Notes under the pieces: generated by a model
Databases searched by the model: none
What the model was told of the DNA's origin: nothing
What the model saw: only the letters and a program-made list of their open reading frames with translations
NCBI GenBank assembly: GCA_044224295.1
Contig: JBGAKQ010000003.1
Coordinates: 81,498-145,497, forward strand
Direction: 5' to 3'
Source of the DNA: Lacunisphaera sp.
Lineage (GTDB): Bacteria > Verrucomicrobiota > Verrucomicrobiia > Opitutales > Opitutaceae
DNA: 64,000 bases
Position numbers and translations under genes: made by a program
In this document: positions 1 to 64,000 of the stretch, piece by piece
How the letters are laid out: every line of letters starts with the position of its first letter
Position numbering within the stretch: position 1 is the stretch's first letter

Positions 1-1
1 T

Positions 2-544
2 GCGGGGTGGGTCGTGCGCGACTGGATGCCGGAAATTCTCCGCGAGAAATTCCGCCTCGGCCAGGGCAAGGCGGGCGTCAGCGCCATCCTTTATGTGCAA
101 CTGGCCTCGATCGTCGGCGTCCTGGTGGGCGGGTTCCTGGCGGACGCGTGGATGCGGCGGTCCATGCGAGGGCGCATCTTCACAAGCGCGATCGGCATGG
201 CGTTTTTCCTGCCCGCGCTGTTCAGCGTGGGCCACGCCTCGACCCTGACCATGGCGATCGTGGGGTTGATCATCTTCGGCTTCGGTTGGGGCCTCTTTGA
301 TTGCAACAACATGCCGATCCTCTCGCAAATCGTCCGGCCCGAATGGCGCGCGACTGGTTATGGCTTCATGAACCTCGTCAGCATCAGCTGCGGCGGCTTC
401 GGCGACTGGGGCTTCGGCGTATTGCGCGACCGCCACGTGCCGCTCGACCTGATCTTCGGCGCGTTTGCCGGCGTGGCGCTGCTGTCGGTGTTCATCGTGC
501 TGTGCATTCGCCCAACGAAAGCGGGCGAGACGGCGCCCGCCTGA
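2..544 (+). CDS. MFS transporter, C-terminal fragment (gene begins upstream of the window)
   Basis: The frame is open from the window edge. The product is a series of hydrophobic helices with an MFS-like loop (NNMPILSQIVRPEWRATGYGFMNL). Stop at 542-544. Confidence 0.7.
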   Translation, partial: AGWVVRDWMPEILREKFRLGQGKAGVSAILYVQLASIVGVLVGGFLADAWMRRSMRGRIFTSAIGMAFFLPALFSVGHASTLTMAIVGLIIFGFGWGLFDCNNMPILSQIVRPEWRATGYGFMNLVSISCGGFGDWGFGVLRDRHVPLDLIFGAFAGVALLSVFIVLCIRPTKAGETAPA

Positions 545-550
545 TCCAAC

Positions 551-1435
551 TTACGGGTTCCGTGGGGCCGCGCGAAGTCCGGTGGGGGCGACGCCATAGG
601 CGAGCTTGAAGCGTCGGGAAAAGTGATAGGGATCGCGGAAGCCCACCTGCGCGGCTGCTTCCTTCACCAACACGCCTTCCTGCACGAGCAGCTCGGCCGC
701 GATTTCCATTTTTCGTCGCATCAAGTAGCGAAACGGGCTGAGGCCAAGGTGCTGCTGGAACAGCTTGCACGCCAGCACCGGCGAGACGCCGGTCCGGCGC
801 GCGACGTCCGCGAGCGTGCCCAGGTTGGCGGCCTCGGCGTCGATCAGCTGTTTCAACTGCGCAAATTTCCCGTAGCCCGGTTGCGGTCGGCTCGGCCGGC
901 GCGCGAGGGTTTCCTGGATCTTGAGGAGAATCAGCCGCAGCAGGAGATCGCAGGCGCGTCCGGACAACTTGGTGCGCGCCTGCCCTTCGCGGATCAGCTG
1001 GGCGAACAGCGATTGTACCTCGACGTGCGAGGCGAGTGGCACCGCCTGCCCGGGAGTCACGCCGGCGCGGGCGAGTTCCGCCGGTGCGTCGCGACCCGAC
1101 AGGCAGATGAAGTATTTGACCAGGCGCCGCACCGGGTCGGTGTGGATCTCGCAGGCGGTGTCGGGTCGGTAAGCGAACACGGACCCCGGGCCCAATGAAA
1201 ACTTGCGGCCATTCAGGACGACGTGCCCGACGCCTTCCACCACGCACTCGAGCACCGTGTAGCCATACTTGCGGCGGCGGACGACGTAGTCGGGATTGCA
1301 GTGTTCGCGTCCGCCGGCACTGATCTCGCAGCGCACCGCCGGCGCGGGCTTCAGGTTCAGGAAAAAGTACGCGGTTTCGCTGACCTGCGCGGAAAGCAGG
1401 TCGGCGGGGGGATCGGCCGGACGGGCGCCGCGCAT
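551..1435 (-). CDS. AraC family transcriptional regulator (cupin sensor domain plus C-terminal HTH)
   Basis: The 294-aa ORF has a C-terminus typical of the AraC HTH ([41 protein letters not shown]...[17 protein letters not shown]). It is divergent from the isomerase gene. Confidence 0.85.
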
Positions 1436-1469
1436 CCCCGACGCCTATCAGAACCGGAAATTATATCCA

Positions 1470-1483
1470 TGCTTTTGAAAGCA
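1470..1483. promoter_or_regulatory. Candidate operator: 14-bp palindrome TGCTTT-TG-AAAGCA in the AraC/isomerase divergent promoter region
   Basis: Two perfect 6-bp inverted arms read directly from the sequence. The site is AT-rich within very GC-rich DNA and lies between divergent genes. Confidence 0.25.
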
Positions 1484-1551
1484 CGGGCATCTCAATCCCC
1501 TCGCAAACCGGCGCCATCGGGGGATCGTGTTGGGTTCCACCCCCGGAAATC

Positions 1552-3177
1552 ATGTCCCGCTCCGCCAAGACCGTCCTGCTCGTCGCCAACGGCGACCTCC
1601 GTCAATCCGCCAACCAAGTGTGCTGGCCCGCCCAGGCCGCCATGGAAAAGAAGCTCGCCGCCGCCGTGGCAGGCGCGGGCTACAAGCTAGTACGGGCGCA
1701 CCCTTACAAGCCGGCCGTGAAGCACGGCTTCATTGCGTCGCAGCAGGAGGGGCTCGCAGTTTTCGCCCAGCTCGATCCGGAGGCGCCGTTGATCGTCGCC
1801 GAGGCGGTCTGGCAATACTCGCATCACCTGCTGGCCGGCTTGATGAGCCATCGCGGGCCGATCCTCACGGTCGCCAATTGGAGCGGCCAGTGGCCGGGCC
1901 TCGTGGGCATGTTGAACCTCAACGGCTCGCTCACAAAAGCGGGCGTGAAGTACTCGACGCTGTGGAGTGATAATTTTGACGACGAGAAATTCCTCGGGGG
2001 GTTGACGCGCTGGCTCAAGACGGGCGTCACGACCCACCGCACGCCGCATGTGCGTCCGTTTGCGAAGTCCCGCGTGCCGGCCAAGGCCCGCACGGTGGCG
2101 GCGCGCATCGCGCAGGACCTGCGGTTGAAGAAGTCGATCATGGGCATCTTCGACGAGGGCTGCATGGGCATGTACAATGCCATCATCCCGGATGACCTCC
2201 TGTACCAGGTCGGCGTCTGCAAGGAGCGCCTTTCGCAATCCGCGCTTTATTATGGCGCCACGCAGGTAACCGACGCGGAGGCCAAGGCAGTCTACAGCTG
2301 GTACCTCAAGAAGGGCTTCAAATTCCACTTCGGGAAAAACCCGGAAACCGAACTCACCAAGGAGCAGGTGCTTTGGCAGTGCAAAACCTACGTTGCCGCC
2401 TGCCGCATCGCGGATGAGTTCGGCTGCGAATCGATCGGCATCCAGTACCAGCAGGGCTTGAAGGACCTGTTGCCGGCGTCCGATCTCGTCGAGGGCACGC
2501 TCAATTCCACGGACCGTCCGCCGGTGAAGAATGCCGCCGGCAAGGTGATTCGTCCGGGGCAGCCCATCGTGCATTTCAACGAAGTCGACGAATGCGCCGG
2601 CCTCGACGGCCTGTTCACGAATCGCGTGCACGCCGCGCTCGGCCAGCCGCTCGCGAACACGCTGCACGATTTGCGCTGGGGTGATTGGGACAAGTCCGGC
2701 ACGACCGACGAGTATGTGTGGGTCTTCCTGATTTCCGGCAGCGCCCCCGCGGATCACCACGTGGGCGGCTGGGCGGGCTCCGACTCGCTGCGGCAACCGC
2801 CGATGTATTTCCGTCTGGGTGGCGGCACCCTGCGCGGCGTCGCCAAGCCCGGCGAAATCGTCTGGAGCCGCGTGTTCGTGCAGGGCGGCAAACTAAAGAT
2901 GGACATCGGTCGCGCCAAGGTGATCACGCTGCCCGCCGCCGAGACCGAGCGTCGCTGGAAGGAAACGACGCCGCAGTGGCCGATCATGCATGCGGTCACG
3001 TATGGCGTGGATCGCGACCTGATGATGGCGCGCCACCAGGCCAACCACATCCAGGTCGCCTACGCCAACAGCGCCGCCGCCGCGGACCTCGCCGCCTACA
3101 CCAAGGCCGCGCTCGCCGCGGACCTCGGCATCGAGGTTTCCTTCTGCGGCACGAAGGCGGACGGGTCGGCGTTTTAG
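1552..3177 (+). CDS. L-fucose isomerase-like sugar isomerase (FucI/AraA superfamily)
   Basis: 541 aa. The N-terminal [13 protein letters not shown], the [28 protein letters not shown] block and the [15 protein letters not shown] block parallel the FucI architecture as I remember it. No search was run. Confidence 0.55.
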
Positions 3178-3180
3178 TCT

Positions 3181-3255
3181 ATCGTTCTCGTTCTCTTAAT
3201 CGTAATCGTTCTCTCCTAAAGGTAACGAGAGAACGATTACGAGAACGAGAATGAT
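3181..3255. repeat. Palindromic repeat family D (AATCGTTCTCGTTCTCTTAATC type), copy 1; long hairpin between convergent genes, probable bidirectional terminator
   Basis: Perfect 15-bp stem CGTAATCGTTCTCTC / GAGAGAACGATTACG, plus an outer arm ATCGTTCTCGTTCT / AGAACGAGAATGAT. The same arm sequence recurs at 21413-21503. Confidence 0.7.
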
Positions 3256-4749
3256 TCATGCAAACCACGGACGCAGCGTTCGGCTGAGTTCGTCGTGTTT
3301 CGACTGCAGGTCGACGTAGAGCGCGCGGTTCTTTTTGTCCGGCGTGCAGCGGGTGCGCTCGTCGAGGGCGACAATGCGGCGGGTGAAATCGCTCAGCTTG
3401 GCTTTGCGGTTCTCGCGCAGCGCGACGCACCACGCGGCCTGCAGCGCGCCGCCAAGCGCGGCGCCTTCGTCCTCAACCATCGCGACGACTGACACGCCGA
3501 AAATGTCGGCCATCAACTGACGCCAGGCGGCGGAACGCGCGCCGCCGCCCGTCACGCGAATCTCGCGCGGCTTGATGCCGAGCGCGGCCAGGCGGCGCAG
3601 GCCGTAGTTCATATTGAGGGTGACGCCTTCCATCGCGGCCCGGGCGAGTCCGCCCGCCGTGAGCGAGTGACGGTTCAAACCGGCGAGCACGCCGGTGGCC
3701 CGCGGCAGGTTCGGCGTCCGTTCGCCGTCGAAGTAGGGGAGCAAGGAGAGCCCGCCGGCGCCGGCGGGGGTCGTGAGCACGGCATTCTCGAGCGCCGCGT
3801 GGTCCCAGCCGAAAAGCTGGCGGACCTGTTCCGTGACGAGCGTCACGTTCATGGTGCACAGCAGCGGCATCCAGCCGCCGGTCGACGAGCAGAACGCCGC
3901 GATCTCGCCGCGCGGGTCAATCACAGGTTGGTTGCTGTGCGCGTAGATCGTGCCACTCGTGCCAAAGCTCGCGCTAACGACGCCCGGCGTGACGTTTCCG
4001 GTGCCAATTGCGCCCATCATGTTGTCGCCGCCGCCGGCGCTCACCACGACGTCGGCCGGGAAACCGTACTTCGCCGCCAATTCCGGCCGCAAGGTGCCCG
4101 CGGCATCCTGCGACGCCGAGAGCGGCGGCAGCCAGTCCTCGAGGTTCTTGTCGATTGCGCGCAGGACCTTGGCGGACCACGTGCGCTTCCGGACGTCCAT
4201 CAGCGCCGTGCCCGAGGCATCGCCCGGCTCCATGAAATAATTCCCGGTCAGATGGTAGTTGAGGTAATCGTGCGGCAGCAGCACGTGGCGCAGTTTCCGG
4301 AAATTTTCCGGCTCGTGCCGTTTCAACCAGAGAATCTTTGGCGCCGTGTAGCCCGGCAGGAACGGCAGGCCGGCGGTGCGAATCACGGCCGCGGTGCCGC
4401 CGAGCTTCTTCGTGAGCAGCGCGCATTCCGCCGTCGTGCTCGTGTCGCACCACAATTTCGCGGGGCGAATCACCGAGCCATCGGCGGCGAGGGGCACGAA
4501 GCCATGTTGCTGGCCGGAAACGCCGATGCCGCGGACGCGCGAGCGGTCGATCTTGGCGGCGACGGCGGCGATGGTGGCGTCGAGCGCGGCGGTCCATTCC
4601 GCCGGATGCTGTTCCATGTGTCCGGGCGGGAGCCCCGCGATAAGCGAGTGGGGCGCGCGGGCCTCGGCCACGATGCGGCCGGTGTCGAGGTCGAGCGCGA
4701 CCGCCTTGGTGCTCTGGGTGCCACTGTCGATGCCGATGAAGAGAGCCAT
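3256..4749 (-). CDS. xylB: Xylulokinase (FGGY carbohydrate kinase)
   Basis: The start is trimmed to the ATG at 4749, giving MALFIGIDSGTQSTKAVALDLDTGRIV. Internal GVSGQQHGFVPL and C-terminal FGGY motifs are present. The extension to 4962 has no kinase-like sequence. Confidence 0.9.
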   Translation of the reverse strand: MALFIGIDSGTQSTKAVALDLDTGRIVAEARAPHSLIAGLPPGHMEQHPAEWTAALDATIAAVAAKIDRSRVRGIGVSGQQHGFVPLAADGSVIRPAKLWCDTSTTAECALLTKKLGGTAAVIRTAGLPFLPGYTAPKILWLKRHEPENFRKLRHVLLPHDYLNYHLTGNYFMEPGDASGTALMDVRKRTWSAKVLRAIDKNLEDWLPPLSASQDAAGTLRPELAAKYGFPADVVVSAGGGDNMMGAIGTGNVTPGVVSASFGTSGTIYAHSNQPVIDPRGEIAAFCSSTGGWMPLLCTMNVTLVTEQVRQLFGWDHAALENAVLTTPAGAGGLSLLPYFDGERTPNLPRATGVLAGLNRHSLTAGGLARAAMEGVTLNMNYGLRRLAALGIKPREIRVTGGGARSAAWRQLMADIFGVSVVAMVEDEGAALGGALQAAWCVALRENRKAKLSDFTRRIVALDERTRCTPDKKNRALYVDLQSKHDELSRTLRPWFA

Positions 4750-4871
4750 GGTAAGATTGGGGTAGAGTAGGGTGGGTGGCGGGCCTATGGAAAGCCATGA
4801 AACGCGGCCTGGCCCGCTCGACCCTGTCATCCATGACCACCCGTCCGGGGCGCGCCGACGCGACCGATGCA

Positions 4872-4884
4872 CTAATGTTAGACT
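4872..4884. promoter_or_regulatory. Candidate operator CTAATGTTAGACT in the xylB / TonB-receptor divergent region
   Basis: An AT-rich motif that shares CTAA-N3-TAGACT with 25100-25112, upstream of xylA/LacI. It also forms the direct repeat ACTAAT-N5-ACTAAT. Confidence 0.2.
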
Positions 4885-5039
4885 AATCGGCCTTTTGATT
4901 TCCCCGCGGCGCTTCTGTTGTTTCGCCGCGCTGGCTACCCCCTTGGCCATTTCACCCCACACCCCTGTTTTCTAGTGCCGACCCCTGCGCGCCCTGCGGC
5001 TCTGCTCGAGTCTGCTCACGGACTACCCTAACCCCGATC

Positions 5040-8000
5040 ATGAAAAACGTAAGAAACTCCCTGACCGCGCTTGCCCTGCTGGCTGGCGCGTGGCCGCTGT
5101 CCGCGCAAACCGCGTCGACAACCCCCACCCAGCCCGCCGCCCGGACGGACGTCCCGGTGGTCAACCGGCTGGAAGATGACGAGGCGGTCCAGCTCACCCC
5201 GTTCGAGGTGCGCTCGACCAAGGACACGGGCTACCAGGCGACCGAGACGCTGGCGGGCACGCGCATCCGCACCGACCTGAAGGACGTCGGCGGCGCGCTC
5301 TCCGTCTACACCAAGGAATTCCTCAAGGACATCGGCGCGACCGACAACGCCAGCCTCCTGCAATACACCACCAACGCGGAGGTCGCGGGCACCCGCGGTA
5401 CCTACGCCGGCTTGGGCAACGGCACGAGCGTGGACGAGACGAGCAACCTGCGCGCCCCGGGCGGCGCCCAGCGCGTCCGTGGCCTCGCCGCGGCGGACAA
5501 CACCCGCGACTTCTTTGTCACGGACATCCCGTGGGACTCCTACAACGTCGACCGCATCGACATCCAGCGCGGCCCCAACTCCATCCTCTTTGGCCTCGGC
5601 AGCCCCGCGGGCATCGTGAATGCGACGACGCGCAGCGCGGAATTCCGCAACCTCGGCAGCGTCGAGGCCCGCTTCGGTTCCTTCGGCAGCTTCCGCACGA
5701 GCGTCGATTTGAACCAGGTGATCATTCCCAAGCTGCTCGCGATCCGCGTCGACGGCCTGTGGAACGACGAGAAGTTCCAGCAGAAGCCGGCCCATCAGGA
5801 CGACCGCCGATATTACGGCGCCGTGCGCTTTGAGCCGCAGTTGTTCAAGCGGCAGGACTTCCACACGTCGATCAAGGCCAAGTACGAGCATGGCAGCGTC
5901 GACGCCAACCGCGCGCGCATCGTGCCGCCGGCCGACAGCCTGACGCCCTGGTTCCGCCCGGTGAACAACACCAGCCTCGATGGCGGCATGGGCAAACTCT
6001 CGGTCAACAATGGCTATGAAATCGGCGCCAATCCGGCGGGCACCAACCCGTGGCTCAGCGGCGGCCCGGCCGACCAGCAGCAGCCGATCTGGTTCATCGA
6101 CGGCACCACGGACCAGCTGTACCGCATCTATGGCGGTTACGTGAACACCGGCGCCCGCAACAACGACGGCTCAAACCGTGGCGCCGCCGGCAGCTTGATC
6201 GGCCAGCGCTTCGCCAACGAATTCTTCGGCGTCACCAGCCTCTCGACGTTCGCCAACAACGCGCGCCTGCCGGGTTTCCAGTACGGCCAGTATCGCCAGG
6301 CGTCCCTGCGCGATTCGTCGGTGTTCAACTTCTACGACAACCTGATCGATGGTGACACCAAGAAGGAAACGGAGGGCTGGAACGCCTTCAATCTCGACCT
6401 GAGCCAGACCGGCTGGGGCGACCGCTTCGGCATCCAGCTGAATTTCGATCGCCAAGCCTACAAGCGCGACGGCCAGGCGCTGCTCGGCAACCCGACCCTG
6501 AACATCGACGTGCTCCGCAATTTCCAGGACCTCACCGCGAATCCGAACTACGGCCGGCCGTACATCGTGGGCGGCCCGGGCAGCGGCAACTCCTACCGCA
6601 GCGAGCGTGAATACCTGCGCGGTTCCGTGTTCGGCGAAATCCGTGCGACCGACTTTTTCAGCGCCGACAGCTTCCTGGCGAAACTCCTGGGCAAGCACCG
6701 CCTCAACGGCGTCTACAGCGGCGAAGACTACAACACCGAGGTGCGCGAGTGGCGCATGTATGCCCACAGCCAGGAATGGGCGGGCTATTGGAACCAGACC
6801 AACGGCGCGAGCTCGAGCTTCCAGGACCGCCCGCCGGTCAGCGTGATCTACCTCGGATCGTCGCTGGCAAACGCCAGTTCCGCGACCGGCGCGAACCTCT
6901 CGCGCGTGCTCGCGCCCGTCGCGCTGCAGAACGGCGCCGTCTACCACTTCGCCTCGACCTGGACCAATCCGCCGGGCGTGAACTTCAGCGACCCGTACAC
7001 CGTCCCGGCCGCCCTGCTGCCGATCTTCGACCCCGCGACCGCCACCACCCAGGCTTCGAACCCGGCCAACTACATCGGCTGGAACAGTGGCTTCACGGAC
7101 AATCTCTGGCGGTACGATGACGGCAAGGACCCGCGGCTCCTCACCAAGGCCCAAAAGACCAAGCGCGTGACGACCTCCTACGCGGGCTCGTGGCAGGCCT
7201 ATCTCTGGAACGACGCCCTCGTGGCCACGTTGGGCTGGCGCTACGATGAAGTGAAGGGCAAGGCCGTCAGCGCGGCGCCCCAGCCGCTCAATCGCAGCAT
7301 CCTCAACCTCGCGGACACCGTTTACAAGCTGCCCGACACCTACCCGACGAACCAGATCTTCAAGGATCACTCGACGAGCGGCGGCGCGGTGCTGCACTTG
7401 AACAAACTGTTCCCCAAGCACGACCCGCTGCCGCTGAACGTCAGCCTCTCGTACAACAAGTCCGACAACTTCCAGGTCACCGATACGCGACGCGACGTCT
7501 ATGGCAATCCGATCGGCAACCCGACCGGCCGCACCAAGGACTTCGGCCTCCTGCTTTCAACGAAGGACGGCAAGTACTCCTTCCGCGCCACCAAGTACGA
7601 GACCTCCGTGGCCAACGCCAGCACCCAGCTGGACCTCGGCGGCCTCGCCAATACGATCCAACAGGGCCTCCGCTTCCGCAACGTGTTCCTTTACCGCCTG
7701 TCGGCTTACACCTGGGACACCCGCGAGCAGACCAACCTTTCGCCGGGCCAGCGCTATTTCTGGACGCCAGCTTACCTCGATGCCAACGGCCGCCCGGTCG
7801 CCGACCTGAATGGCACGCCGACGCCGCCGTCGGGTGCGGTGCTTGAAACGCAGGCGCAGGCGGACGCGCACCGCGACGCCTCAATCCGCGCCTGGAACGC
7901 GATCCAAAAGACCCTCGCGGCCCGCGGTTACTTCGGTGCGTGGGGCTACAGCCCGACCACCCTCGCGGCCCTCACCGACCGCGCGACCTACGAGGCAACC

Positions 8001-8783
8001 CTCACGCTCGCGGGTTCTCCCGACGGCAAGCTGATCCCGTCCTCCCAGTACCAGCCCGACATCGCGACCGTCTTCCCGTATGTCTCGATCGCGCCCCCGG
8101 GCCTCTCCGTCACCGCCGACACGCAGTCCAAGGGCTACGAGTTCGAACTCACCGCCAACCCGACCCGCAACTGGCGCGTCAGCCTGAACGCGTCGCAGAC
8201 GGCGGCCATCCGCACCAATGTCGGCGGCCCGGTTCTCGACGAACTGGTGAGTTACATGGACACGCAAATCGCGGGTGTTGCCGGCGACATGCGCCAGTTC
8301 AACGGCAACTACGTTGCCTCGAACGAAGTTCGCCAAAACTGGGCCAACTGGCGCGGTCAATACACCCTCCTCAAACTCCAGGAAGGTGCGGCTGCCTCCG
8401 AACTCCGCAAGTGGCGCTATAATTTCGTCACCAACTACTCGTTCCGCGAGGGCAAGCTCAAGGGCGCCGGCGTGGGCGGCAGCTACCGTTGGCAGGACAA
8501 GGTGGTCATCGGTTATCCGGTCATTGCCGGCACGGGCGGCCTCGCGAGCTTCGACCTGAGCAAGCCCTACTACGGCCCGTCGGAGTCCTCCGTCGACGTC
8601 TGGGGCAGCTACGAGCACCGCCTGACGAAGAAGATCAACTGGAAGATCCAGCTGAACATCCGCAACCTCTTCGGCAAGGAAGAGCTGATTCCGATCTCGG
8701 TCCAACCGGACGGCAAGACGTGGGCCTCGGTCCGCATCGCGCCGAACCGCGAGTGGTTCGTGACGAATACCTTCAGCTTCTAA
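5040..8783 (+). CDS. TonB-dependent outer-membrane receptor (very large, 1247 aa)
   Basis: Signal peptide MKNVRNSLTALALLAGAWPLSAQ. Plug-like region (DVGGALSVYTKEFLKDIGATD, IDIQRGPNSILFGLGSPAGIVN). Long beta-rich body ending in the terminal aromatic motif ...TNTFSF. Confidence 0.88.
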   Translation: MKNVRNSLTALALLAGAWPLSAQTASTTPTQPAARTDVPVVNRLEDDEAVQLTPFEVRSTKDTGYQATETLAGTRIRTDLKDVGGALSVYTKEFLKDIGATDNASLLQYTTNAEVAGTRGTYAGLGNGTSVDETSNLRAPGGAQRVRGLAAADNTRDFFVTDIPWDSYNVDRIDIQRGPNSILFGLGSPAGIVNATTRSAEFRNLGSVEARFGSFGSFRTSVDLNQVIIPKLLAIRVDGLWNDEKFQQKPAHQDDRRYYGAVRFEPQLFKRQDFHTSIKAKYEHGSVDANRARIVPPADSLTPWFRPVNNTSLDGGMGKLSVNNGYEIGANPAGTNPWLSGGPADQQQPIWFIDGTTDQLYRIYGGYVNTGARNNDGSNRGAAGSLIGQRFANEFFGVTSLSTFANNARLPGFQYGQYRQASLRDSSVFNFYDNLIDGDTKKETEGWNAFNLDLSQTGWGDRFGIQLNFDRQAYKRDGQALLGNPTLNIDVLRNFQDLTANPNYGRPYIVGGPGSGNSYRSEREYLRGSVFGEIRATDFFSADSFLAKLLGKHRLNGVYSGEDYNTEVREWRMYAHSQEWAGYWNQTNGASSSFQDRPPVSVIYLGSSLANASSATGANLSRVLAPVALQNGAVYHFASTWTNPPGVNFSDPYTVPAALLPIFDPATATTQASNPANYIGWNSGFTDNLWRYDDGKDPRLLTKAQKTKRVTTSYAGSWQAYLWNDALVATLGWRYDEVKGKAVSAAPQPLNRSILNLADTVYKLPDTYPTNQIFKDHSTSGGAVLHLNKLFPKHDPLPLNVSLSYNKSDNFQVTDTRRDVYGNPIGNPTGRTKDFGLLLSTKDGKYSFRATKYETSVANASTQLDLGGLANTIQQGLRFRNVFLYRLSAYTWDTREQTNLSPGQRYFWTPAYLDANGRPVADLNGTPTPPSGAVLETQAQADAHRDASIRAWNAIQKTLAARGYFGAWGYSPTTLAALTDRATYEATLTLAGSPDGKLIPSSQYQPDIATVFPYVSIAPPGLSVTADTQSKGYEFELTANPTRNWRVSLNASQTAAIRTNVGGPVLDELVSYMDTQIAGVAGDMRQFNGNYVASNEVRQNWANWRGQYTLLKLQEGAAASELRKWRYNFVTNYSFREGKLKGAGVGGSYRWQDKVVIGYPVIAGTGGLASFDLSKPYYGPSESSVDVWGSYEHRLTKKINWKIQLNIRNLFGKEELIPISVQPDGKTWASVRIAPNREWFVTNTFSF

Positions 8784-8850
8784 TCCAACCGGGGCCGGTT
8801 TGCCTGGCTTCCGGCCCCCCGGACCGCAAATCCGCTCTTTTCTCTGCGCA

Positions 8851-8888
8851 ACGGCCCGCTAGCACCAGTGCTGCGGGCCGTTTTCTTA
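8851..8888 (+). terminator. Rho-independent terminator after the TonB receptor
   Basis: Stem ACGGCCCGC / GCGGGCCGT (8851-8859 and 8873-8881) followed by TTTTCTT. Confidence 0.55.
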
Positions 8889-8915
8889 TCCACCTGCAAC
8901 CCCAACCACCCCGTG

Positions 8916-10133
8916 ATGAAAGCCGCTCTTGGCCGCGCCTGCCTCGCCCTGCTGTTGGCCTGTGGGCTCACCGCGGCCGCCGCCGATCGTTGGGTCGGCA
9001 CCTGGGCCACTTCGCCCATCACGGAGAATGTGGACGCCAACACGCCGGCCTTCGCCGACGCAACGCTGCGCCAGACCGTGCGGATTTCCGTCGGCGGCGC
9101 GCGCGTGCGCCTGCGTCTCTCCAATGCCTTCGGTCGCACCGCGCTGGAATTGACCGGCGTTGAACTCGCCCGGTCGGAGGACGGCACCGCCCTCGGGGCC
9201 ACGACGTCAAGACCGCTGACCTTCAACGGTCGGCCCGAAGTCGTCATCCCGGCGGGTGCCGTCATGGTCTCGGACCCGCTCGACCTGGAATTGCCGGCCC
9301 TGGCCGACCTGGTCATCACGCTGCGCTTTGCCCGCGTTCCGGAAATCATCACCGGCCACCCGGGCGCGCGGGCCACGGCGTGGTGGCGCAAGACGGCCGA
9401 CGTCACGCCGGACAACTGGGCACAAGCCGCGCGCGTTGACCGCTGGTATTTCATCACCGGGCTCGACGTCGAGACAAACGCCGCGCCGCGCGCCGTGGTG
9501 TTGCTCGGCGATTCGATCACCGATGGCTACGGCGTGAAACCCGGGCAACATTCACGCTGGACCGACGGCCTGTCGCGCCGCCTGCGCGCCGACCCGGCGC
9601 TCGCGGACATCGGCGTCCTTAACCAGGGCATCGGTGGCAACCGCCTGCTGCGTGACGGCAACGGGCCGAACATCCTGGCCCGCTTCGAGCGCGATGTGCT
9701 GGCGCAGACGGGTGCGCGCTGGCTGGTGGTTTTTGCGGGGATCAACGACATTGGCACCCGCCTTGACGCGAAAAAGAAAGGTGAGCCGTACGCCAGCGTC
9801 CCGGAGATCATCGGCGCCCTCGACCAGGTCGCGACCCGCGCGCGCAGCGCCGGCCTCAAGGTCTACGGGGCGACCATCACGCCTTATGGCGGCGCCGGCT
9901 TCTATTGGAGCGAGGATGGCGAAGCCGATCGCCAGACGGTGAACCGATGGATTCGCGAGAGCGGGCGGTTTGATGTGGTCATCGATTTCGACGCCGCTTT
10001 GCGCGACCCGGCGGACCCATCCCGACTGCAACCCGCTTTCGACAGTGGTGATCACCTGCACCCTTCCCACGCGGGCTACGCGGAAATGGCGCGTTTCGTC
10101 GATCTCAACCTGTTCCGCGATCCGGTGCGCTGA
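8916..10133 (+). CDS. SGNH/GDSL-family hydrolase (probable carbohydrate esterase), secreted
   Basis: The ATG at 8916 gives the signal peptide [27 protein letters not shown] blocks are present: [34 protein letters not shown]. The earlier GTG start at 8868 lies inside the terminator hairpin. Confidence 0.8.
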
Positions 10134-10140
10134 TCCAGCC

Positions 10141-11175
10141 ATGCAAGCGCTCGTCCTCGAAAAAACCAAGGTCCTCGCGCTGCGCGATTTCCCGCTGGTC
10201 GAGACGCTCGGACCGCACGATGTCCGCATTGGCATTCGGACGGTCGGCATCTGCGGGAGCGACGTCCATTACTACCAACATGGCGTCATCGGCCCGTTTT
10301 TCGTCCGTGAACCGATGATCCTCGGCCACGAAGCCGCCGGCGTCGTCACGGAAGTCGGGTCCGCCGTCACCCATCTCCAAGTCGGCGATCGCGTTTGCAT
10401 GGAGCCAGGCATTCCCGATCCCAACAGCCGCGCGACGCGCCTCGGTCTCTACAATCTGGATCCGGCGGTGCGTTTCTGGGCCACGCCGCCCGTGCATGGG
10501 TGCCTGCGACCGAGCGTCGTGCATCCCGCGGCTTTCACTTTCAAGTTGCCGGACAACGTTTCCTTCGCCGAGGGCGCGATGGTTGAGCCGCTGGCGGTGG
10601 GTATGCACGCCGCCAACAAAGCTCGGCTCCGGCCGGGTGACCTCGCCGTCGTCCTCGGCGCCGGCCCGATCGGCATGGTCACGGCGCTGGCGGCGCTCGC
10701 CGGGGGTTGCTCGCGGGTGATCATCACCGACGTGCAGGCGCCGAAGCTCGAGCTCGCCGCCCGCCTCGGCGCAATTACGCCCGTCAACGTGCGCGAGCAG
10801 AATCTCGCCGCCGTGGTGCGTGCCGCCACGGACGGTTGGGGTGCTGATGTTGTTTTCGATGCCGTCGGCCTGCCGACGTCCGCCACGCAGGCGCTCGACG
10901 TGCTTGCGCCGGGTGGCTGCGTGGTCCTGATCGGCATGCCGGGCGCGCCGGTGCCGTTCGATGTGGTCGCCGCCCAGGTCAAGGAGGTCCGCATCGAGAC
11001 CATTTTCCGTTACGCGCACGTCTATCCCCGCGCCCTCGCCCTCATGGGCAGTCGCAAGATCGACGTGCGGCCGCTCATCACCGACACTTACGCTTTCGCC
11101 GACTCGGTCGCGGCCTTCGACTACGCCGTCCACATGAAGCCCACGAGCGTGAAGGTGCAGATTACCCTCCCATGA
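10141..11175 (+). CDS. Zn-dependent medium-chain dehydrogenase (sorbitol / xylitol / L-idonate 5-dehydrogenase-like)
   Basis: Starts at [10 protein letters not shown]. Motifs seen: [32 protein letters not shown] and the Rossmann stretch [10 protein letters not shown]. Confidence 0.85.
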
Positions 11176-12830
11176 AGTCCCTTCTTTCCCTGTTTGTATT
11201 GGCCGTCGCCAGCTCCCTGGCCGCGGCGGAACTCCCGCAACTCCGCCGGCATGGGACCGCCACCCAGCTGATCGTGGATGGCCAGCCGTTCCTCGCCCGG
11301 GGCGGCGAACTTGGCAACTCGAGCGGTGAGCCCGATTTTCTGCGCGCGTCCTGGCCGCGGCTGAAGGCGATGAACCTGAACACCGTCCTCGCGCCGGTTT
11401 ACTGGGACGTGGTCGAAGCGGAAGAGGGGAAGTTCGACTTCGCCACGGTGGACGGACTGCTCCGCGACGCACGGGCGAATGAGATGCGACTCGTCCTGCT
11501 CTGGTTTGGCACGTGGAAAAACAGCATGTCGTGCTACACACCCGCCTGGGTGAAACGCGACCAGGCCCGCTTTCCCCGCGCGCTGGACTCCTTGGGCCGG
11601 GGCCTGGAGATTCTTACGCCCTTCGTGCCCGCGAACCGCGATGCGGATGCGCGCGCCTTCGCGGCGCTCATGCGGCACCTCAAGGCGACCGACCCGCAAC
11701 ACACGGTGGTGATGGTCCAGGTGGAGAACGAAATCGGCATGATTCCCGAACCGCGTGACCGCAGTCCCGAGGCGGAGAAAGTTTATGCGGGTCCGGTGCC
11801 CGCGGCGTTGATGGATTACCTGGTGAAGAACCGGGCAACGCTCGCACCCGAGCTGACGGCTCTCTGGCAGGGCGCCGGTGGAAAAACCACGGGCACGTGG
11901 GCCGAGGTGTTTGGTCCGTCGCCGGCCGGCCAGGAGGTCTTCATGGCGTGGTACTTCGCGGCCTACACGCAGGCGGTCACGGCCGCCGGCAAGGCCGAGC
12001 TGGCGCTGCCGATGTTTGCGAATGCCGCGCTCATCCGTCCCGGCTACCAGCCGGGCCAGTACCCGAGCGCCGGGCCGCTGCCGCACCTGATCGACGTGTG
12101 GCGCGCCGCCGCGCCGGCTCTCGATTTCATCGCGCCGGACATCTACTTCTCGAACTTCTCCTATTGGGCCCAGCAGTACACGCGCAGCGGCAACCCCTTG
12201 TTCATTCCCGAGGCGATGCGCAGCCCGGAGGCGTCGGTGAACGGGCTGTATGCGTTCGGGGCCCTCAATGCCATTGGCTTCTGTCCCTTCGCGATCGAAA
12301 CGAACACCGAACCGGCGGCGGGATACCTTGCGGCGAGTTTCGACCTGGTTCGCCAGCTCACGCCCTTGCTCGTCGAGAAACAGGGCCGCGGCCTGACCGC
12401 GGGATTCCTGCAGGAGAGCGTCGAAAGCAAGCAGCCGCAGCAGGTCCGCATGGGCGGATGGATTTTCCACGCGAGCTTCGAACGCTCGGCGCCGCCGGCG
12501 CTGGCGGACGGCCTCGCGGTCGTGGTGGGCACGGAGAACTCCGCGCTGGCGGCTGGCGGTCGCGGCGGGGCCGCGCCCGCAGGCGGCCTCATGATTCAGC
12601 TCGGGCCCGACGAGTTTCTCTTCGCGGGCATCGGCCTGACGATCACCTTTGCCTCCGAGGCGCCTGGCCAGCAGGCCGGCATTCTGAGCGTCGCCGAGGG
12701 CGGCTACGTGAACGGTGAGTGGCGGCACCTGCGTTGGCTCAACGGCGACCAGACGCACCAAGGCCGACATGTGCGCCTCGAGCCGGGCCGTTTCACCATT
12801 CAACGCGTCAAACTCTACCGTTACCGCTGA
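11172..12830 (+). CDS. GH35-like beta-galactosidase family protein with DUF5597-type C-terminal region, secreted
   Basis: Signal peptide, then [10 protein letters not shown]...[24 protein letters not shown]...[24 protein letters not shown], which I recognise as the GH35/DUF5597 family. The ATG overlaps the upstream TGA as ATGA. Confidence 0.65.
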
Positions 12831-12841
12831 TCATTTACGCC

Positions 12842-15256
12842 ATGGCTCGCTTTGCTCGCCTGCTCTTCTTCGTCCTTAGCCTGGGCGGCCTCGCGCTCTG
12901 CGGCGCCGCGTCTGTTCCCGTGAAGCGCGTCGCCCTCGTCTTTGACGACGGCCCGAAGCCCGCCGATGCCGGTCCGCTGCTGACCTTGCTGGCACAGGAG
13001 AAGGTCACGGTGACGTTCTCGCTGGTCGGCGACCGCGTGAAGGAAAACCCCGAGACGGCCCGCGCCATTGCGGCGGCTGGCCACGAGATCGCCAATCACT
13101 CCCAGGCGCATGCGCATCCCAAGGATCTCAGCGATGCGGCGTTGGATCGTGAGGTGGCCGACGCCCAGCAGTTGATTGCGGCGACCGTGGGGCGCGCGCC
13201 GCGCTGGTATTGGCCGCCGTTCCTCGAAATCGACGACCGTGTCCGCGCGGCGGTGGGCCGGGCCGGGATCACGCCCTACACGCCGCACCACCTCGTCGTT
13301 TCGAAGGATTACGACCGTTCCGTCCCGGCGGCGGAAATCTACCGGCTGACCACGACCGACGTGCGCGATGGCTCGGTCATCCTCTTCCACGAATGGCGGA
13401 CCGAGACCCGTGAGCAGCTGCCGGCGATCCTGGCCGAATTGCGCCGACAGGGGGCGGAATTCTACACGTTCAGCGGCTTGGCCGCGGCGCTCGCTCAAGC
13501 CGCGCCTCCAGCGAGTCCTCCGCCTGGCGGCACGGCTTTGCTCCCGGCCGACCCGTTGGCGTTTCGCGCGACGGGTACAGACGGAGCATATCGATTCACC
13601 GTTCTCGACGTGCCGGGCCAGTCGTTCCCGCGGGCGTGGCAGATGGAAACAACTCGCGACTTGTCGCCCGCGTGGGCGGTAGAGAGCCGCGCGCGCTTCC
13701 AGCAGGGCGTAAAAAAGGGCGACGTCGCATTGGTGCGGTTTCACGCGCGCACGTTGGCGTCGGCCGATGAGACGGGCGCCGGCCAGGTGCGGGTGGTCGT
13801 GCAGAAGACCGAACCCAACTACGACAAGAGTCTGCAGATCACCCTGACGGTGGGCCGTGACTGGCAGGAGTACCTGCTCCCGTTCACTTTCGCCCAGGAC
13901 TACACCGCGGGTGAGGTCGAGCTCGCCTTCGGCTTCGGTTTCAAGCGCGAGACGCTCCAGATCGGGGGCGTCGAGGTGCTCAATTACGGCCGCAGCGTGG
14001 ACGTCCAGCAGCTGCCGCGGACGCGCTTTTCCTACGCGGGCCGCGAACCCGATGCGGCGTGGCGTCAGCAGGCGCTCGCCCGCATCGAGCAGATCCGCAA
14101 ATCCGATTTCCTCATCCAGGTGAAGAACGCCGCCGGCCAGCCCGCGGCGGGCGCGACGATTCGCGTCGAGCAGCAACGCAGCGCGTTCCAATTTGGCAGC
14201 GCGCTCCAGTTTGCGCGGCTGGTGAAGGATTCCCCGGACAATCGCATCTATCGGGAGAAGGTCCTCCAGCTGTTCAATGCCACGAGTCCGGAGAACGACT
14301 TGAAATGGCCGGTTTGGGAGGGCGAATGGCAGGGACCCTACAACCGTGAGCAGTCGTTGCAGGCCTTGCGCTGGTTGCGGGAAAACGGGCTGCATGTGCG
14401 CGGCCATGTGTTGGTGTGGCCGGGCTGGAAGAACCTGCCGAAGAGCATCGGCGCGCTAAAGGATTCCAAGGCGAATCAAGCGAAGATTCCGAGTTTGGTG
14501 CTGCAGCATATCGCGGACATCACTGCGGCGACGCGGGAGTACGTCCAGGAATGGGACGTGCTCAATGAGCCGTTTGACAACCATGACCTGATGGCGCTGT
14601 TCGGCTCGGACATCATGGTGGATTGGTTCAAGGCCGCGCGGGAGGGTGCGGCCCCGGGTGCGCCGCTGTACCTCAATGACTACAGCAACCACGACCTCGT
14701 CTCCGACAAGGCGCACTGCGCCGATTTCTACCGGGTCGCGAAGTTTCTTCAGACGAAGGGCGCCCCGCTGGGTGGACTCGGATTGCAGGGCCACATCGGC
14801 GCGCAGCCCAACCCGCCGGAGCGCGTGCTCGCGGCACTTGAAGTGTACGCCGAGTTCAAGGTGCCGATTCGCTTCACGGAATTCGACATCGATACCGACG
14901 ATGAGCAGCTGCAGGCGGACTACACGCGCGACTTCCTGATCCTTGCTTACAGCCATCCCTCCGTCGTCGGCCTGCAGCACTGGGGCTTCTGGGCAAATGC
15001 CCATTGGCGTCCGCGCGGCGCGCTCTACCGGGGCGACTGGTCGCCGAAGCCGGCCGCGTTGGCTTACGAGGACCTCGTGCTGCGGCAGTGGCGCACCAAC
15101 CTCCAGGGCAAAGTCGGCGCCGCCGGCAAGGTCGCGGGCCGGGGTTTCCACGGCGATTACCGCGTCACGGTCGAACTCGACGGCCGCCGCGCGGAGCAGA
15201 CCTTCAGCCTGCGGGCGGACGAAGCGAAGACGGTTGTCACCGTCACGCTGCCCTGA
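12842..15256 (+). CDS. Multidomain xylan enzyme: CE4 polysaccharide deacetylase + CBM4/9/22-like module + GH10 endo-1,4-beta-xylanase
   Basis: The ATG at 12842 gives a signal peptide. CE4 motifs: VALVFDDGP, HEIANHSQAH. The C-terminal GH10 region has ENDLKWPVWE, GHVLVWP, WDVLNEP and FTEFDI, the two catalytic Glu contexts. Confidence 0.85.
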   Translation: MARFARLLFFVLSLGGLALCGAASVPVKRVALVFDDGPKPADAGPLLTLLAQEKVTVTFSLVGDRVKENPETARAIAAAGHEIANHSQAHAHPKDLSDAALDREVADAQQLIAATVGRAPRWYWPPFLEIDDRVRAAVGRAGITPYTPHHLVVSKDYDRSVPAAEIYRLTTTDVRDGSVILFHEWRTETREQLPAILAELRRQGAEFYTFSGLAAALAQAAPPASPPPGGTALLPADPLAFRATGTDGAYRFTVLDVPGQSFPRAWQMETTRDLSPAWAVESRARFQQGVKKGDVALVRFHARTLASADETGAGQVRVVVQKTEPNYDKSLQITLTVGRDWQEYLLPFTFAQDYTAGEVELAFGFGFKRETLQIGGVEVLNYGRSVDVQQLPRTRFSYAGREPDAAWRQQALARIEQIRKSDFLIQVKNAAGQPAAGATIRVEQQRSAFQFGSALQFARLVKDSPDNRIYREKVLQLFNATSPENDLKWPVWEGEWQGPYNREQSLQALRWLRENGLHVRGHVLVWPGWKNLPKSIGALKDSKANQAKIPSLVLQHIADITAATREYVQEWDVLNEPFDNHDLMALFGSDIMVDWFKAAREGAAPGAPLYLNDYSNHDLVSDKAHCADFYRVAKFLQTKGAPLGGLGLQGHIGAQPNPPERVLAALEVYAEFKVPIRFTEFDIDTDDEQLQADYTRDFLILAYSHPSVVGLQHWGFWANAHWRPRGALYRGDWSPKPAALAYEDLVLRQWRTNLQGKVGAAGKVAGRGFHGDYRVTVELDGRRAEQTFSLRADEAKTVVTVTLP

Positions 15257-15306
15257 CGCGACCCGCCGTTGCCGCCGCGCCCAAGGTCACCTTAGCTCAG
15301 CCTGCC

Positions 15307-16389
15307 ATGAAACTCGGACTCGGCCTTTACCGCCACATGCTCACGCCGGAGAACTTCGCGTTTGCGAAGCAGGCGGGCGCCACCCACATCGTCGCGCACC
15401 TTGTCGACTACTTCCGCGGCGGCGCGGGACATTCGGCCACGGACGATCAACCCCTTGGAACCGACTGGGGGTGGGGCCTGGCGGGTGACCCGGACAAGCT
15501 TTGGACGCTGGAGGAGTTGCAGGCCATCAGGCGAAACACCGAGGCCGCCGGCCTGAAGCTCGAGGCGATTGAGAATTTCGACCCGGCGCATTGGGGTGAC
15601 ATCCTGTTGGACGGGCCGAAGCGGGCTCAGCACATCGAGAACGTGAAGACCATCATTCGCCGGCTCGGCGAGGCAGGGATCCCGATCATGGGCTACAACT
15701 TCTCGATCGCAGGCGTGGCGGGTCGCACCAAGGGCAACTATGCCCGCGGTCACGCGCCCTCCGTCGGCATGGAGGGGCCGTACGACTTGCCGATGCCCAA
15801 TGGCTTGGTTTGGAACATGGTGGTCGATCCGACGGCGCCGTCTCGCGACACCGGCACAATTCCGCCGGCCACGCACGCGCGGCTCTGGTCGCGGCTGCAG
15901 CGATTCCTCGACGAAGTCCTGCCGGTCGCCGAACAGGCCGGCGTGCGACTGGCGCTGCACCCGGACGATCCGCCCATGCCGACCATCCGCGGCCAGCCGC
16001 GATTGGTTTATCAGCCGTCGATGTACCAGAAGGTCATCGACCTGAATCCCAGCCCGTCGAACCAACTCGAGTTTTGCGTCGGCTCGCTCGCCGAAATGAC
16101 GGAGGGCAACATCTACGACGTCGTCGACCAGTACTCGCGGCAGAATCGCCTGGGCTACGTCCACCTGCGCAACGTCCGCGACAAGGTCCCGCACTACAAG
16201 GAGACCTTCATCGACGACGGCGAAGTCGACGTGCTCAGCGTGCTCGCGATCCTGAAGAAAAACAAATTCGATGGCGTGATCATTCCCGACCACGCGCCGC
16301 AGATGAGCTGTGCCGCCCCCTGGCACGCGGGCATGGCCTTCGCGATGGGCTACATCAAGGCCGGCATGCAATCATTGGACCGCCAATGA
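15307..16389 (+). CDS. uxuA: Mannonate dehydratase
   Basis: MKLGLGLYRHMLTPENFAFAKQAGATHIV... 360 aa with the UxuA-typical N-terminus and length. The upstream extension to 15004 is Arg/Pro-rich GC-artefact sequence. Confidence 0.85.
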   Translation: MKLGLGLYRHMLTPENFAFAKQAGATHIVAHLVDYFRGGAGHSATDDQPLGTDWGWGLAGDPDKLWTLEELQAIRRNTEAAGLKLEAIENFDPAHWGDILLDGPKRAQHIENVKTIIRRLGEAGIPIMGYNFSIAGVAGRTKGNYARGHAPSVGMEGPYDLPMPNGLVWNMVVDPTAPSRDTGTIPPATHARLWSRLQRFLDEVLPVAEQAGVRLALHPDDPPMPTIRGQPRLVYQPSMYQKVIDLNPSPSNQLEFCVGSLAEMTEGNIYDVVDQYSRQNRLGYVHLRNVRDKVPHYKETFIDDGEVDVLSVLAILKKNKFDGVIIPDHAPQMSCAAPWHAGMAFAMGYIKAGMQSLDRQ

Positions 16390-16412
16390 TTGGAAAGATA
16401 AACCCCGGGCCC

Positions 16413-16505
16413 GTCATCCTGAGCGCAGCGAAGGATCCAGCGCGATGTGCGCCGCATGAACGTGGGCGCACCATTCCTTGGATTCTTCACTGCGTTCAGA
16501 ATGAC
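16413..16505. repeat. Palindromic repeat family A (GTCATYCTGAGC...GCTCAGRATGAC), copy 1
   Basis: Arms GTCATCCTGAGCGCAGCGAAGGATCC and GGATTCTTCACTGCGTTCAGAATGAC. Related copies lie at 27573-27662 and 48226-48299. Confidence 0.8.
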
Positions 16506-16518
16506 GGCGCAGGGATTT

Positions 16519-16545
16519 TATCCGTGTTAATCCGTGCAATCCGTG
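16519..16545. repeat. Three tandem copies of (A)ATCCGTG, 9-10 bp period, just upstream of the SDR start codon
   Basis: TATCCGTGTTAATCCGTGCAATCCGTG, read directly from the sequence. Confidence 0.5.
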
Positions 16546-16559
16546 GTTAAAAAACGCTC

Positions 16560-17324
16560 ATGATTTTTCCCGACGCTTTTTCGCTTCAGCATGAAACCGC
16601 GCTCATCACCGGCGGCGGCACCGGCATCGGCCTGGCGATGGCCCGTTCGATGCGCGCCGCGGGCGCGAAGGTCATCGTGACGGGACGTCGCGAGGCGGAG
16701 CTCGCCGCCGCGGTCAAGGAACTTGGCGATGGCGCGGCGTACGTGGTGCACGACGTCAACAAACTGGAAGCCGCCCCTGCAGTCGTGGCCGAGGTTGAGA
16801 AGGCGCATGGCCCGATCACCTGTCTCGTGAACAATGCCGGCCAGAATCTCAAGAAGCCTGCGGTCGACACAACATCGGAGGAATTCGAGGCCATCATGCG
16901 TACGCACATCTTTGGTGCTCATGCCCTGGTCCGCGCCGTGGCGCCGGGCATGGTCGAGCGCAAACGGGGCAGCATCCTTTTCACCGCGTCGATGGCGTCG
17001 ATCTTCGGCATCCCGTACGTCATCGCCTACACCGCCGCCAAGTCCGCGATGGTGGGCCTCGTGCGCGGCTATGCTGTCGAGCTTTCGCCGCACGGCGTGC
17101 GCGTCAATGCGATCGCCCCCGGCTGGATCGACACCGCCATGTCACGCAAGGCAATGGAAGGAGACCCGGCGCGGAAAAACAAAATCGTCAGCCGCACGCC
17201 GATGGCGAAGTTCGGCGACACCGAGGATATCGGCTGGGCCGCCGTTTACCTGACCTCGCCCGCCGCCAAGTTCGTGACCGGCGTCATGCTCCCGGTCGAC
17301 GGCGGCGTCAGCATGGGTTTCTGA
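16560..17324 (+). CDS. SDR-family oxidoreductase (possibly SDR-type D-mannonate/fructuronate oxidoreductase or KduD-like)
   Basis: [12 protein letters not shown] cofactor motif, NNAG, and the catalytic YTAAK. 254 aa, adjacent to uxuA. Confidence 0.85.
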
Positions 17325-17333
17325 GGCAGTCAT

Positions 17334-17401
17334 CAATGTCACGTAATACGTGACATTGAGAGGGACCCCGCGCTCCGCGCAGCCTGGAACGCGCGCGGAG
17401 C
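17334..17401. terminator. Two strong hairpins between convergent genes (possible bidirectional terminator or protein-binding palindrome)
   Basis: Perfect 10-bp stem CAATGTCACG-TAATA-CGTGACATTG (17334-17358), then GCTCCGCGC / GCGCGGAGC (17372-17401). No clear U-tract. Confidence 0.4.
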
Positions 17402-17479
17402 ACCCGTTCCACCCCGGGCTGCTTGTAATCCATTATTTTACAAGCCGGCTCGGTCCGGGTTGAGGGGGAACCGGCGGGC

Positions 17480-17652
17480 TTACTTTTCGCCGGGGTTGCC
17501 GGGCATCCAGCGCAGCTTGATCTGCATGTATTCCGCGAGGGTCTTCTCGGGCGGCGGCACGCTCTCGGGGAGCGGCCGGCGGGAGGAGGTTTGGAAATAT
17601 AGGAGGCCGGCGTCGCGCCACCGGCGGGCGTCGCGTTCCTCGATCACGATCA
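17480..17652 (-). pseudogene. Duplicated 3' end of aguA (last ~55 codons plus stop plus downstream hairpin), gene remnant
   Basis: It translates to ...[53 protein letters not shown]. The true AguA C-terminus is [52 protein letters not shown]. The copies are in tandem, ~236-241 bp apart. Confidence 0.75.
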
Positions 17653-17715
17653 CCCCGGGCCGCTTGTAATCCATTGTATTACAAGCCGGCTCGGTGGCAG
17701 CGGGGAGCGGCGGGC

Positions 17716-19893
17716 TTATTTTTCGCCGGGGTTGCCGGGCATCCAGCGCAGCTTGATCTGCTTGTACTCCTCGAGGGTTTTTTCGGGTGGCGGCACGCCC
17801 TCCGGGAGCGGTCGGTGGGAAAAGGTTTGGAAATACAACAGGCAGGCGTCGCGCCACCAGCGGGCATCGCGTTCCTGGATCACCAGCAGATCGCTGACGT
17901 GACGGTGCCGTTCGGCGTCGACCAGGGGCGCGAGCGAAGACCAAGTCTTCTGCCAGCCCTGCACGGTGGTCACGCCGCGCTGGAAGCGCAGCGCGAACTC
18001 GTCCCACAGGATCCGGCCGGACTTCAGCCGGTGATCCCAGGGCACGTGGTGAAACCACAGCAGGAATTCCTCCGGACACGCGTCGAGGTCGTTGAAGCGT
18101 TTCGCGACCTCGGGGGCATACTGGCTCACGGCGTTTGTGCCGGTGGTCGTGCGGTCCACGCCAAGGCCGACGGTGTCAGCGCGGTGGTAGTACACCGAGG
18201 TCCAGTCCGGCCGGCCTTTGTCATGCCACGGCTCGGGCCCGTAGTGGTGACCCTCCGCAAAGCTGCCGGAGAATCCGAGCGGATTCATGTAGTCGACGAC
18301 CGCGTCGCGCGACTCGAGCAGCATCTTCGTTAACGGCGCCACGACGCGTGGGTCGGAACCGAAAGTCAGGCGCGTCCATTCGTCGGCGATCGCCGCCGAC
18401 GTCAACGCCGGATCCCACGCGAGCCGGCCAAAGGCATACCAGTTCGCCTGCGCAAGCGGGTGGCCGGTCCAGTTGCGATCGGTGCCGGTGTTGGCGACGC
18501 CGGCGATTACGCTCAGCGCCCGGTGCTCGGCGCCACCTTCGACTATGCTCGCCACGGTCGAACCAGGGCCGGCGGTCAAGGTGTCGGCATCGAGGACCTC
18601 CTTCCACATGGGCGCGAGAAACGCCAGGTTCGTGCCCTGGCCGAGGTACTCCTGGGTGATCTGCAGCTCGAGCGCGAGCGGCGTGCGCGGCATGGTGCCA
18701 AAGAGCGGGTGGAACGGCTCGCGCGGCTGGAAATCGAGGGGGCCGTTCTTGATTTGGATGACGACGTTCGGGCGGAACTTGCCATCGAGCGGCTTGAACT
18801 CGTTGTAGGCCTGCTTGACGCGGTCCTCCTTGATCTCCGCCGCGTAAACGAAGGCGCGCCACATCACGATGCCGTCGTGCGGCGCGAGCGCGTCCGCGAG
18901 GAGATTGGCGCCGTCGGCGTGGGTGCGGCCGTAGTTTTGCGGGCCGGGCTGGCCCTCGGAATTGGCCTTCACGAGGAAACCGCCGAAATCCGGAATCAGT
19001 CGGTAGATCTCCGCCACCTTTGCCTGCCACCAGGCGATCACCGCGGGGTCGAGCGGGTCCGCGGTCGGCAGGCCGCCGATCTCAATCGGCGCGCTGAAGC
19101 GGGCCGTGAGGTAGACGCGGACGCCGTACGGACGAAATTCGCCGGCCAGCGCCGCCACCTTGGCGAGATAGCGCGGCGTAAGGATCAGCGCGTCGGCGTT
19201 GACGTTCGTCAGGACCGCGCCGTTGAGGCCGAGCGAGGCGCACGCGCGGGCGTAGTCCCGGTAGCGCGGCGAAAGGTGATCGGGCAACACGAACCATTCC
19301 CAGAGCGAGAAACCGGCATAGCCCCGCTCCACGGTGCGGTTGAGGTTGTCCCAGTGGTTCAGCAACCGGCGCGAGATCTTCGGCTGGCTGGTCACATTCA
19401 AATCGCGGGTCCCTTGTCCCAGCTGCAAGTGACGGAGCAGGGCATAGGCTCCGTAGAGTGCGCCGAGGTCGCTGTTGGCGGAGATGCGAACCTGACCGTC
19501 GGCAGTTCCGCGCAGCGCGTAGCCCTCCTTTCCTGCGTCGGGTACTTCGGCCGAAGTCGCCGTCAGTTCGATCCGGGGAGCCGCACCGGTCAGTCCGGAC
19601 AAGCCGTCCACTAATTCGCGCCGGGCCGCGGCGAGCGTCGCCGACTCGTGGCCGCCCGGTGTGGCGAGGACGATGGACGCGACGGGACGCGCATTCTCCA
19701 CGCGGTCGTGGCGGAGCCAGAGCCGGTAGCCGTCCTCGGCGGAGAGTGGGACGGAAAGAAACGCGCAGACCAAAATGACCAAGATTGTTTGGAGGGCCGG
19801 GCTTCGGCGCGGCCGCGGTCGGGCGGGAGCCCGACCCTCCACCGGAAAGCGCGTTGGGGACAACGCGCTCCACCTGGAATTCATTGTAGGCAT
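17716..19893 (-). CDS. aguA: Alpha-glucuronidase, GH67
   Basis: The start is trimmed to the ATG at 19893 (an alternative ATG is at 19884), 6 nt after the symporter stop. Signal-like [15 protein letters not shown], then the GH67 hallmark [11 protein letters not shown] and [16 protein letters not shown]. Confidence 0.9.
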
Positions 19894-19898
19894 GTTGT

Positions 19899-21398
19899 TC
19901 AGATTCCTGCCTTGCGCCGACGCTCGGCCAGTTCGGCGGCCATTTGCAGCGTGGTCGCCTTGTTCAGCTTGCAAAGCGCGATGGCCAGCGCGCCGCCGGC
20001 GAACAGCAGGCCGACGATGATCGTGCTCGTCGCGCGGTAGCCGGCGATGGCGTTCGCGGCGGTGGGCAGATGCGTTTCGTAGTCGAAGAGGCCGGCCATC
20101 AGCCACAGGAACATCGCCGACCCAAACGCGAGGCCGGCCTTCAGCGAAAAGCCGATCGTGGCGAAAACCATGCCGGTGAAGCGACGCCCGGTCTGCCATT
20201 CCGAATAGTCGGCGGCATCGGCGTACATCGCCCACGCCACGGCGATCGTCGGGGCGTACACCATCGCACCAAGCACCGCGATCGCCACCATGCCGATGGT
20301 GTTGGTGGGGCTGAGCAGGTACATCGCGAACGAGTTCAAGGCGCCGAGCGTGAAACCGACGCCGATCACGGCCTTCTTGCCGAAGCGCGCGGAGAAGGAG
20401 GCGGAGGCGATGATGACGACAATCGTCACGGCCGTGCCGAGCATGTTGATAATGCTGTTGAACACGTCCGCGACGTTGGAGTTGGCCGCCGTATCACGCG
20501 TGCCGTGCACGATGTACCCGAGCCAGTCGAGCAGCCCGCCGGTCTTGGCCGCGCCGCCGGTCGTCAGCCCGAGCTTTTCCACGAAGTCGAACATCGCGGC
20601 CTTGTCGGCGTAGTGGTGGTAGTAGTTGTAATGCGCGCCGCCGCGGAACGAGAGCATCGCGAAGTTGCAGACCGTGTAGGCCACGAGCGCGATCCACGGG
20701 CCGTTCTTCAACAGGTCGGTGAAATCCTGCTTGGGCGACGTCTGGGTTTCCGCCACGGGCTGGATGCGTTCCTTGGTGGTGAAAAACGTGACGAGGAACA
20801 GCACAAGGCAGAGCACGGCCCAGATCGTCATCGTGACCTGCCAGCCGTGCTGCCGGTTCGAGCCCTCGGCGAACTTGGCGACCAGCGGCAGGGTGAAGCC
20901 GCCGACGATGAACTGCGCGATGTTGACGGAGACGAAGCGGTAGGAATTGAGCTTGGTCCGCTCGTTGAGGTCGCCCGTCATGACGCCGCCCAGCGCCGAG
21001 TACGGCATGTTGTTCATCGAGTACAGCGTCATCAGGACGGTGTTCGTGATGCCGGCGTAGGCGATCATCATGCCCATGCTCCAGCCCTGCGGCGTGGTGT
21101 AGGCGAGGACCATGACGATGGCCCAGGGAACGGACGTCCACAGGATCCACGGGCGGAAGCGGCCCCAGCGCGACTTGGTGCGGTCCGCGAGCACGCCCAT
21201 GATCGGGTCGAACACGGCGTCCCACAGGCGCGGCCAGAGCAGGATCGCCGCCGCGGCGTTGGCCGAGAGGCCGAAGACGTCCGTGTAGAAATTCAGCTGG
21301 AAGAGAACCATCGTCATGAAGACGAAGTTCGCCGCCGCGTCGCCGGCGCTGTAGCCCGCCTTCTCGAGGAAGGAGAGTTTCTGCGGGGAGTCAGTCAT
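19899..21398 (-). CDS. Glycoside-pentoside-hexuronide (GPH):cation symporter, MFS superfamily (xylo-oligosaccharide/aldouronate transporter-like)
   Basis: [44 protein letters not shown] and [21 protein letters not shown] are typical GPH family motifs. About 12 TM segments. Confidence 0.9.
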
Positions 21399-21412
21399 GG
21401 GGGTGGGATGCT

Positions 21413-21503
21413 AATCGTTCTCGTTCTCTTAATCTTTCTCTTTCTCTCGGGGCGTCGCAGTTCCTGACGGAGAGAACGAGAACGATTAAGAGAACGAGAA
21501 CGA
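21413..21503. repeat. Palindromic repeat family D, copy 2 (between GH3 stop and symporter start, same strand)
   Basis: AATCGTTCTCGTTCTCTTAATC ... GATTAAGAGAACGAGAACGA, an inverted pair of about 20 bp. It shares its arms with 3181-3255. Confidence 0.7.
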
Positions 21504-21513
21504 GGGGAATTGA

Positions 21514-23649
21514 TTAAACCAGCACGAGGTCCGCGCCCGCCGGCTTCGGCGCACCCAGCGCCTCGGCGCGCGGTCCGGGGGAAGCTGAGCCGATCACGAC
21601 GCGGTACTTGCCGGGCACGCGGACGCGATAGCCCTTGACGTCAACCTGCGCGAAAGCCTCGGGCGGCAGCTTGAAGGTCACGTACACGGAACCGCGCGCC
21701 GGCACCGCGACTTTCTGAAAGTCGACCAGCGTCGCCAACGGCGCGTCGGCAATTTCCCGCGGGGGTTGTACGTAGCACTGGACGGCTTCCTCCACGGCGC
21801 GCGTGCTGCCATTGGTGAGCCGCACCGTCGCGGTGAGCACATCGGTCGCCGCCAGACGGGCCGTTCCCAGTTTCAGGTCGCCATAGGAGAGCTGACTGTA
21901 GCTGAGGCCGAAGCCAAAGGGGTAGAGCGGTTCGACGGTCGCGTACCGGTAAGTGCGGCCGCGCATCGCGTAGTCGGCAAACGGCGGCAGGTCGGCGGTG
22001 CGCTTCGGCACGGTGACCGGCAGTTTGCCGGACGGGTTGACGTCCCCAAAGAGCACGTCCGCGACCGCCTCGCCGCCTTCGCAACCGGGGTACCAGACCT
22101 GCAGCACGGCATCGGCGAGTTCCTGTACCTCGGGCACGGCCAGCGCGCTGCCACCCGTGAGAACGACGACGAGTTTCTTGGCGTGCTTGCGCAACTCGAT
22201 GAGGAACTCGCGTTGCACGGCCGGCAGTTCGATCGCATCCCGGTCGCCGCCCGTTGGCGAGGCGACGGCGTCGCCCTCCTCGCCCTCGAGCGACGGATCG
22301 AGGCCGAGCACCGCGATGGTGATCTCGTTTTCGGAGGCCGTGGGGTAGGTGTAGTTCACGCCCGGGGACATCGGGCCGGAGAGCGGACAACCGGTGCGGT
22401 AAACGACGCGACAGCCCTCGGCGACCCGGCCGGTGATGCCCTCCAGAATCGTGACGAGACGCGGCGAGATGCCGAAATAGTTGCCGAGCAGCGCCGTCGT
22501 GCTGGCGGCGGTCGGGCCGCACACGAGCAGGCTGCGATGGTCGCGGCGCAGCGGCAGGAGGCCGTTGTTCTTGAGCAGCACAATCGATGCGGCCGCCGCC
22601 TGGCGCGCGAGTTGGCGATGCGGCGCGCTGTCGATGATCGTCGCCGGCGTTTCGGACCAGGGCACGCGATCCGCGGGGTCGAGCAGGCCGAGCTTGAACT
22701 TGGTCGTGAGCAGACGGCGCACGGAGGTGTCGATTTCGGCCTCGGTGATCAGGCCCTGCTTCACTGCGACAACGAGATCGTTATAAGTGCAGCCGCAGTT
22801 GAGATCGCAGCCGTTCTTCACCGCGAGCGCCGCGGAGGCCGCCGCGTCTTTCGTCACCTTGTGGTGCTGGTGGAAATCATCGATCGCGCCGCAGTCGCTG
22901 ACAACGTGGCCTTTGAATCCCCACTGTTGGCGCAGGATGTCGTGCAGCAGCAGCTTGCTGCCGCACGCCGGCTCCCCGAGCACGCGGTTGTAGGCGCCCA
23001 TGACCGCCTCGACGCCGTTGCGCACGAGTTTTTCAAAGGCGGGCAGGTAGGTTTCGTTTAGATCCTTCGGGGTCGGCTTGGCGTCGAAATCATGCCGGCT
23101 CTGCTCGGGCCCGCTGTGCACGGCAAAGTGTTTCGCGCAGGCTGCGGTTTTGAGATACTTGGCGTGGTCGCCCTGCAGGCCGCGGACCATGGCGGAGCCG
23201 AGTTCGCCGGTGAGCTGCGGGTCCTCGCCGAACGTTTCCTGTCCGCGGCCCCAGCGCGGGTCGCGGAAGATATTGATGTTGGGCGTCCAGAACGTGAGGC
23301 CCTGGTACTGCCCGCGATTCCCGGCGGCGACGGCCGCGTGGTGCTTTGCGCGGGCCTCGTCGGCGATCACGTTGGCGACGCGCTGCACGAGCGGGCGATC
23401 CCAGGTGGCGCCGAGGCCGATGACCTGCGGGAACACGGTCGCGCGGCCGTTGCGGCCGACGCCGTGGCAGGCTTCATTCCACCAGTTGTACGCCGGCACC
23501 CCCAGGCGCTCCACGGCGTTGTTCTCGTGGAGCAGCTGGTTGATTTTCTCCGGGAGGGTCAGCCGCGCGAGGAGGTCATCCACGCGCTGGGTCAACGGGA
23601 GATCGGGATCGAGAAACGGCAGGGCCGCCGGGGTGGCGCGAGGGGGCAT
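21514..23649 (-). CDS. GH3 beta-xylosidase/beta-glucosidase
   Basis: KINQLLHENNAVERLGVPAYNWWNEACHGV, FRDPRWGRGQETFGEDP, GHVVSDCGAI (nucleophile Asp context), and a C-terminal Fn3-like region. 711 aa. Confidence 0.9.
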   Translation of the reverse strand: MPPRATPAALPFLDPDLPLTQRVDDLLARLTLPEKINQLLHENNAVERLGVPAYNWWNEACHGVGRNGRATVFPQVIGLGATWDRPLVQRVANVIADEARAKHHAAVAAGNRGQYQGLTFWTPNINIFRDPRWGRGQETFGEDPQLTGELGSAMVRGLQGDHAKYLKTAACAKHFAVHSGPEQSRHDFDAKPTPKDLNETYLPAFEKLVRNGVEAVMGAYNRVLGEPACGSKLLLHDILRQQWGFKGHVVSDCGAIDDFHQHHKVTKDAAASAALAVKNGCDLNCGCTYNDLVVAVKQGLITEAEIDTSVRRLLTTKFKLGLLDPADRVPWSETPATIIDSAPHRQLARQAAAASIVLLKNNGLLPLRRDHRSLLVCGPTAASTTALLGNYFGISPRLVTILEGITGRVAEGCRVVYRTGCPLSGPMSPGVNYTYPTASENEITIAVLGLDPSLEGEEGDAVASPTGGDRDAIELPAVQREFLIELRKHAKKLVVVLTGGSALAVPEVQELADAVLQVWYPGCEGGEAVADVLFGDVNPSGKLPVTVPKRTADLPPFADYAMRGRTYRYATVEPLYPFGFGLSYSQLSYGDLKLGTARLAATDVLTATVRLTNGSTRAVEEAVQCYVQPPREIADAPLATLVDFQKVAVPARGSVYVTFKLPPEAFAQVDVKGYRVRVPGKYRVVIGSASPGPRAEALGAPKPAGADLVLV

Positions 23650-23677
23650 GAAGGATCTGCGCTCCGACGGCCGGGGA

Positions 23678-25006
23678 TCAGCCGTGGAGGTACGTATTGA
23701 GGAGGTTTTCGAGGTATTCCTGTTTGCCGGAGCGCGGCTTGGGTTCGCCGAGCTTGGTCAGGACGAGCTTGTTCAGCTCACGGAAATCGGTGCGGCCCTT
23801 CGCGATCGCGCGACCGTAGCCGGAGTCGAAGGACGCGTAGCGCTGCGCGACGAACGCCTCGAACTTGCCCTCGGCCAGGATCCGGCGGGCGAGCTTGAAG
23901 GCGAGGGCGTAGGCATCCATGCCGCCGATGTGGGCGTGGAAGAGGTCCTCGGGGTCGATGGACGGGCGGCGCAGTTTGGCGTCGAAGTTGAAGCCACCGG
24001 TGCCGAGGCCGCCCGCGCGCAGGATGGAGACCATCGCGAGCGTGAGCTCCTTGACGTTGGTGTTGAACTGGTCGGTGTCCCAACCGAGCAGCGTGTCGCC
24101 GGCATTGGCGTCGATCGAGCCGAGCATGCCCTGGGCAGCCGCGACCTCGATCTCGTGTTCGAAGGTGTGGCCCGCGAGGGTCGCGTGGTTGGTCTCGATG
24201 TTGAACTTGAAGTACTTTTCCAGGCCGTAGGTGCGCAGGAAGGCGATGCCGCTCGCGACGTCGAAGTCGTACTGGTGCTTGGTCGGTTCCTTCGGCTTCG
24301 GCTCGATCAGGAACTGGCCCTTGAAGCCGATGCTCTTGGCGTAGTCGACCGCCATGTGCAGGAAGGCCGCCAGGTGGTCCTGCTCGCGCTTGAGGTTCGT
24401 GTTGAGGAGCGTCTCGTAGCCCTCGCGACCGCCCCAGAAAACGTAGTTCTCGCCGCCGAGCAGCTTGGTGACGTCCATCGCCTTCTTCACCTGCGCCGCG
24501 GCGTAGGCGACGACATGGGCATCGGGGTTCGTGGCCGCGCCGCACATGTAGCGCGGGTTGGAGAAGAGGTTGGCCGTGCCCCAGAGCAGCTTCACGCCGG
24601 TGGCCTTCTGCAGGTCCTTCGCGTGGGCGACGATCTTGTCGAGGTTGCGATTGGATTCCGCGAGCGTGCGGCCTTCCGGCGCGATGTCGCGGTCATGGAA
24701 GCACCAGAAAGGCGCGCGGATCTTTTGGAAGAACTCAAAGGCCGCATCGAGGCGCACCTTGGCGATCGAAACCGGGTCGGAACCCTTTTCCCACGGACGC
24801 TGGATGGTGCCCGGACCGAACGGGTCGGAACCGACGCCGCGAAACGCGTGCCAGTAGGCGATCGAGAAGCGGAGGTGGGCGGACATCGTCCGGCCGTCGA
24901 TCACCTCATCCGGGTTGTAGTGCCGGAACGCCAGCGGGTTGGCCGAGCCGGGGCCCTCGAAAGCGATGCGCTTGATGCGGGGAAAATGGGAGCGGGAGGA
25001 TTTCAT
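23678..25006 (-). CDS. xylA: Xylose isomerase (class II)
   Basis: [36 protein letters not shown]-like [42 protein letters not shown]. 442 aa. Confidence 0.95.
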
Positions 25007-25099
25007 CGGGGATGAGCGGAGCAGGGTCGGGGTAGCCGCTCAAGACCAGAGGTCGGCATTTCGCCGTCATAGTCGGAGTGAGACAACGGGTCGGCCGTG

Positions 25100-25112
25100 C
25101 TAACTATAGACT
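25100..25112. promoter_or_regulatory. Candidate operator CTAACTATAGACT in the xylA/LacI divergent region
   Basis: Shares CTAA-N3-TAGACT with 4872-4884. An AT-rich island in GC-rich DNA. Confidence 0.2.
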
Positions 25113-25154
25113 TGAAGGGCGTCCGCCGCGCCGCCGGAATGCCGGCACCCCCGA

Positions 25155-26243
25155 ATGAGCGAGAAACGCGTTACCCTGGCGGACATTGCCGTGAAGGCGG
25201 AGGTGCACGTGACGACTGTGTCGCTGGCGCTGCGCAACCACCCGCGTTTGCCGGAAACCACGCGCCGCCGCATCCAGGCGCTCGCGAAGAAAATGGGCTA
25301 CACGCCCGACCCGGTCCTGCGCGCGCTGGTGGCCTACCGCGGCGGCGTGATCGAGCGCCGCAACACGCCGACGCTGGCGTACGTGACGAACTGGACCACC
25401 CGCTGGGGTTGGAAAAAAGTCACCGCGCACCCGGACTTCTACGCCGGCGCGCTCGCGAAGGCCAATGAGCTCGGGTACAAACTCGACCACTTCTGGATGC
25501 GCGAGGAGGGGATGAGCCAGGAGCGCCTCGGGCAGATTTTGTACTCGCGCGGCATCAACGGCCTGATCATCGCCTCGCACGGCCGCGAGATGGGTGACGC
25601 GCTCGAGTTCGACTGGGCGAATTTCAGCGCGGTCAAGATCGACTACTTCCCGCACCAACCCGCGCTGCACAACGTCACCAACAACCAGTGCGACATCGCG
25701 CGCCTCGCCATGCAGAAGGTGATCGCCGCCGGCTACCGGCGCATCGGCTTCGTCATGCATCGCGGCTGGGACCACGCGGTGGACCACCTGTGGACCGCCG
25801 GATACCTGTGCGAGCAGCAGACCTTGGCTTCGAAGGAGCGCATCCCCGCCCATCTGTTTCCCGAGCCGGAGCCGGTCGAGCGCTGGTTGAACGAAAGTAA
25901 ATCGGACGTGGTCGTCGAACCCGCGTCGTTCGCCGCCTGGTTTCGGAAGTACCAGCCGGAAGTCATCATCAGCAAGGCGTCCTTCGTGCTGCCGACGCTG
26001 AAGGCCATGGGCGTGCGGGTGCCGCAGGACGTCGCCTTCGTCGATGTGTTCCTCGACCAGCCCGACGGCCACACCGCGGGCGTCCGGCAGAATCACACGA
26101 CCGTCGGCGCGCTCGCGGTGGAAATTCTCGCGGGCCAGCTGCAGCATAATAAATACGGGGTCCCGGAAATCCCCACGACGACGTACGTGGAAGGCACGTG
26201 GCATGACGGGGCGACGTGTCCGGTGGTGGGTCGGGATCGTTGA
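25155..26243 (+). CDS. LacI family transcriptional regulator (probable xylose/xylan locus repressor)
   Basis: N-terminal HTH VTLADIAVKAEVHVTTVSLALRNHPRLPETTRRRIQALAKKMGYTPDP, followed by a periplasmic-binding-protein-like domain. Confidence 0.9.
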   Translation: MSEKRVTLADIAVKAEVHVTTVSLALRNHPRLPETTRRRIQALAKKMGYTPDPVLRALVAYRGGVIERRNTPTLAYVTNWTTRWGWKKVTAHPDFYAGALAKANELGYKLDHFWMREEGMSQERLGQILYSRGINGLIIASHGREMGDALEFDWANFSAVKIDYFPHQPALHNVTNNQCDIARLAMQKVIAAGYRRIGFVMHRGWDHAVDHLWTAGYLCEQQTLASKERIPAHLFPEPEPVERWLNESKSDVVVEPASFAAWFRKYQPEVIISKASFVLPTLKAMGVRVPQDVAFVDVFLDQPDGHTAGVRQNHTTVGALAVEILAGQLQHNKYGVPEIPTTTYVEGTWHDGATCPVVGRDR

Positions 26244-26251
26244 TCCAGACC

Positions 26252-26412
26252 GACACACCCCGGCGTTTACCCGCCTGCGGCGGCGCGATAGGCGACCAGG
26301 GCTTTGCGCCACCCCTCTCAAGAGGGGAACTCAACGCCATAGATCCCCTCTAGAGAGGGGCCCGGCAGCCGTAGGCTTGGCGAAGGATGCTGCCGGCAGG
26401 GCGGGGTGTGTT
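26252..26412. repeat. Palindromic repeat family B (ACACACCCCG ... CCCCTCTNNAGAGGGG x2 ... CGGGGTGTGT), copy 1 (longest, degenerate)
   Basis: Outer arms ACACACCCCGG / CGGGGTGTGT. Inner palindromes CCCCTCTCAAGAGGGG (about 26312) and CCCCTCTAGAGAGGGG (about 26345). Confidence 0.75.
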
Positions 26413-26532
26413 CGGTTTCTGGTTCACGTCCCTCAAAAGAGGATTCGCCAGACCATCCCCGCCGGTTGACTGTACGCTGTCTTAAGCCGCCTTTTCGCTT
26501 CCCAAAATTCCCGGTTCGACAAGCCTGTTCCC

Positions 26533-27531
26533 GTGAGCGTTTACCTCCCTGACCCCAAGCGCTACGAAGCGATCCAATACGCCCGTTGCGGTCGCAGCGG
26601 CCTCCGCCTCCCGAGATTGTCCCTCGGCCTCTGGCACAACTTCGGCGGCGTCGACCCGGTCGAGAACCAGCGCGCGCTGCTGCGGCGTTCCTTCGATCTC
26701 GGCATCACCCATTTCGACCTGGCCAACAACTACGGTCCGCCGCCGGGCACGGCGGAGGAGAACTTCGGCCGCATCCTGCGGATGGATTTCGCCGCGCACC
26801 GGGATGAACTCATCATTTCTTCCAAGGCCGGCTATTACATGTGGCCGGGACCTTACGGTGAATGGGGCTCGCGGAAAAACCTCCTCGCCTCGCTCGACCA
26901 GAGCCTGAAGCGCATGGGCCTGCCGTACGTGGATATCTTCTACCACCACCGGCCCGATCCCGACACCCCGCTCGAGGAATCGATGACCGCGCTGGCGGAC
27001 GCCGTGCGTTCCGGCCGCGCGCTCTATGCAGGCATTTCCAATTACAAGGCCGCAGAAACCCGCCAGGCCGCGGCGATCCTGAAGAGCCTCGGCGTGCCGC
27101 TGCTCATCCACCAGCCGAAGTACAATATGTTCAACCGCTGGGTGGAGCCGGAGCTGCTGCCGACGCTCGCCGAGGTGGGCGCGGGCTGCATCCCGTTCTC
27201 GCCGCTTGCGCAGGGTCTGCTGACCAACCGCTACCTCGGCGGCATCCCGGCCGATTCGCGCGCGGTGAAGTCGGGCGTTTTCCTCAAGCCGACGCAAATT
27301 ACGCCTGAGGTGCTCGCCAAGATCCAGGCGCTGAACGAGGTCGCCCAGGCGCGCGGCGCGACGCTGGCCCAGCTCGCCACCAACTGGCTGCTGCGCCGTC
27401 CGGAAGTCACCAGCGTGCTGATCGGCGCGAGCAAGGTCTCGCAAATCGACGACATCCACGCCGGCTTGAAACAACCCCCGCTCGCCGCCGCCGAACTGGC
27501 GAAGATCGAGTCGATCCTCGGGTCGAGCTGA
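26533..27531 (+). CDS. Aldo/keto reductase (YghZ / Kv-beta-like subfamily)
   Basis: YARCGRSGLRLPRLSLGLWHNFGG, ITHFDLANNYGPPPG, DIFYHHRPD, ISNY. 332 aa. Confidence 0.9.
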   Translation: MSVYLPDPKRYEAIQYARCGRSGLRLPRLSLGLWHNFGGVDPVENQRALLRRSFDLGITHFDLANNYGPPPGTAEENFGRILRMDFAAHRDELIISSKAGYYMWPGPYGEWGSRKNLLASLDQSLKRMGLPYVDIFYHHRPDPDTPLEESMTALADAVRSGRALYAGISNYKAAETRQAAAILKSLGVPLLIHQPKYNMFNRWVEPELLPTLAEVGAGCIPFSPLAQGLLTNRYLGGIPADSRAVKSGVFLKPTQITPEVLAKIQALNEVAQARGATLAQLATNWLLRRPEVTSVLIGASKVSQIDDIHAGLKQPPLAAAELAKIESILGSS

Positions 27532-27572
27532 GTTCGCGTACCTGCTTTTCCCAAATCTTAAATGCAAACGCC

Positions 27573-27662
27573 GTCATTCTGAGCGAAGCAAAGAATCCAA
27601 GGGAGCGCTCGCCATGATAACGATTCGCGCCCACTTGGATCCTTCGCTTCGCTCAGGATGAC
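27573..27662. repeat. Palindromic repeat family A, copy 2
   Basis: GTCATTCTGAGCGAAGCAAAGAATCC ... GGATCCTTCGCTTCGCTCAGGATGAC. Confidence 0.8.
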
Positions 27663-27716
27663 GACAAAATAGTGTTCACCGCGCTTCGCGCTCATTCGCT
27701 TTAACCCCTCCCTCCC

Positions 27717-28754
27717 ATGCCCCGTCCAATCACCCTCTTCACCGGCCAATGGGCCGACCTGCCGCTCGAGAAACTGGCCCCGCTGATCAAGAAAATGGGC
27801 TACGACGGCGTCGAGCTCGCCTGCTGGGGCGACCACTTCGACGTCGATGCCGCCGCCACGTCCGACAAATACCTGAAGGACAAATGGGCGCTGTTGCAGG
27901 ATCACGGCCTGACCTGCTTCGCGATCTCGAGCCACCTGGTCGGCCAGGCGGTGTGCGACCTCATCGACGAGCGGCACAAGTCGATCCTGCCGGCCGATGT
28001 CTGGGGCGACGGCGACCCCGAGGGCGTGCGGCGCCGCGCGGCCAAGAAGCTCGCGCTCGCCGCGAAGGCTGCGCGTCGTTTCCGCGATGCCCAGCCGGGC
28101 GGCGACAAAAAAGCCGCGGCGGTCGTGAATGGCTTCACGGGCTCGTCAATCTGGCACTCGATCTACGCGTTTCCGCCGACGTCGCAGGCTTACTGGGACG
28201 CGGGTTTCGCGGATTTTGCGAAGCGGTTCGGCCCGATCCTTGCGGAGTTCGACAAACACAACGTGAACTTCGCCCTCGAGGTGCATCCGACCGAGATCGC
28301 CTTCGACATCGCCAGCGCCGAGCGGGCGATCGCCGCGGTGAAGGGTCACAAGCGCTTTGGGTTCAATTACGACCCGTCGCACCTGGGTTATCAGGGCGTG
28401 GACTACGTGAAGTTCATCCGCACCTTTGGGCCGCGCATTTTCCATGCGCACATGAAGGACGTCTGGTGGGGCCACGGCGACGGCACCGTCGGCGTGTTCG
28501 GCGGCCACACCAGCTTCGGCGACGCCCGCCGCGCCTGGGACTTCCGCTCGGTTGGGCGCGGGGACGTCAAGTTTGAAGACATTATTGTCGCGTTGAACGA
28601 CGTCGGTTACGCCGGCCCGCTGTCGGTGGAGTGGGAGGACATCCGCATGGACCGCGAACACGGCGCCACGGAGTCCTGCGCGTTTCTCCGCAAACTCGAC
28701 TTCGCCCGCAGCACGGTGGCCTTCGACGCGGCGTTTGATAAGAAGAACCAATGA
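27717..28754 (+). CDS. Sugar phosphate isomerase/epimerase (xylose-isomerase-like TIM barrel), cytoplasmic
   Basis: [45 protein letters not shown] and SVEWED fit the AP-endonuclease-2 / xylose-isomerase-like TIM family. No signal peptide. Confidence 0.85.
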
Positions 28755-28761
28755 TTTTCTT

Positions 28762-28823
28762 ACAGGAGGTCGCAGAGCACGCAGAGCTTGGATTGATTCT
28801 CCGCGGTCTCTGCGGCCTCCTGT
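28762..28823. repeat. Palindromic element family E (ACAGGAGGTCGCAGAG ... CTCTGCGGCCTCCTGT), single copy in the window
   Basis: 16-bp inverted arms with one mismatch, between the TIM-barrel and Gfo/Idh/MocA genes. Confidence 0.5.
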
Positions 28824-28841
28824 AGAATATTCCCCACTTCA

Positions 28842-29996
28842 ATGAACCGAAAACTTCGCTTTGGGATGATTGGCGGTGGCCGCGGGGCCTTTATTGGCGC
28901 GGTGCATCGCATTGCCGCCCGCATGGACGGGCAGGCGGAACTGGTCGCGGGCGCGTTCTCCAGCGACGCGGCGCGCTCGAAGGCGTCCGGGGCCGACCTC
29001 CACCTCGACCCGGCCCGCGTGTATGGGTCCTACCAGGAAATGGCGCGCGCCGAGGCGAAACGCCCGGCGTCCGAGCGCCTCGACTTCGTGGTGATCGTCA
29101 CGCCGAACCACCAGCATTTCCCGCCGGCGAAACTGTTCCTCGAGTCCGGCTTCAATGTCGTGTGCGACAAGCCGGTGACGTTCAACCTCGCGGAGGCGAA
29201 AAAACTCGAGGCCATCGTCCGCAAGACCAAGAAGGTCTTCGTCCTGACCCACAACTACACCGGCAACGCCATGGTGAAGCAGGCGCGCGCGCTGGTGGCC
29301 GAAGGAAAGCTTGGGAAGATTCGCAAGATCGTCGTGGAGTATCCGCAGGGCTGGCTCGCCACGCGGTTGGAGACCACCGGCCAGAAACAGGCCGGGTGGC
29401 GGACGGACCCGAAGCGCAGCGGCGCCGCGGGTGCGATGGGTGACATCGGGACACATGCGGAGAACCTGGCGCGTTACATCACCGGGCTGCGGATCGCCGA
29501 ATTGTGCGCGGACCTGACCACTTTTGTCGCGGGCAGAAAACTTGATGACGACGGCAACATTCTGGTGCGGTACCGCGGCGGCGCGAAGGGCGTGTTGCAC
29601 GCCTCGCAGATTTCCGTCGGCGAGGAGAACAACCTGAACATCCGGGTCTATGGCGAGAAGGGCGGCCTTGAATGGAAACAGGAGCACCCGAACGAGCTGA
29701 TCGTGAAGTACCCCGACCGGCCGGCGGAGACCTGGCGGCGTGGCAACGGCTATGTCGGTCCGGCGGCCGCCAGGGCCACGCGCATCCCGCCGGGCCACCC
29801 GGAAGGCTACCTCGAGGCGTTCGGCAATGTTTACCGCGAGGCCTTCCGCGCCATTGCCGCCGAAGTCGCGGGAAAGCCGCTGCCGCGGGACCTGGATTTC
29901 CCGACGATCGCCGACGGCGTCGAGGGCATGCAGTTCATCGAGACCGCCGTCCGCAGCGCCAAGCTCGGCGCGAAGTGGGTGAAGTTTCCCGAGTGA
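28842..29996 (+). CDS. Gfo/Idh/MocA family NAD(P)-dependent oxidoreductase
   Basis: N-terminal Rossmann [22 protein letters not shown] and the VCDKPV motif (the EKP-like context of this family). 384 aa. Confidence 0.9.
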
Positions 29997-30116
29997 ACCG
30001 GTGGATCATTTGAACATTTCAACGATTTAAGCGGCGGCCGGCTGGCCCCAACCCCCGACGAAAATCAACGATTGCCTCTGTCCCCGAACGGGGCCCGCTC
30101 GTAAGCGCGCGGCGTA

Positions 30117-30138
30117 TCGCCTGTAAACAGGCTCCTAT
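30117..30138. repeat. Repeat family C, solitary half-element (TCGCCTGTAAACAGGCTCCTAT)
   Basis: It matches the right arm of the family C palindromes at 54403-54479 and 55346-55421. I saw no left arm nearby. Confidence 0.5.
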
Positions 30139-30150
30139 CCGTACCGCCCC

Positions 30151-31953
30151 ATGCCCCTCATCACCCCCGCGCAGTTGAAGTCCGGTTACGATGTGATTGT
30201 CGTTGGTTCTGGCGCGGGCGGCGGCCAGGCCGCGTACACTCTCACGATGGAGGGCGTGAAGGTGCTGATGCTCGAGGCCGGGCGAAACTACGTGCCCGAG
30301 ACCGAAACGCCGATGTTCGAAACGGCCGATCAGGCGCCGTTGCGCGGGACGTCGACGCCCGACAAGCCCTTTGGTTTTCACGACGCGACGATCGATGGCG
30401 GATGGCAAGTGCCGGGCGAGCCGTACACGAGCGCGATCGACGCTCCCGGTCGGAAGTTCGAATGGTGGCGCGCCCGCATGCTCGGCGGCCGCACCAACCA
30501 CTGGGGCCGGCTTTCCTTCCGCAACGGTCCGTATGATTTCAAGCCGCGCCGCCGCGACGGCCTCGGGTTTGACTGGCCGATGGATTACGAGGACCTCGCA
30601 CCGTACTACGACAAGGTCGAGATGCTGATCGGCGTTTACGGCAACAACGATGGCCTCGAGAACACGCCCAACTCCTCGCCGGGGGTCTTGTTGCCGCCGC
30701 CGAAGGCGCGCGTCAGCGACCGCTTGTTCCAGAAGCGCGCGGGCGAGCTCGGCATACCCGTGGTCGCCGCGCACCGCGCCGTGCTGAGCCAGCGCCTGGA
30801 TTCCGCGCGGCTGCCGGCCAAGTTGCACCCGGGAAACCCCATGGCGCAGCGCGTCCTGCGCGAGGCGATGGAAGGGCGCGCGGCCTGTTTCTGGGCGACG
30901 AACTGCGGGCGGGGTTGCGCGATCCGCGCCACGTACCAGTCGACGACCGTGCACCTGCCGCCGGCGATGGCGACCGGCAATCTCGACCTCGTGACCAACG
31001 CCATGGCGCGCGAGGTGACCACGGGCCCGGACGGCAAGGCGACCGGCGTCATCTTCATCGACAAGACGACCGGTCGCGAATTCACGGCCAAGGCGCGCGT
31101 CGTCGTGCTCGCCGCCAGCTCGGGCGAAACCGTGCGCCTGATGCTCAATTCCAAGTCGGCCCGTTTTCCGCAGGGCCTGGCGAACTCGTCCGGGTTGGTC
31201 GGCAAGTACCTCATGGACACGGTCGGCGCCGATTTTTCGGGCCAGATTCCCGTCTTGGAGAACCTGCCGCCGCACAACGAGGACGGCGCCGGCGGGTCGC
31301 ATGTGTACGCGCCGTGGTGGCTGTACCAGGAGCAGCTCGCCGGCAAGCTCGGCTTCGCGCGCGGCTATCACATCGAGTTCGGCGGTGGCCGTCACCTGCC
31401 GGGCATGGGCACGATCAGCGGGTGGGAGTGGCTCACCGGCGGCACCTACGGCCGGAAATTCAAGGAGGACGCGCGGCGCTACTATGGGTCGTTCGTCGGC
31501 TTCTCCGGCCGGGGCGAAATGATTCCGAACGAGGATTCGTTCTGCGAGCTCGACCCCGTCGTGAAGGACAAGTGGGGCATTCCGGTGCTGCGCTTCCACT
31601 GGAAGTGGTCGGAACACGAGATCCGCCAGGCGGCGCATATGCATAGAACCTTCGCCGAGATCATCTCCGCGATGGGCGGACGCGTTCGCGCGAAACCCCA
31701 GACCGACGGCGCCAAGGCCATTGCGAACGGCGGTGTGATCATCCACGAGGTCGGCGGCGCCATCATGGGCGACGACCCGAAGAAATCGGTGACCAACCAG
31801 TGGTCGCAAACCTGGGACGTGCCCAATCTCTTCCTCACCGACGGCGCGCCGTTCTGCAGCAACGCCGACAAGAACCCTACGCTCACGATCATGGCCCAGG
31901 CCTGGCGCTCCGCCGACCGCATCGTGGCCGAGCTGAAGAAACAGAATTTGTGA
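30151..31953 (+). CDS. GMC family FAD-dependent oxidoreductase (large subunit)
   Basis: YDVIVVGSGAGGGQAAYTL FAD motif, a C-terminal HEVGGAIMG active-site His context, and NLFLTDGAPF. 600 aa, no own signal peptide. Confidence 0.9.
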   Translation: MPLITPAQLKSGYDVIVVGSGAGGGQAAYTLTMEGVKVLMLEAGRNYVPETETPMFETADQAPLRGTSTPDKPFGFHDATIDGGWQVPGEPYTSAIDAPGRKFEWWRARMLGGRTNHWGRLSFRNGPYDFKPRRRDGLGFDWPMDYEDLAPYYDKVEMLIGVYGNNDGLENTPNSSPGVLLPPPKARVSDRLFQKRAGELGIPVVAAHRAVLSQRLDSARLPAKLHPGNPMAQRVLREAMEGRAACFWATNCGRGCAIRATYQSTTVHLPPAMATGNLDLVTNAMAREVTTGPDGKATGVIFIDKTTGREFTAKARVVVLAASSGETVRLMLNSKSARFPQGLANSSGLVGKYLMDTVGADFSGQIPVLENLPPHNEDGAGGSHVYAPWWLYQEQLAGKLGFARGYHIEFGGGRHLPGMGTISGWEWLTGGTYGRKFKEDARRYYGSFVGFSGRGEMIPNEDSFCELDPVVKDKWGIPVLRFHWKWSEHEIRQAAHMHRTFAEIISAMGGRVRAKPQTDGAKAIANGGVIIHEVGGAIMGDDPKKSVTNQWSQTWDVPNLFLTDGAPFCSNADKNPTLTIMAQAWRSADRIVAELKKQNL

Positions 31954-31966
31954 TGCGCGGCGATCA

Positions 31967-32060
31967 ACACACCCCGTCGCTGCGCGCCACCCCTCTCGAG
32001 AGGGGACCTTCTGCAGTGCGATCCCCTTTTGAGAGGGGTGCCCGACAGGGCGGGGTGTGT
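31967..32060. repeat. Palindromic repeat family B, copy 2 (between GMC large and small subunit genes)
   Basis: ACACACCCCGTCGCTGCGCGCCACCCCTCTCGAGAGGGGA ... TCCCCTTTTGAGAGGGGTGCCCGACAGGGCGGGGTGTGT. Confidence 0.8.
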
Positions 32061-32136
32061 CGGACGCGTGTCCGCGAGCGCACCACTCATCCCGTCGGGG
32101 TATAAAACCCCTCCCAACAAATTCAGGACCTGCCCC

Positions 32137-32775
32137 ATGGAACCTACTTCCCGCATCGACCGCCGCACCGCCATCAAGTGGATGCTCGCCGCCTCGGCCA
32201 CGCTGGCGATCGACCCGCAATTCACGCGCGCCGACGCGGCCGCCACGCCCTCGGGCCGGGGTTATGGCAGCGATCCTGACATCCTGCGGCACTATAAGCC
32301 GGGCGAGTTGTGGCCGCTGACCCTCACGGACGCCCAGCGACGGACGGCGGCCGCGCTTTGCGACGTCATCATTCCCGCGGACGAGTTCTCGCCGGCCGCC
32401 TCGGCGGTCGGCGTGGTGGACTTCATCGACGAATGGATCAGCGCGCCGTACCCGAAACAACGCGCCGACCGCGAGGTCGTGCTGCCGGGCCTGGCGTGGA
32501 TCGACGAGGAGGCGCACAAGCGGTTCGGGCGCGGCTTCGCGGAACTTGCGGCCACGCAGCACGCGGCGATCTGCGACGACATTTGTGCACCGGCCACGGC
32601 CAAGCCGGAGTTCAGTCAGGCGACGCAGTTCTTTTCCCTGTATCGCAACCTGACGGCCGGCGGTTTCTACACGACCCCGGTCGGGGCGAAGGACCTGCGC
32701 TACGTCGGCAACGTGCCGCTCGCGACATTCGACGGCCCGCCGCTGGAAGCGCTGAAGCAGGCGGGTTTGGCGTGA
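32137..32775 (+). CDS. Gluconate 2-dehydrogenase subunit 3-family protein (TAT-signal small subunit partner of the GMC oxidoreductase)
   Basis: The ATG at 32137 gives MEPTSRIDRRTAIKWMLAASATLAI, a twin-arginine-type signal. The size and the GGFYTTPVG C-terminal motif are typical of this family. Confidence 0.8.
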   Translation: MEPTSRIDRRTAIKWMLAASATLAIDPQFTRADAAATPSGRGYGSDPDILRHYKPGELWPLTLTDAQRRTAAALCDVIIPADEFSPAASAVGVVDFIDEWISAPYPKQRADREVVLPGLAWIDEEAHKRFGRGFAELAATQHAAICDDICAPATAKPEFSQATQFFSLYRNLTAGGFYTTPVGAKDLRYVGNVPLATFDGPPLEALKQAGLA

Positions 32776-32792
32776 GCGCTTATGGCATCCCT

Positions 32793-32893
32793 ACACACCC
32801 CGCCCTGCCGGGCACCCCTCTCGAGAGGGGATCTGCGTTGGCGCCGTCCGGGGTCCCCTCTCGAGAGGGGTGGCGCGCAGCGACGGGGTGTGT
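32793..32893. repeat. Palindromic repeat family B, copy 3 (between small subunit and DUF1080 genes)
   Basis: ACACACCCCGCCCTGCCGGGCACCCCTCTCGAGAGGGGATC ... GTCCCCTCTCGAGAGGGGTGGCGCGCAGCGACGGGGTGTGT. Confidence 0.8.
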
Positions 32894-32912
32894 TCTCGGA
32901 AAAGATTCCTTT

Positions 32913-33572
32913 ATGAAAACCATGTTCATCGCGCTCCTCACGCTCGGTGGCCTCTGCGCCGCGCTCACCGCCGCCGAAACCAACACGCTCACCCCCGCTG
33001 AGAAAACCGCGGGCTGGCAGCTCCTGTTCGACGGCCAATCGCTCAACGGCTGGAAGACGAACGAATCGCCGGCGACGTTCTCCGTCGCGAACGGCGAATT
33101 GGTCGTCAAGGGCACGCGCTCACACCTGTTCTACGATGGCCCGGTGGCGAATCACGACTTCAAGAATTTCGAACTGACGGTCGACGTGCTCACCAAGCCC
33201 AAGGCGAACTCGGGGGTGTATCTCCACACCGAGTGGCAGGCCGAAGGCTGGCCCGCGAAGGGGTACGAGGTGCAGGTGAACAACAGTCACAAGGACCCCA
33301 AGCGGACCGCGGGGCTATATGGCATCAAGGACAACCTCGAGGCGGTCGCGAAGGACGACGTTTGGTTCACGCTGGTGATCCGCGTGGACGGCCGGCACAT
33401 CACGACCAGCGTGGACGGAAAGGTCATCATCGATTTCATGGAGCCGGAGGGGTGGACGCCGCCCGCGGATTTCGCGGGCCGGAAGCTCGCGCACGGCACC
33501 TTCGCCCTGCAGGGGCATGATCCGGGCAGCGAAGTGCATTATCGGAACATCAAGGTGCGCGTGCTGCCATAG
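32913..33572 (+). CDS. DUF1080 (3-keto-disaccharide hydrolase family, concanavalin-like) protein, Sec-secreted
   Basis: The ATG at 32913 gives MKTMFIALLTLGGLCAALTAAE. GWQLLFDGQSLNGWK, FELTVDV, NSGVYLH, GYEVQV, FALQGHDPGSEVHYRNIKV are the family hallmarks. Confidence 0.8.
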   Translation: MKTMFIALLTLGGLCAALTAAETNTLTPAEKTAGWQLLFDGQSLNGWKTNESPATFSVANGELVVKGTRSHLFYDGPVANHDFKNFELTVDVLTKPKANSGVYLHTEWQAEGWPAKGYEVQVNNSHKDPKRTAGLYGIKDNLEAVAKDDVWFTLVIRVDGRHITTSVDGKVIIDFMEPEGWTPPADFAGRKLAHGTFALQGHDPGSEVHYRNIKVRVLP

Positions 33573-33652
33573 TGTCAGGCAGGACGCCGTTTTTCGGCGC
33601 CCGCACGCGCCGTCGCGCGCCACCCCTGCAACAAGCTCTCAACCCACTAAAA

Positions 33653-34519
33653 ATGACCCCTCCATTCACCCGTCGCGATGTCCTGCAATCCCTCCTCGCC
33701 GGCGCCGCCCTGGCGGCGCTGCCCCGCACCGCCTTCGGCGCCGACGCGACCGCGCCGGTGGCCACGGGGTTCCGTCACTCCGTGTGCAAATGGTGCTTCA
33801 AGGACATCCCGCTCGCCGAGTTCGCGGCGGCGGTGAAGGAGTTCGGCCTCGAGTCGGTCGAGCTGCTCAATCCCGACGAGTGGCCGGTCGTCCAGAAGCT
33901 CGGCCTGACGTGCGCCATGGCGACGGGCACGACGACAATTCCCAAGGGGTTCAACCGGGTCGAAAACCACGCCGCTTATGTTCCTTCCATGATCGAGCGC
34001 ATCAAGCTGTGCGCCGATGCGGGCCTGCCGAACGTGATCGTGTTCTCCGGCAATCGCGAAGGCATGTCCGACGAGCAGGGGTTGGAAAACTGCGCGGTCG
34101 GCCTGAAACAGATTGTCGGCGAAGCCGAGAAGCGCGGCGTCACCGTGTGCATGGAACTCCTCAACTCGAAGGTGAACCACAAGGACTACATGTGCGATCG
34201 CACGCCCTGGGGCGTCGAGCTCGTGAAGCGCGTGGGCTCGGAGCGCTTCAAGCTGCTTTACGACATCTACCACATGCAGATCATGGAAGGGGACGTGATC
34301 CGCACGATTCAAGATGCGCATCCCTACATTGGCCACTACCACACCGCCGGCAATCCGGGACGTCACGAAATCGACGACAGCCAGGAATTGAACTATCCGG
34401 CGATCATGCGCGCCATCAAGGCCACCGGTTTCAAGGGCTTCGTCGCCCAGGAATTCATCCCCGCGAAAAAGCCCGCCCTCGATTCGCTGAAGGCCGCGGT
34501 GAAGCTGTGCACGGTGTGA
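33653..34519 (+). CDS. Hydroxypyruvate-isomerase-like / xylose-isomerase-like TIM-barrel protein with TAT signal (periplasmic)
   Basis: The ATG at 33653 gives MTPPFTRRDVLQSLLAGAALAALP, a twin-arginine motif. Also CKWCFKD, VCMELLN, YDIYHMQIMEGD, GHYHTAG, QEFIP. Confidence 0.85.
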   Translation: MTPPFTRRDVLQSLLAGAALAALPRTAFGADATAPVATGFRHSVCKWCFKDIPLAEFAAAVKEFGLESVELLNPDEWPVVQKLGLTCAMATGTTTIPKGFNRVENHAAYVPSMIERIKLCADAGLPNVIVFSGNREGMSDEQGLENCAVGLKQIVGEAEKRGVTVCMELLNSKVNHKDYMCDRTPWGVELVKRVGSERFKLLYDIYHMQIMEGDVIRTIQDAHPYIGHYHTAGNPGRHEIDDSQELNYPAIMRAIKATGFKGFVAQEFIPAKKPALDSLKAAVKLCTV

Positions 34520-34567
34520 TCGATCGGTAATTGGAGGCGGGGTCCTCGCCCTGCCTCCAGGCAAAAT

Positions 34568-35260
34568 TCAATACCCCGCTTCCTTCAGCGCCGCCAGGAT
34601 GCGGCGTTCGCCGCCGCCAATGTGCCGGGCCATCAACTTTTCGGCCTGCGCGGCGTCTCGCTTGCGGATTGCCTCAACCACCTTGATGTGCTCCTGCGTC
34701 GATTCCTCCGCGTCGATGCCGACGTCCAGACCCAGGAAACACGGCCGCTGGTGTCGCTCGAGGACGGTCGCGACGAGGCTTTCCAGCTGGCTGTTCCGCG
34801 CGCACCGGGCGATCTCCACGTGAAAACGATTATTCGCAAGCAGGTACGCGCGGTAGCTCTTGTGGTCACCGAGCGTGTACGAGAGCGTGGAAAGCTCCGA
34901 CAGTCGATTGACGTCCTCGGGGGTGGCGCGTTCCGCCGCCAAGGCCGCGACGGCGGGTTCGATCATCCGGCGCACCTCGCATAGATCCTGGAAGCTGCGG
35001 GCCGTCAGCGGGGCGACGGTGTAGCCGCGAAACGGACTCGCCATCACCAGGTTCTCGTTGGCCAGGCGGTTGAGCGCCTCGCGGATCGGCGTGCGCGAAA
35101 CGCCCAGCTGCGCGCAGAGCTCGGCCTCGATCAAGCGGTCGTCGGGTTTGAGGAGGCAGGTGAGGATGCTGTGCTTGAGCTCAGCGTAGACGCGGTCCGG
35201 CAGTACGCTCCCACCTGTGCGATTGCCATTGCTCGTTTCGGGCGCAGAAGCGGTTTTCAT
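34568..35260 (-). CDS. GntR family transcriptional regulator, FadR subfamily (FCD ligand domain)
   Basis: The ATG at 35260. Winged HTH LIEAELCAQLGVSRTPIREALNRLANENLV, then an FCD-like helical domain (EVRRMIEPAVAALAAERATPEDV ... FHVEIARCARNSQL ... EHIKVVEAIRKRD). Confidence 0.9.
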   Translation of the reverse strand: MKTASAPETSNGNRTGGSVLPDRVYAELKHSILTCLLKPDDRLIEAELCAQLGVSRTPIREALNRLANENLVMASPFRGYTVAPLTARSFQDLCEVRRMIEPAVAALAAERATPEDVNRLSELSTLSYTLGDHKSYRAYLLANNRFHVEIARCARNSQLESLVATVLERHQRPCFLGLDVGIDAEESTQEHIKVVEAIRKRDAAQAEKLMARHIGGGERRILAALKEAGY

Positions 35261-35335
35261 GGTGGGGTGAACCGGGCGATTTATCCGGGCCAGCGCCCCG
35301 GGGGTCGAGTAATTAATAAGGAGCAACTGCCGGCC

Positions 35336-36814
35336 TTACCGGATGAACAACCCGGTAAGGTAGATATACCAGCCGCCCAGGAGCACGCAAACGCCGGCAT
35401 GGAGCATGGCGGAGTTCCGCCACCGCCACAGCAGCCAGCAGAGCGGGGCCGTCACGGGAAAAGCAATGAGCGCCAGCGTGACCGGTTTGACCAGCCAGTG
35501 TTCCGCCAGGCGGTGGGTAAAGGCCCAGTTGTTGGCGTCCTTGGCCACCACGGCGTAGGCCAGGGTGAGGGTGGCTACGCCGATCACGGGGCCGATCCAC
35601 CGGACCGCCGGGGAGGCGGAGGCGGCCGGTTGCGCGGAGGGCCGCGCCGGTTGCGCGGCGTGGGCGCGGCGGCGCCACCACATCCAGGCGCCACTCAGCG
35701 CGAGGAAACTCGGCGTCATGCCGAGGATGAACCAAATGACTTTGGTGAAGAGGCCGCCGAAATAACCGAAATGAATCGGATCGAAAGCCCAGTAGATCCG
35801 GTTCCAACCGGTGTCCTCTCGGCCGTCGACCTTGCTGAGCACGTCACCGGTCACCGGGTCGAGCCGCAGGGAATTGCGCCGGCGCACATGGCTTTGGGCC
35901 ACCAGCATGCTGGGCACGTCGCCGGTCATGACCGCGGGTGTGCCGGCCTTCGCGGGAATGGTCATCGTGCGCACGGTGAAATCGGGAAACGCCGCGCGGG
36001 CGCGCGCCAGCAATTCGTTGGCGCCGAGCACCGGACCCGTCGCGAGGCGCTTGGCCGCTTGCCCGGGTTTCTCGGTCATCTCGCCGCCTTCGGCGGAATC
36101 GGCCGGCGCCGTGGCGGCCGAAGGGGAACTGAACCACTTCTTCTCGATGCGGACATACGCGCCCTCCAGGCCGAAGACCGCGCCGGTGAATCCAATCATC
36201 AGGTTGAACACGAGCGACCACACCCCGATGAACTTGTGCAACTCGGCCCAGGGCGGCCGGGTGCCCCAGCTGCCTTTCAGCCGCAATTGGAAGAGTTTCT
36301 TGATCCAGCCGCGGTAGATCCAGAGGCCCGTCGCGCAGGACAGCATCAGCGTCACGCCGAACACCCCGACGAACATGCGGCCCCACGCGCCCATCAGCAG
36401 GCGAACGTGCGACTGGCGGATGAATTGGTAGATCGTGCTGGTATAACCTCCGCCGGGAGCGCGCTCACCAGTGACCGCCCCGGTGGCGGGATCGACGTAC
36501 GCCGTCACGCCGCGACTTTTCCCATTGGGCTGCCGGACCGACAGGGCCGCTTCATGCGCGAAGTGCGGGCGCACTGAAAATTCGAGGCGGTTGATCCGGG
36601 CACCCGGGTACTGCGCTTGGAGGCTGGCGATGATGGCCTCCGCGTCGACGCGTTTGCCGTCGGCCGCGGGTTCGACGCGCATGCCGGGCGTCACCATCCA
36701 TTCAATTTCCGGAGCGAAAACGGCCACCGCGCCGGTGAACCCAATAAGGAACAGGAAGAGGCCGGTGAGCAATCCCAGCCAAACGTGCCAGCGAAAGACG
36801 GTTTTCAGGGTCAT
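35336..36814 (-). CDS. PepSY-associated TM-helix protein (PiuB/FoxB-like putative ferric-siderophore reductase)
   Basis: The start is trimmed to the ATG at 36814, giving MTLKTVFRWHVWLGLLTGLFLFLIGFTGAVAVF. There are repeated TM helices with conserved His (LHKFIGVWSL, DPIHFGYFGG). The longer ORF to 37345 overlaps the receptor gene. Confidence 0.8.
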   Translation of the reverse strand: MTLKTVFRWHVWLGLLTGLFLFLIGFTGAVAVFAPEIEWMVTPGMRVEPAADGKRVDAEAIIASLQAQYPGARINRLEFSVRPHFAHEAALSVRQPNGKSRGVTAYVDPATGAVTGERAPGGGYTSTIYQFIRQSHVRLLMGAWGRMFVGVFGVTLMLSCATGLWIYRGWIKKLFQLRLKGSWGTRPPWAELHKFIGVWSLVFNLMIGFTGAVFGLEGAYVRIEKKWFSSPSAATAPADSAEGGEMTEKPGQAAKRLATGPVLGANELLARARAAFPDFTVRTMTIPAKAGTPAVMTGDVPSMLVAQSHVRRRNSLRLDPVTGDVLSKVDGREDTGWNRIYWAFDPIHFGYFGGLFTKVIWFILGMTPSFLALSGAWMWWRRRAHAAQPARPSAQPAASASPAVRWIGPVIGVATLTLAYAVVAKDANNWAFTHRLAEHWLVKPVTLALIAFPVTAPLCWLLWRWRNSAMLHAGVCVLLGGWYIYLTGLFIR

Positions 36815-36882
36815 TGGGGCGGGGGAACGCGGGCGTTCATGAACAGGCGCCACCCCGGAAAGGGTGGCGCCCGGAGGGAGAG

Positions 36883-38982
36883 TTAGAAGCGGTAGTTTGC
36901 CGTGCCGGTGAAGGTGCGCGGATTTCCGGGGAAGTTGCCGTCGGAAGTGAACACGCTCTTCACGTAGTGGTTGTCGAGGAGGTTTTCGCACCGCAGGGTG
37001 AGGCGGAGCTTCTTCCAGCGATAGTACGCGGAGGCGTTGTAGACGATATACTCCGGTCCCGGGAAATTGCCCGCGCCGGAGAAGTTCGGGCGCTCGCCGA
37101 CATAGCTGCCCCCCAAGCTGAAGCCGAGCTTGGTGTCGGGAATGTTGTAGCGCGCGAAAAAGCCGGCCTTGTGATGGGGCGCGTTGGGGAAGCGGCTGCC
37201 AGGCGGGGTGGCGGCGAGGACGCTGCGCGTGACCATGGCATTGTTGTAGGCGTACGTGGCGACGACGCTCAAATCCTTCGTGACCTGGCCGGTGACGTCG
37301 AACTCGAAGCCCTTGCTCGTGACGTCGCCGATCGGGGCCAGCCAAGTGGACGGGGCGCCGGGCGTCGGGTCACGCTCGAGGATGTTCGTCTTCATGATCT
37401 TGTAGGCGGTGGTCGTGATGCCCAGGCGCTTGTTGAAGAGATCCAACTTGAAGCCGCCCTCCCAGGAATTGCTTTCCTGCGGGGGAAAGGGTCCGTTGCG
37501 GTCCTCGCTGCCCAGTGATTGGGGCACCAGGCCCATGGAGTAGCTGATGAAGGCGGCGATATCGGGGCGGATCATATAAACCGCGCCTCCGCGGTAGGTG
37601 AGCACCGAGTCATCGAATTGGTCGACCGTCGGGCGGGAGCGGCTGTCGTCGTAATTTTCGAGGCGCAGGCCGGCGAGCAGGTGAACCTTGTCCTTGATGT
37701 TGATCTGGTCCTGCAGGTAGTAGCCCAGGCGTTTCTTCACGGTATCCGTCGGCACCACGCCGTCGAGGGAGAGGTTATACATCGACCCGCTGCTCAGACC
37801 GTAGACCGGATTGTAGACGTTGATGGCCACGACCTGGGCTTGGGGAATGGTCTTCGTGGTGAAGACGCGGTTCGCATAGGAGAATTCCGCGCCGGTGAGG
37901 ATCTTGTGCTTCGCGCGGAGGAACTCGAGGTCGGCCACGCCGTTCACTGCCCACGAGTACTCTTCCATCGCGCGAAGCTGGATGCGGAATTCGCGCGGCC
38001 AGAGTCCGGTGGTGGGGTTGAAGGTGTTGGTCTCGTGATATGCCTGGTCGGCGTCGCTCTGGAAATAGCGCGCGTAGGCATTCACATGCACGTTCTGCGA
38101 GATATTGTGGTCGAGCTGGACGCTGTAGACGGTCGTGGCCAGGTTCTGGTAGTCGGTGGCCTCGGCGCCGTTGAAGCTGATGTCGGTGGCCCAGCCGGTC
38201 GCGAGGTAGGGGATGCCGCGGAGACGGGCACCGTTCTGGTCGTTCTTGATGTACTCGATCCCGGCGGTGGCGCGGGTCGACTTGCCGGCGACCCACGTGA
38301 AGCTGAAGTTCGCGTTGGTCGACTCCTGGTGGTAGTTGGCGCGGAAGCTATCGCGCTCATAGTAGTTGGCGCTGGCGAGATACAGGAAGCGTTTCTTCGC
38401 GTCCAGGGGGCCGGTGACGCTCGCGTTGCCGCCGATCAGTCCGTACTCGCCGAAACGCGTGCCGATGGAGGCGTCGAATTCAGCGCGCGGCTTGGCCGTC
38501 ACGATGTTGATCAGGCCGCCCGGCTCGTTGTCGCCGTACAGCAACCCGACGGGGCCCTTGAGCAGTTCCACCTGCTGCACGTTATCCAGCGTGGCCACGC
38601 CGAATTCATTGTAGGGGCTGCCGGCAATGCCGTTGTAGCGCGTCTGCTCCTGACGGAAGCCGCGGGCACTGACGCCACCGTAGCTAAATTCCGTGACGGC
38701 GCCCATCAGCGGGTACAAGTCCGTGATGTCGGTGGCGCCCATGTCCTCGATCAGGTCCTTGGTGATGACCTGAATGTTCTGAGGTATATTAATGAGTGGC
38801 GTGTCGGTCTTGGTGCCCGTGATCGCGGTCGCGCTCTTGTAAGCGGAGTCCTGCCGGTCGGTCACTTTGAACTTATCCAGTTCAAGGACCTTCTTGTCGT
38901 CGAGTTTTTCCGGCGCCTCGTCGGCGGCGGACATAGCGGTGGCGAGCACCGCGGACATCATGAGCGCATGGATCGTCTTCAT
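36883..38982 (-). CDS. TonB-dependent siderophore-type receptor (FhuA/FhuE-like)
   Basis: Signal peptide, then the plug TGTKTDTPLINIPQNIQVITKDLIEDMGATDITD...GVSARGF...VELLKGPVGLLYG. A 22-strand-size barrel ends in NYRF. Confidence 0.9.
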   Translation of the reverse strand: MKTIHALMMSAVLATAMSAADEAPEKLDDKKVLELDKFKVTDRQDSAYKSATAITGTKTDTPLINIPQNIQVITKDLIEDMGATDITDLYPLMGAVTEFSYGGVSARGFRQEQTRYNGIAGSPYNEFGVATLDNVQQVELLKGPVGLLYGDNEPGGLINIVTAKPRAEFDASIGTRFGEYGLIGGNASVTGPLDAKKRFLYLASANYYERDSFRANYHQESTNANFSFTWVAGKSTRATAGIEYIKNDQNGARLRGIPYLATGWATDISFNGAEATDYQNLATTVYSVQLDHNISQNVHVNAYARYFQSDADQAYHETNTFNPTTGLWPREFRIQLRAMEEYSWAVNGVADLEFLRAKHKILTGAEFSYANRVFTTKTIPQAQVVAINVYNPVYGLSSGSMYNLSLDGVVPTDTVKKRLGYYLQDQINIKDKVHLLAGLRLENYDDSRSRPTVDQFDDSVLTYRGGAVYMIRPDIAAFISYSMGLVPQSLGSEDRNGPFPPQESNSWEGGFKLDLFNKRLGITTTAYKIMKTNILERDPTPGAPSTWLAPIGDVTSKGFEFDVTGQVTKDLSVVATYAYNNAMVTRSVLAATPPGSRFPNAPHHKAGFFARYNIPDTKLGFSLGGSYVGERPNFSGAGNFPGPEYIVYNASAYYRWKKLRLTLRCENLLDNHYVKSVFTSDGNFPGNPRTFTGTANYRF

Positions 38983-39054
38983 GGGAAGTAGCGAGAGGTT
39001 GTTTGCCCGGTGAACGGGACGTGACTAGCAGCCGAAATGCCAGCGGCAAGCCTT

Positions 39055-39065
39055 ATTGTATACGA
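39055..39065. promoter_or_regulatory. Candidate GntR operator ATTGTATACGA (site 1; ~75 nt upstream of the siderophore-type receptor start)
   Basis: The 11-mer is identical to 51277-51287. It contains the palindrome GTATAC and is an AT-rich island in a GC-rich intergenic region. Confidence 0.4.
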
Positions 39066-39264
39066 AATCGAAGAAGCGCCCGAAAAACCCGGGCGAGCCA
39101 GGCGGCGTTAGGCCTGCTGTATTTGAGGACGTCGGGAAAGGACATGGCCGATAAAGTTCGTGTTTTTCACTCTCACGAGCGTGTAAGCGGAATGCGCGCA
39201 CGCGGTGCCTGCCGGCAGGGCGCGGGCTCGAAAAACGGAGGTCGGTATTCTTTTGGGGTTGCCT

Positions 39265-39275
39265 ATCGTATACAC
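39265..39275. promoter_or_regulatory. Candidate GntR operator (site 2; reverse strand reads GTGTATACGAT; ~100 nt upstream of the OM-channel operon)
   Basis: Shares the 9-mer TGTATACGA with sites 1 and 4. Confidence 0.35.
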
Positions 39276-39372
39276 TCTGCCTTTCAAAACGAGAGTCCCG
39301 TATGAAACCTGCTTCGATTCTTTCAGGCGCCGGAGTTGCCGGCTGGGCCACGACGCTGGGAGGGGTTTCGCG

Positions 39373-40104
39373 ATGAAGCGCGCTCGGCACAAGCTCCTGC
39401 TAGCGTCGCTCCTCCTCTGGGCCGCCCCGTGGTTGCTCGCCCGTCCGCTGGACACGGACGACACAGGCACCGTCGCGAAGGGGCAGTGGGAAATGGAGGG
39501 CGGGCTGGATTTCACCCGCGCAGCGGGAGCCAATTCGTGGGCGTATACGCCGGTGTTGGCGTACGGGCTTACCGATCGCCTTCAAGTCGAGCTTGGCTGC
39601 GACTACTTGGTGGAGCACGGTGACGTGGACGAGGCCGCTGCGCACGGACTGGATCCATTGCTTCAACTTAAGAGTCGCTGCTGGAGCACGGCCGACGGTC
39701 GCTTCAGTCTCGCTCTCGCTGGAAACCTCGGCTGGCCGGCTCGCCTGCGCGGGCCCCGCGAGGGCTGGGAGCGGCACGGCGAGGTGCGGTTGCTGGCCAC
39801 GCAAGAATTCGGCGAGGCCGCTCTCGATTTTAATGCAGGCTATGAATTCACCGGTGCGTGGGGCGGTGGGGATGACGCTGGGCTCGTGAGTGCCGGCTTT
39901 CGTCGCCCCGTGACCTCAACGCTCGGCTGGGTCGGTGAAGTGTTCGCGACGTTTCCGCGGCAGGCTTCCATGCAGACCCTGGTGGCGACCGGCCTGACGG
40001 TCCAAGGGCGAGGCGGCTGGACCTTTGATGCGTTGGTGGGCTGCGGCGTCGGGACTGAAAGTCCGGACGTTCGATTTGTACTCGGATTTGTTCGTGCCCT
40101 CTGA
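39373..40104 (+). CDS. Putative outer-membrane beta-barrel channel (MetA/phenol-degradation-pathway transporter-like)
   Basis: The ATG at 39373 gives the signal peptide MKRARHKLLLASLLLWAAPWLLA. LDTDDTGTVAKGQWEMEGGLDF and alternating beta-strand-like segments follow. The family assignment is from memory only. Confidence 0.45.
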   Translation: MKRARHKLLLASLLLWAAPWLLARPLDTDDTGTVAKGQWEMEGGLDFTRAAGANSWAYTPVLAYGLTDRLQVELGCDYLVEHGDVDEAAAHGLDPLLQLKSRCWSTADGRFSLALAGNLGWPARLRGPREGWERHGEVRLLATQEFGEAALDFNAGYEFTGAWGGGDDAGLVSAGFRRPVTSTLGWVGEVFATFPRQASMQTLVATGLTVQGRGGWTFDALVGCGVGTESPDVRFVLGFVRAL

Positions 40105-40109
40105 TCGCG

Positions 40110-41402
40110 ATGACCCTTCCTGCCGCACTCTCCGAGCAACTCGTCCGCTGGCGGCGGGATTTTCATGCGCACCCCGAACTCGGCTTTTGCGAATATCGGA
40201 CCGCCGCGAAGGTTTGTGGCGTGCTGACCGGGCTGTCGGGCTGCACCGTGCGGGTGGGGCGTGAGGTCATGGATCCGGCGGCCTGCGTGGGAATGCCACC
40301 GGCGTCAGAAATCGCGGCGGCGCGCGCCGAAGCGCTTTCGTTGGGCGCCGACCGCGCGTGGGTCGAGCGGATGGGGGACGGGCTCACGGGCGTGGTGGCG
40401 GAGTGGGATTTCTCCCGGCCCGGACCGACGGTGGTTTTCCGCGCGGATCTGGACGCCTTGCCCGTCACGGAATCCACTGCCGCGACGCACCGGCCCGCCT
40501 GCGAAGGATTCGCGTCAAAACATATCGGTCGGATGCACGCGTGTGGGCACGATGGAAACACCGCCGTGGCGCTTGGCCTCGCCGCGATGGTCGCCGAAAA
40601 GAGCGCAGGGTGGGGCGGCCGCCTGCGCATTGTCTTTCAACCGGCGGAAGAAGGTTGCCGCGGCGGCCCGTCGATGATCGCGGCCGGGGTTGTCCGCGAT
40701 GCGGATTATTTCGTCGCCAGCCACCTAGGTACTTCGGCCAAGGAGGCCGGCCTGGTGAGCTGCAGTGTGCGCGGCTGGCTGGCGACGACCAAGCTCGACG
40801 TGGTCCTGCACGGGAAGGCGGCTCATGCGGGCCTCGCTCCGCAGGAAGGGCGCAACGCATTGCTGGCGGCGGCAACCATCGTGGTCCAGTTGCACGCGCT
40901 ACCGCGGCATGCGGACGGCGCATCCCGCGTCAACGTCGGTGTGCTCAAGGCCGGCACCGGGCGCAACATCATCGCCGATCGCGCGGAACTCAAACTCGAG
41001 GTGCGCGGCGCGACCACCGCGATCAATGACTTCATGACCGCGGAGGCCAGACGCATCATCGCGGCGGCGGCGGAAATGCACGGCGTACGAGCGGAGGTTT
41101 CGGTGGCCGGCGTCGCGCAGGGCGGCGCCTGCGACGCAAAGCTGCAGCCGATCGTCCGCGCGGCCGCCCTCGATGTGCCGGCGACCCGCCGGGTGGTGGA
41201 TTGGCTCGAGACCAGCGGGAGCGAAGACGCCACCTTCTTCATCAACGCCGTGCAGGCTCGCGGGGGATCGGCGACGTACGTGCTGGTTGGCACGCCCCTG
41301 GCCGCGGGTCACCACGAACCGGATTTCGATTTTGATGAAACCGCCTTGGCGCATGCCGTGGCCGTGCACACGGGCATCGCCGACCGGCTGCTGCGTCCCT
41401 GA
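40110..41402 (+). CDS. M20D-family amidohydrolase (aminoacylase / hippurate-hydrolase-like)
   Basis: WRRDFHAHPELGFCEYRTA, the MHACGHDGNTAV metal-binding motif, FQPAEEG. 430 aa. Confidence 0.85.
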   Translation: MTLPAALSEQLVRWRRDFHAHPELGFCEYRTAAKVCGVLTGLSGCTVRVGREVMDPAACVGMPPASEIAAARAEALSLGADRAWVERMGDGLTGVVAEWDFSRPGPTVVFRADLDALPVTESTAATHRPACEGFASKHIGRMHACGHDGNTAVALGLAAMVAEKSAGWGGRLRIVFQPAEEGCRGGPSMIAAGVVRDADYFVASHLGTSAKEAGLVSCSVRGWLATTKLDVVLHGKAAHAGLAPQEGRNALLAAATIVVQLHALPRHADGASRVNVGVLKAGTGRNIIADRAELKLEVRGATTAINDFMTAEARRIIAAAAEMHGVRAEVSVAGVAQGGACDAKLQPIVRAAALDVPATRRVVDWLETSGSEDATFFINAVQARGGSATYVLVGTPLAAGHHEPDFDFDETALAHAVAVHTGIADRLLRP

Positions 41403-41413
41403 AATTTTTCCCC

Positions 41414-42382
41414 ATGTCCACCTCGTCTGCTCCCGCCCAACTTCTTACCTTGGCCAGCATTCGCGCGGCGCGCCTCCGCATCGCCCCGCACATCCGGCGC
41501 ACGCCGGTCCTCACCAATGAGGCCCTCGATGCTGAAATCGGGCGACGGTTGTACTTCAAATGCGAGAATTTCCAGACCGTGGGCGTCTTCAAAGCGCGCG
41601 GGGCGGCCAATGCGGTGCTGAATCTCAGTGATGCCGACGCCGCGCGAGGCGTGGCCACGCATTCTTCGGGCAACCACGCGGCTGCGCTCGCACGGGCGGC
41701 CCGGCTGCGCGGTATTCCCGCGTACATCGTGATGCCGTCCAATTCACCGCGCTCGAAGGTCAAGAACGTGGAGCGCTACGGCGGCCAGATCACCTTTTGC
41801 GAACCGACGCCGGAGGCGCGCACCCAGACCTGCGCACGGATCGTCGCGGAAACGGGCGCCGCATTTGTCCATCCCTATGAGAATTTCGACGTGATGGCCG
41901 GGCAGGGGACGGCAGCGCTCGAACTGCTCGAGGATGTGCCGGAACTCGATCGCTTGCTTTGCCCGGTTGGCGGCGGCGGCCTGCTCGCCGGCACGGCCGT
42001 GGCGGCGAAAGGCGTGCGGCCGTCCATCAAGGTCATCGCCGTCGAGCCCGCGCAGGCGGACGACGCCTATCATTCCTTCCAAGCCGGCCGATTGGTGCGC
42101 CGGCCGACCGACACCATCGCCGACGGGCTTCGGACCGTCGTGGGCGAACCGAATCTCGAGATCATGCGCGAGGTGGTGGACGAAATCGTCACCGTCAGCG
42201 AGGCGAGCATCGTCACCGCCATGCGGCGCCTCTGGGAGGAACTCAAAATCGTCGTCGAGCCTTCCGGCGCGGTTCCTTTCGCGGCGGTCCTTGAGGGCAA
42301 AATTCCCGCCGATAGCCGGCCCACCGGAATCATCCTCAGCGGCGGCAACGTCGATCTGGACCGTCTGCCCTGGCAAAAATAA
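41414..42382 (+). CDS. PLP-dependent threonine/serine dehydratase-family enzyme (serine racemase / 3-hydroxyaspartate ammonia-lyase-like)
   Basis: FKCENFQTVGVFKARGAANAV (PLP lysine context), HSSGNHAAALARAA, CPVGGGGLLAG. 322 aa with no ACT regulatory domain. Confidence 0.85.
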   Translation: MSTSSAPAQLLTLASIRAARLRIAPHIRRTPVLTNEALDAEIGRRLYFKCENFQTVGVFKARGAANAVLNLSDADAARGVATHSSGNHAAALARAARLRGIPAYIVMPSNSPRSKVKNVERYGGQITFCEPTPEARTQTCARIVAETGAAFVHPYENFDVMAGQGTAALELLEDVPELDRLLCPVGGGGLLAGTAVAAKGVRPSIKVIAVEPAQADDAYHSFQAGRLVRRPTDTIADGLRTVVGEPNLEIMREVVDEIVTVSEASIVTAMRRLWEELKIVVEPSGAVPFAAVLEGKIPADSRPTGIILSGGNVDLDRLPWQK

Positions 42383-42430
42383 CCGGCCACATTCGCACAG
42401 CTTCAATCACTCTTTCGTACCTGATCCCCT

Positions 42431-43960
42431 ATGACCTCTGAAACTCGATTCCTCCGCCAGACTTGGCTTAACCGGTCCCTCTGGGCCGTCGTTGGTTCCT
42501 GCCTCCTCCTCGCCTCTCCGTCGCTGCCGGCGGCGCAGATCAAAAGCGAAACCCGGACAATCGCGCTGCCCGATGGTACGTCGGTTGAATATGAATTGGG
42601 TACGCTCCAAGTCCCGGAGAACCGGCAGAACCCCACTAGCCGGACCATCTCGGTGGGCTTCGCGCGTTTTCGCGGGATGACGGCCACCGGCGCTCCGCCC
42701 ACGATTCATCTTCCCGGCGGTCCAGGGAATTCCTACGTGAGCGCCATGCACCTCGACGCCAAGGATGCCGCCGCCCGCAAACTCAACGAGCGTCAGGCTG
42801 CGGACCTCCAGCGCTATCGTCAGGTGGGCGATGTGATCTACTTTGATCAACGCGGCTGCAGCGAACTCGGCGAAAGACTTGTGTTCGCGTACGACATCCC
42901 CGCTAAACCACTGGATCAGCCCGGCAGCATGGCCCGGGAGACCGCGGAATTCGTCGAGGCTTCCAAGGCCGCACTTGCCGACGCGGCCAAGCGTGGCATC
43001 GACGTGCGGGGCTACACCATCCGCGACTGTGCGGAAGACGTGAATGATCTGCGTCGCGAGCTCGGATACGAACGCATCACGCTCATCGGGCAAAGTTTCG
43101 GCTCGCAGTGGAGCTTCGCCATCATGCGCCTGCATCCGGGCATCGTCGCCCGCGCCGTGCTGTCCGGTGTCGAGCCACTCGATTGCGGTTACGACATGCC
43201 GGCCAACGTCTACACCGCGATGCGCAAGATGTGGCAGGCCGTCGAGCGTGACCCCGCGTTCCAACCCTATTTGCCACGCGGCGGCATCGCCGGGGCGGTG
43301 GTGGAAATTGTGCGTCGCTTGGAAAAGGGCCCGGTGCAGGTCAAGGTCACGGAGAAGTCTGGTGAAACGAAGACGGTCGTGCTCGGTCGCGAAGATTTCC
43401 GTCCGGAAACTCCCGCCGAAATCCTCGCGATCTATCATGGCCACTACGAGGGATGGGCGAAAGAGGTGCTGGCGCGTCGCCGGGCCCACAAGGGTCGCAT
43501 CGATCCGTTGATCGGGCCGCTGATCGACACCGGCCTGGCGGTAACCCCGGCGCGTCGCAACCTCCTGCGCACCGACCCGGCCATCGCCTTGCTTGGCGAA
43601 TGGAATTTCGACGACTACATGGCCACCGAGGAAATCTGGCCCACGGAAGACGTGGGTGATGAATTCCGGCTCGAAGTACGCAACCACCTGCCGGTGCTTT
43701 TCGTGCACGGCGACTGGGACCTCAACACGCCGCGCGAAAATCTGCTGCACGTGCTGCCGTATTTCACCAACAGCCGCACCGTGTTGGTGCATCAAGGTCA
43801 GCACAGCGCGTTCGCGCGCGTGCGCGAGACGCTGCCCGAGGCCACCGCCGCCATTATGGATTTCGTTCGCAATGGCTCGACCGACAACCTGCCGGTTGAG
43901 GTGACCGTGCCGGCGCCGAAATTCGTCGCCCCGGATTTCCCGGCGCCGGCCAAGCCTTAA
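42431..43960 (+). CDS. Secreted alpha/beta-hydrolase, S33-like (prolyl/tripeptidyl aminopeptidase-like)
   Basis: Signal peptide. HLPGGPGNSY oxyanion region, the nucleophile elbow LIGQSFGSQW, and C-terminal HGDWDLNTP ... QGQH. Confidence 0.7.
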   Translation: MTSETRFLRQTWLNRSLWAVVGSCLLLASPSLPAAQIKSETRTIALPDGTSVEYELGTLQVPENRQNPTSRTISVGFARFRGMTATGAPPTIHLPGGPGNSYVSAMHLDAKDAAARKLNERQAADLQRYRQVGDVIYFDQRGCSELGERLVFAYDIPAKPLDQPGSMARETAEFVEASKAALADAAKRGIDVRGYTIRDCAEDVNDLRRELGYERITLIGQSFGSQWSFAIMRLHPGIVARAVLSGVEPLDCGYDMPANVYTAMRKMWQAVERDPAFQPYLPRGGIAGAVVEIVRRLEKGPVQVKVTEKSGETKTVVLGREDFRPETPAEILAIYHGHYEGWAKEVLARRRAHKGRIDPLIGPLIDTGLAVTPARRNLLRTDPAIALLGEWNFDDYMATEEIWPTEDVGDEFRLEVRNHLPVLFVHGDWDLNTPRENLLHVLPYFTNSRTVLVHQGQHSAFARVRETLPEATAAIMDFVRNGSTDNLPVEVTVPAPKFVAPDFPAPAKP

Positions 43961-44009
43961 GGGCGCACGGCTGGCCGTGACCCCTCAGCAACCCGAACCG
44001 AATCACTCC

Positions 44010-46013
44010 ATGAAGAAACTGGTGTTCCTCTTTTTGTGTGCGGCGGGCTTGCTGCCGCGGTCCGCTTCGGCGGCCGAATTGACCCCCGAACTCATCGTCG
44101 ATCTCAAGATGGTGCAGGACGTGCGTTTGTCCGCGGACGGCAAATGGGTGGCCTATCTTGTCGAGGGCGAGGGCGACGGCGGTGGCAAGAGCAAGAAACT
44201 GTGGGTGGCCAGCACCGAAGGTGCCCTGTCCCAGCGACGGCTGCTCCCCGATCGCAACCAAGTATCCGTGGCGCGGTGGGCGCCGGACGGCCGGCTCGCG
44301 GTCGTGGCCCAAAGCGAGACCGCGCCGCGACGCCGACAGCTGCTGTTGATAGAAGCGTCCGGCGGGGAACCGCGCGTGCTCGTGGATAAATTTGCGGGCG
44401 CTTCCCTCGAATGGTCACCCGATGGCCGCCAGCTGGGCTTTCTCCAATCGGATGCGGCGGCGCCGGCCCGCAAACGCAGCGCGGGTGAACCGCTGGTTTA
44501 CACCCGTGAGCAGGAACCCGAGACTGCGGTGGATCGCTTGTACACCCTCGACGTGGCCACGGGCATGACGCAGGCGCGCACGCCTTCGACCCATAGCCTT
44601 ACCGATTTCGCCTGGTCGCCGCGGGGAGACGCCGTGGTGGCATTGGCTCGTCCGGTGAAGGACGGGTCACGGCGGGCTGTAACGATTTTCGCGCTGTCAG
44701 GAAATGACCGGCCGCGCGAATTATGGACGCCCTCGGACCAAACGAATGCGCTGTCGTGGTCTCCGGACGGCAAGACGATTGCGTGGACCGGGCGCGAGTT
44801 CACGCCGGGCAGCGGACAGTTGGTGGTGATGAATGCGGCCGGCGATCCCGCGGTGCGCACGGTGCAGGCGAATTTTCCCGGTTCGATTCACCACATGATG
44901 TTCCGGGCCGACGGTCGGCTGGCCTTTGGCGCCCAGGTGAATCTCCGCATCGGAATTTATTCGGTCGCGGCGGACGGTTCGGATTTGCGTGAGGACCATC
45001 CTGCCGCCTCCTTCGCTCCCGGCTCGCTCGGGGCCGGATCGCTCGGCGGATTCACGATTTCGTTTAGTGCCGACGGGTCGCGGGTGGCGAGTGCCGTTTC
45101 CGGACCGCGGGAATATGCCAACGTCATCGCCGGCCCGTGGAGGGGCACGCTTACGCGCCGCACCGCGCTTAACCCTGAGGTCGCGGACGTACCGCTGGCT
45201 ACGGTGGACGAGATTTCTTGGAACTCATTCGATGGGCTTGAGGTGTACGGTTTCCTCGTGAAGCCCGCGGGCTTCAATTCCGCAAAGAAATATCCAATGG
45301 TGGTCCTGCCACATGGCGGGCCGCGTCGTTCCTGGTGGGCGACATGCGTGCTGGAAGATTGGAGCGGCTGGCTCGCGAACCAGGGCTATGTCGTGCTGAT
45401 GCCGAATCCGCGCGGCAGCGAAGGGCGTGGAGCTGACTTCGTGCGCGCCAACCGCATGGACTTGGGCGGCGGCGACTGGCGAGATATCGTGGCGGGTCTG
45501 GACCACGTCCTCACGTTAGGCTTCGTCGATCCCGACCGGCTCGCGATCACGGGCTGGAGTTATGGCGGCTATTTGACGGCGTGGGGTATTACGCAACCGG
45601 AGGGTAGGAGATTCAAGGCAGCGGTGATCGGCGCCGGCATTACGAACCGCCTGTCCAAGGGCGGCGCGGCGGGCAGTTGGTCGGATGTTCATTACGGCGA
45701 CCCGCAGGCGATTTGGCGGAATACGCAGGAATTCTTTTATCGTTCACCCCTCGCGCATGTCAGCCGGGTCACGGCACCGACGCTGATCGTGCACGGCGAT
45801 AACGACTCCAAGGTCGCCCACAACCAGGCGTTGGATTTTTTCAACGGGCTCAAGGCGCTAGGTGTGCCCACGGAGGCTCGGATTTATCCGGGCGAAGGCC
45901 ACAACTTCAGCCAGCGAGACCACCGGATCGATTTGTTGAACAGCATCGCCCGGTGGCTGCGCACCTATGTGCCGGCTGATGCGCCGCGCATTGCGCAAAC
46001 CGCCCAGCAGTGA
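44010..46013 (+). CDS. S9-family serine peptidase (prolyl oligopeptidase / dipeptidyl-peptidase-like), secreted, paralog 1
   Basis: The ATG at 44010 gives MKKLVFLFLCAAGLLP. An N-terminal beta-propeller-like region (SADGKWVAY, SPDGRQLGF, SPDGKTIAW) is followed by GWSYGGYL (Ser nucleophile), HGDNDSKV (Asp) and GEGHNF (His). Confidence 0.85.
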   Translation: MKKLVFLFLCAAGLLPRSASAAELTPELIVDLKMVQDVRLSADGKWVAYLVEGEGDGGGKSKKLWVASTEGALSQRRLLPDRNQVSVARWAPDGRLAVVAQSETAPRRRQLLLIEASGGEPRVLVDKFAGASLEWSPDGRQLGFLQSDAAAPARKRSAGEPLVYTREQEPETAVDRLYTLDVATGMTQARTPSTHSLTDFAWSPRGDAVVALARPVKDGSRRAVTIFALSGNDRPRELWTPSDQTNALSWSPDGKTIAWTGREFTPGSGQLVVMNAAGDPAVRTVQANFPGSIHHMMFRADGRLAFGAQVNLRIGIYSVAADGSDLREDHPAASFAPGSLGAGSLGGFTISFSADGSRVASAVSGPREYANVIAGPWRGTLTRRTALNPEVADVPLATVDEISWNSFDGLEVYGFLVKPAGFNSAKKYPMVVLPHGGPRRSWWATCVLEDWSGWLANQGYVVLMPNPRGSEGRGADFVRANRMDLGGGDWRDIVAGLDHVLTLGFVDPDRLAITGWSYGGYLTAWGITQPEGRRFKAAVIGAGITNRLSKGGAAGSWSDVHYGDPQAIWRNTQEFFYRSPLAHVSRVTAPTLIVHGDNDSKVAHNQALDFFNGLKALGVPTEARIYPGEGHNFSQRDHRIDLLNSIARWLRTYVPADAPRIAQTAQQ

Positions 46014-46081
46014 TTTCGTTTTCGTAGGGCGTCCATGGGGCGCCCAAGGGCAGCGTCCGCTCCCGGAACCCCTGAAATACC

Positions 46082-48079
46082 ATGAAAACCATTGCGCCAC
46101 TCCTCGCGTTGGCAGCGTGCTGCCTATCCGTTTGCGCCAGCTTCGGAGCGGATCTGACCGCGGAATTCCTGGCTGACCTCAAGACCGTGGGTGGGGTGCG
46201 GTTGTCACCCGACGGCAAATGGGTCACCTACGTGGTGGAAGGCGAATCCCGCGAAGCCGGCAAGACAAAGGAATTGTGGCTGGCCAGCGTGGACGGGAAA
46301 CCCAGTCAGCGGCGCCTGCTGCCTGGACGGAAAAACGTGTCGGAGGCCCGGTGGTCCGCCAGCGGCCGCCTGGCGGTGGTGACGGCTGCGGAGATCGAGC
46401 CTCACCGCCAATTGTTGCTGGTGGATTTGGGAACCGAGGCCGTGCAGGTGCTCGTCGACCGGTTCGAAGGCTCTTCGATCGAATGGTCGTCAGACGGCCG
46501 GCAAATTGGATTCATCCAGACCGAAAGCATCGTGCCGGCCCGCAAGCGTAGCGCCAGCGAACCGCTGGTGCTCGACGCCACGCGCGCCGCCAGCGGCAGC
46601 GTGAGTCGGTTTTTCACACTGGATGTCGAGACGAAAGTCCAGCAAGTCCGGACCCCGCCCAGTCACTCCGTCACCAAGTTTGGCTGGAGCCCGCAAGGTG
46701 ATGCCATCGTGGCGCTGGCGCGCAGCGTGAACGATGGGCGGGGGACCATGATCACAGTGTTTCCTTTCGCGGAGGGTGCCGCGCCGCGCGAACTCTGGCA
46801 TCCGCATGATCAAACGCTGACGCTTGCCTGGTCGCCTGACGGCAAGGTGATTGCTTGGTGCGGGCGGGAACTGACTCCGCAAAGCGGACAATTGGTGTTG
46901 CTACAGGCCAACGGTGATCCGCGCCCGCGCACCGTGCAGGCAGATTTTCCGGGCAGCCTGCACCACATCGCTTTTCGGGCGGACGGCCGACTGGCCTTCG
47001 GCGCACTGGAGAACCTACGGGCCGGCATTTATTCCGTTGCGGCGGACGGTTCCGACCTGCGCGCGGATCATCCCGCTTCCTCTTTCGCCCCGGGATCATT
47101 GGGGGTCGGTTCCTTCGCGTATTTCGCGCTCTCTTTCAGCGCTGACGGCTCGCGGGTCGCGACCACGGTGTCCGGGCCGGGAGAGCCGGCCAACGTGATC
47201 GCCGGACCGTGGCGGGGAAACTTGACGCGCCGCACCGACCTCAATCCGGCCGTCTCGGAACTGTCGTTGGGCGCGGTGGAGGACGTCTCCTGGCGGTCCT
47301 TCGACCAATTGGAGATCCATGGTTTTGTGATCAAACCGCCGGGGTTCGACCCCGCGAAAAAATACCCGCTGGTGGTTCTCACGCACGGTGGGCCGCGTCG
47401 CTCCTGGTGGGCAAACGGATTCTTGGATGATTGGTGGGGCCAGTGGATCGCGCACCAAGGTTACATGGTGTTCCTCCCTAATCCGCGCGGCAGTGAAGGT
47501 CGCGGGGCGGATTTTGTGCGTGCGAATTACCGCGACCTCGGTGGCGGCGACTGGCGGGACGTGGTGACGGGCCTGGACCATGTGCTCACGCTGGGGAATG
47601 CCGATCCCGAGCGCCTAGGCTTGGCCGGCTGGAGCTATGGTGGCTTTCTGGCGGCTTGGGGGCTCACGCAGCCCGAGGGACGGCGATTCAAGGTTGGCAT
47701 TGTCGGCGCGGGCATCACCAACCGCCTGGCGGGTGGAGCCGCCGCGAGTGGCTGGTCGGAGGATCACTATGGTGACCCGCAGCTGATCTGGCGTCATCCT
47801 ATGGAGCACTTCTACCGTTCGCCGATCGCCCATGTGGGGTGCGTCTCGGCCCCAACGTTGATCCTCCACGGCGACAACGACACGACGGTGCCCCACGGCC
47901 AATCGATGGATTTCTACAATGGGCTGCGCGCTATGGGCGTGCCCACGGAGGCGCGGATCTATCCCGGTGCCGGGCACGCCTTCACCCGCCGCGATCAGAA
48001 AATTGATCTGTTCAACAGCATTGCGCGTTGGCTGCGGACGTACCTCCCGGCTGGCGCACCGCGCGCCGGACAAAAGTGA
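46082..48079 (+). CDS. S9-family serine peptidase, secreted, tandem paralog 2
   Basis: Colinear with paralog 1 and identical at most aligned positions by eye. GWSYGGFL, HGDNDTTV, GAGHAF. Confidence 0.85.
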   Translation: MKTIAPLLALAACCLSVCASFGADLTAEFLADLKTVGGVRLSPDGKWVTYVVEGESREAGKTKELWLASVDGKPSQRRLLPGRKNVSEARWSASGRLAVVTAAEIEPHRQLLLVDLGTEAVQVLVDRFEGSSIEWSSDGRQIGFIQTESIVPARKRSASEPLVLDATRAASGSVSRFFTLDVETKVQQVRTPPSHSVTKFGWSPQGDAIVALARSVNDGRGTMITVFPFAEGAAPRELWHPHDQTLTLAWSPDGKVIAWCGRELTPQSGQLVLLQANGDPRPRTVQADFPGSLHHIAFRADGRLAFGALENLRAGIYSVAADGSDLRADHPASSFAPGSLGVGSFAYFALSFSADGSRVATTVSGPGEPANVIAGPWRGNLTRRTDLNPAVSELSLGAVEDVSWRSFDQLEIHGFVIKPPGFDPAKKYPLVVLTHGGPRRSWWANGFLDDWWGQWIAHQGYMVFLPNPRGSEGRGADFVRANYRDLGGGDWRDVVTGLDHVLTLGNADPERLGLAGWSYGGFLAAWGLTQPEGRRFKVGIVGAGITNRLAGGAAASGWSEDHYGDPQLIWRHPMEHFYRSPIAHVGCVSAPTLILHGDNDTTVPHGQSMDFYNGLRAMGVPTEARIYPGAGHAFTRRDQKIDLFNSIARWLRTYLPAGAPRAGQK

Positions 48080-48123
48080 TTGGCAGGGGCGTCCCTTGCG
48101 GACGCCCGCGTTGGCCGCCCATT

Positions 48124-48350
48124 GTAGGAGCCTGCTTGCAGGCGATGAAACGTGCGCCATCGGTAGACCGTTTTTTTGAATCCAAAGCCGGTTCTCGTCT
48201 CAAAATCCGGATCATTTCCGCCACCGTCATCCTGAGCCGTGCGAAGGAGCGAAGGGGATTCGCGAGTTCGCTTGGGTTTTTCGCACGGCTCAGAATGACG
48301 ACAGCGACAAGCGCGGGTGTGGGCCGAGTCGCCTGCAAGCAGGCTCCTAC
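48124..48350. repeat. Composite nested element: family C arms (48124-48145 and 48329-48350) enclosing a family A palindrome (48226-48299)
   Basis: GTAGGAGCCTGCTTGCAGGCGA ... [GTCATCCTGAGCCGTGCGAA ... TTCGCACGGCTCAGAATGAC] ... TCGCCTGCAAGCAGGCTCCTAC. It lies between convergent genes. Confidence 0.8.
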
Positions 48351-48364
48351 AAACGGCGGGCGCT

Positions 48365-49381
48365 TCAGCCCCAGAAGGGGAATTTATCTCCGCGTCCCGA
48401 TTGGAGCGCCTTCTGATAAACCAAGGCGGCGGCGGCGACGTCTTGCAGGGCGGTGCCGGTGGCGTCGTAGATGATGATTTCCTGGTCGTCCTTGCGGCGC
48501 GGCGCTTGGCCGATGATCACCTGCCCGAGCTCGCCGCGCACATCGGACGCCTTCATGAGGCCGGCGTCGATTGCGTGGTGAAGGTCGCCGACATGTTCAC
48601 ACTGCGCCGTGAGGTCGGTGACGACCGAGTTCGCGGCGAGAAATTCCGGTTCCATCTCCTGCTTGTCCGGGCTGTCCGCCCCGACGGCAGCCACGAAGGT
48701 GCCCGGCGAAATCATGTCGCGTCCGATGATCCAGCGGCGGGCGGGAGTGCACGTCACCACAATGTCGCTGGAGCGAGTCGCGGCGCGAAGATCGGGTGCG
48801 GCTCGGACCGGCAGCCCGAGCTTGCGCGCCTGGATGCCCGCGAACTCGGCGGCCTTGTCGGCATTCAAATCCCAGACGTGGACGCTCTTGATCGGGCGGA
48901 CCTTCGTAATGGCCTCGAGCTGGATCGCTCCTTGAATTCCGCCGCCGATGATGGTCAACGTGCTCGCATTCGTTTTGGCGAGATAGCGCGCGGCCACGGC
49001 GGTGGTGGCGCCGGTGCGCTTGATGGTGATTTCAGCAGACTCCATCACCGCCAGCGGCTGGCCGGTGCTGGCATCGTAGAGCAGGATCAGGCCTTGGATA
49101 TTGGGCAGGCCGTTGCGCGCGCGATTCTGGAAGAACCCGCCGTTCACCTTGCAGGCGTAGACGGGCTTGGGTGTGCGCAAGCCGCCGGCCTTGATGTGGA
49201 ATTCGCCGTCGATCCCATCGCCATGGAGAAGGCCTGGCCCGAGCGTTTCCCCGCGCGCATGGGCGCCGAAGCATTCCTCGGCCGCGGCGATGCATTCCTC
49301 CACCGTGAGCAGCTCGGCGATCGTCCTGCGATCGAGGAGGAGGGCGGGGGGAGTGGTTCTGAGTTGGATCGGGTCAGGCAT
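48365..49381 (-). CDS. Ornithine cyclodeaminase / mu-crystallin family protein
   Basis: The ATG at 49381 gives MPDPIQLRTTPPALLLDRRTIAELLTVEECI. Also HIKAGG, LILLYDASTGQPLAVM, TIIGGGIQG (Rossmann), IIYDATGTALQDV. Confidence 0.85.
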   Translation of the reverse strand: MPDPIQLRTTPPALLLDRRTIAELLTVEECIAAAEECFGAHARGETLGPGLLHGDGIDGEFHIKAGGLRTPKPVYACKVNGGFFQNRARNGLPNIQGLILLYDASTGQPLAVMESAEITIKRTGATTAVAARYLAKTNASTLTIIGGGIQGAIQLEAITKVRPIKSVHVWDLNADKAAEFAGIQARKLGLPVRAAPDLRAATRSSDIVVTCTPARRWIIGRDMISPGTFVAAVGADSPDKQEMEPEFLAANSVVTDLTAQCEHVGDLHHAIDAGLMKASDVRGELGQVIIGQAPRRKDDQEIIIYDATGTALQDVAAAALVYQKALQSGRGDKFPFWG

Positions 49382-49400
49382 GGTTGAAGATGGAAATGTT

Positions 49401-51158
49401 TCAGCGACGCACTTGCACCGGTTCGAGGACGCGGCCCGGCAGTGCCAGCGTCGGGCGACCGCTCTCGACGACGGCCACGCCGTTGACGAAGACCGCATCG
49501 ATCCCAGTCGGATATTCGTTGGGTTCGAGGAAAGTGGTGTTGTCCTTCACATTTGGCAGATCAATGAGGACGAGATCCGCCTTGTAGCCGACCGCTAGCG
49601 TGCCCCGGTCGGGCAAATTGAGAATGTGCGCCGGCAGACTCGTGCATTTGCGGACCGTCTCCTCGATGGTTTCGATTTTCTGGTCGCGCACAAAATGAGC
49701 GAGGCGCCGTGGGTAGCTGCCGAAACAACGACGATTGGTGCCAATGTATTTCAGCGGACCCACCGCCTCTTCCGGGAGCACGATCCATCCATCGGTCGAG
49801 CCCATGCACCATGGCTGCGTGAGCAGCATTTCCACGTCCTTCTCCTCCATGCTGAAGGCGCGCAGCTTCACGCCACCCGGTCGGTGCGCGAAACCTTCGA
49901 GTTGCAACGCGACGACCAGCTCCGTCAGGCCAAGCTTCCGCATTCGCATCAGTTCTCCCAGTGATTTGCCGACGTAGGACGCGTCCGGGTACTCGAGCAC
50001 GCGGATGTTCTCGGCGCCGCCTTTCAAGTCGACCTGGTGTTCCACGTCGCGACGCAGGTCGGGAAGTCGTTCCGCGTTGGCGAGCGTGCGCCGCAGTCCC
50101 GCTTGGAAGTCGGCGGCCTTCGGATCGTCTTCATCGTCCTCATTGCCGGTCTTGGCATTGCCTCCCTTCATGGCCCACGGCGGGAGAGCGACAAAGTTTC
50201 CGTCGCTGCCGGCGCTGTCATAGGGATAGAGGTCGGCAAAAACTCGCGCACCCTTCGCCCGCGCCTCATTGATCCGCGCCACCGTCCGTGCGGCCTCGCC
50301 GCGAAAGCCCGGGCCCCAACCCTTGAGGTGGGTGGCGACAACGAGTGCGCCGGTTTCCCGCGCCACCTCGAAGATTTCGGTCAGTGAAGTTTCCAGTGTC
50401 GGTGGCGGCCGCGCGCCATGCACGCTTGGTTTGTACCACATCGGCGCCGACCCCTGGCTGCGGAGGTGCGCGATGAACACGCCATTGTGGGCGGGCAACA
50501 CGCGGGCGAGTTCGCGGAGTTCATTCGTATCGGAATAAAGACCACTGTTGTACTCCAGGCCCAGGGAGAGCCCAAAGGAACCTTCCTCGGTCAAGCCGCG
50601 CACAAGGATCGCCTGCATGCGCGCGATCTCCTCGGCATTCGCGGGTCGCGCCGTGTCCTTCCCCATCACCTGGCGGCGCAGCGTGGCGTGACCATTGGCG
50701 AGTGCGACGTTGACGCCGATGCCTAGTTGTTGGAGCTCGCGCCGCTGGTCCACGAGCGACGCCGGCTGCCCGCCATCCGGATTCACAAAGGCGGTGGTCA
50801 CCCCTTGCATCACGTAATTCTGGGCGGCGCGGTAGCGCGCGTCCGGGGAGCGCAGGGTCTTTTTCTTGTTACCGGCATCATCGAGATGCGCATGCACGTC
50901 GATAAAACCCGGCGTCAGATAACGGCCCTTTGCGTCGATGACTTGACGCGCGTGCGCGGCGTCGAGGAAACCGATCGCGGCAATGCGATCGCCAATGACG
51001 GCGACGTCACCTCGAAACGGAATCGCGCCGGTCCCGTCGACCACGGTCGCGTTTCGGATAAGCAGGTCGTATTCGGACTGGGTTGCGGCGGTCGCGATGG
51101 TGACCGCGTAAGCAGCCGCGAGACAGGCGAGAAGGCACAGGGTGGGACGAGGCGTCAT
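49401..51158 (-). CDS. N-acyl-D-amino-acid deacylase (D-aminoacylase) family amidohydrolase, secreted
   Basis: Signal peptide. YDLLIRNATVVDGTG...GDVAVIGDRIAAIG...TPGFIDVHAHLD metal motif, and a C-terminal GTLAVGYKADLVLID. 585 aa. Confidence 0.85.
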   Translation of the reverse strand: MTPRPTLCLLACLAAAYAVTIATAATQSEYDLLIRNATVVDGTGAIPFRGDVAVIGDRIAAIGFLDAAHARQVIDAKGRYLTPGFIDVHAHLDDAGNKKKTLRSPDARYRAAQNYVMQGVTTAFVNPDGGQPASLVDQRRELQQLGIGVNVALANGHATLRRQVMGKDTARPANAEEIARMQAILVRGLTEEGSFGLSLGLEYNSGLYSDTNELRELARVLPAHNGVFIAHLRSQGSAPMWYKPSVHGARPPPTLETSLTEIFEVARETGALVVATHLKGWGPGFRGEAARTVARINEARAKGARVFADLYPYDSAGSDGNFVALPPWAMKGGNAKTGNEDDEDDPKAADFQAGLRRTLANAERLPDLRRDVEHQVDLKGGAENIRVLEYPDASYVGKSLGELMRMRKLGLTELVVALQLEGFAHRPGGVKLRAFSMEEKDVEMLLTQPWCMGSTDGWIVLPEEAVGPLKYIGTNRRCFGSYPRRLAHFVRDQKIETIEETVRKCTSLPAHILNLPDRGTLAVGYKADLVLIDLPNVKDNTTFLEPNEYPTGIDAVFVNGVAVVESGRPTLALPGRVLEPVQVRR

Positions 51159-51180
51159 GGGAAAGGAACAGGTTCCAATA

Positions 51181-51191
51181 TAGTATACAAT
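51181..51191. promoter_or_regulatory. Candidate GntR operator (site 3; reverse strand reads ATTGTATACTA; ~25 nt upstream of the D-aminoacylase start)
   Basis: Shares ATTGTATAC with sites 1 and 4. Confidence 0.35.
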
Positions 51192-51276
51192 ACGAGGCCC
51201 CGCGGGGCGGAGATTACACTGCGATACGAGGGAAGGCGAAGGCGTCGCCTTTTCAAGGGAAAATCATTGACTGGTG

Positions 51277-51287
51277 ATTGTATACGA
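51277..51287. promoter_or_regulatory. Candidate GntR operator ATTGTATACGA (site 4; ~65 nt upstream of the POT transporter start)
   Basis: An 11/11 match to site 1. Confidence 0.4.
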
Positions 51288-51351
51288 GAATCCTTTCCAG
51301 CGCCAGCGTGCTTGGCGCCGCGCCGCCGTACTCTCAGTCACCAGCAACCCG

Positions 51352-52737
51352 ATGATTGGATTCTCCGCCCACCCCCGTTGCCTTCCGGTGTTGTTTTTCA
51401 CCGAGATGTGGGAGCGGTTCAGCTTCTATGGAATGAATGCCCTGCTGGTGTTGTATCTCGTCCAGCCAGTGGTCGATGGGGGTTTGGGCTATGCGACGGA
51501 TCGCGCAGCACTGTTGTACGGCAACTACACGCTGTTGATTTACGTTCTGTCCATCGTCGGCGGTTTCGTTGCCGACCGCTGGGTTGGTCAAAAGATGGCG
51601 GTGGTGGTTGGCGGCGTGGTGATCGCGGGAGGGCATTTCTCCATCGCGCTGGGTTCGGTCGCGAGCTTGTACGTCGGCTTGGGCGGCATCGCGATCGGGA
51701 CGGGTTTTCTCAAACCTAACGTCAGTTCACTCGTCGGCCGCCTGTATTCGATGGATGATCCCCGACGCGACGCCGGCTTTTCGCTTTACTACATGGGCGT
51801 CAATCTGGGCGCGTTCATCGCGCCGATTGTCTGCGGCTACCTTGCGCAGAGCGTCGGGTTCCGTCAGGTGCTCGCCGACGCGGGCCTCGACCCGCGCGGC
51901 AGCTGGCATTGGGGTTTTGGCGCGGCGGGCGTGGGGATGCTGATCGGATTGGGACTCTTCTTGCGCGCGTGGAAGGCTATCCCGGCTGATCCGCCCCGGG
52001 GACTCACCGCGGTTTCGGATGAAAGTCGTCCGGCGTCCGCCGTCGTGGCCGGTGATGAACTCCGGCAACGCTTGCTCGCGATCGGTTTCTTTTGCCTGTG
52101 CGCAATCCTGTTCTTTGCCGTGCTGAAGCAATCAGGCTCATCGATGAATCTTTTCGCCGACCGCCTCACGCGCTGCGAAGTCTTCGGGTTCACCTTCCCC
52201 TCGTCATGGTTTCAGTCAGTCGGCCCGGGATTCATCATCCTGCTAGCGCCTGTCTTCTCGCGGCTCTGGCTTCGGCTCGGAGATCGCCAGCCGTCCAGTC
52301 CCGCAAAGGCCATCCTAGGGCTAGCCGGTGCCGCGGGGTGCATGGCGCTGATGGCGTGCGCGGGTTTCCTTGCCGTGGAAGGACGCGTGAGCCCTTTCTG
52401 GCTCGTGGCCGCGTACGCCGCCCAAACGATGGGCGAACTTTGCCTGAGTCCGGTCGGCTTGAGCAATGTTTCCCGGCTCTCGCCGCCTGCGATCGGTGGA
52501 TTGATGATGGGTGCGTGGTTTGTGGCGATTGGTCTGGGCGGCAAACTGGCGGGTTCGCTTGCGGCTGGGTTTGGCCGGAGTGACCCTTCCGGGTTGGCCT
52601 GGGTATTTGGCCGGCAGGCGATCGCCATCGTGGTGCTGGCACTGCTGCTGGCATGCCTCGTCCCATGGGTTCGGCGGGTGATCGCGCGGAGCGCGGGCAC
52701 GCCAGCTATCGCGACCGGCCCGCGGAGCGCCGGTTGA
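51352..52737 (+). CDS. Proton-dependent oligopeptide transporter (POT/PTR2 family, DtpT-like)
   Basis: The ATG at 51352. FFTEMWERFSFYGMNALLVLYL (ExxERFxYYG-type signature), IVGGFVADRWVGQ, FKPNVSSLVG. Confidence 0.9.
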   Translation: MIGFSAHPRCLPVLFFTEMWERFSFYGMNALLVLYLVQPVVDGGLGYATDRAALLYGNYTLLIYVLSIVGGFVADRWVGQKMAVVVGGVVIAGGHFSIALGSVASLYVGLGGIAIGTGFLKPNVSSLVGRLYSMDDPRRDAGFSLYYMGVNLGAFIAPIVCGYLAQSVGFRQVLADAGLDPRGSWHWGFGAAGVGMLIGLGLFLRAWKAIPADPPRGLTAVSDESRPASAVVAGDELRQRLLAIGFFCLCAILFFAVLKQSGSSMNLFADRLTRCEVFGFTFPSSWFQSVGPGFIILLAPVFSRLWLRLGDRQPSSPAKAILGLAGAAGCMALMACAGFLAVEGRVSPFWLVAAYAAQTMGELCLSPVGLSNVSRLSPPAIGGLMMGAWFVAIGLGGKLAGSLAAGFGRSDPSGLAWVFGRQAIAIVVLALLLACLVPWVRRVIARSAGTPAIATGPRSAG

Positions 52738-53150
52738 TTGGAGGCGTTTTCGGAAGCCACCCGCCGCCTTGTGCCGTGACGCTGTGTCCGGTGGCCGGTC
52801 ATACGCTGGCCCGCGATGGCGCGGCCGCCCGAAGCGCTTCGCGGGCGTGCCGTCGCTTTCTTCGTGAATTCGTAATCCGGCTGCCGGCGGCCTCGCGTCC
52901 GGAATCAACCCGTCCGGAGGCCGGGTTCCACCTTGAAGCGCCCCGCTTAGTGCGCGGTGCGCGGGATTGCCGCGGCGACACTGGCCTTAAGCGGGAAGAG
53001 CCGCCGGGTGCCGGCGATCAAGCCCGGCACCGTGTGAGGCCCGATCGCTGCAGTGCCCTGATTTTGCTAGCCCTCGCTTTGGAAAAAAGGGAGAGTCGCG
53101 AAGCTCTCCTTGTTCATTCCGGCCAGTTCAACCCAACCCCAGACCCTGAC

Positions 53151-54371
53151 ATGAATCCCTCCCGTCTCTTCACGGCGAGTTGCGTCGCCCTGATCACCAC
53201 TGCCATGAGTTTCGCCCTGCGGGGCGGGGCCACGGGCGACTGGATCACCCAGTTCAACCTGACCAACGAGCAGGTGGGTTGGGTCAACGGCACGGCTTTC
53301 TGGGGCTTCACCCTGGCGATGGTGTTCGGCGGACCGCTCGTCGACACGCTTGGCTTCCGCCGGATCCTGGGCGTGGCGTTCGTCGGCCACGCCGCGGGCA
53401 TCCTGCTCACGATTTTTGCGTGGGACTTTTGGAGTCTCTTCACCGGCACGCTGCTCTTCGGCATCGCCAACGGCTCCGTTGAGGCCGCCTGTAATCCGCT
53501 GGTCGCGACCATTTATCCGAAAAACCAGACCACGAAGCTCAACCATTTCCACGTGTGGTTCCCCGGCGGCATCGTGATCGGCGGTTTGCTCGCGTTCCTC
53601 TTTGGCAAACTGGGGTTGGGCTGGAAGGCGCAGTTCGCCACCATGCTGCTGCCGCTGGTCGGCTACGGTTTCCTTTTTCTCGGCCAGGAAATGCCCCGCA
53701 CCGAGCGCGTGCAGCGCGGCGAAAGCACGGGTTCGATGTTCGCGGCCTGCCTCGCCCCTGGTTTCCTGCTCATGGTCGTCTGCATGTTGATGACCGCCGC
53801 AACCGAGCTCGGCTCGGGCCAGTGGATTCCCAACATCCTCTCGCACGCGGGTGTTTCCGGCATCCTCGTCCTCGTGTGGATCAACGGCATCATGGCGGTC
53901 GGCCGCATGTTCGCCGGTCCCTTCGTGCACAAACTCTCGCCCAACGGCATGCTCGTCATGAGCGCGATCCTTTCGACGCTCGGCCTCTACGCCATGAGCC
54001 ACGCCAGCGGCAACATGCTCTTCGCCGCCGCGACCGTCTTTGCGTTCGGCGTGTGCTTCTTCTGGCCCACGATGGTCGGTTATGTCGCCGAGAATTTCCC
54101 CATGACCGGCGCCCTCGGCATGGCGATCGTCGGCGGGGCCGGCATGCTCAGCGTGAGTTTCGTCCTTCCGATCATCGGCAAGTGGTATGACGCCGGCATC
54201 GCCGCGCGCACCCCGGCCGGCGCGGCCCCCACGGGCGACGCGCTGGCGGCGATCCAGGCCGCGGCGGGGCTCGAGGCCCTGGGCAAGGTCGCGATCCTGC
54301 CGGCCGTGCTGACAGTGATCTTTATCGGCATCCTGCTCGCGCGGCGCGCGAGCGCCAAAGCGGCGGCTTGA
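53151..54371 (+). CDS. MFS transporter (substrate unknown)
   Basis: The ATG at 53151 gives MNPSRLFTASCVALITTAMSF. 12 predicted hydrophobic segments. The extension to 52653 is Arg/Pro-rich non-membrane sequence. Confidence 0.8.
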   Translation: MNPSRLFTASCVALITTAMSFALRGGATGDWITQFNLTNEQVGWVNGTAFWGFTLAMVFGGPLVDTLGFRRILGVAFVGHAAGILLTIFAWDFWSLFTGTLLFGIANGSVEAACNPLVATIYPKNQTTKLNHFHVWFPGGIVIGGLLAFLFGKLGLGWKAQFATMLLPLVGYGFLFLGQEMPRTERVQRGESTGSMFAACLAPGFLLMVVCMLMTAATELGSGQWIPNILSHAGVSGILVLVWINGIMAVGRMFAGPFVHKLSPNGMLVMSAILSTLGLYAMSHASGNMLFAAATVFAFGVCFFWPTMVGYVAENFPMTGALGMAIVGGAGMLSVSFVLPIIGKWYDAGIAARTPAGAAPTGDALAAIQAAAGLEALGKVAILPAVLTVIFIGILLARRASAKAAA

Positions 54372-54402
54372 GGTTAGAGCCGCTTACCCAAGGCGAGCCT
54401 TT

Positions 54403-54479
54403 GTAGGAGCCTGTTCACAGGCGATTCGACACCCGCGCCGACGTCGTGCGCGCTGAATCGCCTGTAAACAGGCTCCTAC
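54403..54479. repeat. Palindromic repeat family C (GTAGGAGCCTGTTYACAGGCGATTC ... GAATCGCCTGTAAACAGGCTCCTAC), copy
   Basis: 25-bp inverted arms read directly from the sequence, immediately downstream of the TIM-barrel gene (minus strand). Confidence 0.8.
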
Positions 54480-54487
54480 GGGAATAA

Positions 54488-55333
54488 TCAGAGCTTCAAT
54501 CCCTTCACGTACTTCACGCTGGCGGGGATTTCCTTCAGGGGCTGCACGCCCTCGTCCTCGATGAAGTAATGCTTCACGCCCACCTTCTCGGCGGTGCCGA
54601 GCACGGCGTGCCAGTCGATCTGGCCGTCGCCGACGGCAACCTTGTCGGTGGGCGGCGCGCTGCCGGTCGAGAGGCCGGTCACCGCGCCCTTGCGCATGTC
54701 CTTCACGTGCATCAGGCGCCAGCGGGTCGGGTATTTTTGGAGGAACTTCACGGGATCCTGGCCGGCATGGACGACCCAAAAGACGTCCATTTCGAAAACC
54801 ACCAGCTCCGGATCGGTCTCCTTCACGAGCACATCGAACGGCGTCGTGCCATCCGCCGTCGCGACAAATTCAAAGCCATGCGGGTGGTAGCCAAACTGCA
54901 GCCCCTGCGCCTTCGCGGCGCGGGCCCAGGTGTTGAACTCCCCGGCGACGCGGCGCGCGTCATCGACGGTGAAGCCGGTCTTCGCGCGCGGCAGCGACGG
55001 GACGACCACGTATTTCACGCCCAGCGCCTTGGCGTCGGCGAGCGTCTGGTCGGCATTCTTCTGCATGGCCTCGTAACCAATGTGCGCGGCGACCGCCGTG
55101 AGTTTGCGGGCGTGCAGCTCCTTGGCGAAGTCGGCGACGCTCAGGCTGCCGGTGCCGGCCGTTTCCACCTCGGTGAACCCGAACTCCACGGCAAGATCCA
55201 GCGTCTTGGTCGTGCTGACCTTCGTGGTGTCACGGAGGCTGTAGAGCTGGAGCCCGAGGTGTTCGTGGTAGTTGGCGGCGCCCAGGGCGGTGTTGAGCAT
55301 GGCGAGAGCGGCGAGCGAAGGGATGAGTTTCAT
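54488..55333 (-). CDS. Sugar phosphate isomerase/epimerase (xylose-isomerase-like TIM barrel), Sec-secreted
   Basis: Signal peptide MKLIPSLAALAMLNTALGAAN. FTEVETAG, QFGYHPHGFEF, MDVFWVVHAG, HVKDM, HYFIEDE. Confidence 0.85.
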   Translation of the reverse strand: MKLIPSLAALAMLNTALGAANYHEHLGLQLYSLRDTTKVSTTKTLDLAVEFGFTEVETAGTGSLSVADFAKELHARKLTAVAAHIGYEAMQKNADQTLADAKALGVKYVVVPSLPRAKTGFTVDDARRVAGEFNTWARAAKAQGLQFGYHPHGFEFVATADGTTPFDVLVKETDPELVVFEMDVFWVVHAGQDPVKFLQKYPTRWRLMHVKDMRKGAVTGLSTGSAPPTDKVAVGDGQIDWHAVLGTAEKVGVKHYFIEDEGVQPLKEIPASVKYVKGLKL

Positions 55334-55345
55334 GGGGTAGGGAAG

Positions 55346-55421
55346 GTAGGAGCCTGTTTACAGGCGATTCAGGACGTGCGAAGTCGGCGGAAGTACAGGT
55401 CGCCTGTAAACAGGCTCCTAC
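55346..55421. repeat. Palindromic repeat family C, copy (upstream of the TIM-barrel gene, downstream of the small subunit gene)
   Basis: GTAGGAGCCTGTTTACAGGCGATTC ... GTCGCCTGTAAACAGGCTCCTAC. Confidence 0.8.
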
Positions 55422-55430
55422 GGGAACTGA

Positions 55431-56027
55431 TCAAATGAACCACTCGTCACCCTTCTTGTAGGGGACGTTGCCGTCGTAGCGGCCGGGGACCTCGAGGTAT
55501 TTCACGGCCTTGGTCGAGCCGATCTCGGAGGAGAAGTAGCCGAGGATGGTGAGCTCGCGCATGACGCGGAAGTAGTGCGGCGGCACGTCGACCGTCGACA
55601 CGCCGTTGGCGAAGTCGTCGATCTTCCGTTTGTTGGCGGACGTGTACTTGCGTTGCTCCGTGTCGAGGGCGTTCAGGAATTGCGTGCGGTTCTCCGCCTT
55701 CCCGCCGATGAATTTCTCGCCGTAGCGGGCCTCGTAGTCGGCCGGGAGTTTCGCGAGGCCCTCGCGGAACGCCTTCTGGGCGGCAGGCGTGTAGCAGTCG
55801 GCCACCATCATGGCGATGAAGGCGCCGATGTTCGTGGCCTTGGCGCCCGGGATGTTGGTCGTGGGGATGATTGTCTCGCCGATCTCATCGAGCAGCGCGA
55901 TGTCCGCATCGGAAAAATCGAGCGGCGTCTGCAGGCCGAACGTGCCGGCGAGCAGGCGGGGGCCCACCACCGAGGCGCCCATGAGGATCGCCATGCTCTT
56001 GATTGCTTCGCGTCGGGTAAGGTTCAT
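55431..56027 (-). CDS. Gluconate 2-dehydrogenase subunit 3-family protein (TAT small subunit), paralog 2
   Basis: MNLTRREAIKSMAILMGASVVG twin-arginine-like signal. ILGYFSSEIG C-terminal motif. 198 aa, immediately downstream of the GMC gene. Confidence 0.8.
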   Translation of the reverse strand: MNLTRREAIKSMAILMGASVVGPRLLAGTFGLQTPLDFSDADIALLDEIGETIIPTTNIPGAKATNIGAFIAMMVADCYTPAAQKAFREGLAKLPADYEARYGEKFIGGKAENRTQFLNALDTEQRKYTSANKRKIDDFANGVSTVDVPPHYFRVMRELTILGYFSSEIGSTKAVKYLEVPGRYDGNVPYKKGDEWFI

Positions 56028-56037
56028 GGCCGAAGGA

Positions 56038-57729
56038 TTAGAGATTGCCGCGTTTGAGTTCCTCCACGGCGAAGTTCGCGGCGCGCGCGGTCATCGCCAT
56101 GTAGGTGAGGGAAGGATTCACGCAGGCGGCGGACGTCATGCAAGCCCCGTCCGTGACAAACACGTTCTTGGCGTCCCACACCTGGTTGTACCCGTTGAGC
56201 ACGGAGGTCTTCGGGTCGCGGCCCATGCGGGCGGTGCCCATCTCGTGGATGCCGCGGCCGAAGGTGTAGCCGCTGTCGTTGCGGCGGACGCGCTTGACGC
56301 CGGCCTTCTCGAGCAATTCCACGGCGTCGTTGCCCATGTCGATGCGCATCTTGCGCTCGTTGTCCTTGAGTTCGCAGTCCATCCCGAGGACGGGCAGGCC
56401 CCACTTGTCCTTGGTCTGGCGGTCCAGGAAAATGCGGTTGGCGTGGTCGGGCAGGATCTCGCCGAAGGCGCTCATGCCGATGGTCCACTGGCCCGGCTCG
56501 AGGAGTTCCTCCTTGAGCGGCGTGCCGATGCCGAGCTCGGCGACGTCGCGGCTCCAACCCTGGCGGCTGGCGCCGCCCTGGTAGCCGAAGCCGCGGAGGT
56601 AGTCGCGCGCCGGCGTGTTGGCGAGGTTGCGGAAGCGCGGGATGTAGAAACCGGTCGGCCGGCGCCCAAAGGTGACGCGGTCCTCGAAGCCCTCGACGAT
56701 GCCGCTCGCGCCGACGCGGAAATGGTGGTCCATCGCGTTGTGGCCGAGTTCACCGCTGCTGCTGCCGAGGCCCTGGGGCCAGAGGTCGGTCGCGGAATTC
56801 ATCAGCAGCCATGTGGAATTGAAGGCCGATGCACAGAGGAAAACGACTTTGGCGCCGAACTCGTAGGTTTGGCGGGTCTCCGCATCGAGCACCTCGACGC
56901 CGCGCGCCTTCTTCGTGTCCTTGTCGTAAAGCACCTTCGTCACGATCGAGAACGGCCGGAGCGTGAGGTTGCCGGTGGCGACGGCCGCGGGCAGGGTGGA
57001 GGACTGCGTGCTGAAGTAGGCGCCGAACGGGCAGCCCAGCCAGCACTTGCTGCGGTACTGGCAGTTGACGCGGCTTTGGATCGGCTGGGTGATGTTGGCG
57101 ACGCGCCCGATGATCAGGCGGCGGGTGTCGTTGAAGGCTTCCTTGATGCGGGCGGCGACGTGTTTCTCGACGCAATTGAGCTCCATCGGCGGCATGAACT
57201 GGCCGTCCGGCAGCTGCGGGAGGTTTTCGATCGAGCCGCTGATGCCGGCCCAGTTCTCGACGTGGTCGTACCACGGCGCGATGTCCGCGTAACGGATCGG
57301 CCAGTCGACCGCGATGCCCTCGCGCGCGTTGGCCTCGAAGTCGAGGTCGCTGTGGCGGTAGCTCTGGCGGCCCCACATGAGGGAGCGGCCGCCCACGTGA
57401 TAGCCGCGGAACCAGTCGAACGGTTTTTTCTCCGTGTACGGGTGCTCCTTTTCGTCGCACCAGTAGTCGCGGTTGGATTCGTTGAGGATGTAGTCGCGCC
57501 GCTGGACCGGGTGGGCCGCGCGGTCGGCGATCGTGTCGCGCCCGCGGTGGGGCACTTCCCACGGGCCCTTGAGGGCGTTGACGTAGTCCTTGATGTGCTC
57601 GATGTTCCGGCCGCGCTCGAGGAGCAGGACCTTCAGGCCTTTTTCAGTGAGCTCCTTGGCGGCCCAGCCGCCGCTGACACCGGAGCCGACGACGATCGCG
57701 TCGTATTGCGAGGAAGTGGGTAACGCCAT
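56038..57729 (-). CDS. GMC family FAD-dependent oxidoreductase, paralog 2
   Basis: YDAIVVGSGVSGGWAAKELTEKGLKVLLLERG, C-terminal HEMGTARMG and NVFVTDGACM. 563 aa. Confidence 0.9.
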   Translation of the reverse strand: MALPTSSQYDAIVVGSGVSGGWAAKELTEKGLKVLLLERGRNIEHIKDYVNALKGPWEVPHRGRDTIADRAAHPVQRRDYILNESNRDYWCDEKEHPYTEKKPFDWFRGYHVGGRSLMWGRQSYRHSDLDFEANAREGIAVDWPIRYADIAPWYDHVENWAGISGSIENLPQLPDGQFMPPMELNCVEKHVAARIKEAFNDTRRLIIGRVANITQPIQSRVNCQYRSKCWLGCPFGAYFSTQSSTLPAAVATGNLTLRPFSIVTKVLYDKDTKKARGVEVLDAETRQTYEFGAKVVFLCASAFNSTWLLMNSATDLWPQGLGSSSGELGHNAMDHHFRVGASGIVEGFEDRVTFGRRPTGFYIPRFRNLANTPARDYLRGFGYQGGASRQGWSRDVAELGIGTPLKEELLEPGQWTIGMSAFGEILPDHANRIFLDRQTKDKWGLPVLGMDCELKDNERKMRIDMGNDAVELLEKAGVKRVRRNDSGYTFGRGIHEMGTARMGRDPKTSVLNGYNQVWDAKNVFVTDGACMTSAACVNPSLTYMAMTARAANFAVEELKRGNL

Positions 57730-57908
57730 ACAGGGGTGCGCCGAGTCAGCCGATTACCTCACGCTGGGGCAACGCATTTTCAGCTTCACGTAATCCCTCA
57801 TTCGAGGGGGCCGCGGCGACGTTCTGTCCTTTGGGGAATTTTATCGTCGAGCCGGCGCGCACTGGAACGATCGCGCGCAGTTCGCCGGTGGTAATGCGCG
57901 TTTGAACG

Positions 57909-58765
57909 CTAGCGGTCGGTCAGATCGATCCAACCGGCGGCGGTGTCGTTGAAGAGTTTTTGACTCGGCCATTTGCCGTGCTTGGCGCGGTAGTCGTCCG
58001 CGAATTGACGGCTTCGAGACAGAAGGTCTGCGTGCAGATGCCAGACTGGCTGGCGCACTCCCTTGTCATCGATCAGCCAATATCCCCGGTGCTTTCGCGT
58101 CCCCGGATCCACCTCGTTACAGTACAGCTCCCAATAAAGAACGAACGGACATCCCCATTCCAGGGCCCATTTCATAATGGAGGCGGAGTATTTCTTTTGG
58201 AGGCCGGCGTTCTCCAGGGACGTTAATTCAAAGCCATATTCGCCGATGAAGACCCGCTTGCCGCTGACCTCGCTCTTGGGCAAACGGGCTTCGATGTAGT
58301 CCAGGGCGCGGAAAATCATCGCCCTCCCCTGATCCCCGCCAAGCACGGCCGCTGGCTTGGTGACATCGTAGCTCGACCACGAAACGTAGTCGGTGTGAAT
58401 GTGGGGCAGCACCCGGTTCACGATCGTTGGGCGATCTGCTTCCATCGCCTTGCGGACGTGATTCAGCTCAACGTAGAAATACACGGCGACATCCGCGTGG
58501 GGGGTGTTGCGTCGCGCGTCAGCGACCGCCTTTTCGCGCAGGTTGAACCATTGAATGGCCCCTTGAATCGCCTCGGGCGTGGGGTCCAGCTGGTAGTCGT
58601 AGATTTCATTCAGCATGTGCCAGTCGCCTTCCCAATTCCCGAGGAAGAAAGTTTTCCCGCTTCCCGAATAGCGTTTCAGGAGATGGGCGGTGAAATCATA
58701 GATTTCCCGATAGATTGCAGCGGCCTCGGCCGGCTCGATTTTCCCGGTCCGGAAGCCCCCTGGCA
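57909..58765 (-). pseudogene. 5'-truncated clan GH-A-like glycoside hydrolase remnant abutting the tRNA terminator
   Basis: Homology-like sequence (…AAAIYREIYDFTAHLLKRYSGSGKTFFLGNWEGDWHMLNEIY… and later VFIGEYGF) continues upstream of the only start codon (ATG 58616). It runs without ATG/GTG/TTG into the tRNA terminator and the tRNA. The N-terminal half of the barrel is absent. Confidence 0.55.
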
Positions 58766-58773
58766 GGGTAAAT

Positions 58774-58810
58774 GAAAACCAAAAAGCCCGGTGGCGCTGG
58801 CCACCGGGCT
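58774..58810 (-). terminator. Rho-independent terminator of the tRNA gene
   Basis: On the minus strand, the 11-bp stem AGCCCGGTGGC-CAGC-GCCACCGGGCT is followed by TTTTTGGTTTTC. Confidence 0.8.
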
Positions 58811-58815
58811 TAAAT

Positions 58816-58892
<77 letters not shown>

Positions 58893-58939
58893 GTGAAAGT
58901 GATCATCGAACCCCTGGTAGAGTCCGGTGAGGGAGGGGC

Positions 58940-58980
58940 ATAAGTGCCCACGGCCGCGCCACTGTCAAGCGGCCTTTTTT
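58940..58980 (-). promoter_or_regulatory. Candidate tRNA promoter: A-tract UP-like element, -35 TTGACA, 17-nt spacer, -10 ACTTAT
   Basis: On the minus strand, AAAAAAA (58974-58980), TTGACA (58968-58963), 17 nt, then ACTTAT (58945-58940), about 45 nt upstream of the mature tRNA 5' end. Confidence 0.4.
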
Positions 58981-59086
58981 TGGGGCTCAAGTCGCGTCGT
59001 CACTGGCCGATGAAGAGCGTTGCAGTCCAGCCAAAGGACCCTCCACCCAGTCACCGCCAACCGCCCACCTTTAATCGACGTTCGCC

Positions 59087-60766
59087 ATGTCCACCGTGTC
59101 TCTTCCGAGGGGCAGCACGCTGCTCAGCCTTGCACAGAAGATTTCCATGGCGTCGCCGACCAAGGCGGCGGGCAATACCCAGGCGGGGACCCTGTCCTTT
59201 GTCCAGGACAGCAGTTTCGACTCGGTCGCCAGCTTCGCCGACGTGGGCCTCGATGGCGCCACTACCCGGCTGGCGCTCAACGTCACCCTCAAGGCGGGCC
59301 AGAACTACACGTTCAACCGCTACTGGCCGGCCAACGGCCCCAAGGTCACATTGCTCGATGCCCAGGGCAAAAAGGTCACCGGCGTCAACCTGGCCTCAAC
59401 CCTGAAGGTCGCCAAGTCGGGCACCTACCAGCTGGTGTTCGATGCGCCGTATTCGCTGAAGGATGTTTACGGACTCAACTCGCTGCAAATGCGGGCGCGC
59501 TCCGTCCTGCCGATGTCCACCGGCAACAGCCAGATCGACGCCCTGCTCAACGGGGGCACCACGCAGTGGTGGCACGACTGGGACCAGGCCCCGCTGCAGA
59601 CCGCCGCGACCGTCGGCGGCGCGAAGGTGCTCGCGGACGGGAGCTCCAAGCAGCAGCTGACCTTTAGCTTCCTTTCCGCCCAGCCTTCGACGCTCAGCAT
59701 GACGGGTTTCCAGGAGATGACCGCGGCCCAGAAGGATGCGGTGCGCCGCGCCTTCGCCTTCTACGGCAAGCTCATCAATGTCACGTTCACCGAAGTGACC
59801 GACGGGAGCGAAGGGAACATCAACTTCGGCACGAACGTCCAGTCGAGCAGCGCCGGCTACGCCTACTATCCCAATTCCGTCGCGAAGGGCAAAACGTACA
59901 TGTTCCTCGCGAACAACCAGGCGTCCAACAACGACGCGGGGATGCAGGACGGGGGCTACGGCTATCTCTCCGTGCTCCACGAGATCGGCCACACGCTCGG
60001 CCTCAAGCACCCGGGCAACTACAATGCGGGCGGGGGCGGCACGCCGGGTCCGTATTTGACGGCGGCGAACGACAACAAGCAGATGACGATCATGTCGTAC
60101 AACGACAACAACTACTCCCGCGGCGTGAACCCGACCACGCCCATGTTGTTCGACGTCGCGGCGCTGCAAACGCTCTACGGCGTGAACGGCAACAGCAGCA
60201 CCGCGACCAACGGCGTGTTCGCCTTCGACGGCTCGAAAAATTATCTCCAGACGCTGTGGTCCACGTCCGGCAACGACACCATCGACCTCACCGGCACCAC
60301 GCGCGGCAGCGCGGTGAACCTGAACGCCGGCACCTATTCCAACATCGACGTGAGGAATACGGCCGGCGGCACGCTTTATTCCGGCCAGCGCAACGTCGCC
60401 ATCGCCTTCGGCGCCAAGATCAACAACGTCACGCTCTCGGGGACCGCCAACGTGGCGGACACGGTCACGGTCAACGGCGCCTTCAAGACCGGCAGCTTTG
60501 ACGTCATCAATTCCTTCGACGCCGCGGCCGACAAGATCGTGCTCAAGAAATCCCTGTTTGCCGGCCTGAGCGGCACCGCGAACATCGAGTTCGGCGCGGC
60601 TGCGACCAAGACCAACACCCGCATCCTAGTGAACACCACGACGGGCGAGGTCTTCTACGACGCGGACGGTCGTGGCAAAGGGGTGGCCAAGAAAATCGCG
60701 CAATACAGCGCAATCGCCAACGGCAGCCTCGCGCTCACGGGCAGCAATTTCTCGATCGCGGCCTGA
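59087..60766 (+). CDS. Serralysin-like (M10B) zinc metalloprotease with type I secretion C-terminal target domain
   Basis: HEIGHTLGLKHPG (HExxHxxGxxH, nt 59978-60010), the Met-turn TIMSYN, one degenerate RTX-like SGNDTIDLTG, and a C-terminal DVINSFDAAADKIVL...GEVFYDADGRGKGVAKKIAQ...LTGSNFSIAA resembling the T1SS target domain. No N-terminal signal peptide. Confidence 0.85.
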   Translation: MSTVSLPRGSTLLSLAQKISMASPTKAAGNTQAGTLSFVQDSSFDSVASFADVGLDGATTRLALNVTLKAGQNYTFNRYWPANGPKVTLLDAQGKKVTGVNLASTLKVAKSGTYQLVFDAPYSLKDVYGLNSLQMRARSVLPMSTGNSQIDALLNGGTTQWWHDWDQAPLQTAATVGGAKVLADGSSKQQLTFSFLSAQPSTLSMTGFQEMTAAQKDAVRRAFAFYGKLINVTFTEVTDGSEGNINFGTNVQSSSAGYAYYPNSVAKGKTYMFLANNQASNNDAGMQDGGYGYLSVLHEIGHTLGLKHPGNYNAGGGGTPGPYLTAANDNKQMTIMSYNDNNYSRGVNPTTPMLFDVAALQTLYGVNGNSSTATNGVFAFDGSKNYLQTLWSTSGNDTIDLTGTTRGSAVNLNAGTYSNIDVRNTAGGTLYSGQRNVAIAFGAKINNVTLSGTANVADTVTVNGAFKTGSFDVINSFDAAADKIVLKKSLFAGLSGTANIEFGAAATKTNTRILVNTTTGEVFYDADGRGKGVAKKIAQYSAIANGSLALTGSNFSIAA

Positions 60767-60786
60767 GCCTGCGCGCGGCACTTGGC

Positions 60787-61623
60787 TTATGTCCGGGCGG
60801 AGCGCCGGTACCAGACCGCTGTCCCCAGGACCCCGAGGCCAAGCAACATGGCGCAAGCCGAGGGCTCCGGGATGGCGGAGTAATAGTCCAGTTGGCCCGC
60901 GGAGAAAGTGCCGGTGGCGAACGTGAAGTATTTCAGGTCGTCGACATAGCCGGTGAAATTCACGCCTCCGCCGGGTTTGACAAACAGGTGCCAGCTGGTG
61001 CTCGGCGTTGCGGGGATGCCATTAAAAGTGCCCTGGGCGGCTCCGTTCACAAAAAACGTCGTGGTAGTGATGCCGTCGTACACGACGGCAACGTGGTCCC
61101 ACCCGTTGATTGCGCCCGCCCCGCCGGGGGTCGCCGCGCTGAATGGCGTGCTGGGCGTGGCATTGAAAACCTCCGCTCCCAAGAGGGGCGTCCCGCCGCC
61201 GCTCAGGGTTATCGCCAGCCCGTCGCCCGCCCCGCTGTTGAGTGGATTGCCGAAGGACACAATTGGCGCGTAGGTGGAACTGGTGAGGGCGCCGGACCTG
61301 ACCCAAAGCTCGATGCCGTAGCCGCCGCTGCTGCCGAAGCTGTTGGCGGGCACGCCGAACTCCGAAGCGGAACCGCTGAAGAATGCGGAGTAGACATTGC
61401 CGGCAATCGGCGCCAGCTGGGCGTTCTGCAGCGTGGGATTGCCCGAAGTCGAGAGAGGCGTCACGGCCCCGGTGCTCGCCCACGGCTGGGCGAGGGTATC
61501 AAAGCGTTGCTGGAAGATTACGGTCAGCTGGGCCGAGGTGTTGCTCGCGGCGATAAAGCCGGCTCCAAGCAGACCCAGGATCCGAAAGCGCCGGGCGGAA
61601 ATCAGGCGGGAAGAAATGGACAT
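60787..61623 (-). CDS. PEP-CTERM-anchored LamG/concanavalin-like domain protein
   Basis: Signal peptide (an alternative start is at 61644). LamG-like core (GIELWV...WDHVAVVYDG...FFVNG...FTGYVDDLKYF). C-terminal IPEPSACAMLLGLGVLGTAVWYRRSART is PEP motif + TM + basic tail. Confidence 0.85.
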   Translation of the reverse strand: MSISSRLISARRFRILGLLGAGFIAASNTSAQLTVIFQQRFDTLAQPWASTGAVTPLSTSGNPTLQNAQLAPIAGNVYSAFFSGSASEFGVPANSFGSSGGYGIELWVRSGALTSSTYAPIVSFGNPLNSGAGDGLAITLSGGGTPLLGAEVFNATPSTPFSAATPGGAGAINGWDHVAVVYDGITTTTFFVNGAAQGTFNGIPATPSTSWHLFVKPGGGVNFTGYVDDLKYFTFATGTFSAGQLDYYSAIPEPSACAMLLGLGVLGTAVWYRRSART

Positions 61624-61712
61624 CTTCCCCTGATTGGGGAACAAGGCCGCTAAGATTGCACCGGCTGACGCGACTTTTTATTTTAGGCCGCCGCGGGTGC
61701 CGGCGAAAATAC

Positions 61713-62120
61713 TCAGCGCGTCGTCTCGACGAACGTTCGCAAAACGGCGGCGCCGCGGCCGGCGCCGGACAAACTTCCGGGTTGGTGGAACACCGGGTTG
61801 AAGCCGTCGGGTTGCTCGTTCCAGCCGATCTCCACGCAATTGTAGCCCATCGTCCATTCCGGGAACTCCCGCGCGAGGACCGACCGCGTGTAGATGAGGG
61901 TGACATCCCGGTGCCGGCGGTCGCGCTGGATGTTGGCGTACAGCTGTCGCACCGGTGCTTCCTCGCCCTCGAGGAGCTGGATGACCGAGCCGGACTTATA
62001 GAGCAGCACGCCGGTGATCCCATGGTGCAGGTTTTTCTCGCGGCTCACCTTGAGAATATCCGCCACGTCGGCCGGGCTAAAAGGCGGCGAGGCCGCGCTC
62101 GTATAAACCAGCTGAAACAT
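61713..62120 (-). CDS. Short BLUF-domain blue-light FAD photoreceptor (135 aa)
   Basis: The ATG at 62120 gives MFQLVYTSAA...SREKNLHHGITGVLLY...VIQLLEGEE...LYANIQRDRRHRDV...FPEWTMGY. Tyr6, Asn30, Gln48, Trp89 and Met91 have the canonical BLUF spacing. Confidence 0.9.
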   Translation of the reverse strand: MFQLVYTSAASPPFSPADVADILKVSREKNLHHGITGVLLYKSGSVIQLLEGEEAPVRQLYANIQRDRRHRDVTLIYTRSVLAREFPEWTMGYNCVEIGWNEQPDGFNPVFHQPGSLSGAGRGAAVLRTFVETTR

Positions 62121-62375
62121 CGCCGGTGATTTTCGAGAGTTAGGTCCGGCCCGCAACCCGAATCCCGACGAGTTTGCCCGATTGTAACCGGGGTGGCCGA
62201 TCCCGGCGGGGTGGTTTGGTTCGCTGAAGTTAGCTTGGGTGGAGTGGCGGTGCCGAAGCGGTCCCACACGGAAACACCCGCCCGCCGAGAGCGTTGCAAT
62301 AACCCATGAGCGCGCGCACTTATGCCGAGCTCGGGGATTGCCTGACGCCGCGCCGGCCCGTCATCATGCCGGGTC

Positions 62376-63278
62376 ATGAAATCGAAGCCGGTCGTCCAAA
62401 AAATCTCCTTTGCCGGGCTCGACGCGGTCGAGCTGCGCACGTCCCGCGTGCGGATCGTCGCCCTCACCGCCAAGGGCCCGCGCATCGCCTTCTTCGGCCG
62501 GCCGGGCGGCGACAACCTGTTGCTCTGGGCGCCGGGCAAATATCGGCGCGGCGCGTGGGACCTCCTGGGCGGTCACCGCCTGTGGGCGGCGCGGCCCGGG
62601 GCCGACGAAGCGGAGGAAACGTACGCGACCGACAACGAGCCGTGCACGGTGCGACTCGCGGCCCATGGCTTCACGGTCACCGGCGCGCTGGATCCCGTGC
62701 AGAAGATCCGCCGGGGATTCACCGTGACCGACCTTGGCGACGGTCGCGTGGTGATCGACCATTTCCTCCGCAACGAAAGTGACATGCTGTGGAGCGGCGG
62801 CCTTTGGGCCCTGACGTGCACGGTGCCTTCGAAGAAATCGACGTACACGCTCCCGCTTGGCGACGGCTCTTCCTGGGACTACGCGACGATCGTCAGTTTC
62901 CGCACCTGGGGCGGCGGCCACGGCGGCGTCGGCTTCGATGACCCGCAATTCGGCTTCACGAAGGATGCGATGGTGCTGACGCCCTCCGGCCGCGAGAACA
63001 AGCGCATGCTCAAGGCCGATGCCGGCATCATCGCCTGGCACGACGCCGCGCGGAAACTGCTCTTCGCCAAACACGCGGCCTACGTGCCCGAAGGCAACTA
63101 TCCCCTCGGCACCAATCTCGCGCTGTACGTCGGCCCCGCGAATTTCATGGTCGAGATGGAAACGATGGGCGCGTTCGCGACCCTGAAGCCCGGCGCCACA
63201 ATCGACCACCGCGAGACCTGGCTGTTGGCGGATGCGAAGTCCGCGCCGACCGCAAGCGCGCTGCGCGAACTGTTTTAG
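62376..63278 (+). CDS. Hypothetical protein (beta-rich, possibly galactose-mutarotase-like / DUF4380-like; assignment uncertain)
   Basis: A 300-aa ORF with normal, non-Arg/Pro-biased composition and a clean ATG. I recognised no catalytic motif. Confidence 0.55.
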   Translation: MKSKPVVQKISFAGLDAVELRTSRVRIVALTAKGPRIAFFGRPGGDNLLLWAPGKYRRGAWDLLGGHRLWAARPGADEAEETYATDNEPCTVRLAAHGFTVTGALDPVQKIRRGFTVTDLGDGRVVIDHFLRNESDMLWSGGLWALTCTVPSKKSTYTLPLGDGSSWDYATIVSFRTWGGGHGGVGFDDPQFGFTKDAMVLTPSGRENKRMLKADAGIIAWHDAARKLLFAKHAAYVPEGNYPLGTNLALYVGPANFMVEMETMGAFATLKPGATIDHRETWLLADAKSAPTASALRELF

Positions 63279-63404
63279 GCCGCGTATGATGTGTGTAGCC
63301 ACAGGCCCTGGTCGCCTTCGGCGCCGCCTCTGGCGGGTAAACCTCCATGCCTGTGAGCCGGCCGCACCGGCAGGCAGGGACGCCTGCCGCTACGGGAGCC
63401 ATTC

Positions 63405-64000
63405 CTAGCCTTGCTTCTGCACGGACGCGCCTTCCACCCAGCTGGCGCCGATGAGGGTCGCGCGGGGGAAGGCCGGGATGCCGGATTCGTTGCGGTGGAT
63501 CTGGCCGACGACCATGTCCACGGCGGCTTCGCCGACGGCGTCGTTGTGCTGGTTCATGCCGGCGATCTCCGGGTGGCTCGCGCGCCACTCGAGCTGGATC
63601 ACGCCGACGTCCTGCGGCACGCGCCGGCCGGCGTCCTTGAGCCACGGGAAAACGATGTTGTAGAGCGAGAGCAGCACGTCCGGTTGATGGCGGTCGAGCC
63701 ATTGCCGGAAGGGACGTCCGTCAGCGCGGGGTTGCTGGTCACCCATGAAGGCCGGCACGCGGCGCGCCGCGGGCAGTGAGCGTTGCGCGGTCAGCATCGC
63801 CCCGGAGAACCGTCCTTCGACCAGCGCGTCGATTCGCTCCTCAACCACGAGGGCGGGCCGCTCGTAGCCGAGCGCGAGGGCGCGCTCGAAAGCCTGGATC
63901 ACGAGGTCGTGGTGATCGACGCAACTGAAGGACAGCGCCGGGTCCCGCGTGCGCACGCCCGTGACGACGCACGGAAATTCATTCCACACGGGCTGCAGGT
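63405..64000 (-). CDS. LacI-family regulator, C-terminal ligand-binding part (N-terminus beyond the window end)
   Basis: Colinear with the C-terminal half of the LacI at 25155-26243: VPQDVGVIQLEW...NQHNDAVGEAAVDMVVGQIHRNESGIP versus VPQDVAFVDVFL...RQNHTTVGALAVEILAGQLQHNKYGVP. The frame is open to the window edge. Confidence 0.8.
   Translation of the reverse strand, partial: LQPVWNEFPCVVTGVRTRDPALSFSCVDHHDLVIQAFERALALGYERPALVVEERIDALVEGRFSGAMLTAQRSLPAARRVPAFMGDQQPRADGRPFRQWLDRHQPDVLLSLYNIVFPWLKDAGRRVPQDVGVIQLEWRASHPEIAGMNQHNDAVGEAAVDMVVGQIHRNESGIPAFPRATLIGASWVEGASVQKQG

Follow-up and report, generated by a model that had tools for sequence, protein, structure and literature searches.

The six co-directional genes at 27717-34519 on the + strand of the window, i.e. 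the whole 64-kb stretch of DNA analysed here, are likely to form part of a two-compartment oxidative pathway of 3-keto-glycoside cleavage, with enzyme activities that we infer throughout. The preliminary description had proposed such a pathway as a candidate, and the proposal is now supported by homology to characterised enzymes together with cross-phylum synteny; domain content, leader motifs, degrees of homology and synteny are the direct observations. The string is a fairly ordinary copy of a recently described route, in which the sugar of a glycoside is removed by oxidation, without hydrolysis of the bond. The system is of a known kind. The string and the gene preceding it are as follows.

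26533-27531, + strand: AKR, like YghZ / L-glyceraldehyde-3-phosphate reductase, predicted cytoplasmic (PF00248, E = 1.4e-66)
27717-28754, + strand: TIM1, xylose-isomerase-like TIM barrel, predicted cytoplasmic (PF01261, E = 5e-35)
28842-29996, + strand: Gfo, Gfo/Idh/MocA oxidoreductase, predicted cytoplasmic (PF01408, PF22725, PF02894)
30151-31953, + strand: GMC600, 600-aa catalytic subunit of an FAD-dependent GMC dehydrogenase with a 3Fe-4S motif (PF00732, PF05199)
32137-32775, + strand: small subunit with a Tat signal, putative carrier of GMC600 (PF13618, E = 1e-26)
32913-33572, + strand: DUF1080 protein, predicted Sec-exported (PF06439, E = 9e-39)
33653-34519, + strand: TIM2, metal-dependent TIM barrel of the hydroxypyruvate-isomerase / ketose-epimerase type, predicted Tat-exported (PF01261, E = 2e-27)

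All of the genes named previously were found on the + strand, with a high GC3 coding signal. The host is an Opitutaceae bacterium from wastewater. Judging from leader motifs, two of the six products are cytoplasmic and four are exported; these calls were made at the motif level by reading the N-termini, and the compartments are predictions. No leader was found at the N-termini of TIM1, Gfo and AKR. GMC600 is also regarded as leaderless, because the FAD fold opens the protein directly (YDVIVVGSGAGGG at residue 13). The start of the small subunit was moved to 32137, 32029 being the start of the open reading frame only, and the protein then begins with MEPTSRIDRRTAIKWMLAASATLAI...ADA, a twin-arginine leader. 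With starts corrected to 32913 and 33653, respectively, DUF1080 opens with MKTMFIALLTLGGLCAALTAAE, a Sec-type leader in which the canonical lipobox is absent, and TIM2 with MTPPFTRRDVLQSLLAGAALAALPRTAFGADA, an RR leader that the Pfam TAT_signal profile scores at 20.3 bits, slightly below its cut-off of 22.7. The compartments assigned earlier are borne out by these readings, including a GMC enzyme with no signal peptide of its own, TAT signals on the small subunit and the hydroxypyruvate-isomerase-like barrel, and Sec secretion of DUF1080.

Over its whole length, GMC600 can be aligned with GlycDH, a characterised glycoside 3-dehydrogenase (221 bits, E = 6e-69). Since the identity is only 31%, we consider it a paralogue of GlycDH. 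Its orthologues (64-89% identity) are distributed over five phyla, and the small subunit gene follows in 79 of 80 loci. In GMC600, C246, C252 and C256 fall at the positions of the 3Fe-4S cysteines in the FAD-dependent glucose dehydrogenase of B. cepacia (GDH, PDB 6a2u), and none of them varies among 10 relatives. This cysteine triad in the GMC subunit and the Tat hitch-hiker small subunit are shared with both GDH and Gluconobacter fructose dehydrogenase (FDH, 7w2j), the best solved relatives of GMC600, and the small subunit family is named 'gluconate 2-dehydrogenase subunit 3'. The pair could therefore be seen as a respiratory sugar, polyol or sugar-acid dehydrogenase acting on a free, non-glycoside substrate or at some carbon other than C3, with neighbours that only salvage the keto-sugar and cleave no glycosidic bond; the low identity to GlycDH and the occurrence of the pair alone, partner-free within 6 kb, in 43 of the 80 loci would agree with this. 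We nevertheless regard it as quite unlikely. The multihaem cytochrome c subunit common to all such complexes is absent here: no cytochrome c or other electron acceptor gene was found in the 64-kb window, and CxxCH is missing from every likely gene. Tight operons also combine GMC600 orthologues with orthologues of AtHYD, eliminases resembling OGE and DUF1080 lyases, which implies that a glycosidic substituent is eliminated, as those enzymes would be senseless otherwise. Moreover, the score of GMC600 is higher with GlycDH than with GDH and FDH (221 versus ~153 bits, the latter by phmmer, so that the two methods are not directly comparable). It further differs from the two solved complexes in carrying Phe at the equivalent of Cys213, and its context suggests chemistry at the glycoside C3 rather than oxidation of a free sugar.

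The combination of enzymes and their compartment split had been called uncharacterised, a view that no longer holds. Both match the four-enzyme pathway of Agrobacterium tumefaciens, GlycDH/AtOGE/AtHYD/Gfo, in which oxidation is followed by elimination, hydration and reduction (Bitter et al. 2023, PMC10628242), and both are found again in compact operons of other genomes. The GlycDH operon of A. tumefaciens and Rhizobium sp. GIN611 follows the same four-step logic, with a signal-less GMC dehydrogenase and its Tat-signal partner, a TIM-barrel eliminase and hydratase, and a Gfo/Idh/MocA reductase. Unlike that operon, the string contains the 600-aa paralogue in place of GlycDH and adds DUF1080 and the Tat-exported TIM2, which are outside the four characterised enzymes, and the window genes are divided between two loci 18.6 kb apart. 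The second locus, at 53151-57729 downstream of the string, had been missed in the preliminary description.

53151-54371, + strand: MFS transporter, candidate importer of keto-sugar / glycal, outside the string (PF07690)
54488-55333, - strand: AtOGE-like TIM barrel with a Sec signal, outside the string (PF01261)
55431-56027, - strand: Tat-signal small subunit of a second dehydrogenase, outside the string (PF13618, E = 5e-33)
56038-57729, - strand: GMC563, GlycDH orthologue, outside the string (PF00732, PF05199)

GMC563 is 68% identical to the GlycDH of Rhizobium sp. GIN611 over 560 residues, and its small subunit carries the leader MNLTRREAIKSMAIL. The TIM barrel, with the leader MKLIPSLAALAMLNTALGAA, shows 27% identity to AtOGE (E = 2e-20) and is a candidate periplasmic 3-keto-glycoside beta-eliminase. 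The MFS protein is 88% identical to the in-operon transporter of Oleiharenicola lentus (L083) and 47-50% identical to those of L014, L073 and Pseudoalteromonas. The module at 54488-57729 may represent a canonical front half that feeds the cytoplasmic back half encoded in the string.

Among the string components, only Gfo has a closely related characterised orthologue, with 54% identity over the full length to the A. tumefaciens 'Gfo Oxo' reductase; it also matches PDB 3v5n (E = 9e-127). In combination with AtOGE, AtHYD and NADH, the A. tumefaciens enzyme forms glucose from 3-keto-phlorizin (PMC10628242, suppl. fig. 22). On the basis of this identity, we take Gfo to be, most likely, the reductase that ends the pathway, acting on 3-keto sugars with NAD(P)H, rather than a second initiating dehydrogenase, which revises its earlier listing among possible glycoside 3-dehydrogenases. 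TIM1 matches PDB 2zds (E = 8e-104) and 8ro4, the '2-hydroxy-3-keto-glucal hydratase' AtHYD (E = 3.6e-35, 30% identity), and its orthologues (59-87% identity) are paired with a Gfo gene in L001, L014, L020, L059 and L073. It is thus a candidate 2-hydroxy-3-keto-glycal hydratase, or possibly a lyase.

Parallels are also seen with B. thetaiotaomicron BT2156-BT2160 and Alistipes AL1-3 (Liu et al. 2021, PMC8121099; Nasseri et al. 2024), in which DUF1080 and a xylose-isomerase-like TIM barrel act on 3-keto-glycosides in the periplasm. In that work the TIM barrels are beta-lyases, and the DUF1080 proteins are alpha-lyases and hydratases (Nasseri et al. 2024, bioRxiv 10.1101/2024.03.25.586180). The DUF1080 family profile matches BT2157 (8tda / 3osd) over the full length (E = 3e-49). 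The window protein keeps five of the eight conserved active-site residues of BT2157 (N99, E119, Q121, Q200 and H202) and has no equivalents of E103, Y190 and K245; in its subtype, the 6-OH-binding Lys245 is replaced by Asp, Asn or Glu, in a loop-like region where the alignment is uncertain. We suppose that it may be a divergent subtype of 3-keto-glycoside 1,2-lyase and 3-keto-glycal hydratase. The Bacteroides and Alistipes systems also differ from the string in their oxidant, which is not a GMC / Fe-S dehydrogenase but a Gfo/Idh/MocA enzyme that its own product recycles, and neither TIM1 nor TIM2 has a sequence match to BT1 or AL1 in the PDB; NF058561, the BT_2158 family, reaches 30 bits versus a cut-off of 750. 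In Caulobacter crescentus, the lactose / glycoside 3-dehydrogenase LacABC belongs to a cluster in which a periplasmic GMC-type dehydrogenase is accompanied by DUF1080, a sugar reductase and TIM-barrel 'epimerases' (Price et al. 2022, PMC9007349). The cluster is linked by genetics to glycoside use (PMC9007349), and LacABC is tied genetically to DUF1080 (PMC9007349, PMC8121099). LacABC is described as a three-component enzyme, whereas the window lacks a cytochrome-type third subunit.

TIM2 shows no detectable similarity to AtOGE and scores 101 bits against TIGR03234 (cut-off 353). Its AlphaFold model (pLDDT 80.8) is closest among PDB folds to 3ngf (TM 0.81), YcjR 6wn6 (0.77) and YgbM 1k77 (0.75), and E168, D204, H230 and E267 are invariant. 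An orthologue with 75% identity lies inside the O. lentus operon. TIM2 is thus a candidate periplasmic isomerase, epimerase or lyase of 3-keto-sugars or 3-keto-glycosides. Because the catalytic subunits of C-deglycosidases are TIM barrels and GlycDH-type enzymes also oxidise C-glycosides (PMC10628242), cleavage of C-glycosides in the manner of CarABC / DgpABC, raised earlier, has to be weighed as well. This seems extremely unlikely, since the defining parts are lacking: no small beta-subunit of the DgpC / CarC type was seen among the annotated genes, the match of TIM2 to the DgpB-C structure ranks 47th (TM 0.61-0.66), and the best matches of TIM1 are of the hydratase type.

The following sequence of events seems likely for the 3-keto-glycoside pathway. 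Folding of GMC600, with FAD and a 3Fe-4S cluster, would take place in the cytoplasm, where the protein would bind the PF13618 small subunit; the twin-arginine leader of the latter would carry both proteins out via Tat ('hitch-hiker' export). Once in the periplasm, the enzyme would oxidise one of the ring hydroxyls of the glycoside, most likely the C3-OH, and the electrons would leave by the Fe-S cluster to an acceptor that is not encoded nearby. The 3-keto group would acidify C2-H, allowing DUF1080 and/or TIM2 to abstract the proton, with expulsion of the C1 substituent. This would yield a 2-hydroxy-3-keto-glycal, or a 3-keto sugar if periplasmic hydration follows, and the product would be imported, probably via the MFS protein at 53151-54371. 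In the cytoplasm, TIM1 would hydrate the imported glycal, and the free sugar would arise from the 3-keto sugar through reduction by Gfo with NAD(P)H.

Across the 80 orthologous loci, partner genes occur near the GMC/small subunit pair more often than by chance: the density of DUF1080 genes is 6.2 per 100 kb up to 2.5 kb from the pair and <1 beyond, and that of MFS genes 4.3 versus 0-1.2. In seven loci (L017, L021, L071, L077, L073, L059 and L020), the GMC600 orthologue is the sole GMC beside an AtHYD/TIM1-type TIM barrel (AtHYD orthologues, 63-74% identity) and a Gfo reductase (47-63%), and most of them add an OGE-like TIM barrel, DUF1080 or MFS. A Pseudoalteromonas chromid holds the full set as a tight operon around a GMC 52% identical to GMC600, and in O. 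lentus the two modules of the window are fused as a single operon. The gene order of the string is nonetheless shuffled among genomes, TIM2 stands alone in Opitutus terrae, and the string spacers measure 80-185 bp and contain REP-like hairpins or palindromes. These features would fit an arrangement in which TIM1-Gfo and GMC600-small subunit-DUF1080-TIM2 are expressed separately and only loosely related, with AKR and the LacI regulator belonging to the xylose genes. We consider such a division unlikely, as the same genes are packed tightly in L001, the sister MAG, where the spacers are some 0-80 bp long, no terminator-like site was found in any string spacer, and the TIM/Gfo pair accompanies the GMC pair in several phyla.

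The glucuronoxylan locus upstream, reported earlier as directly preceding the string, is genuine (CE4-GH10 xylanase, GH67, GH3, XylA, UxuA, GPH-type MFS, GDSL esterase and LacI regulator), but the adjacency behind the hint of a xylan substrate recurs only in the sister MAG. A module devoted to substrates derived from xylan (xylo-oligosaccharides, aldouronates or aryl/alkyl xylosides, for example) would be in keeping with the string adjoining XylA and the LacI regulator in both genomes, and the replacement of Lys245 would fit a pentoside, which has no C6, within the uncertainty of that alignment. This reading is nevertheless very unlikely in our estimation: homologues of the window's xylan-specific genes (GH10, GH67, GH3, XylA, UxuA and the rest) are absent within 10 kb in the other 83 related loci, the DUF1080 subtype is shared by L083, L008, L014 and L041, which have no xylan genes, and with GH10, GH67, GH3 and XylA the hydrolytic route encoded in the xylan locus is already complete. 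The sole similarity to the xylan locus among those 83 consists of distant short-chain dehydrogenase matches in L021, L022 and L027. AKR, which scores 455.7 bits against NF007388 (cut-off 448), is likewise kept next to the string in the sister MAG only, and its membership in the pathway is doubtful.

The string consists of six co-directional genes (27717-34519) and, together with the LacI and aldo-keto reductase (AKR) genes upstream, forms a block of eight genes on the + strand (25155-34519) with a strong GC3 coding signal. Gene assignments were made with Pfam and NCBIfam.

Genes of the string and its immediate neighbours
25155-26243, + strand: regulator of the LacI family
26533-27531, + strand: AKR, YghZ-like aldo-keto reductase
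27717-28754, + strand: TIM1, TIM barrel of PF01261
28842-29996, + strand: Gfo, Gfo/Idh/MocA protein
30151-31953, + strand: GMC600, 600-aa GMC oxidoreductase
32137-32775 (start corrected), + strand: small subunit of GMC600, PF13618
32913-33572 (start corrected), + strand: DUF1080 protein, PF06439
33653-34519 (start corrected), + strand: TIM2, PF01261, hydroxypyruvate-isomerase (HPI)-like
34568-35326, convergent: GntR gene, 3' of the string

The window has a G+C content of 65%, the nearest relatives of its proteins are from Lacunisphaera and other Opitutaceae, and near-identical DNA is present in DNA runs of activated-sludge and bioreactor metagenomes. Leader peptides were called at the motif level by reading the N-termini, and at this level the division between compartments put forward in the preliminary description is retained in full. 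TIM1, Gfo and AKR have no leader, consistent with their being cytoplasmic, and GMC600 opens straight into its FAD fold without a signal peptide. The small subunit and TIM2 carry twin-arginine leaders (…SRIDRRTAIKWMLAASATLAI…ADA and …FTRRDVLQSLLAGAALAAL…AFGADA, respectively), and the DUF1080 protein has a Sec-type leader.

The combination of genes had been regarded as uncharacterised; however, the kind of system is already known from the route formed by four A. tumefaciens enzymes (PMC10628242), from Bacteroides and Alistipes (bioRxiv 10.1101/2024.03.25.586180; PMC8121099) and from LacABC-DUF1080 clusters (PMC9007349). The characterised enzymes of the A. tumefaciens-type route are the dehydrogenase GlycDH (Rhizobium sp. 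GIN611), the eliminase AtOGE, the hydratase AtHYD and the reductase Gfo Oxo. Their sequences were taken from the machine-read supplement of Bitter et al. 2023 (PMC10628242), and the identities quoted to them are slight underestimates because of a few OCR errors in these reference sequences.

Gfo aligns with A. tumefaciens Gfo Oxo over its full length (54% identity, E = 4e-123). Gfo Oxo, together with AtOGE, AtHYD and NADH, converts 3-keto-phlorizin to glucose (PMC10628242, suppl. fig. 22). Because of this homology and this reaction, Gfo is likely to be the terminal reductase of the pathway, rather than the initiating glycoside 3-dehydrogenase that had been considered previously. A cytoplasmic Gfo reductase is likewise part of the A. 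tumefaciens GlycDH-operon type, whereas the oxidant of the Bacteroides BT2156-60/AL1-3 system is a Gfo protein of the BT2158 family; the Gfo of the string has no export signal and scores far under the cut-off of NF058561, the profile of that family (30.2 bits against 750 bits). TIM1 matches the AtHYD structure (PDB 8ro4, '2-hydroxy-3-keto-glucal hydratase') with E = 3.6e-35 and 30% identity. It is a paralogue of AtHYD, occupying the AtHYD position beside Gfo in four loci that encode GMC600 relatives (L014, L020, L059 and L073).

The best solved relatives of GMC600 are the catalytic subunits of the B. cepacia FAD-glucose dehydrogenase (GDH) and the Gluconobacter fructose dehydrogenase (FDH), both with E ~1e-43. 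The cysteine motif with which these enzymes bind their 3Fe-4S cluster aligns, in the B. cepacia protein (PDB 6a2u), with C246, C252 and C256 of GMC600, all three of which are invariant in 10 relatives. This cysteine triad and the Tat hitch-hiker small subunit are shared with the GDH, FDH and gluconate 2-dehydrogenase complexes. Those complexes, however, have a multihaem cytochrome c, and none is encoded in the window, where no likely gene of the 64 kb contains a CxxCH motif; a CxxCH gene adjoining GMC600 is also almost absent among 80 related loci. In three loci of Verrucomicrobiota (L048, L051 and L053), the small subunit is followed, ~+850 bp after GMC600, by a protein of ~1210-1230 aa that combines a DUF1080 region with a single CxxCH, and in L030 an ORF of 1102 aa, containing two CxxCH motifs, comes immediately after GMC600. 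It is possible that these are fusion proteins serving as electron acceptor or lyase.

The leaderless GMC enzyme with a Tat-signal small subunit is also the arrangement of the A. tumefaciens GlycDH-operon type, although the oxidant there is orthologous to GlycDH and acts on the C3-OH of glycosides. GMC600 can be aligned with GlycDH end to end at just 31% identity (E = 6e-69), and true GlycDH orthologues (55-65%) adjoin GMC600 orthologues in L008, L009, L014, L031 and L045; the window has a GlycDH orthologue of its own at 56038-57729. GMC600 is thus excluded as the GlycDH orthologue and belongs to a separate paralogous clade, for which no characterised member was found.

Relatives of GMC600 were collected from one genome per species, yielding at least 596 loci. 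The best 80 of them, 64-89% identical to GMC600, come from Verrucomicrobiota, Xanthomonadales, Steroidobacteraceae, Gemmatimonadota, Planctomycetota, Microbulbifer and Rheinheimera, and the small-subunit gene follows GMC600 in 79 of these 80. A profile search within 5 kb of GMC600 in the same 80 loci located DUF1080 in 41, Gfo in 33, a TIM barrel in 32 and an MFS transporter in 21. With stricter BLAST typing within 6 kb, 37 of the 80 have at least one partner and 43 have the GMC-small subunit pair alone, many of the contigs being short. Partner density drops steeply with distance, from 6.2 to <1 per 100 kb for DUF1080 and from 4.3 to 0-1.2 per 100 kb for MFS.

The GMC600 orthologue is the sole GMC enzyme in L017, L021, L071, L077, L073, L059 and L020, accompanied by AtHYD orthologues (63-74%) or TIM1-type barrels and by a Gfo reductase (47-63%); an OGE-like TIM barrel, DUF1080 or MFS is present as well in the majority of them. 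A tight operon on a Pseudoalteromonas chromid (RefSeq-annotated) has the order Gfo - AtHYD (68%) - MFS - DUF1080 - GMC - small subunit - OGE-like TIM barrel, and its GMC enzyme is 52% identical to GMC600 and 31% identical to GlycDH. Gene neighbourhood of this kind, the strongest evidence at hand, supports the view that the GMC600 clade would start the same pathway as GlycDH.

An AtOGE-type eliminase is absent from the string itself; a candidate lies in the window at 54488-55333, within a second, putative 3-keto-glycoside module.

Genes of the second module
53151-54371, + strand: MFS transporter
54488-55333, - strand: Sec-signal AtOGE-like TIM barrel (27% to AtOGE, E = 2e-20)
55431-56027, - strand: Tat small subunit of GMC563
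56038-57729, - strand: GMC563, the second GMC enzyme, 68% identical to GlycDH
57909-58616, - strand: 235-aa ORF just upstream of GMC563, without a Pfam match

The three - strand genes from GMC563 to the TIM barrel converge on the MFS gene. Between them, the string and the 53151-57729 module thus provide the window with a homologue of each of the four A. tumefaciens enzymes and with a second periplasmic set. The two modules are separated by 18.6 kb in the window; in the cultured Oleiharenicola lentus (L083, 6762-15173) both form one tight operon, in the order MFS (88%) - TIM2 (75%) - GMC563 (80%) - small subunit - TIM269 - GMC600 (81%) - small subunit - DUF1080 (71%). The string would supply the cytoplasmic back half to both periplasmic modules.

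The profile of the DUF1080 family matches the Bacteroides protein BT2157 (PDB 8tda) across its whole length with E = 3e-49. BT2157 is a 3-keto-glycoside lyase/hydratase with the conserved set E103, N134, E164, Q166, Y190, K245, Q273 and H275 (Nasseri et al., bioRxiv 10.1101/2024.03.25.586180). Five of the eight residues, N134, E164, Q166, Q273 and H275, are kept in the DUF1080 protein of the window as N99, E119, Q121, Q200 and H202, while this protein lacks the E103 loop and has Ala in place of Y190 and Asp in place of K245, the residue that binds the 6-OH. The same subtype occurs in L001 (a sister MAG), L083, L008, L014 and L041, all without the E103 loop, with Ala or Gly for Y190 and Asp, Asn, Gln or Glu for K245 (residues 133 and 186 of the window protein, respectively). 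Another DUF1080 subtype, which adjoins GMC600 in Gammaproteobacteria, retains Y/F190 and K245. The exchange of K245 for Asp points, though weakly, to sugars that lack a hydroxyl at C6.

TIM2 has no detectable similarity to the OGE-like TIM barrel (E = 1.6). By sequence and by predicted fold (pLDDT 80.8), its nearest relatives are HPI-like proteins, YgbM, ketose 3-epimerases and the 3-keto-glucoside 4-epimerase YcjR, but the fold search cannot tell a lyase from an epimerase or isomerase because it matches every member of the superfamily. Residues E168, D204, H230 and E267 are invariant in TIM2, and their spacing resembles that of the metal tetrad of the HPI/epimerase group. The candidate reactions of TIM2 on a 3-keto sugar would be those of an isomerase, an epimerase or a lyase, all of which are enolisation chemistry. 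Cleavage of C-glycosides of the CarBC/DgpBC type, in which a TIM-barrel alpha subunit is joined by a small beta subunit, was rejected, since no gene for the latter was seen among those annotated and the DgpB-C structure ranks just 47th in the TIM2 fold search. In Opitutus terrae (L081, 8001-8885), a TIM2 orthologue (71-78%) lies between sodB/fur and a TonB receptor gene, remote from any GMC or DUF1080 gene.

Only recently have non-hydrolytic 3-keto routes been recognised as an alternative to the use of glycoside hydrolases; their environmental spread is still being charted. Conceptually, the present locus adds little to them. Mildly unusual here are the GMC paralogue, uncharacterised yet very widespread, the lack of a cytochrome subunit, the divergence of DUF1080, the Tat export of an HPI-like TIM barrel and the split between two loci. 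The 600-aa GMC/Fe-S clade is highly conserved and annotated merely as 'GMC family oxidoreductase'; it repeatedly replaces the characterised glycoside 3-dehydrogenase, often shares one operon with that type, and, as a candidate dehydrogenase, would work without a dedicated cytochrome subunit. A more specific proposal, which we consider rather improbable, is that the clade is a glycoside dehydrogenase with a specificity unlike that of GlycDH, perhaps for alpha-linked or C6-less (pentoside) sugars, paired in Opitutaceae and some xanthomonads with the DUF1080 subtype from which the 6-OH-binding lysine has been lost, and serving in Lacunisphaera-like bacteria as an oxidative bypass for hydrolase-resistant xylan-derived glycosides. 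Characterisation of one member would annotate thousands of environmental genes, and would also show whether the GMC600 and GMC563 paralogues split alpha/beta or hexoside/pentoside substrates.

Spacers of 80-185 bp, which contain REP-like nested palindromes, separate the genes of the string. One REP-like family, with the core CACCCCTCTCGAGAGGGGA, flanks the small-subunit gene on both sides (31960-32067 and 32798-32887) and also occupies the LacI-AKR spacer (26244-26532); further palindromes are located in string spacers at 27572-27663 and 28761-28824. In L001 the gene order is identical, starting at XylA and LacI and ending with TIM2, and the spacers measure ~0-80 bp; since these are tight, the palindromes look like recent insertions. 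A match of an Rfam miRNA family to the REP-like hairpin was dismissed as chance (30 bits, cut-off 73 bits). Scanning the string spacers for promoters and terminators yielded neither a sigma-70-like site nor a terminator, and sampled words were absent from the RNA runs found, all tiny metatranscriptomes. Co-transcription of the string is likely, though unproven.

The xylan locus that had been placed upstream of the string proved to be a genuine glucuronoxylan locus by its gene content: a TonB receptor, a GDSL esterase, a CE4-GH10 xylanase, UxuA, an SDR, GH67, a GPH-type transporter, GH3 and XylA. Outside the window, L001 alone has it adjoining the string; a dedicated role in xylan use was rejected for the string. 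At the other 83 loci, the xylan-specific genes of the window have no homologue within 10 kb except for distant short-chain dehydrogenases; AKR, too, is kept beside the string only in L001. Within the glucuronoxylan locus, the longest ORFs of the CE4-GH10 xylanase (12719-15256) and UxuA (15004-16389) overlap by ~250 bp, and the real start of UxuA is probably further downstream than that of the longest ORF.

Follow-up and report, generated by a model that had tools for sequence, protein, structure and literature searches.

A siderophore-type receptor/PepSY_TM pair shares a predicted GntR operator with peptide-degrading genes in a clade of Opitutaceae

Why should a siderophore-type TonB-dependent receptor and a PepSY_TM inner-membrane protein be encoded among genes for peptide breakdown? 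The locus that raises this question lies in a 64,000-nucleotide stretch of Lacunisphaera sp. DNA (the window), and its gene starts were refined by use of independent gene calls on an identical contig. Profile searches confirmed all 12 genes with their stated families and, together with reading of the sequence, bore out an earlier note's description of four units in two divergent pairs. Unit 1 (minus strand) encodes the receptor, the PepSY_TM protein, and, last, a GntR regulator with an FCD effector domain; unit 2 (plus strand) encodes an outer-membrane protein, an M20D amidohydrolase, a PLP enzyme, an S33 hydrolase, and two S9 peptidases (S9a and S9b), with spacers of 5 to 68 bp; unit 3 (minus strand) encodes a D-aminoacylase-like Amidohydro_3 enzyme followed by an OCD-family enzyme; and unit 4 (plus strand) is the POT transporter gene. 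The four-unit layout is specific to the window genome and is not a general plan, as six relatives have two divergent units only. No such combination of genes was found in the literature searched, in keeping with the earlier view that this is not a standard described system.

The siderophore character claimed for the pair was upheld. The receptor (36883–38982, minus strand) scored 270 bits against the siderophore-receptor subfamily model TIGR01783, above the cut-off of 223.5; it lacks an N-terminal signaling domain, and a PDB sequence search placed FoxA, FetA, and FhuA nearest among solved structures (∼1e-42 to 1e-36). The PepSY_TM protein (35336–36814, minus strand; PF03929 at 3.8e-61) had a single PDB sequence match, FoxB (7abw), and is a putative FoxB-like di-heme periplasmic metal-chelate reductase. 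Its histidines H10, H136, H193, and H348 align with the heme-ligand positions of FoxB, for which residue roles have been described (preprint 10.1101/2021.01.28.428567), and are invariant in five orthologs from loci that carry the receptor-enzyme linkage (linked loci) and five from unlinked loci.

The regulator gene (34568–35326, minus strand; Pfam GntR 2.5e-17, FCD 6.6e-25) may truly start at the ATG at 35260, because its orthologs are 228 to 233 residues long. It is downstream of and co-oriented with the PepSY_TM gene in all five sequenced linked loci that reach it (the sequence of L175 stops within gntR). A terminator scan detected no minus-strand terminator between these two genes and placed one past gntR at 34494–34475. 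The established operator consensus of the FadR subfamily is TNGT-N(0-3)-ACNA, and the boxes in the window match it: the FadR/FCD-type box TNGT-N2-ACNA, with core GTATAC, is confined within the 64-kb window to two divergent promoter regions. Exactly three copies of TTGTATAC occur in the 64 kb (0.08 expected), all in divergent intergenic regions, as is a one-mismatch copy at 39266. Box 1 (TTGTATACGA, TNGT-N2-ACNA; 39056–39065) lies 74 bp upstream of the receptor ATG, a position unchanged in L007, L013, L087, L174, and L175. Box 2 (TCGTATACAC; 39266–39275), preceded by a -35-like TTGCCT, lies ∼100 bp upstream of the outer-membrane protein gene and is kept in all six linked loci read, 165 to 210 bp from box 1. 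Box 3 (TAGTATACAA; 51181–51190) is 22 bp upstream of the deacylase ATG, and box 4 (TTGTATACGA; 51278–51287) follows a TTGACT and is 65 bp upstream of the POT ATG. The same predicted box is found at all four promoters, in agreement with the proposal of an operator motif common to the receptor/PepSY unit and the enzyme units. Two boxes separate the receptor gene from the operon in every linked locus read, and across six genomes boxes 1 and 2 stand out as the chief conserved stretches of intergenic DNA that has otherwise diverged; a relocated S9 gene in L174 has no box. Just downstream of box 1 lies a conserved promoter-like block (39027–39042, minus strand) with a sigma-54-like TGGCAT-N5-CTGCT, the sole match in the window, whose spacing is retained in four of six linked loci; 5′ of it is a -35-like CTTGCC, of which CTTGC is retained in all six.

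The linkage of receptor and enzyme genes proved to be kept throughout one clade, contradicting both absent synteny and chance juxtaposition. Linked loci are monophyletic in the receptor tree, with receptor identities down to 68%, and the linkage was present in all seven loci of the clade that were examined (the window, L007, L013, L087/88, L174, L175, and L177). Further contigs appear to be linked as well, judging by contigs of identical length that recur among the receptor, S33, and outer-membrane protein matches. The linkage was absent from all seven sister or outgroup receptor loci, no enzyme gene or GntR gene was near any of 80 distant receptor loci, and none of 77 other S33-anchored loci had the gene set. 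An HMM scan near the 77 S33 loci for receptor and PepSY genes returned just two weak receptor-like ORFs, one of which was inspected and had no Pfam support. Within the clade the enzyme genes have moved repeatedly: in the window the OCD and deacylase genes were relocated and gained their own boxes; in L174 one S9 gene was relocated and M20D was lost; and AbgT, POT, and CstA were swapped among lineages. The receptor/PepSY pair is still attached after at least five such independent rearrangements. The association is confined to a narrow freshwater/soil Opitutaceae clade, so part of this conservation reflects shared ancestry.

Sister receptor orthologs, 56 to 66% identical, are located in iron islands, each behind a Fur-like palindrome. 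The palindrome TGAGACT-N-AGTCTCA, a motif found post hoc and Fur-like by sequence alone, had 12 matches, at a threshold of 11 or more of its 14 positions, across 121 kb of unlinked loci, compared with a mean of 2.4 in shuffled unlinked sequence and none in 149 kb of linked loci. Checked one by one against gene calls, all 12 fall within intergenic DNA or at its edge, and most of them closely precede receptor or ferritin genes. A divergent iron operator may still be present in the linked loci. Judged from these comparisons, the receptor/reductase pair is descended from ordinary iron-island modules and in the linked clade no longer carries the Fur-like box and has acquired a GntR box. The absence of the one and the presence of the other point to a FoxA/FoxB-type module that moved from iron to GntR control; an iron-chelate import pair would have given up iron-sensing control and come under the GntR switch that serves neighboring peptide-degrading genes.

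The first gene of unit 2 encodes a 243-residue outer-membrane protein (39373–40104, plus strand) that matched no Pfam family at E ≤ 1 and had just 13 homologs, 49 to 100% identical, among 5.8e9 proteins. Its AF2 model (pLDDT 79, pTM 0.73; ∼12 predicted strands) best matched the folds of FapF and a COG4313 channel (TM 0.65–0.72), and it is predicted to be a clade-specific beta-barrel channel. A 24-codon ORF read from the sequence (39302–39376, plus strand) overlaps the start of this gene and may be a remnant of abgT, which relatives carry at the same position; DNA alignment with L007 gave weak similarity, and tblastn found none. The cytoplasmic M20D amidohydrolase (40110–41402, plus strand) is of the AbgA/AbgB type (TIGR01891 291 bits, cut-off 153.75; 2e-114 to PDB 3io1, "aminobenzoyl-glutamate utilization protein"), and in L007, L087, and L177 its gene shares an operon with that for AbgT, the outer-membrane protein gene alone lying between. 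The POT/PTR2 di-/tripeptide:H+ symporter (51352–52737, plus strand; PTR2 8.6e-58; TIGR00924 322.8 bits, cut-off 130.2) is encoded inside the operon in L013, and in other lineages AbgT and CstA replace or join it. The S33/TAP-like alpha/beta hydrolase (42431–43960, plus strand; Pfam Abhydrolase_1 and Abhydrolase_4, TAP-like C terminus) had no PDB sequence match and is a putative secreted aminopeptidase. The secreted S9 serine peptidases, S9a (44010–46013, plus strand; beta-propeller and hydrolase domain; Peptidase_S9 1.8e-50) and its ∼65% identical paralog S9b (46082–48079, plus strand; Peptidase_S9 5.5e-43), follow; the solved structures nearest to S9a are S9 peptidases, acylaminoacyl peptidases, and DPP4. 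The secreted Amidohydro_3 metallo-amidohydrolase (49401–51158, minus strand; PF07969) has the HxH motif and matched 9g5m (2e-49), D-aminoacylase 1m7j (2.5e-46), and N-acyl-D-Glu deacylase 3gip. Its designation as an N-acyl-D-amino-acid deacylase holds at the family level only: it has an extra ∼100-residue insertion, and by manual reading it does not conserve the Cys metal ligand of D-aminoacylase. The description of the enzymes as nearly all secreted was also too broad, as manual reading of translations, rather than a predictor, gave signal-peptide-like N termini in just four of seven (S33, S9a, S9b, and the D-aminoacylase-like enzyme) and none in M20D, the PLP enzyme, or the OCD-family enzyme.

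The cytoplasmic fold-type II PLP enzyme (41414–42382, plus strand; PALP 1.7e-80) had BhcB as its best NCBIfam match (402.7 bits, under the cut-off of 550) and serine racemases as its best PDB matches (3.5e-97), which place it in the serine-racemase/beta-hydroxy-amino-acid dehydratase group. The cytoplasmic OCD/mu-crystallin-family NAD(P) enzyme (48365–49381, minus strand; PF02423 4.5e-68) was under the cut-off for every NCBIfam equivalog matched. Its nearest solved structures are not ornithine cyclodeaminase but archaeal alanine dehydrogenase (1omo, 6e-52), pyrroline-2-carboxylate reductase (6t3e), and the iminosuccinate reductase BhcD (6rqa, 1e-41). In L007, L013, L087/88, L174, and L177 its gene is directly downstream of the PLP gene; in the loci with gene calls (L087/L088 and L174), the two genes share a few bases. 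The enzyme most likely acts as an imine reductase or dehydrogenase, with the PLP enzyme as its partner. The suggested ornithine breakdown, which came from the OCD family name, is not borne out by this adjacency in six relatives or by the nearest structures. Across the locus no enzyme reached an equivalog cut-off in the NCBIfam profile search, so the proposed chemistry is a candidate only, and the labels "ornithine," "D-amino-acid," and "3-hydroxyaspartate" had no basis other than family names. Of the earlier interpretation as a whole, the siderophore-type pair, common operator, and synteny stand, and ornithine breakdown is not supported.

We tentatively propose, at somewhat under even odds, that the locus is one GntR(FCD)-controlled regulon that takes up a small unusual peptide in metal-chelated form, most likely as a ferric peptide-type siderophore, and dismantles it. 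Pyoverdine, ferrichrome, or another compound would be a candidate substrate. The regulon would probably be substrate-inducible. The FoxA/FhuA-like receptor would take the chelate into the periplasm, metal-free peptide or fragments might enter through the small FapF/COG4313-like barrel, and the FoxB-like di-heme protein would reduce and release the metal. The periplasmic S9, S33, and D-aminoacylase-like enzymes would degrade the released peptide into di-/tripeptides or N-acyl amino acids, to be imported by POT in the window genome (AbgT or CstA in relatives) and cleaved by the AbgA-like M20D enzyme. The PLP racemase/dehydratase and OCD-family reductase would turn a non-standard residue, a D- or beta-hydroxy-amino acid, into a standard one, and a breakdown product, probably a carboxylate, would free GntR from its boxes. 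Biochemical work has shown that the backbones of peptidic siderophores can be degraded, in a paper that does not name the genes involved (PMC11800396), and siderophore catabolism is a plausible reading of the locus. No function specific to peptide siderophores, such as N-hydroxy-ornithine handling, was identifiable in it, and all of the enzymes would suit ordinary or cell-wall-derived peptides equally well.

An unlikely but serious alternative is a regulon for salvage of peptides or D-amino-acid peptides, for instance cell-wall-derived or other environmental oligopeptides, with the receptor/PepSY pair serving ordinary iron uptake, co-expressed and acting on different molecules. The pair would hitch-hike because gntR came to stand behind it, and autoregulation by itself accounts for a box (box 1) upstream of a unit ending in gntR. 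All of the enzymes, as well as each of the three inner-membrane transporters that can stand in for one another (POT, AbgT, and CstA), belong to generic peptide-handling families, the operon's own outer-membrane channel leaves no obvious need for the receptor, and S33 homologs in other phyla are occasionally encoded beside POT, PLP, S9, or M20D genes with the receptor absent. However, the Fur-like box of every sister ortholog is gone, and an iron module without iron control would be odd; the pair also stayed attached through the enzyme-gene rearrangements, and such neighbors are missing from the 80 other receptor loci. We regard as improbable a further alternative, in which the receptor was neofunctionalized for a metal-free peptide nutrient and the PepSY_TM protein serves a different redox step in the periplasm or acts on a different metal, for example copper. 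Transport of non-iron substrates, including sugars and vitamins, by TonB-dependent transporters is well established, and control has moved from a Fur-like to a GntR box. Between the linked and unlinked clades PepSY has diverged more (45–51% identity) than the receptor (56–66%). Not all PepSY_TM proteins are ferrisiderophore reductases (CrpH/copper): one putative copper reductase in the family has a TonB-dependent copper transporter as its partner (PMC13038864). Against this, the receptor still passes the siderophore-receptor cut-off and is nearly as similar to iron-island sisters (64–66%) as to linked L087 (68%), and the invariant heme-ligand histidines and the PepSY gene retained in every linked locus favor a reducible metal cargo. 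That an iron module came to lie beside an unrelated peptidase cluster by chance, under no common regulation, would fit the lack of linkage outside one clade but is close to refuted by the conserved boxes common to both units, the position of gntR inside the receptor unit, the monophyly of the linked clade, and a link that outlasted rearrangements and loss of the iron box.

The rearrangement that relocated the OCD and deacylase genes in the window has its junction in the convergent gap between the S9b and OCD genes, which is filled by a REP/MITE-like nested inverted repeat (48115–48359; arms of 31 nt, 94% complementary) belonging to a family with seven copies in the window.

The region between 34568 and 52737 contains twelve genes in four transcription units, and the ORF listing and profile searches confirmed this layout and the protein families named in the earlier note. 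Gene starts were refined with those called on a public contig of identical sequence. Unit 1, on the minus strand, encodes a siderophore-type TonB-dependent receptor (36883-38982; TIGR01783, 270.3 bits against a cut-off of 223.5), a PepSY_TM protein (35336-36814; PF03929), and a regulator with a GntR winged helix and an FCD domain (34568-35326); a scan for minus-strand terminators found one after gntR and none ahead of it within the unit. Unit 2, on the plus strand, starts with a 243-aa outer-membrane protein (OMP, 39373-40104) lacking a Pfam match and continues with an M20D amidohydrolase, a fold-type II PLP enzyme, an S33/TAP-like hydrolase, and two paralogous S9 peptidases. Unit 3 (minus strand) encodes an Amidohydro_3 D-aminoacylase-like enzyme and an OCD/mu-crystallin-family enzyme (OCD), and unit 4 (plus strand) a POT transporter. 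On inspection, signal-peptide-like N-termini were read in the receptor, the OMP, the S33 hydrolase, both S9 peptidases, and the Amidohydro_3 enzyme and were absent from the M20D, PLP, and OCD proteins. Four of the seven enzymes thus look exported, and the description of the set as nearly all secreted was an overstatement. As listed, the first 85 bp of an MFS transporter ORF (52653-54371, plus strand) lie within the end of the POT gene, and the true start of this ORF is probably later; lacking both a GntR box and a counterpart in the related loci L007 and L013, it was placed outside the conserved locus.

The sequence TTGTATAC occurs three times in the 64 kb, compared with 0.08 copies expected, and a fourth copy was found when one mismatch was allowed in the 10-mer. 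These boxes, written as the pattern TNGTATACNA, lie at 39056 and 39266 in the gap between the receptor gene and the operon and at 51181 and 51278 in the gap between the deacylase (Amidohydro_3) and POT genes. Three are perfect and one is imperfect. The shared operator motif suggested earlier was borne out, as the boxes are limited to these two divergent promoter regions of the window and are conserved in relatives. All four sites fit the FadR/FCD-subfamily GntR consensus TNGT-N2-ACNA, and the locus combines a GntR winged helix and FCD domain with palindromic TNGT-N(0-3)-ACNA sites near promoters, as is characteristic of that subfamily. The regulator has no equivalog match (best, phnR_burk at 95 bits against a cut-off of 271.5). 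On the operon side the box is directly 3' of a -35-like TTGNNT element, and on the receptor side it lies 6-8 nt ahead of a conserved CTTGC; in an alignment of the linked loci, defined below, the boxes and these adjacent promoter-like elements are the conserved islands in otherwise diverged intergenic DNA. The arrangement resembles that of the FadR/FCD repressors of catabolic operons (LldR, PdhR, DgoR, and NanR), which share the winged helix and FCD domain, palindromic TNGT-N2-ACNA operators overlapping promoter elements at divergent promoters, and a regulator gene adjoining its regulon; unlike theirs, the putative regulon here takes in a siderophore-type receptor and a membrane reductase. A sigma-54-like -24/-12 element (TGGCAT-N5-CTGCT, 39027-39042, minus strand), unique in the window, lies between the box at 39056 and the receptor start, where a simple scan found no sigma-70-like promoter. 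It is perfect in L007 (TGGCAC-N5-TTGCT) and kept in four of six linked loci, L174 and L175 being the exceptions, for which reason a sigma-54 promoter was set aside and is not relied on here.

With the S33 gene as anchor, 79 loci were fetched from species-representative genomes, and the set was present in two of them, from a Lacunisphaera MAG (L007) and an Opitutaceae MAG (L013), both with the GntR, PepSY, and receptor genes divergent from the enzyme set. When the surroundings of the other S33 loci were scanned with HMMs for receptor and PepSY genes, only two weak receptor-like ORFs came up; the one examined, beside a 61%-identical S33 gene in L009, was discarded for want of Pfam support. The S33 gene was also rejected as an anchor for distant synteny, its homologues of at most 61% identity in other phyla not occurring with the set. 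Among contigs with receptor homologues, L087/88, L174, L175, and L177 are linked, that is, they have the receptor/PepSY/GntR unit divergent from a peptidase-type enzyme operon, and L089/90, L091, L092, L093, L086 (Oleiharenicola lentus), L096, and L094 are unlinked, having an orthologous receptor without that set. In a neighbor-joining tree of the receptors, the linked loci form a single clade and the unlinked ones are its sisters. Further linked contigs are implied by receptor, S33, and OMP matches listed on contigs of identical length. As background only, a metagenome scan with the receptor alignment gave 80 distant receptor loci among the matches listed (mostly 24-32% identity), 17 with a PepSY gene and none with an enzyme, GntR, or POT homologue within 10 kb. 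The synteny of the receptor/PepSY pair with the enzymes is present in relatives (L007, L013, L087/88, L174, L175, and L177) as well as in the window. We conclude that the link is not due to chance and that the system is limited to a narrow Opitutaceae clade.

The usual gene order in the linked clade is a single operon, (AbgT)-OMP-M20D-PLP-OCD-S33-deacylase-S9-(POT)-S9. In the window, the OCD and deacylase genes have been relocated to a new divergent unit with POT that has its own box pair; L174 lacks M20D and AbgT and has one S9 gene relocated, and L177 has gained CstA. Through all these variants the receptor-PepSY-GntR unit and its two boxes are constant. The linked locus L177 (JGI 3300056624, a 253-kb contig; 3803-20435) ends in a CstA peptide/pyruvate transporter gene after S9, and its GntR, OMP, M20D, PLP, and OCD genes are fragmented, for which assembly indels are a likelier cause than decay. 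The window contains seven copies of a palindromic, REP/MITE-like repeat family, TAGGAGCCTG(C/T)TT(G/A)CAGGCG, mostly as inverted pairs (30118, 48125/48330, 54404/54459, and 55347/55401); the copy at 48115-48359 has a second hairpin inside it and lies precisely at the OCD-deacylase rearrangement junction.

The OMP is an orphan with 13 homologues in a collection of 5.8 billion proteins, all from the linked clade; RPLDTDDTG at the mature N-terminus and LGFVRAL at the C-terminus are invariant. A single-sequence AF2 model was rejected at a pLDDT of 37, and a 12-sequence alignment gave a usable model, a β-barrel of ∼12 strands resembling FapF and the COG4313 channel.

The surroundings of the unlinked orthologues are typical of iron-related loci and contain ferritin, further receptor/PepSY pairs, a PiuC-like oxygenase, DUF4198/ApbE, and an AraC regulator. 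A scan with the Escherichia coli Fur consensus gave background scores only, and during it a clade-specific 7-1-7 palindrome, TGAGACT-N-AGTCTCA, was noticed post hoc. At a threshold of at least 11 of 14 positions, this motif has 12 matches in 121 kb of unlinked loci compared with 2.4 in shuffles (L086 at 9441 and 9975; L089 at 9856 and 9910; L091 at 4037, 4067, and 4804; L092 at 7340; L093 at 2518; L096 at 9866; L176 at 159 and 694). By the gene calls, they fall within intergenic DNA or at its margin, most of them directly upstream of receptor or ferritin genes. No match occurs in 149 kb of linked loci, the whole window included; the Fur-like palindrome of all the sister orthologues is thus missing from the window, L007, L013, L087, L174, and L175, and the receptor promoters of the linked loci have no conserved block beyond the GntR boxes and promoter-like elements. 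If this absence is taken at face value, the receptor/PepSY pair would have left an iron regulon and joined a GntR regulon. For Opitutaceae, the palindrome is a candidate operator of the Fur type.

The model with the best support is a regulon under GntR control for the import and degradation of a small, unusual peptide that would arrive as a reducible metal chelate. The chelate would be imported by the receptor, the metal released by PepSY_TM, the peptide trimmed in the periplasm, the fragments taken up by POT, AbgT, or CstA, and the process finished in the cytoplasm. The comparisons of boxes and loci demonstrate, at the level of sequence, the predicted co-regulation and the evolutionary capture of the receptor/PepSY pair; we infer the cargo and all of the chemistry. 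The chief alternative is a regulon for ordinary peptide salvage to which an iron module has attached itself as a hitch-hiker. This alternative suits the generic enzyme families and an operon with its own outer-membrane channel but accounts less well for the disappearance of the iron box and the tenacity of the receptor/enzyme linkage.

The import-and-degradation model assigns the first two steps to the receptor and PepSY_TM. The receptor has the plug and 22-strand barrel domains of its subfamily (PF07715 and PF00593), and its nearest solved structures are FoxA, FetA, and FhuA; it scores far below all equivalog cut-offs (FhuA, FoxA, FhuE, Fiu, and others). By its subfamily score it is siderophore-type, with a ferric siderophore as putative cargo. 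A SusC/SusD-type locus is not indicated, as TIGR04056 gave 31 bits against 368 and no SusD-like gene is present. The PepSY_TM gene follows the receptor gene directly (68-bp gap), and the sole solved-structure match of its product is FoxB (7abw), whose transmembrane His residues are ligands of two b-hemes (10.1101/2021.01.28.428567). Residues H10, H136, H193, and H348 align with the FoxB His residues and are invariant in 10 linked and unlinked orthologues, so that the heme-dependent reductase function is probably retained. Alternatively, the receptor may import a metal-free peptide, with the reductase put to a new use, in that the PepSY_TM family includes a copper-linked subfamily (PMC13038864). 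FoxA/FoxB of Pseudomonas aeruginosa and HiuABC of Caulobacter crescentus, both for hydroxamate xenosiderophore uptake, likewise have a receptor gene followed by a PepSY_TM gene, and the likeness to FoxA/FoxB extends to the nearest solved homologues, the four conserved heme His residues, and the location of the sister orthologues in iron islands. In contrast, HiuABC is Fur-controlled and the present locus has no Fur-like box, while Fox is under iron and a siderophore-dependent sigma/anti-sigma cascade and the present receptor has no signaling domain. Furthermore, neither system has catabolic genes, whereas here a gntR gene is in the receptor operon and the GntR boxes are common to ten peptide-catabolic and transport genes.

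Among the enzymes, M20D is closest to 3io1, an 'aminobenzoyl-glutamate utilization protein' (AbgA-like, 2e-114), which fits the presence of an AbgT gene in L007, L087, L175, and L177. E. coli abgABT, for p-aminobenzoyl-glutamate utilization, likewise combines the AbgT transporter with M20D hydrolases of the AbgA/B type, and in L007, L087, and L177 the AbgT gene is two genes upstream of M20D in one operon. The locus differs from abgABT in having a single M20D gene, no LysR-type AbgR regulator, and an AbgT/M20D pair embedded among periplasmic peptidases, the PLP/OCD pair, and the receptor module; in the window AbgT has been lost. A 24-codon ORF (MKPASILSGAGVAGWATTLGGVSR; 39302-39376, plus strand) between the box at 39266 and the OMP gene, with its stop overlapping the OMP ATG, may be what remains of the abgT gene found at this position in L007, L087, L175, and L177; the similarity is weak and the DNA alignment suggestive, and tblastn detected nothing of abgT in this interval.

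The nearest solved homologues of the PLP enzyme are serine racemases, and its best NCBIfam match is BhcB (402.7 bits against a cut-off of 550). The OCD enzyme is closest to archaeal alanine dehydrogenase, Pyr2C reductase, and BhcD. The ornithine cyclodeaminase role proposed for it was not supported, since the PRK07589 profile gave 141.7 bits against a cut-off of 350 and the structure 1u7h matched at only 8e-26, behind those three. These nearest homologues, together with the overlap of the OCD gene with the end of the PLP gene in relatives, suggest a dehydratase/racemase and imine-reductase pair by analogy with BhcB/BhcD of the β-hydroxyaspartate cycle and EutB/EutC of hydroxyectoine catabolism, which pair a dehydratase-type PLP enzyme with an OCD-family enzyme; BhcD and EutC are among the OCD matches. 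All scores are, however, below the equivalog cut-offs, BhcA/C, DoeA, and EutA are absent, and the PLP enzyme is nearest to serine racemases. A BhcABCD cycle was accordingly rejected (BhcB 402.7/550, BhcD 200.9/500, and no aminotransferase or aldolase in the locus), as was ectoine/hydroxyectoine catabolism (EutB 260/413, EutC 241/471, DoeB2 136/550, and no M24 DoeA). Sub-threshold scores led to rejection of the Bhc, Eut/Doe, OCD, Sus, and lasso-isopeptidase family assignments alike.

D-Aminoacylases bind their metals through the Cys of a GNCG motif, two His, and an Asp. The assignment of the Amidohydro_3 enzyme (PF07969) as an N-acyl-D-amino-acid deacylase stands as regards the fold, the HxH motif of D-aminoacylases, and homology to 1m7j (2.5e-46, with DVHAH aligned). 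The enzyme has an insertion of ∼100 aa between residues 318 and 435, and at the metal site, in a region poorly aligned by HMMER, GVTTAFVNPDGG was read by eye in place of GVTTVVTGNCGIS, with no Cys ligand. HLK is also found in place of HHK, and the family includes a carbohydrate de-N-acetylase (9kb3). The S9 enzymes resemble acylaminoacyl and dipeptidyl peptidases.

Degradation of peptidic siderophores has been observed biochemically since the 1960s, as with the ferrichrome A peptidase of Pseudomonas FC-1 and amphibactin cleavage by Microbulbifer. A paper on degradation of the peptide backbone names no responsible genes (PMC11800396), and our literature searches found no genes for such cleavage. 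Nor did they turn up a GntR/receptor/PepSY/peptidase system, in agreement with the view in the earlier note that this is not a standard described system. Enzymatic cutting of a siderophore after import or encounter is the concept embodied in the Fes, IroD, IroE, PfeE, and Cee esterases, and, as in siderophore-hydrolyzing iron-release systems, predicted periplasmic hydrolases are encoded here beside the receptor; those esterases are iron-regulated and act on catecholate trilactones, whereas the present enzymes are of the S9, S33, and amidohydrolase types under putative GntR control. Each component (receptor/PepSY modules, GntR-controlled catabolic operons, abg-type pairs) is known by itself; what appears to be new, judged from gene content and the literature searched, is their fusion in one predicted regulon with iron control replaced. 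A more specific reading, which we consider rather unlikely, is that the locus would be the first genetically defined route by which a foreign ferric peptide-type siderophore (ferrichrome-, amphibactin-, or pyoverdine-like) is imported, stripped of its iron in a FoxB-like manner, and eaten for carbon and nitrogen, the genes being induced by the compound itself instead of by iron limitation. If so, it would supply the gene set for the degradation observed biochemically. Within dissolved organic matter, siderophores form a sizeable pool rich in nitrogen, and they also serve as a currency in competition among microbes; bacteria that destroy the siderophores of others have already been observed; the locus is a concrete, testable gene candidate. 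It also documents the apparent shift of a receptor/reductase module from an iron regulon to a substrate-sensing GntR regulon, and even if the cargo is not a siderophore, a TonB receptor and a heme reductase in a peptide-feeding regulon would widen the roles of both families.

In the unlinked locus of O. lentus (L086, 12208-16526), genes for a 'putative esterase' (PF00756) and for a POT transporter with 48% identity to the one in the window come next after the receptor/PepSY orthologue; this could be an independent hint of hydrolysis and peptide transport with this receptor lineage or a coincidence.

What the first reader, a model, noticed from the sequence alone, without database searches (positions are those of the whole stretch)
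39055..39275. Paired ATTGTATACGA-type sites in the receptor / OM-channel divergent promoter region
The 390-bp spacer between the siderophore-type receptor (minus) and the OM-channel operon (plus) carries two AT-rich sites. ATTGTATACGA is at 39055-39065. The inverted ATCGTATACAC (reverse strand GTGTATACGAT) is at 39265-39275. Each lies 75-100 nt from one of the two start codons.

The core GTATAC is a palindrome of the GT..AC type used by FadR-subfamily GntR regulators, and such a regulator is encoded at the end of the receptor operon. The 9-mer TGTATACGA recurs 12 kb away (next finding).

I saw no convincing Fur-box-like 19-bp AT palindrome here. That is unusual for a siderophore-type receptor.
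Basis: seen in the sequence. Interest (0 to 1): 0.65.

Follow-up and report, generated by a model that had tools for sequence, protein, structure and literature searches.

The report
GntR repressor operators of a peptide-uptake regulon
The two AT-rich sites are real, conserved binding sites, most likely for the GntR-type regulator encoded next door, which switches a peptide-uptake and breakdown gene cluster on and off; this is an ordinary kind of switch in a little-studied bacterial group.

Summary
ATTGTATACGA (39055-65) and ATCGTATACAC (39265-75) lie in the 390-bp divergent spacer. TGTATACGA occurs 3 times in the window against 0.03 expected.

The window comes from an Opitutaceae (Verrucomicrobiota) genome assembled from a sludge or bioreactor metagenome. 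In six related loci (three further lineages, regulator 73-88% identical) the same two sites are the main invariant blocks of an otherwise diverged spacer.

A weight matrix trained only on the other genomes ranks four window sites far above all else. Two are in the spacer examined here. Two are in a second divergent spacer at 51.2 kb, which exists only in this genome because of a rearrangement.

The motif is a TATYGTATACRA-type palindrome. This is the GTATAC-core operator shown experimentally for FadR/FCD-subfamily GntR repressors (DipR, Atu1419). The local regulator (34571-35260, minus strand) has GntR and FCD domains.

Homologues at 52-61% identity in other contigs sit beside the same enzyme families and carry a related motif.

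The best reading is effector-released repression of four transcription units, one of which includes the regulator gene. This is a new member of a known kind.

No Fur box was found.

The parts
39052..39069 (.). Operator site S1 (CTTATTGTATACGAAATC; core 39055-39066), next to the receptor operon
   Evidence: PWM score 24.1 with a matrix trained on other genomes only. TTGTATAC is invariant in 7 orthologous spacers.
39262..39279 (.). Operator site S2 (CCTATCGTATACACTCTG; core 39264-39275), next to the plus-strand operon
   Evidence: PWM score 18.5. GTATACA is invariant in 7 orthologous spacers.
39258..39264 (+). Conserved extra half-site-like box (GTTGCCT here; ATTGCAT or ATTGTAT in relatives), 7 nt in front of the left half of S2
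   Evidence: Invariant TTG at 39259-39261 in alignment A2. Extra boxes 7-12 nt from GntR sites are described in PMC4494728.
39046..39053 (.). Conserved GCAAGnCT block flanking S1 on the receptor side; role unknown (promoter element or operator extension)
   Evidence: Invariant columns in A2.
39027..39042 (-). Sigma-54-like -24/-12 element TGGCAT-N5-CTGCT pointing at the receptor gene, just downstream of S1 (tentative)
   Evidence: It is the only match to TGGCAY-N5-YTGCW in the 64-kb window. The orthologous position has TGGCAC-N5-TTGCT in L001/L022 and TGGCAC-N5-CTGCT in L016, with variable spacers. It is absent in L019, L023 and L025.
51177..51194 (.). Operator site S4 (AATATAGTATACAATACG), centre 27 nt upstream of the amidohydrolase start codon
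   Evidence: PWM score 21.1 with the matrix trained on other genomes.
51274..51291 (.). Operator site S3 (GTGATTGTATACGAGAAT), centre about 70 nt upstream of the POT transporter ATG (51352)
   Evidence: PWM score 16.0.
51224..51230 (+). Isolated extra half-site ATACGAG between S4 and S3
   Evidence: Read from the sequence. The same 7-mer also lies at 51190-51196 and inside S3.
34568..35260 (-). GntR/FCD (FadR-subfamily) regulator, 230 aa; the proposed binder of the sites
   Evidence: Pfam FCD and GntR. A 230-aa form is in the protein collection. The recognition helix VSRTPxREAxNRL is invariant in 9 homologues.
35336..36880 (-). PepSY_TM membrane protein (start codon uncertain, near 36815)
   Evidence: Pfam PF03929, E 3.8e-61. 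Orthologues align from residue 23.
36883..38982 (-). TonB-dependent receptor, siderophore type; first gene of the minus-strand unit
   Evidence: Pfam Plug and barrel domains. TIGR01783 above its cutoff.
39302..39376 (+). 24-codon relic of an abgT-family transporter gene
   Evidence: Its N-terminus resembles that of the 508-aa AbgT gene at the same place in L001 and L022.
39373..48079 (+). Plus-strand unit: 12-strand outer-membrane barrel, M20 amidohydrolase, PLP dehydratase (BhcB-like), S33 hydrolase, and two S9 peptidases
   Evidence: The barrel fold resembles FapF and the COG4313 channel.
48365..51158 (-). Minus-strand unit: Amidohydro_3 enzyme, then an ornithine-cyclodeaminase-family enzyme
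   Evidence: In relatives these genes lie inside the plus-strand operon.
51352..54371 (+). POT peptide transporter (51352-52737), followed by an MFS transporter

Best explanation
The two sites are operators of the locally encoded FadR/FCD-subfamily GntR regulator (230 aa, 34571-35260, minus strand).

Proposed mechanism:
- A dimer, or a tetramer as in Atu1419, binds each AT-rich palindrome of the type TATYGTATACRA.
- One site sits at each promoter of the divergent pair. S1 serves the receptor-PepSY-gntR unit, which would make the regulator autoregulated. S2 serves the abgT relic, the outer-membrane barrel and the peptidase operon.
- Two more sites (S4, S3) do the same at the amidohydrolase/cyclodeaminase and POT transporter divergent pair 12 kb away.
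- Without inducer the protein represses all four units.
- A small carboxylate effector, probably derived from the imported peptide-like substrate, binds the FCD domain and releases the protein.

What is shown:
- The sites exist, are far beyond chance, and are conserved.
- They track the transcription units.
- The regulator belongs to a subfamily whose members are proven to bind GTATAC-core palindromes.

What is inferred:
- This particular protein binds these sites.
- It acts as a repressor.
- The identity of the effector.
- Any DNA looping between S1 and S2.
For: 1. Chance is excluded. The 9-mer occurs 3 times against 0.03 expected.

2. Phylogenetic footprint. In L001, L016, L019, L022, L023/L024 and L025 (regulator 73-88% identical) the orthologous spacer keeps both sites. 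Mean column identity of the spacer is only 56%. In L001, L016 and L019 these are the only GTATAC copies in the locus.

3. Independent prediction. A PWM trained only on non-window sites ranks S1, S4, S2 and S3 as the top four of 64 kb (24.1, 21.1, 18.5, 16.0). The next hit scores 9.8. The mean maximum of simulated sequence is 11.3; the single highest maximum among 50 simulations was 19.9.

4. Sites follow transcription units.
- In relatives the cyclodeaminase and amidohydrolase genes lie inside the one long operon, and there is only one divergent spacer.
- In the window they form a separate divergent pair, which has its own two sites.
- In L023 and L025 a separately transcribed S9 peptidase has its own site 33 nt upstream of its start.

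5. Regulator class. It has GntR and FCD domains, and R56/T57 of the recognition helix are invariant.

6. Literature on the subfamily.
- Its operators are AT-rich palindromes with TKGT/ACMA boxes and a 2- or 3-nt GT..AC gap (PMC4494728).
- DipR needs GTATAC, shown by EMSA and footprinting (PMC11472048).
- Atu1419 binds ATGTATACAT twice, 190 bp apart, in a divergent spacer (PMC7797058).
- An Atu1419 structure (6z74) is among the regulator's PDB sequence hits (E 3.7e-13).

7. The motif travels with the regulator. Homologues 52-61% identical (L026-L030) sit beside PLP-dehydratase, S9, S33, M28, M19 and PepSY_TM genes. They carry ATATYGTATAYAATAT-like sites just upstream of the regulator gene or its operon. 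About 254 kb of control loci without the regulator have one hit of 14 or more.

8. Repression. S4 (27 nt), S2 (31-35 nt to the abgT or relic ATG) and the L023 S9 site (33 nt) are too close to start codons for an activator position.
Against: - No binding or expression data exist, and no usable RNA-seq run holds this locus.
- Transcription starts and promoters are unknown. The sigma-70 scan found none.
- There are only about four independent lineages among the close orthologues.
- Position +1 of the palindrome is asymmetric (T on the left, mostly G on the right). The right half of S2 (ACAC) deviates from the palindrome yet is conserved.
- In the distant homologues the motif contains TATAAT, so it could in part be a -10 box.
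- S1 lies upstream of a conserved sigma-54-like element, which is not a classical repressor position.
- ATTGTATACAAT is also the core of the B. subtilis OhrR (MarR-family) operator, so the sequence alone does not name the binding family.
Confidence: 0.72

Rival explanations
1. The sites are functional operators, but for a different transcription factor encoded elsewhere. Examples would be a MarR/OhrR-like protein or a global regulator of amino-acid and peptide catabolism. On this reading the local GntR protein binds something else.
For: ATTGTATACAAT is the core of the B. subtilis OhrR operator. No binding data exist. The own genome could not be scanned.
Against: The regulator gene lies inside the regulated divergent pair in every close orthologue. 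Homologues in other phyla-level lineages carry a related motif directly upstream of themselves. The motif fits proven FCD-GntR operators. No MarR gene was seen among the annotated genes of the 18-kb locus.
Confidence: 0.1
2. The conserved AT-rich blocks are core promoter elements (for example a TACAAT -10 box or an UP element) and not repressor sites.
For: On the receptor-sense strand S1 reads TATACAAT. The distant homologues' motif contains TATAAT. Conservation extends beyond the palindrome.
Against: The motif is a two-fold palindrome that occurs in both orientations relative to the downstream gene. Its distance to start codons varies from 27 to about 100 nt. The sigma-70 scan found no promoter at these places. 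The same 9-11-mer at four unrelated promoters is not expected of -10 boxes.
Confidence: 0.08
3. The same GntR protein binds the sites but acts as an activator or dual regulator at the receptor promoter. There S1 lies about 45 nt upstream of the start predicted from a sigma-54-like element. S1 and S2 could alternatively act only together, through a tetramer-mediated DNA loop.
For: A conserved TGGCAY-N5-YTGCT lies next to S1 in three lineages. Atu1419 loops two GTATAC palindromes 190 bp apart. The S1-S2 spacing is 203-210 bp in four lineages.
Against: No enhancer-binding protein motif (GAFTGA) is encoded in the window. The sigma-54-like element is absent in L019, L023 and L025. The spacing is 164 bp in L023/L025 and is not a constant number of helical turns. 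The pattern alone is expected 0.27 times per window.
Confidence: 0.08
4. The sites are a chance similarity, or the inverted ends of a small mobile element.
For: S1 and S2 are inverted copies of a 9-mer. The window is rich in palindromic repeat families (and the earlier notes).
Against: The count is 3 against 0.03 expected. The arms share only 9 nt. The DNA between them is not conserved, while the sites are invariant across lineages.
Confidence: 0.02

Closest known systems
Atu1419 of Agrobacterium fabrum (FCD/VanR-type GntR repressor of hydroxycinnamate degradation; PMC7797058; PDB 6z74)
   Same: Both have a GntR wHTH plus an FCD domain. Both operators have a TGTATACA core (Atu1419: ATGTATACAT). 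In both, two palindromes lie about 200 bp apart (190 against 210) in a roughly 370-390-bp divergent spacer that includes the regulator's own unit. The Arg-Thr pair of the recognition helix that reads the G of GTATAC in Atu1419 has a counterpart here in the invariant R56-T57 of the SRTP helix, matched by motif and not by an alignment. 6z74 is a sequence hit of the regulator (E 3.7e-13).
   Different: The sequence relationship is only remote. The regulated genes differ (peptidases and transporters here, hydroxycinnamate enzymes there). The oligomeric state, looping and effector are unknown here. The palindrome here is longer and slightly asymmetric (TATYGTATACRA).
DipR of Alcaligenes faecalis (GntR/FadR repressor of dipicolinate catabolism; PMC11472048)
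   Same: A GTATAC core is essential for binding. There is one site per transcription unit in a multi-unit cluster, including the regulator's own promoter. The number of sites changes with gene organisation between genomes. The protein is released by the pathway substrate.
   Different: The pathway and phylum differ. DipR binding was shown by EMSA and footprinting, whereas nothing has been shown experimentally here.
[quoted passage not shown] 2015 (PMC4494728)
   Same: All have AT-rich palindromes with TKGT/ACMA-type boxes and a 2-nt gap. They also show double-site divergent pairs with one site per operon, and weaker extra boxes 7-12 nt away.
   Different: No Verrucomicrobiota or Acidobacteriota regulators were in that data set. 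Here the box is TYGT (T or C), not TKGT.
Fur-controlled siderophore receptor promoters
   Same: The receptor is a siderophore-type TonB-dependent receptor followed by a PepSY_TM protein.
   Different: There is no Fur box (best 12/19). The promoter carries a substrate-type GntR operator and is co-regulated with peptidases.

Membership tests
FadR/FCD-subfamily GntR regulator with its operator | Regulator has an N-terminal GntR winged helix-turn-helix and a C-terminal FCD domain | tested here: met
   Pfam PF00392 (E 2.5e-17) and PF07729 (E 6.6e-25). PDB hits are all GntR/FCD proteins.
FadR/FCD-subfamily GntR regulator with its operator | Operator is an AT-rich palindrome with a GT..AC core (2- or 3-nt gap) and T-K-G-T / A-C-M-A boxes | tested here: met
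   The sites read T[T/C]GT-AT-AC[G/A/T][A/C]; the outer position is C in S2 only. The definition comes from PMC4494728. GTATAC cores are proven for DipR and Atu1419. The K position is T or C here, a minor departure.
FadR/FCD-subfamily GntR regulator with its operator | Sites lie in promoter regions of the regulator's own unit and of the adjacent catabolic and transport units | tested here: met
   All four strong sites are in the two divergent spacers. None is in coding DNA of the window.
FadR/FCD-subfamily GntR regulator with its operator | Sites are conserved in orthologous promoters and co-occur with the regulator | tested here: met
   Seven orthologous spacers in about four lineages. A related motif lies next to 52-61% homologues. 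Control loci lack it.
FadR/FCD-subfamily GntR regulator with its operator | The protein physically binds the sites and is released by an effector | not testable with these tools
   This needs EMSA or footprinting and a ligand screen.
FadR/FCD-subfamily GntR regulator with its operator | The motif is rare genome-wide and enriched in intergenic DNA | not tested
Only 64 kb of the own genome and about 600 kb of loci were scanned.
Fur-regulated siderophore receptor promoter | A 19-bp Fur box (GATAATGATAATCATTATC-like) in the promoter | tested here: not met
   The best match is 12/19, the same as the background elsewhere in the window. That stretch is not conserved in relatives. The E. coli consensus may not apply to this phylum.
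Sigma-54-dependent promoter (for the receptor unit) | -24 GG and -12 GC elements at fixed spacing (TGGCAC-N5-TTGCW), plus an enhancer-binding activator | tested here: inconclusive
   The element is present and oriented correctly in the window, L001/L022 and L016, with variable spacers. It is lost in L019, L023 and L025. No GAFTGA protein is encoded in the window. Presence of rpoN could not be checked.
Miniature inverted-repeat mobile element | Long terminal inverted repeats flanking a conserved interior | tested here: not met
   The arms share only 9 nt. The interior is diverged between lineages while the sites are invariant.

The most novel reading that the evidence does not exclude
The operator defines a regulon shared across phyla (Opitutaceae, and Acidobacteriota-like lineages such as Vicinamibacteria). 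In it one conserved FCD-GntR family controls scavenging of peptide-like substrates. In Opitutaceae it has placed a siderophore-type TonB receptor and a PepSY_TM reductase-like protein under substrate control instead of iron (Fur) control. These sit alongside BhcB/BhcD-like beta-hydroxyaspartate enzymes, a D-aminoacylase-like amidohydrolase and several peptidases. That combination would suit uptake and complete catabolism of peptidic siderophores, or other peptides rich in D-amino acids or hydroxyaspartate, as food.
Probability: 0.2. Interest if true: 0.6.

Novelty: new member of a known kind. Interest (0 to 1): 0.3.

Why it matters
The result gives a concrete, testable cis-element and regulator pair in Verrucomicrobiota, a phylum with almost no characterised transcription factors. 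It also delimits a regulon: receptor, PepSY_TM protein, outer-membrane barrel, M20, S33 and S9 peptidases, a PLP dehydratase, a cyclodeaminase-family enzyme, an amidohydrolase and a POT transporter.

That regulon assigns a common, substrate-induced role to several poorly annotated genes. It shows that a siderophore-type receptor here is probably not iron-regulated.

In itself the element is a textbook FadR-type GntR operator.

Tried and rejected
- Sigma-70 promoter scans of both spacers found nothing. Hand searches for conserved -35 and -10 pairs around S1 and S2 gave no convincing or conserved promoter.
- RNA-seq: only three tiny metatranscriptomes from an unrelated sample of one study turned up, holding none of the words. 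No transcription starts could be obtained.
- The metagenome scan with the regulator gave only one close locus.
- Pfam and NCBIfam gave no family for the 243-aa protein, even at E = 10. Its identity rests on a predicted fold (pLDDT 75).
- The B. subtilis GntR operator sequence that I recalled could not be found in the paper library, so it is not used as evidence.
- A mobile-element reading, a Fur-box reading and a chance reading were all rejected.
- Helical phasing of S1 and S2 was checked. Spacings of 210, 204, 203, 205, 207 and 164 bp are not a constant number of turns, so the spacing gives no evidence for obligatory looping.

Full report
**1. The observation**

The sequence shows ATTGTATACGA at 39055-39065 and ATCGTATACAC at 39265-39275 (reverse complement GTGTATACGAT). 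Both lie in the 390-bp spacer 38983-39372. That spacer separates a minus-strand TonB-dependent receptor (ATG at 38982) from a plus-strand gene starting at 39373.

The shared 9-mer TGTATACGA occurs three times in the window (39057, 39266 on the minus strand, 51279). The expectation is 0.03, and no shuffle out of 100 reached three.

GTATAC occurs five times against 1.34 expected. Four copies are in two divergent spacers. The fifth (39543) is a GC-flanked copy inside a gene.

The window has 65% G+C, so these are the most AT-rich islands of the spacer.

**2. The surroundings**

Pfam and NCBIfam give four transcription units.
- Minus strand: a siderophore-type receptor (36883-38982; TIGR01783 at 270 bits, cutoff 223.5), a PepSY_TM protein, and a GntR+FCD regulator. 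The regulator's true form is 230 aa at 34571-35260.
- Plus strand: a 243-aa exported protein, an M20 amidohydrolase, a PLP dehydratase closest to BhcB / 3-hydroxyaspartate ammonia-lyase, an S33-type hydrolase, and two S9 peptidases.
- Minus strand: an Amidohydro_3 enzyme and an ornithine-cyclodeaminase-family enzyme (48365-51158).
- Plus strand: a POT peptide transporter (ATG at 51352) and an MFS transporter.

The 243-aa protein has no family hit. It is predicted as a 12-strand beta-barrel (pLDDT 75) resembling FapF and the COG4313 outer-membrane channel (TM about 0.68). The label "OM channel" is therefore reasonable.

No terminator-like site separates the receptor, PepSY_TM and regulator genes. 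One follows the regulator gene.

**3. Origin and relatives**

The nearest genomes are Opitutaceae: a Lacunisphaera MAG (L001) and an Opitutaceae MAG (L016). The DNA itself is found in activated-sludge and bioreactor metagenomes.

Further orthologous loci came from a metagenome scan (L019) and from look-ups of regulator homologues (L022, L023/L024, L025).

In all of them the receptor, PepSY_TM and regulator genes face the barrel-and-peptidase operon. In these relatives the cyclodeaminase-family and amidohydrolase genes lie inside that long operon. So the relatives have a single divergent spacer.

**4. Phylogenetic footprint**

In L001, L016 and L019 the only two GTATAC copies of the whole locus are the orthologues of S1 and S2. 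L022, L023 and L025 each carry one or two further copies.

In the seven-sequence alignment of the spacer (A2) mean column identity is 56%, with many gaps. Two blocks are invariant:
- GCAAGnCTnnTTGTATACnA (window 39046-39065)
- TTTnnGnTTGnnTnTnGTATACA (window 39252-39274)

The seven sequences represent about four independent lineages.

**5. Independent prediction and regulon logic**

A symmetrised weight matrix built only from the nine sites of the other genomes was used to scan the window.
- The top four hits are S1 (24.1), S4 at 51177 (21.1), S2 (18.5) and S3 at 51274 (16.0).
- The next hit scores 9.8.
- The mean maximum over 50 simulated sequences is 11.3; the single highest maximum was 19.9.

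S3 and S4 lie in the second divergent spacer. That spacer exists only in this genome, because the amidohydrolase and cyclodeaminase genes have been moved to the other strand.

Conversely, L023 and L025 have a separately transcribed S9 peptidase with its own site 33 nt upstream of its start. Sites therefore appear wherever a new transcription unit of this gene set is created. That is the behaviour of an operator of a local regulon.

**6. Who binds**

The consensus is TATATTGTATACAATATA. The core is T-Y-G-T-A-T-A-C-R-A.

Published comparative work on the FadR subfamily describes the following (PMC4494728):
- AT-rich palindromes with TKGT/ACMA boxes and a 3-nt or, in several groups, 2-nt GT..AC gap.
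- Double-site divergent pairs in which each site serves its own operon.
- Weaker extra boxes 7-12 nt away.

All three features are seen here. The extra boxes are:
- ATTGCAT or ATTGTAT 7 nt before S2.
- ATACGAG half-sites in the 51.2-kb spacer.

Two FCD regulators are experimentally proven to need a GTATAC core:
- DipR, with six promoters, shown by EMSA and footprinting (PMC11472048).
- Atu1419, whose operator is ATGTATACAT. It has two copies 190 bp apart in a 370-bp divergent spacer. It forms a tetramer, and DNA loops were seen by EM (PMC7797058).

An Atu1419 structure (6z74) is among the regulator's PDB hits. The Arg-Thr of the recognition helix that reads the G of GTATAC in Atu1419 has its counterpart in R56-T57 of the invariant helix VSRTPxREAxNRL; this match is by motif, not by an alignment to Atu1419.

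**7. The motif travels with the regulator**

Homologues 52-61% identical come from other contigs (L026-L030). A homologue from the same identity band carries an NCBI Vicinamibacteria label. These homologues sit beside PLP dehydratase, S9, S33, M28 and M19 peptidases, aminotransferases and PepSY_TM genes.

Each has an ATATYGTATAYAATAT-like sequence directly upstream of the regulator gene or its operon, and often more at neighbouring promoters.

About 254 kb of control loci without the regulator (L003-L015, L017) contain one hit of 14 or more.

Caveat: in these distant loci the motif contains TATAAT and could partly be a -10 box.

**8. Mechanism**

S4 is 27 nt from its start codon. S2 is 31-35 nt from the abgT or relic start. 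The L023 S9 site is 33 nt from its start. These positions must overlap the core promoter or the 5' leader, which argues for repression rather than activation.

S1 is 78-99 nt from the receptor start in four lineages and 65 nt in the fifth.

Just downstream of S1, on the receptor strand, lies TGGCAT-N5-CTGCT.
- It is the only match to that sigma-54-type pattern in the window.
- It is conserved with variable spacers in L001/L022 and L016.
- It is absent in L019, L023 and L025.
- No enhancer-binding protein is encoded in the window.

I treat this element as tentative.

The effector is unknown. The gene content suggests a product of peptide, hydroxyaspartate or D-amino-acid breakdown.

**9. Fur**

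The best Fur-box match in the spacer is 12/19, equal to the background, and it falls in a stretch that is not conserved. It is explained if the receptor is induced by substrate rather than controlled by iron.

**10. Limits**

- There is no experimental binding or expression evidence.
- Transcription starts are unknown.
- Earlier AI notes from this scan describe similar GntR/GTATAC peptidase regulons in Acidobacteriota. I used them only as leads.

**Verdict**

This is a real, conserved, GTATAC-core operator set of a FadR/FCD-type GntR regulator. It is a new member of a known kind and of modest interest in itself.

Noticed in passing
window 39302-39376 (+): A 24-codon ORF (MKPASILSGAGVAGWATTLGGVSR) overlaps the barrel gene's ATG in an ATGA arrangement. 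Its N-terminus resembles that of the 508-aa AbgT-family transporter gene that occupies this position in L001 and L022. It is probably the relic of a deleted abgT gene.
   Followed up: partly
window 39027-39042 (-): A sigma-54-like element TGGCAT-N5-CTGCT points at the receptor gene. It is conserved with variable spacers in L001/L022 (TGGCAC-N5-TTGCT) and L016, and lost in L019, L023 and L025. No enhancer-binding protein gene is in the window.
   Followed up: partly
window 48365-51158 compared with L001, L016, L022, L023: In all relatives the cyclodeaminase-family and amidohydrolase genes sit inside the long peptidase operon. In the window they are on the opposite strand and form a new divergent pair with the POT transporter, complete with its own two operator sites.
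   Followed up: yes
window 41414-42382 and 48365-49498: The PLP enzyme scores best against beta-hydroxyaspartate dehydratase BhcB (403 bits, below the 550 cutoff). The cyclodeaminase-family enzyme also hits iminosuccinate reductase BhcD (201 bits). Together with a siderophore-type receptor and a PepSY_TM protein, this hints at catabolism of peptides that contain hydroxyaspartate.
   Followed up: no
window 39373-40104 (+): The 243-aa exported protein has no Pfam or NCBIfam family. It is predicted as a 12-strand barrel similar to the amyloid-subunit exporter FapF and the COG4313 channel.
   Followed up: partly
window 30122, 54463, 55355, 55405: There are repeated copies of a palindromic element containing CGCCTGTAAACAGGCTCCTA.
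   Followed up: no
window 39203-39217: A GC-rich near-palindrome GCCTGCCGGCAGGGC lies in the middle of the spacer. It is not conserved in the orthologous spacers.
   Followed up: no
L028 5934-8708; L026 10001-13991; L030 4354-8705: Distant homologues of the regulator (52-61% identity) are again linked to PLP dehydratase, S9 peptidase and, in L028, split PepSY_TM genes. The association of regulator, PALP and peptidases therefore extends beyond Opitutaceae.
   Followed up: partly
L001/L016/L019/L022, just inward of S1: A second small palindrome ACAAAnnTTTGT-like (for example cACAAATTTTGTg in L019) lies 5-6 nt from S1 in four relatives but not in the window.
   Followed up: no

Follow-up and report, generated by a model that had tools for sequence, protein, structure and literature searches.

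Genes and intergenic spacers of the locus

We analyzed a stretch of 64,000 nucleotides (hereafter, the window) with a GC content of 65%, the nearest relatives of which are Opitutaceae-like Verrucomicrobiota from activated-sludge metagenomes. The genes of interest form four transcription units that diverge from two spacers (Table 1). Unit 1 runs from a TonB-dependent receptor through a PepSY-TM protein to a GntR/FCD regulator, the gene for which is the last in the unit. Across a 390-bp spacer (spacer 1) lies unit 2, in which the OM-protein gene is followed on the plus strand by genes for an M20 amidohydrolase, a PLP dehydratase, a secreted alpha/beta hydrolase, and two S9 peptidases. Unit 3, which comprises a D-aminoacylase gene and an OCD-family gene, is separated from unit 4, the POT gene, by a second spacer of 193 bp (spacer 2, positions 51159 to 51351), and an MFS gene lies beyond the POT gene. 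Homologues of the D-aminoacylase are annotated as N-acyl-D-amino-acid deacylase. The POT start codon is at 51352 rather than 51353; an N-terminal extension of the POT protein, MIGFS.HPRCLPV, is kept in the related contig L084 and supports this start.

TABLE 1 Coordinates of the genes and sequence elements of the locus within the window
Feature	Position	Strand	Remarks
GntR/FCD (FadR-subfamily) regulator	34568-35260	minus	230 aa from M23; candidate binder of sites A to D
PepSY-TM protein	35336-36814	minus	
TonB-dependent receptor	36883-38982	minus	Above the cut-off of a siderophore-receptor model
Site A, TTATTGTATACGAA	39053-39066		Center 78.5 nt upstream of the ATG (38982) of the receptor gene
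Site B, CTATCGTATACACT	39263-39276		Center 102.5 nt upstream of the ATG (39373) of the OM protein, first gene of the peptidase operon
OM beta-barrel-like protein	39373-40104	plus	
OCD/mu-crystallin gene	48365-49381	minus	Downstream of the D-aminoacylase gene; both form unit 3
Secreted N-acyl-D-amino-acid deacylase family gene (D-aminoacylase)	49401-51158	minus	Pfam Amidohydro_3
Site C, operator-like palindrome	51180-51193		Minus strand reads GTATTGTATACTAT; center 27.5 nt upstream of the ATG (51158) of the D-aminoacylase gene
Middle ATACGAG (copy 2)	51224-51230	plus	41.5 nt from the center of site C
Conserved 18-nt block, CAAGGGAAAATCATTGAC	51254-51271		5 nt from site D; 100% identical in L084
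Site D, operator-like palindrome, TGATTGTATACGAG	51275-51288		Center 69.5 nt upstream of the POT ATG (51352)
POT-family di/tripeptide:H+ symporter, unit 4	51352-52737	plus	Pfam PTR2; TIGR00924 322.8 bits, above cut-off

The regulator exceeds the Pfam cut-offs for both of its domains (GntR, PF00392, 62.7 bits against a cut-off of 27; FCD, PF07729, 88.4 bits against 24.3), and its PDB relatives are GntR regulators of the FadR type. Its best NCBIfam matches (PhnR, NanR, CsiR, and LldR) all fall far below cut-off, and its orthologues all share the recognition helix, VSRTP(I/L)REA.NRLA, without change. Judged on these profiles, the regulator represents a predicted new group of orthologues, of a kind that is well known. 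The ORF as listed spans 34568 to 35326 (252 aa, TTG start). Given that the database form has 230 aa and starts at M23 (35260), and that the orthologues have 230 to 235 aa, the listed ORF is probably too long.

Two of the enzymes share a profile-level likeness. The PLP dehydratase (41414 to 42382) matches BhcB (403 bits, cut-off 550) and EutB best, below cut-off, and the best matches of the OCD-family protein are a cyclodeaminase model, EutC, and BhcD. Together they look like a dehydratase/imine-reductase pair that could convert a beta-hydroxy amino acid to an amino acid. The pair adjoins the siderophore-model receptor and the PepSY protein.

Four palindromic sites in the two spacers

Spacer 2 contains two A/T-rich palindromes (sites C and D), and two more (sites A and B) are found in the spacer between the receptor and OM-protein genes; the pattern common to all four is TAT(T/C)GTATAC(R)A. 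An earlier note on this DNA had placed TAGTATACAAT about 25 nt from the D-aminoacylase start. This word is present at 51181 to 51191 (reverse strand ATTGTATACTA), 23 nt from the ATG. The note had likewise reported an 11/11 match of ATTGTATACGA, at 51277 to 51287, to 39055 to 39065, which is correct; the word ends 65 nt before the POT ATG. The copy at 39266 to 39276, within site B (reverse strand AGTGTATACGA), has one mismatch. Across the four units, the sites lie 27 to 103 nt upstream of the first gene, and site A serves the unit that contains the GntR gene. Downstream of site B we also observed a small ORF of 24 codons (MKPASILSGAGVAGWATTLGGVSR, 39303 to 39377), with a TGA stop that shares bases with the OM-protein start codon (ATGA). 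This ORF may have a leader or coupling role, or it may be spurious.

We considered whether spacer 2 is a duplicate of spacer 1 and rejected this: the alignment score of 25 compares with a shuffle mean of 18.7 and a shuffle maximum of 30. Because the similarity is limited to the operator word, spacer 2 was not copied from spacer 1.

Statistical weight of the motif

The hexamer GTATAC occurs five times in the 64-kb window, at 39058, 39268, 39543 (coding), 51183, and 51280, compared to 1.3 expected, and 4 of 100 shuffles reach five. For a more specific measure, we used a position weight matrix (PWM) of 14 columns built from nine sites, all from loci of other organisms. Because these training sites were selected by their exact GTATAC core, only the flanks constitute independent evidence. 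When the PWM was run on the 64 kb, the eight best matches were the four intergenic sites on both strands (18.4 to 24.7 bits), and the ninth match scored 13.7 bits, which is noise level. Site A is the window's best at 24.7 bits, followed by site C (19.4/21.6), site D (18.5/16.8), and site B (18.4). A matrix derived from other organisms thus recovers all four sites. The earlier proposals that spacer 2 carries the same motif as the receptor/OM-protein spacer and that there is a separate copy for every one of the four transcription units are supported.

In 30 Markov shuffles the PWM maxima were mostly 11 to 14 bits, and a single match at or above 15 bits was detected in 368 kb of high-GC control loci with D-aminoacylase homologues of other lineages. 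An alignment of 13 sites reads n-T-A-T-(T/C)-G-T-A-T-A-C-(A/G)-A-n, with GT, AT, and AC invariant in 13/13 and the TAT flank present in 12/13. One could nevertheless suppose that A/T-rich words have clustered by chance in the A/T-richer intergenic DNA of a 65% GC genome, given that the GTATAC counts are small and that two of the 30 shuffles contain a single PWM match of 17 to 20 bits. Set against this are four independent sites, all of them in two divergent promoter regions of one locus and each conserved in orthologous spacers. Because of these comparative data, which are described below, we regard chance clustering as effectively refuted and its probability as vanishingly small.

Conservation of the sites in related loci

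Among the matches listed, the only orthologous copy of spacer 2 is that of L084, a 2.4-kb contig with the same divergent POT/D-aminoacylase arrangement and a D-aminoacylase that is 84% identical. The 11-mer of site D (TCGTATACAAT) is identical there, and site C, which reads CGTATTGTATACGG with CGTATTGTATAC identical, is again ~23 nt from the start codon. The centers of sites C and D are 97 nt apart in both the window and L084, and most of the remaining spacer has diverged. The 18-nt block next to site D occurs once in the window, and its surroundings are diverged in L084. Two further elements of spacer 2 are not conserved in L084: a mid-spacer hairpin at 51233 to 51251 (AAGGCGA-loop-TCGCCTT, then TT) and a 10-nt palindrome, CCCCGCGGGG, within 51199 to 51208.

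Spacer 1 gives a similar picture in a larger set of relatives. In L081, whose GntR is 83% identical, both spacer-1 sites are conserved islands amid diverged sequence, and in the spacers of L084 and L081 alike the sites stand out among few conserved islands. Both spacer-1 sites are conserved in L081, L085, L088, L093, L095, and L099. Exactly two sites were found in spacer 1 of L085-L087, L088, L093, L095, and L099/L100, with essentially no further GTATAC in 10 to 21 kb; L095 has an additional, third site, located 27 nt upstream of an S9 peptidase gene that is transcribed separately. The counterpart of site B is ATATCGTATACACT in L088 and L093. Across spacers, the inter-site distances are 97, 164, and 203 to 210 nt. 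Considering these data together with the PWM results, sites A to D are non-random and conserved.

Two D-aminoacylase homologues from other contexts, in L004 (Oleiharenicola lentus) and L002 (a Steroidobacteraceae MAG), are ~55% identical and lack the motif; L004 also lacks an adjacent GntR gene. DNA runs from activated sludge contained the identical strain, with zero differences from the window, and therefore provide no population-level footprint. The RNA runs considered, which were very small metatranscriptomes, contained none of the sequence.

Association of the motif with the GntR/FCD regulator

The motif and an orthologue of the regulator co-occur in L001, L081, L084, L085-L088, L093, L095, L096, L098, and L099. 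In L001, an Opitutus sp. MAG, the genes for a GntR orthologue (53% identical) and a D-aminoacylase diverge, and between them lies a perfect ATTGTATACAAT, which holds the one GTATAC in 4.6 kb. In L096 (GntR 61% identical) and L098 (55%), sites are located directly upstream of the GntR gene and of neighboring genes for PLP enzymes or peptidases. The locus L097 (GntR 55% identical) has only a weak variant of 12.5 bits, which is noise level.

Two properties expected of operators are therefore found: the sites lie upstream of operons that are co-localized with a GntR/FCD gene, and site and regulator are conserved together across loci. An upstream spacer in L091 is the exception to the latter. In this locus the unit of an alpha/beta hydrolase and a D-aminoacylase is convergent with the neighboring GntR orthologue (71% identical), and no site was detectable in the spacer upstream of the unit (L091 positions 703 to 958). 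In this organism the unit may have dropped out of the regulon or may be served by a site that has diverged.

The palindromes might instead be bound by another transcription factor, the gene for which lies elsewhere. Many regulators, of the GntR family and otherwise, use A/T-rich GT..AC palindromes, as the part of PMC4494728 on which we draw describes, and our motif scan covers the 64-kb window, such that the regulon could be larger or the motif shared with another factor. This reading has to contend with the finding that the motif accompanies orthologues of just this GntR in four or more gene arrangements, including positions directly upstream of the GntR gene, and with the high-GC loci containing D-aminoacylase homologues of other lineages, which are essentially without the motif. 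We consider it very unlikely.

The ATACGAG word

The earlier note had also singled out ATACGAG as a half-site that occurs three times in spacer 2. The three copies are indeed there, starting at 51190, 51224, and 51282; they fall within 99 bp, and only one further copy exists in 64 kb. Their status as a distinct, thrice-repeated half-site did not hold up, because copies 1 and 3 belong to sites C and D and the word is thus largely a re-count of those sites. Copy 3 (51282 to 51288) makes up the right half of site D. Copy 1 (51190 to 51196) overlaps the conserved TAT/GTAT flank of site C, its center lies 7.5 nt from that of the palindrome, and its GTAT is kept in L084. For copy 2, the aligned stretch in L084 is CTCTATGAC, with only the neighboring CTTCCCTC kept. 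A base-composition estimate gives a chance of ~0.02 for one further ATACGAG in 193 bp, before allowing for the post-hoc choice of the word.

ATACGAG could still be a real third element, in the form of auxiliary half-sites or of NanR-like direct repeats through which additional subunits of the regulator are recruited across the spacer. The concentration of copies in spacer 2 and an 8-mer common to copies 1 and 2 (ATACGAGG) fit this idea. So does the position of copy 1: weaker extra half-sites 7 to 12 nt from the site center are documented for GntR-family operators in the portion of PMC4494728 used here, and the extension of site C by CGTAT within copy 1 resembles such a flanking half-site, both in its distance from the palindrome center and in the conservation of its GTAT part in L084. 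The resemblance ends with the other two copies, given that copy 2 is far beyond the range described there and is not retained in L084 and that copy 3 lies inside a palindrome. Moreover, the spacings of 34 and 58 nt are irregular, and the 7-mer is absent from all orthologous spacers examined. We therefore consider a third element unlikely, and copy 2 is probably not a functional half-site.

Promoters and RNA elements

A scan of both spacers for consensus sigma-70 promoters found none, and a manual search around the sites identified no convincing pair of -35 and -10 elements. The conserved 18-nt block contains a -35-like TTGAC that faces the POT gene, with no -10 element at 16 to 18 nt. We also considered cis-regulatory RNAs (riboswitches or leaders) and rejected them: Rfam covariance models gave no match at E<=1 in 51100 to 51420 and only two sub-threshold chance matches in 38900 to 39450.

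Words resembling a -10 box (TACAAT, TATACT, and TACACT) do occur inside the sites, which raises the question of whether the A/T-rich words serve chiefly as core promoter elements and are conserved because RNA polymerase recognizes them. Each site holds a -10-like hexamer that faces a neighboring gene, the half that is better conserved (TATTGTA) is TACAATA when read on the opposite strand, and neither spacer yielded another sigma-70-like promoter. The dyad symmetry, the invariant GT and AC, and a conserved pattern of 12 to 14 bp would be unexpected for a -10 box, a matching -35 element at 16 to 18 nt is absent, and the same word is located at very different distances from the start codons. The pattern also matches the FadR-type consensus, as far as the available part of PMC4494728 defines it. 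We regard core promoter elements as a highly improbable main explanation. The two readings are compatible to the extent that an operator can overlap a -10 box, and operators and -10 boxes may overlap here, as the placement of these hexamers suggests.

A predicted regulon and its rearrangement

Taken together, the data make it quite likely that sites A to D are operators of the GntR/FCD regulator encoded at 34568 to 35260. The regulator would use its winged helix-turn-helix to bind, as a dimer, each TAT(T/C)GTATAC(R)A palindrome, with one site for each unit: the receptor-PepSY-GntR unit, the OM-protein/peptidase operon, the D-aminoacylase-OCD unit, and the POT gene. The regulator would most likely act as a repressor. 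Repression is suggested mainly by position, because site C is centered 27 nt from the start codon. A small-molecule intermediate of peptide and amino-acid breakdown would bind the FCD domain, upon which the regulator would leave the DNA. Because its gene sits in unit 1, the regulator would be autoregulated through site A. That the regulator physically binds the sites, whether it represses, what its effector is, and how the sites are placed relative to promoters are all inferred.

The earlier suggestion of a single regulon is well supported by comparison: the sites are kept in relatives, the motif lies beside GntR orthologues, and the POT, D-aminoacylase, and OCD genes are co-operonic in L099. 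The OM-protein operon of L085-L088 and L093 includes the OCD and D-aminoacylase genes, and that of L099/L100 includes a POT orthologue (78% identical) as well, along with the D-aminoacylase and OCD genes. In all of L085-L088, L093, and L099, this operon lies behind a single two-site spacer. Because these genes share one two-site spacer in relatives, the window's separate units carry genes that are co-regulated elsewhere. A comparison of L099 (1 to 13461) with the window (36883 to 54371) places POT, D-aminoacylase, and OCD genes in one long operon with a syntenic downstream flank. Because of this long operon, we interpret the gene order of the window as derived by rearrangement, with a divergent promoter region that was newly equipped. 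The window and L084 would thus represent the rearranged state, in which a new divergent spacer, predicted to carry its own two operators, precedes the departed genes.

A broader proposal is that the operator set defines a previously undescribed regulon of Opitutaceae-like bacteria that import and dismantle peptides containing D- or beta-hydroxy-amino acids, with a new FadR-type GntR sensing a pathway intermediate. Its members may include the siderophore-type TonB receptor, PepSY, secreted S9/S33/M20 peptidases, a secreted D-aminoacylase, the BhcB/BhcD- or EutB/EutC-like pair, and POT, and the peptides may be, for example, peptide siderophores or cell-wall or lipopeptide fragments. At this level of detail, we judge the proposal quite unlikely to be correct as a whole. 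Literature searches that combined D-aminoacylase, GntR, and TonB-dependent returned no paper, and a search for the exact word TTGTATACAA returned cloning-vector papers only.

To our knowledge, very few regulons have been described in Verrucomicrobiota, and the locus offers a predicted cis-element and regulator assignment in this phylum that can be tested. That the predicted operators show the expected behavior of a FadR-type GntR regulator is no surprise. Their interest lies in tying four transcription units into one predicted control unit, which delimits a conserved set of genes (TonB receptor, PepSY, secreted peptidases, D-aminoacylase, dehydratase/reductase pair, and POT) by which unusual peptides would be taken up and broken down. 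The effector of the regulator can be screened for and is a handle for finding the substrate, and the locus would be an example of a regulon that is kept through operon rearrangement.

Comparison with known GntR-family operators

Known operators of this family include ATACTTGTATACAAGTAT, the operator of Bacillus subtilis GntR, and the TTGTA(G/C)TACA(A/T) repeats of E. coli DgoR. NanR is a further FadR-subfamily regulator with repeated sites, and spacer 2 resembles its operators in having a short A/T-rich word three times in one promoter region. Its operators consist of GGTATA repeats, cited as TGGTATAW direct repeats in the part of PMC4494728 used here. In contrast, the primary sites described here are palindromes, and the ATACGAG repeats are irregularly spaced and without conservation. 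The likeness of the regulator to NanR protein is weak (71 bits, compared to a cut-off of 260).

The closest counterparts are the palindromic operators of the FadR subfamily at large. According to the available part of PMC4494728 (Suvorova et al. 2015), the consensus is an A/T-rich palindrome with TKGT/ACMA boxes, or, as a formula, NyGTM-N0-1-KACNy with 2 to 3 nt between GT and AC; the GntR, HpxS, HypR, MdcY, PrpR, and UxuR groups have a GT-AC spacing of 2 nt. Sites A to D read (T/C/A/G)GT-AT-AC(A/G/T), in agreement with this consensus, although the outer T/A is imperfect in one half of most sites. The TTGT-AT-ACAA found here is the same box type as the 2-nt operators in that part of the study, with the difference that the boxes given there are TKGT and one half-site here is often TCGT. 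The same source describes divergons with two separate sites, each for the adjacent operon (PMC4494728), and the variable inter-site distances that we found (97, 164, and 203 to 210 nt) agree with such two-site divergons.

As far as that source describes them, FadR-subfamily systems are alike in further respects: the sites are located at promoters of catabolic and transport operons beside the regulator gene, these can form a two-site divergon, and the regulator combines a GntR winged helix-turn-helix with an FCD domain. The locus described here differs in its orthologous group, which matches no named NCBIfam equivalog, and in its taxon, given that Verrucomicrobia is not among the study taxa named in the part of PMC4494728 used here and our locus is from Opitutaceae-like Verrucomicrobiota. 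It also differs in its targets, which here are a siderophore-type TonB receptor, PepSY, secreted peptidases, D-aminoacylase, and POT.
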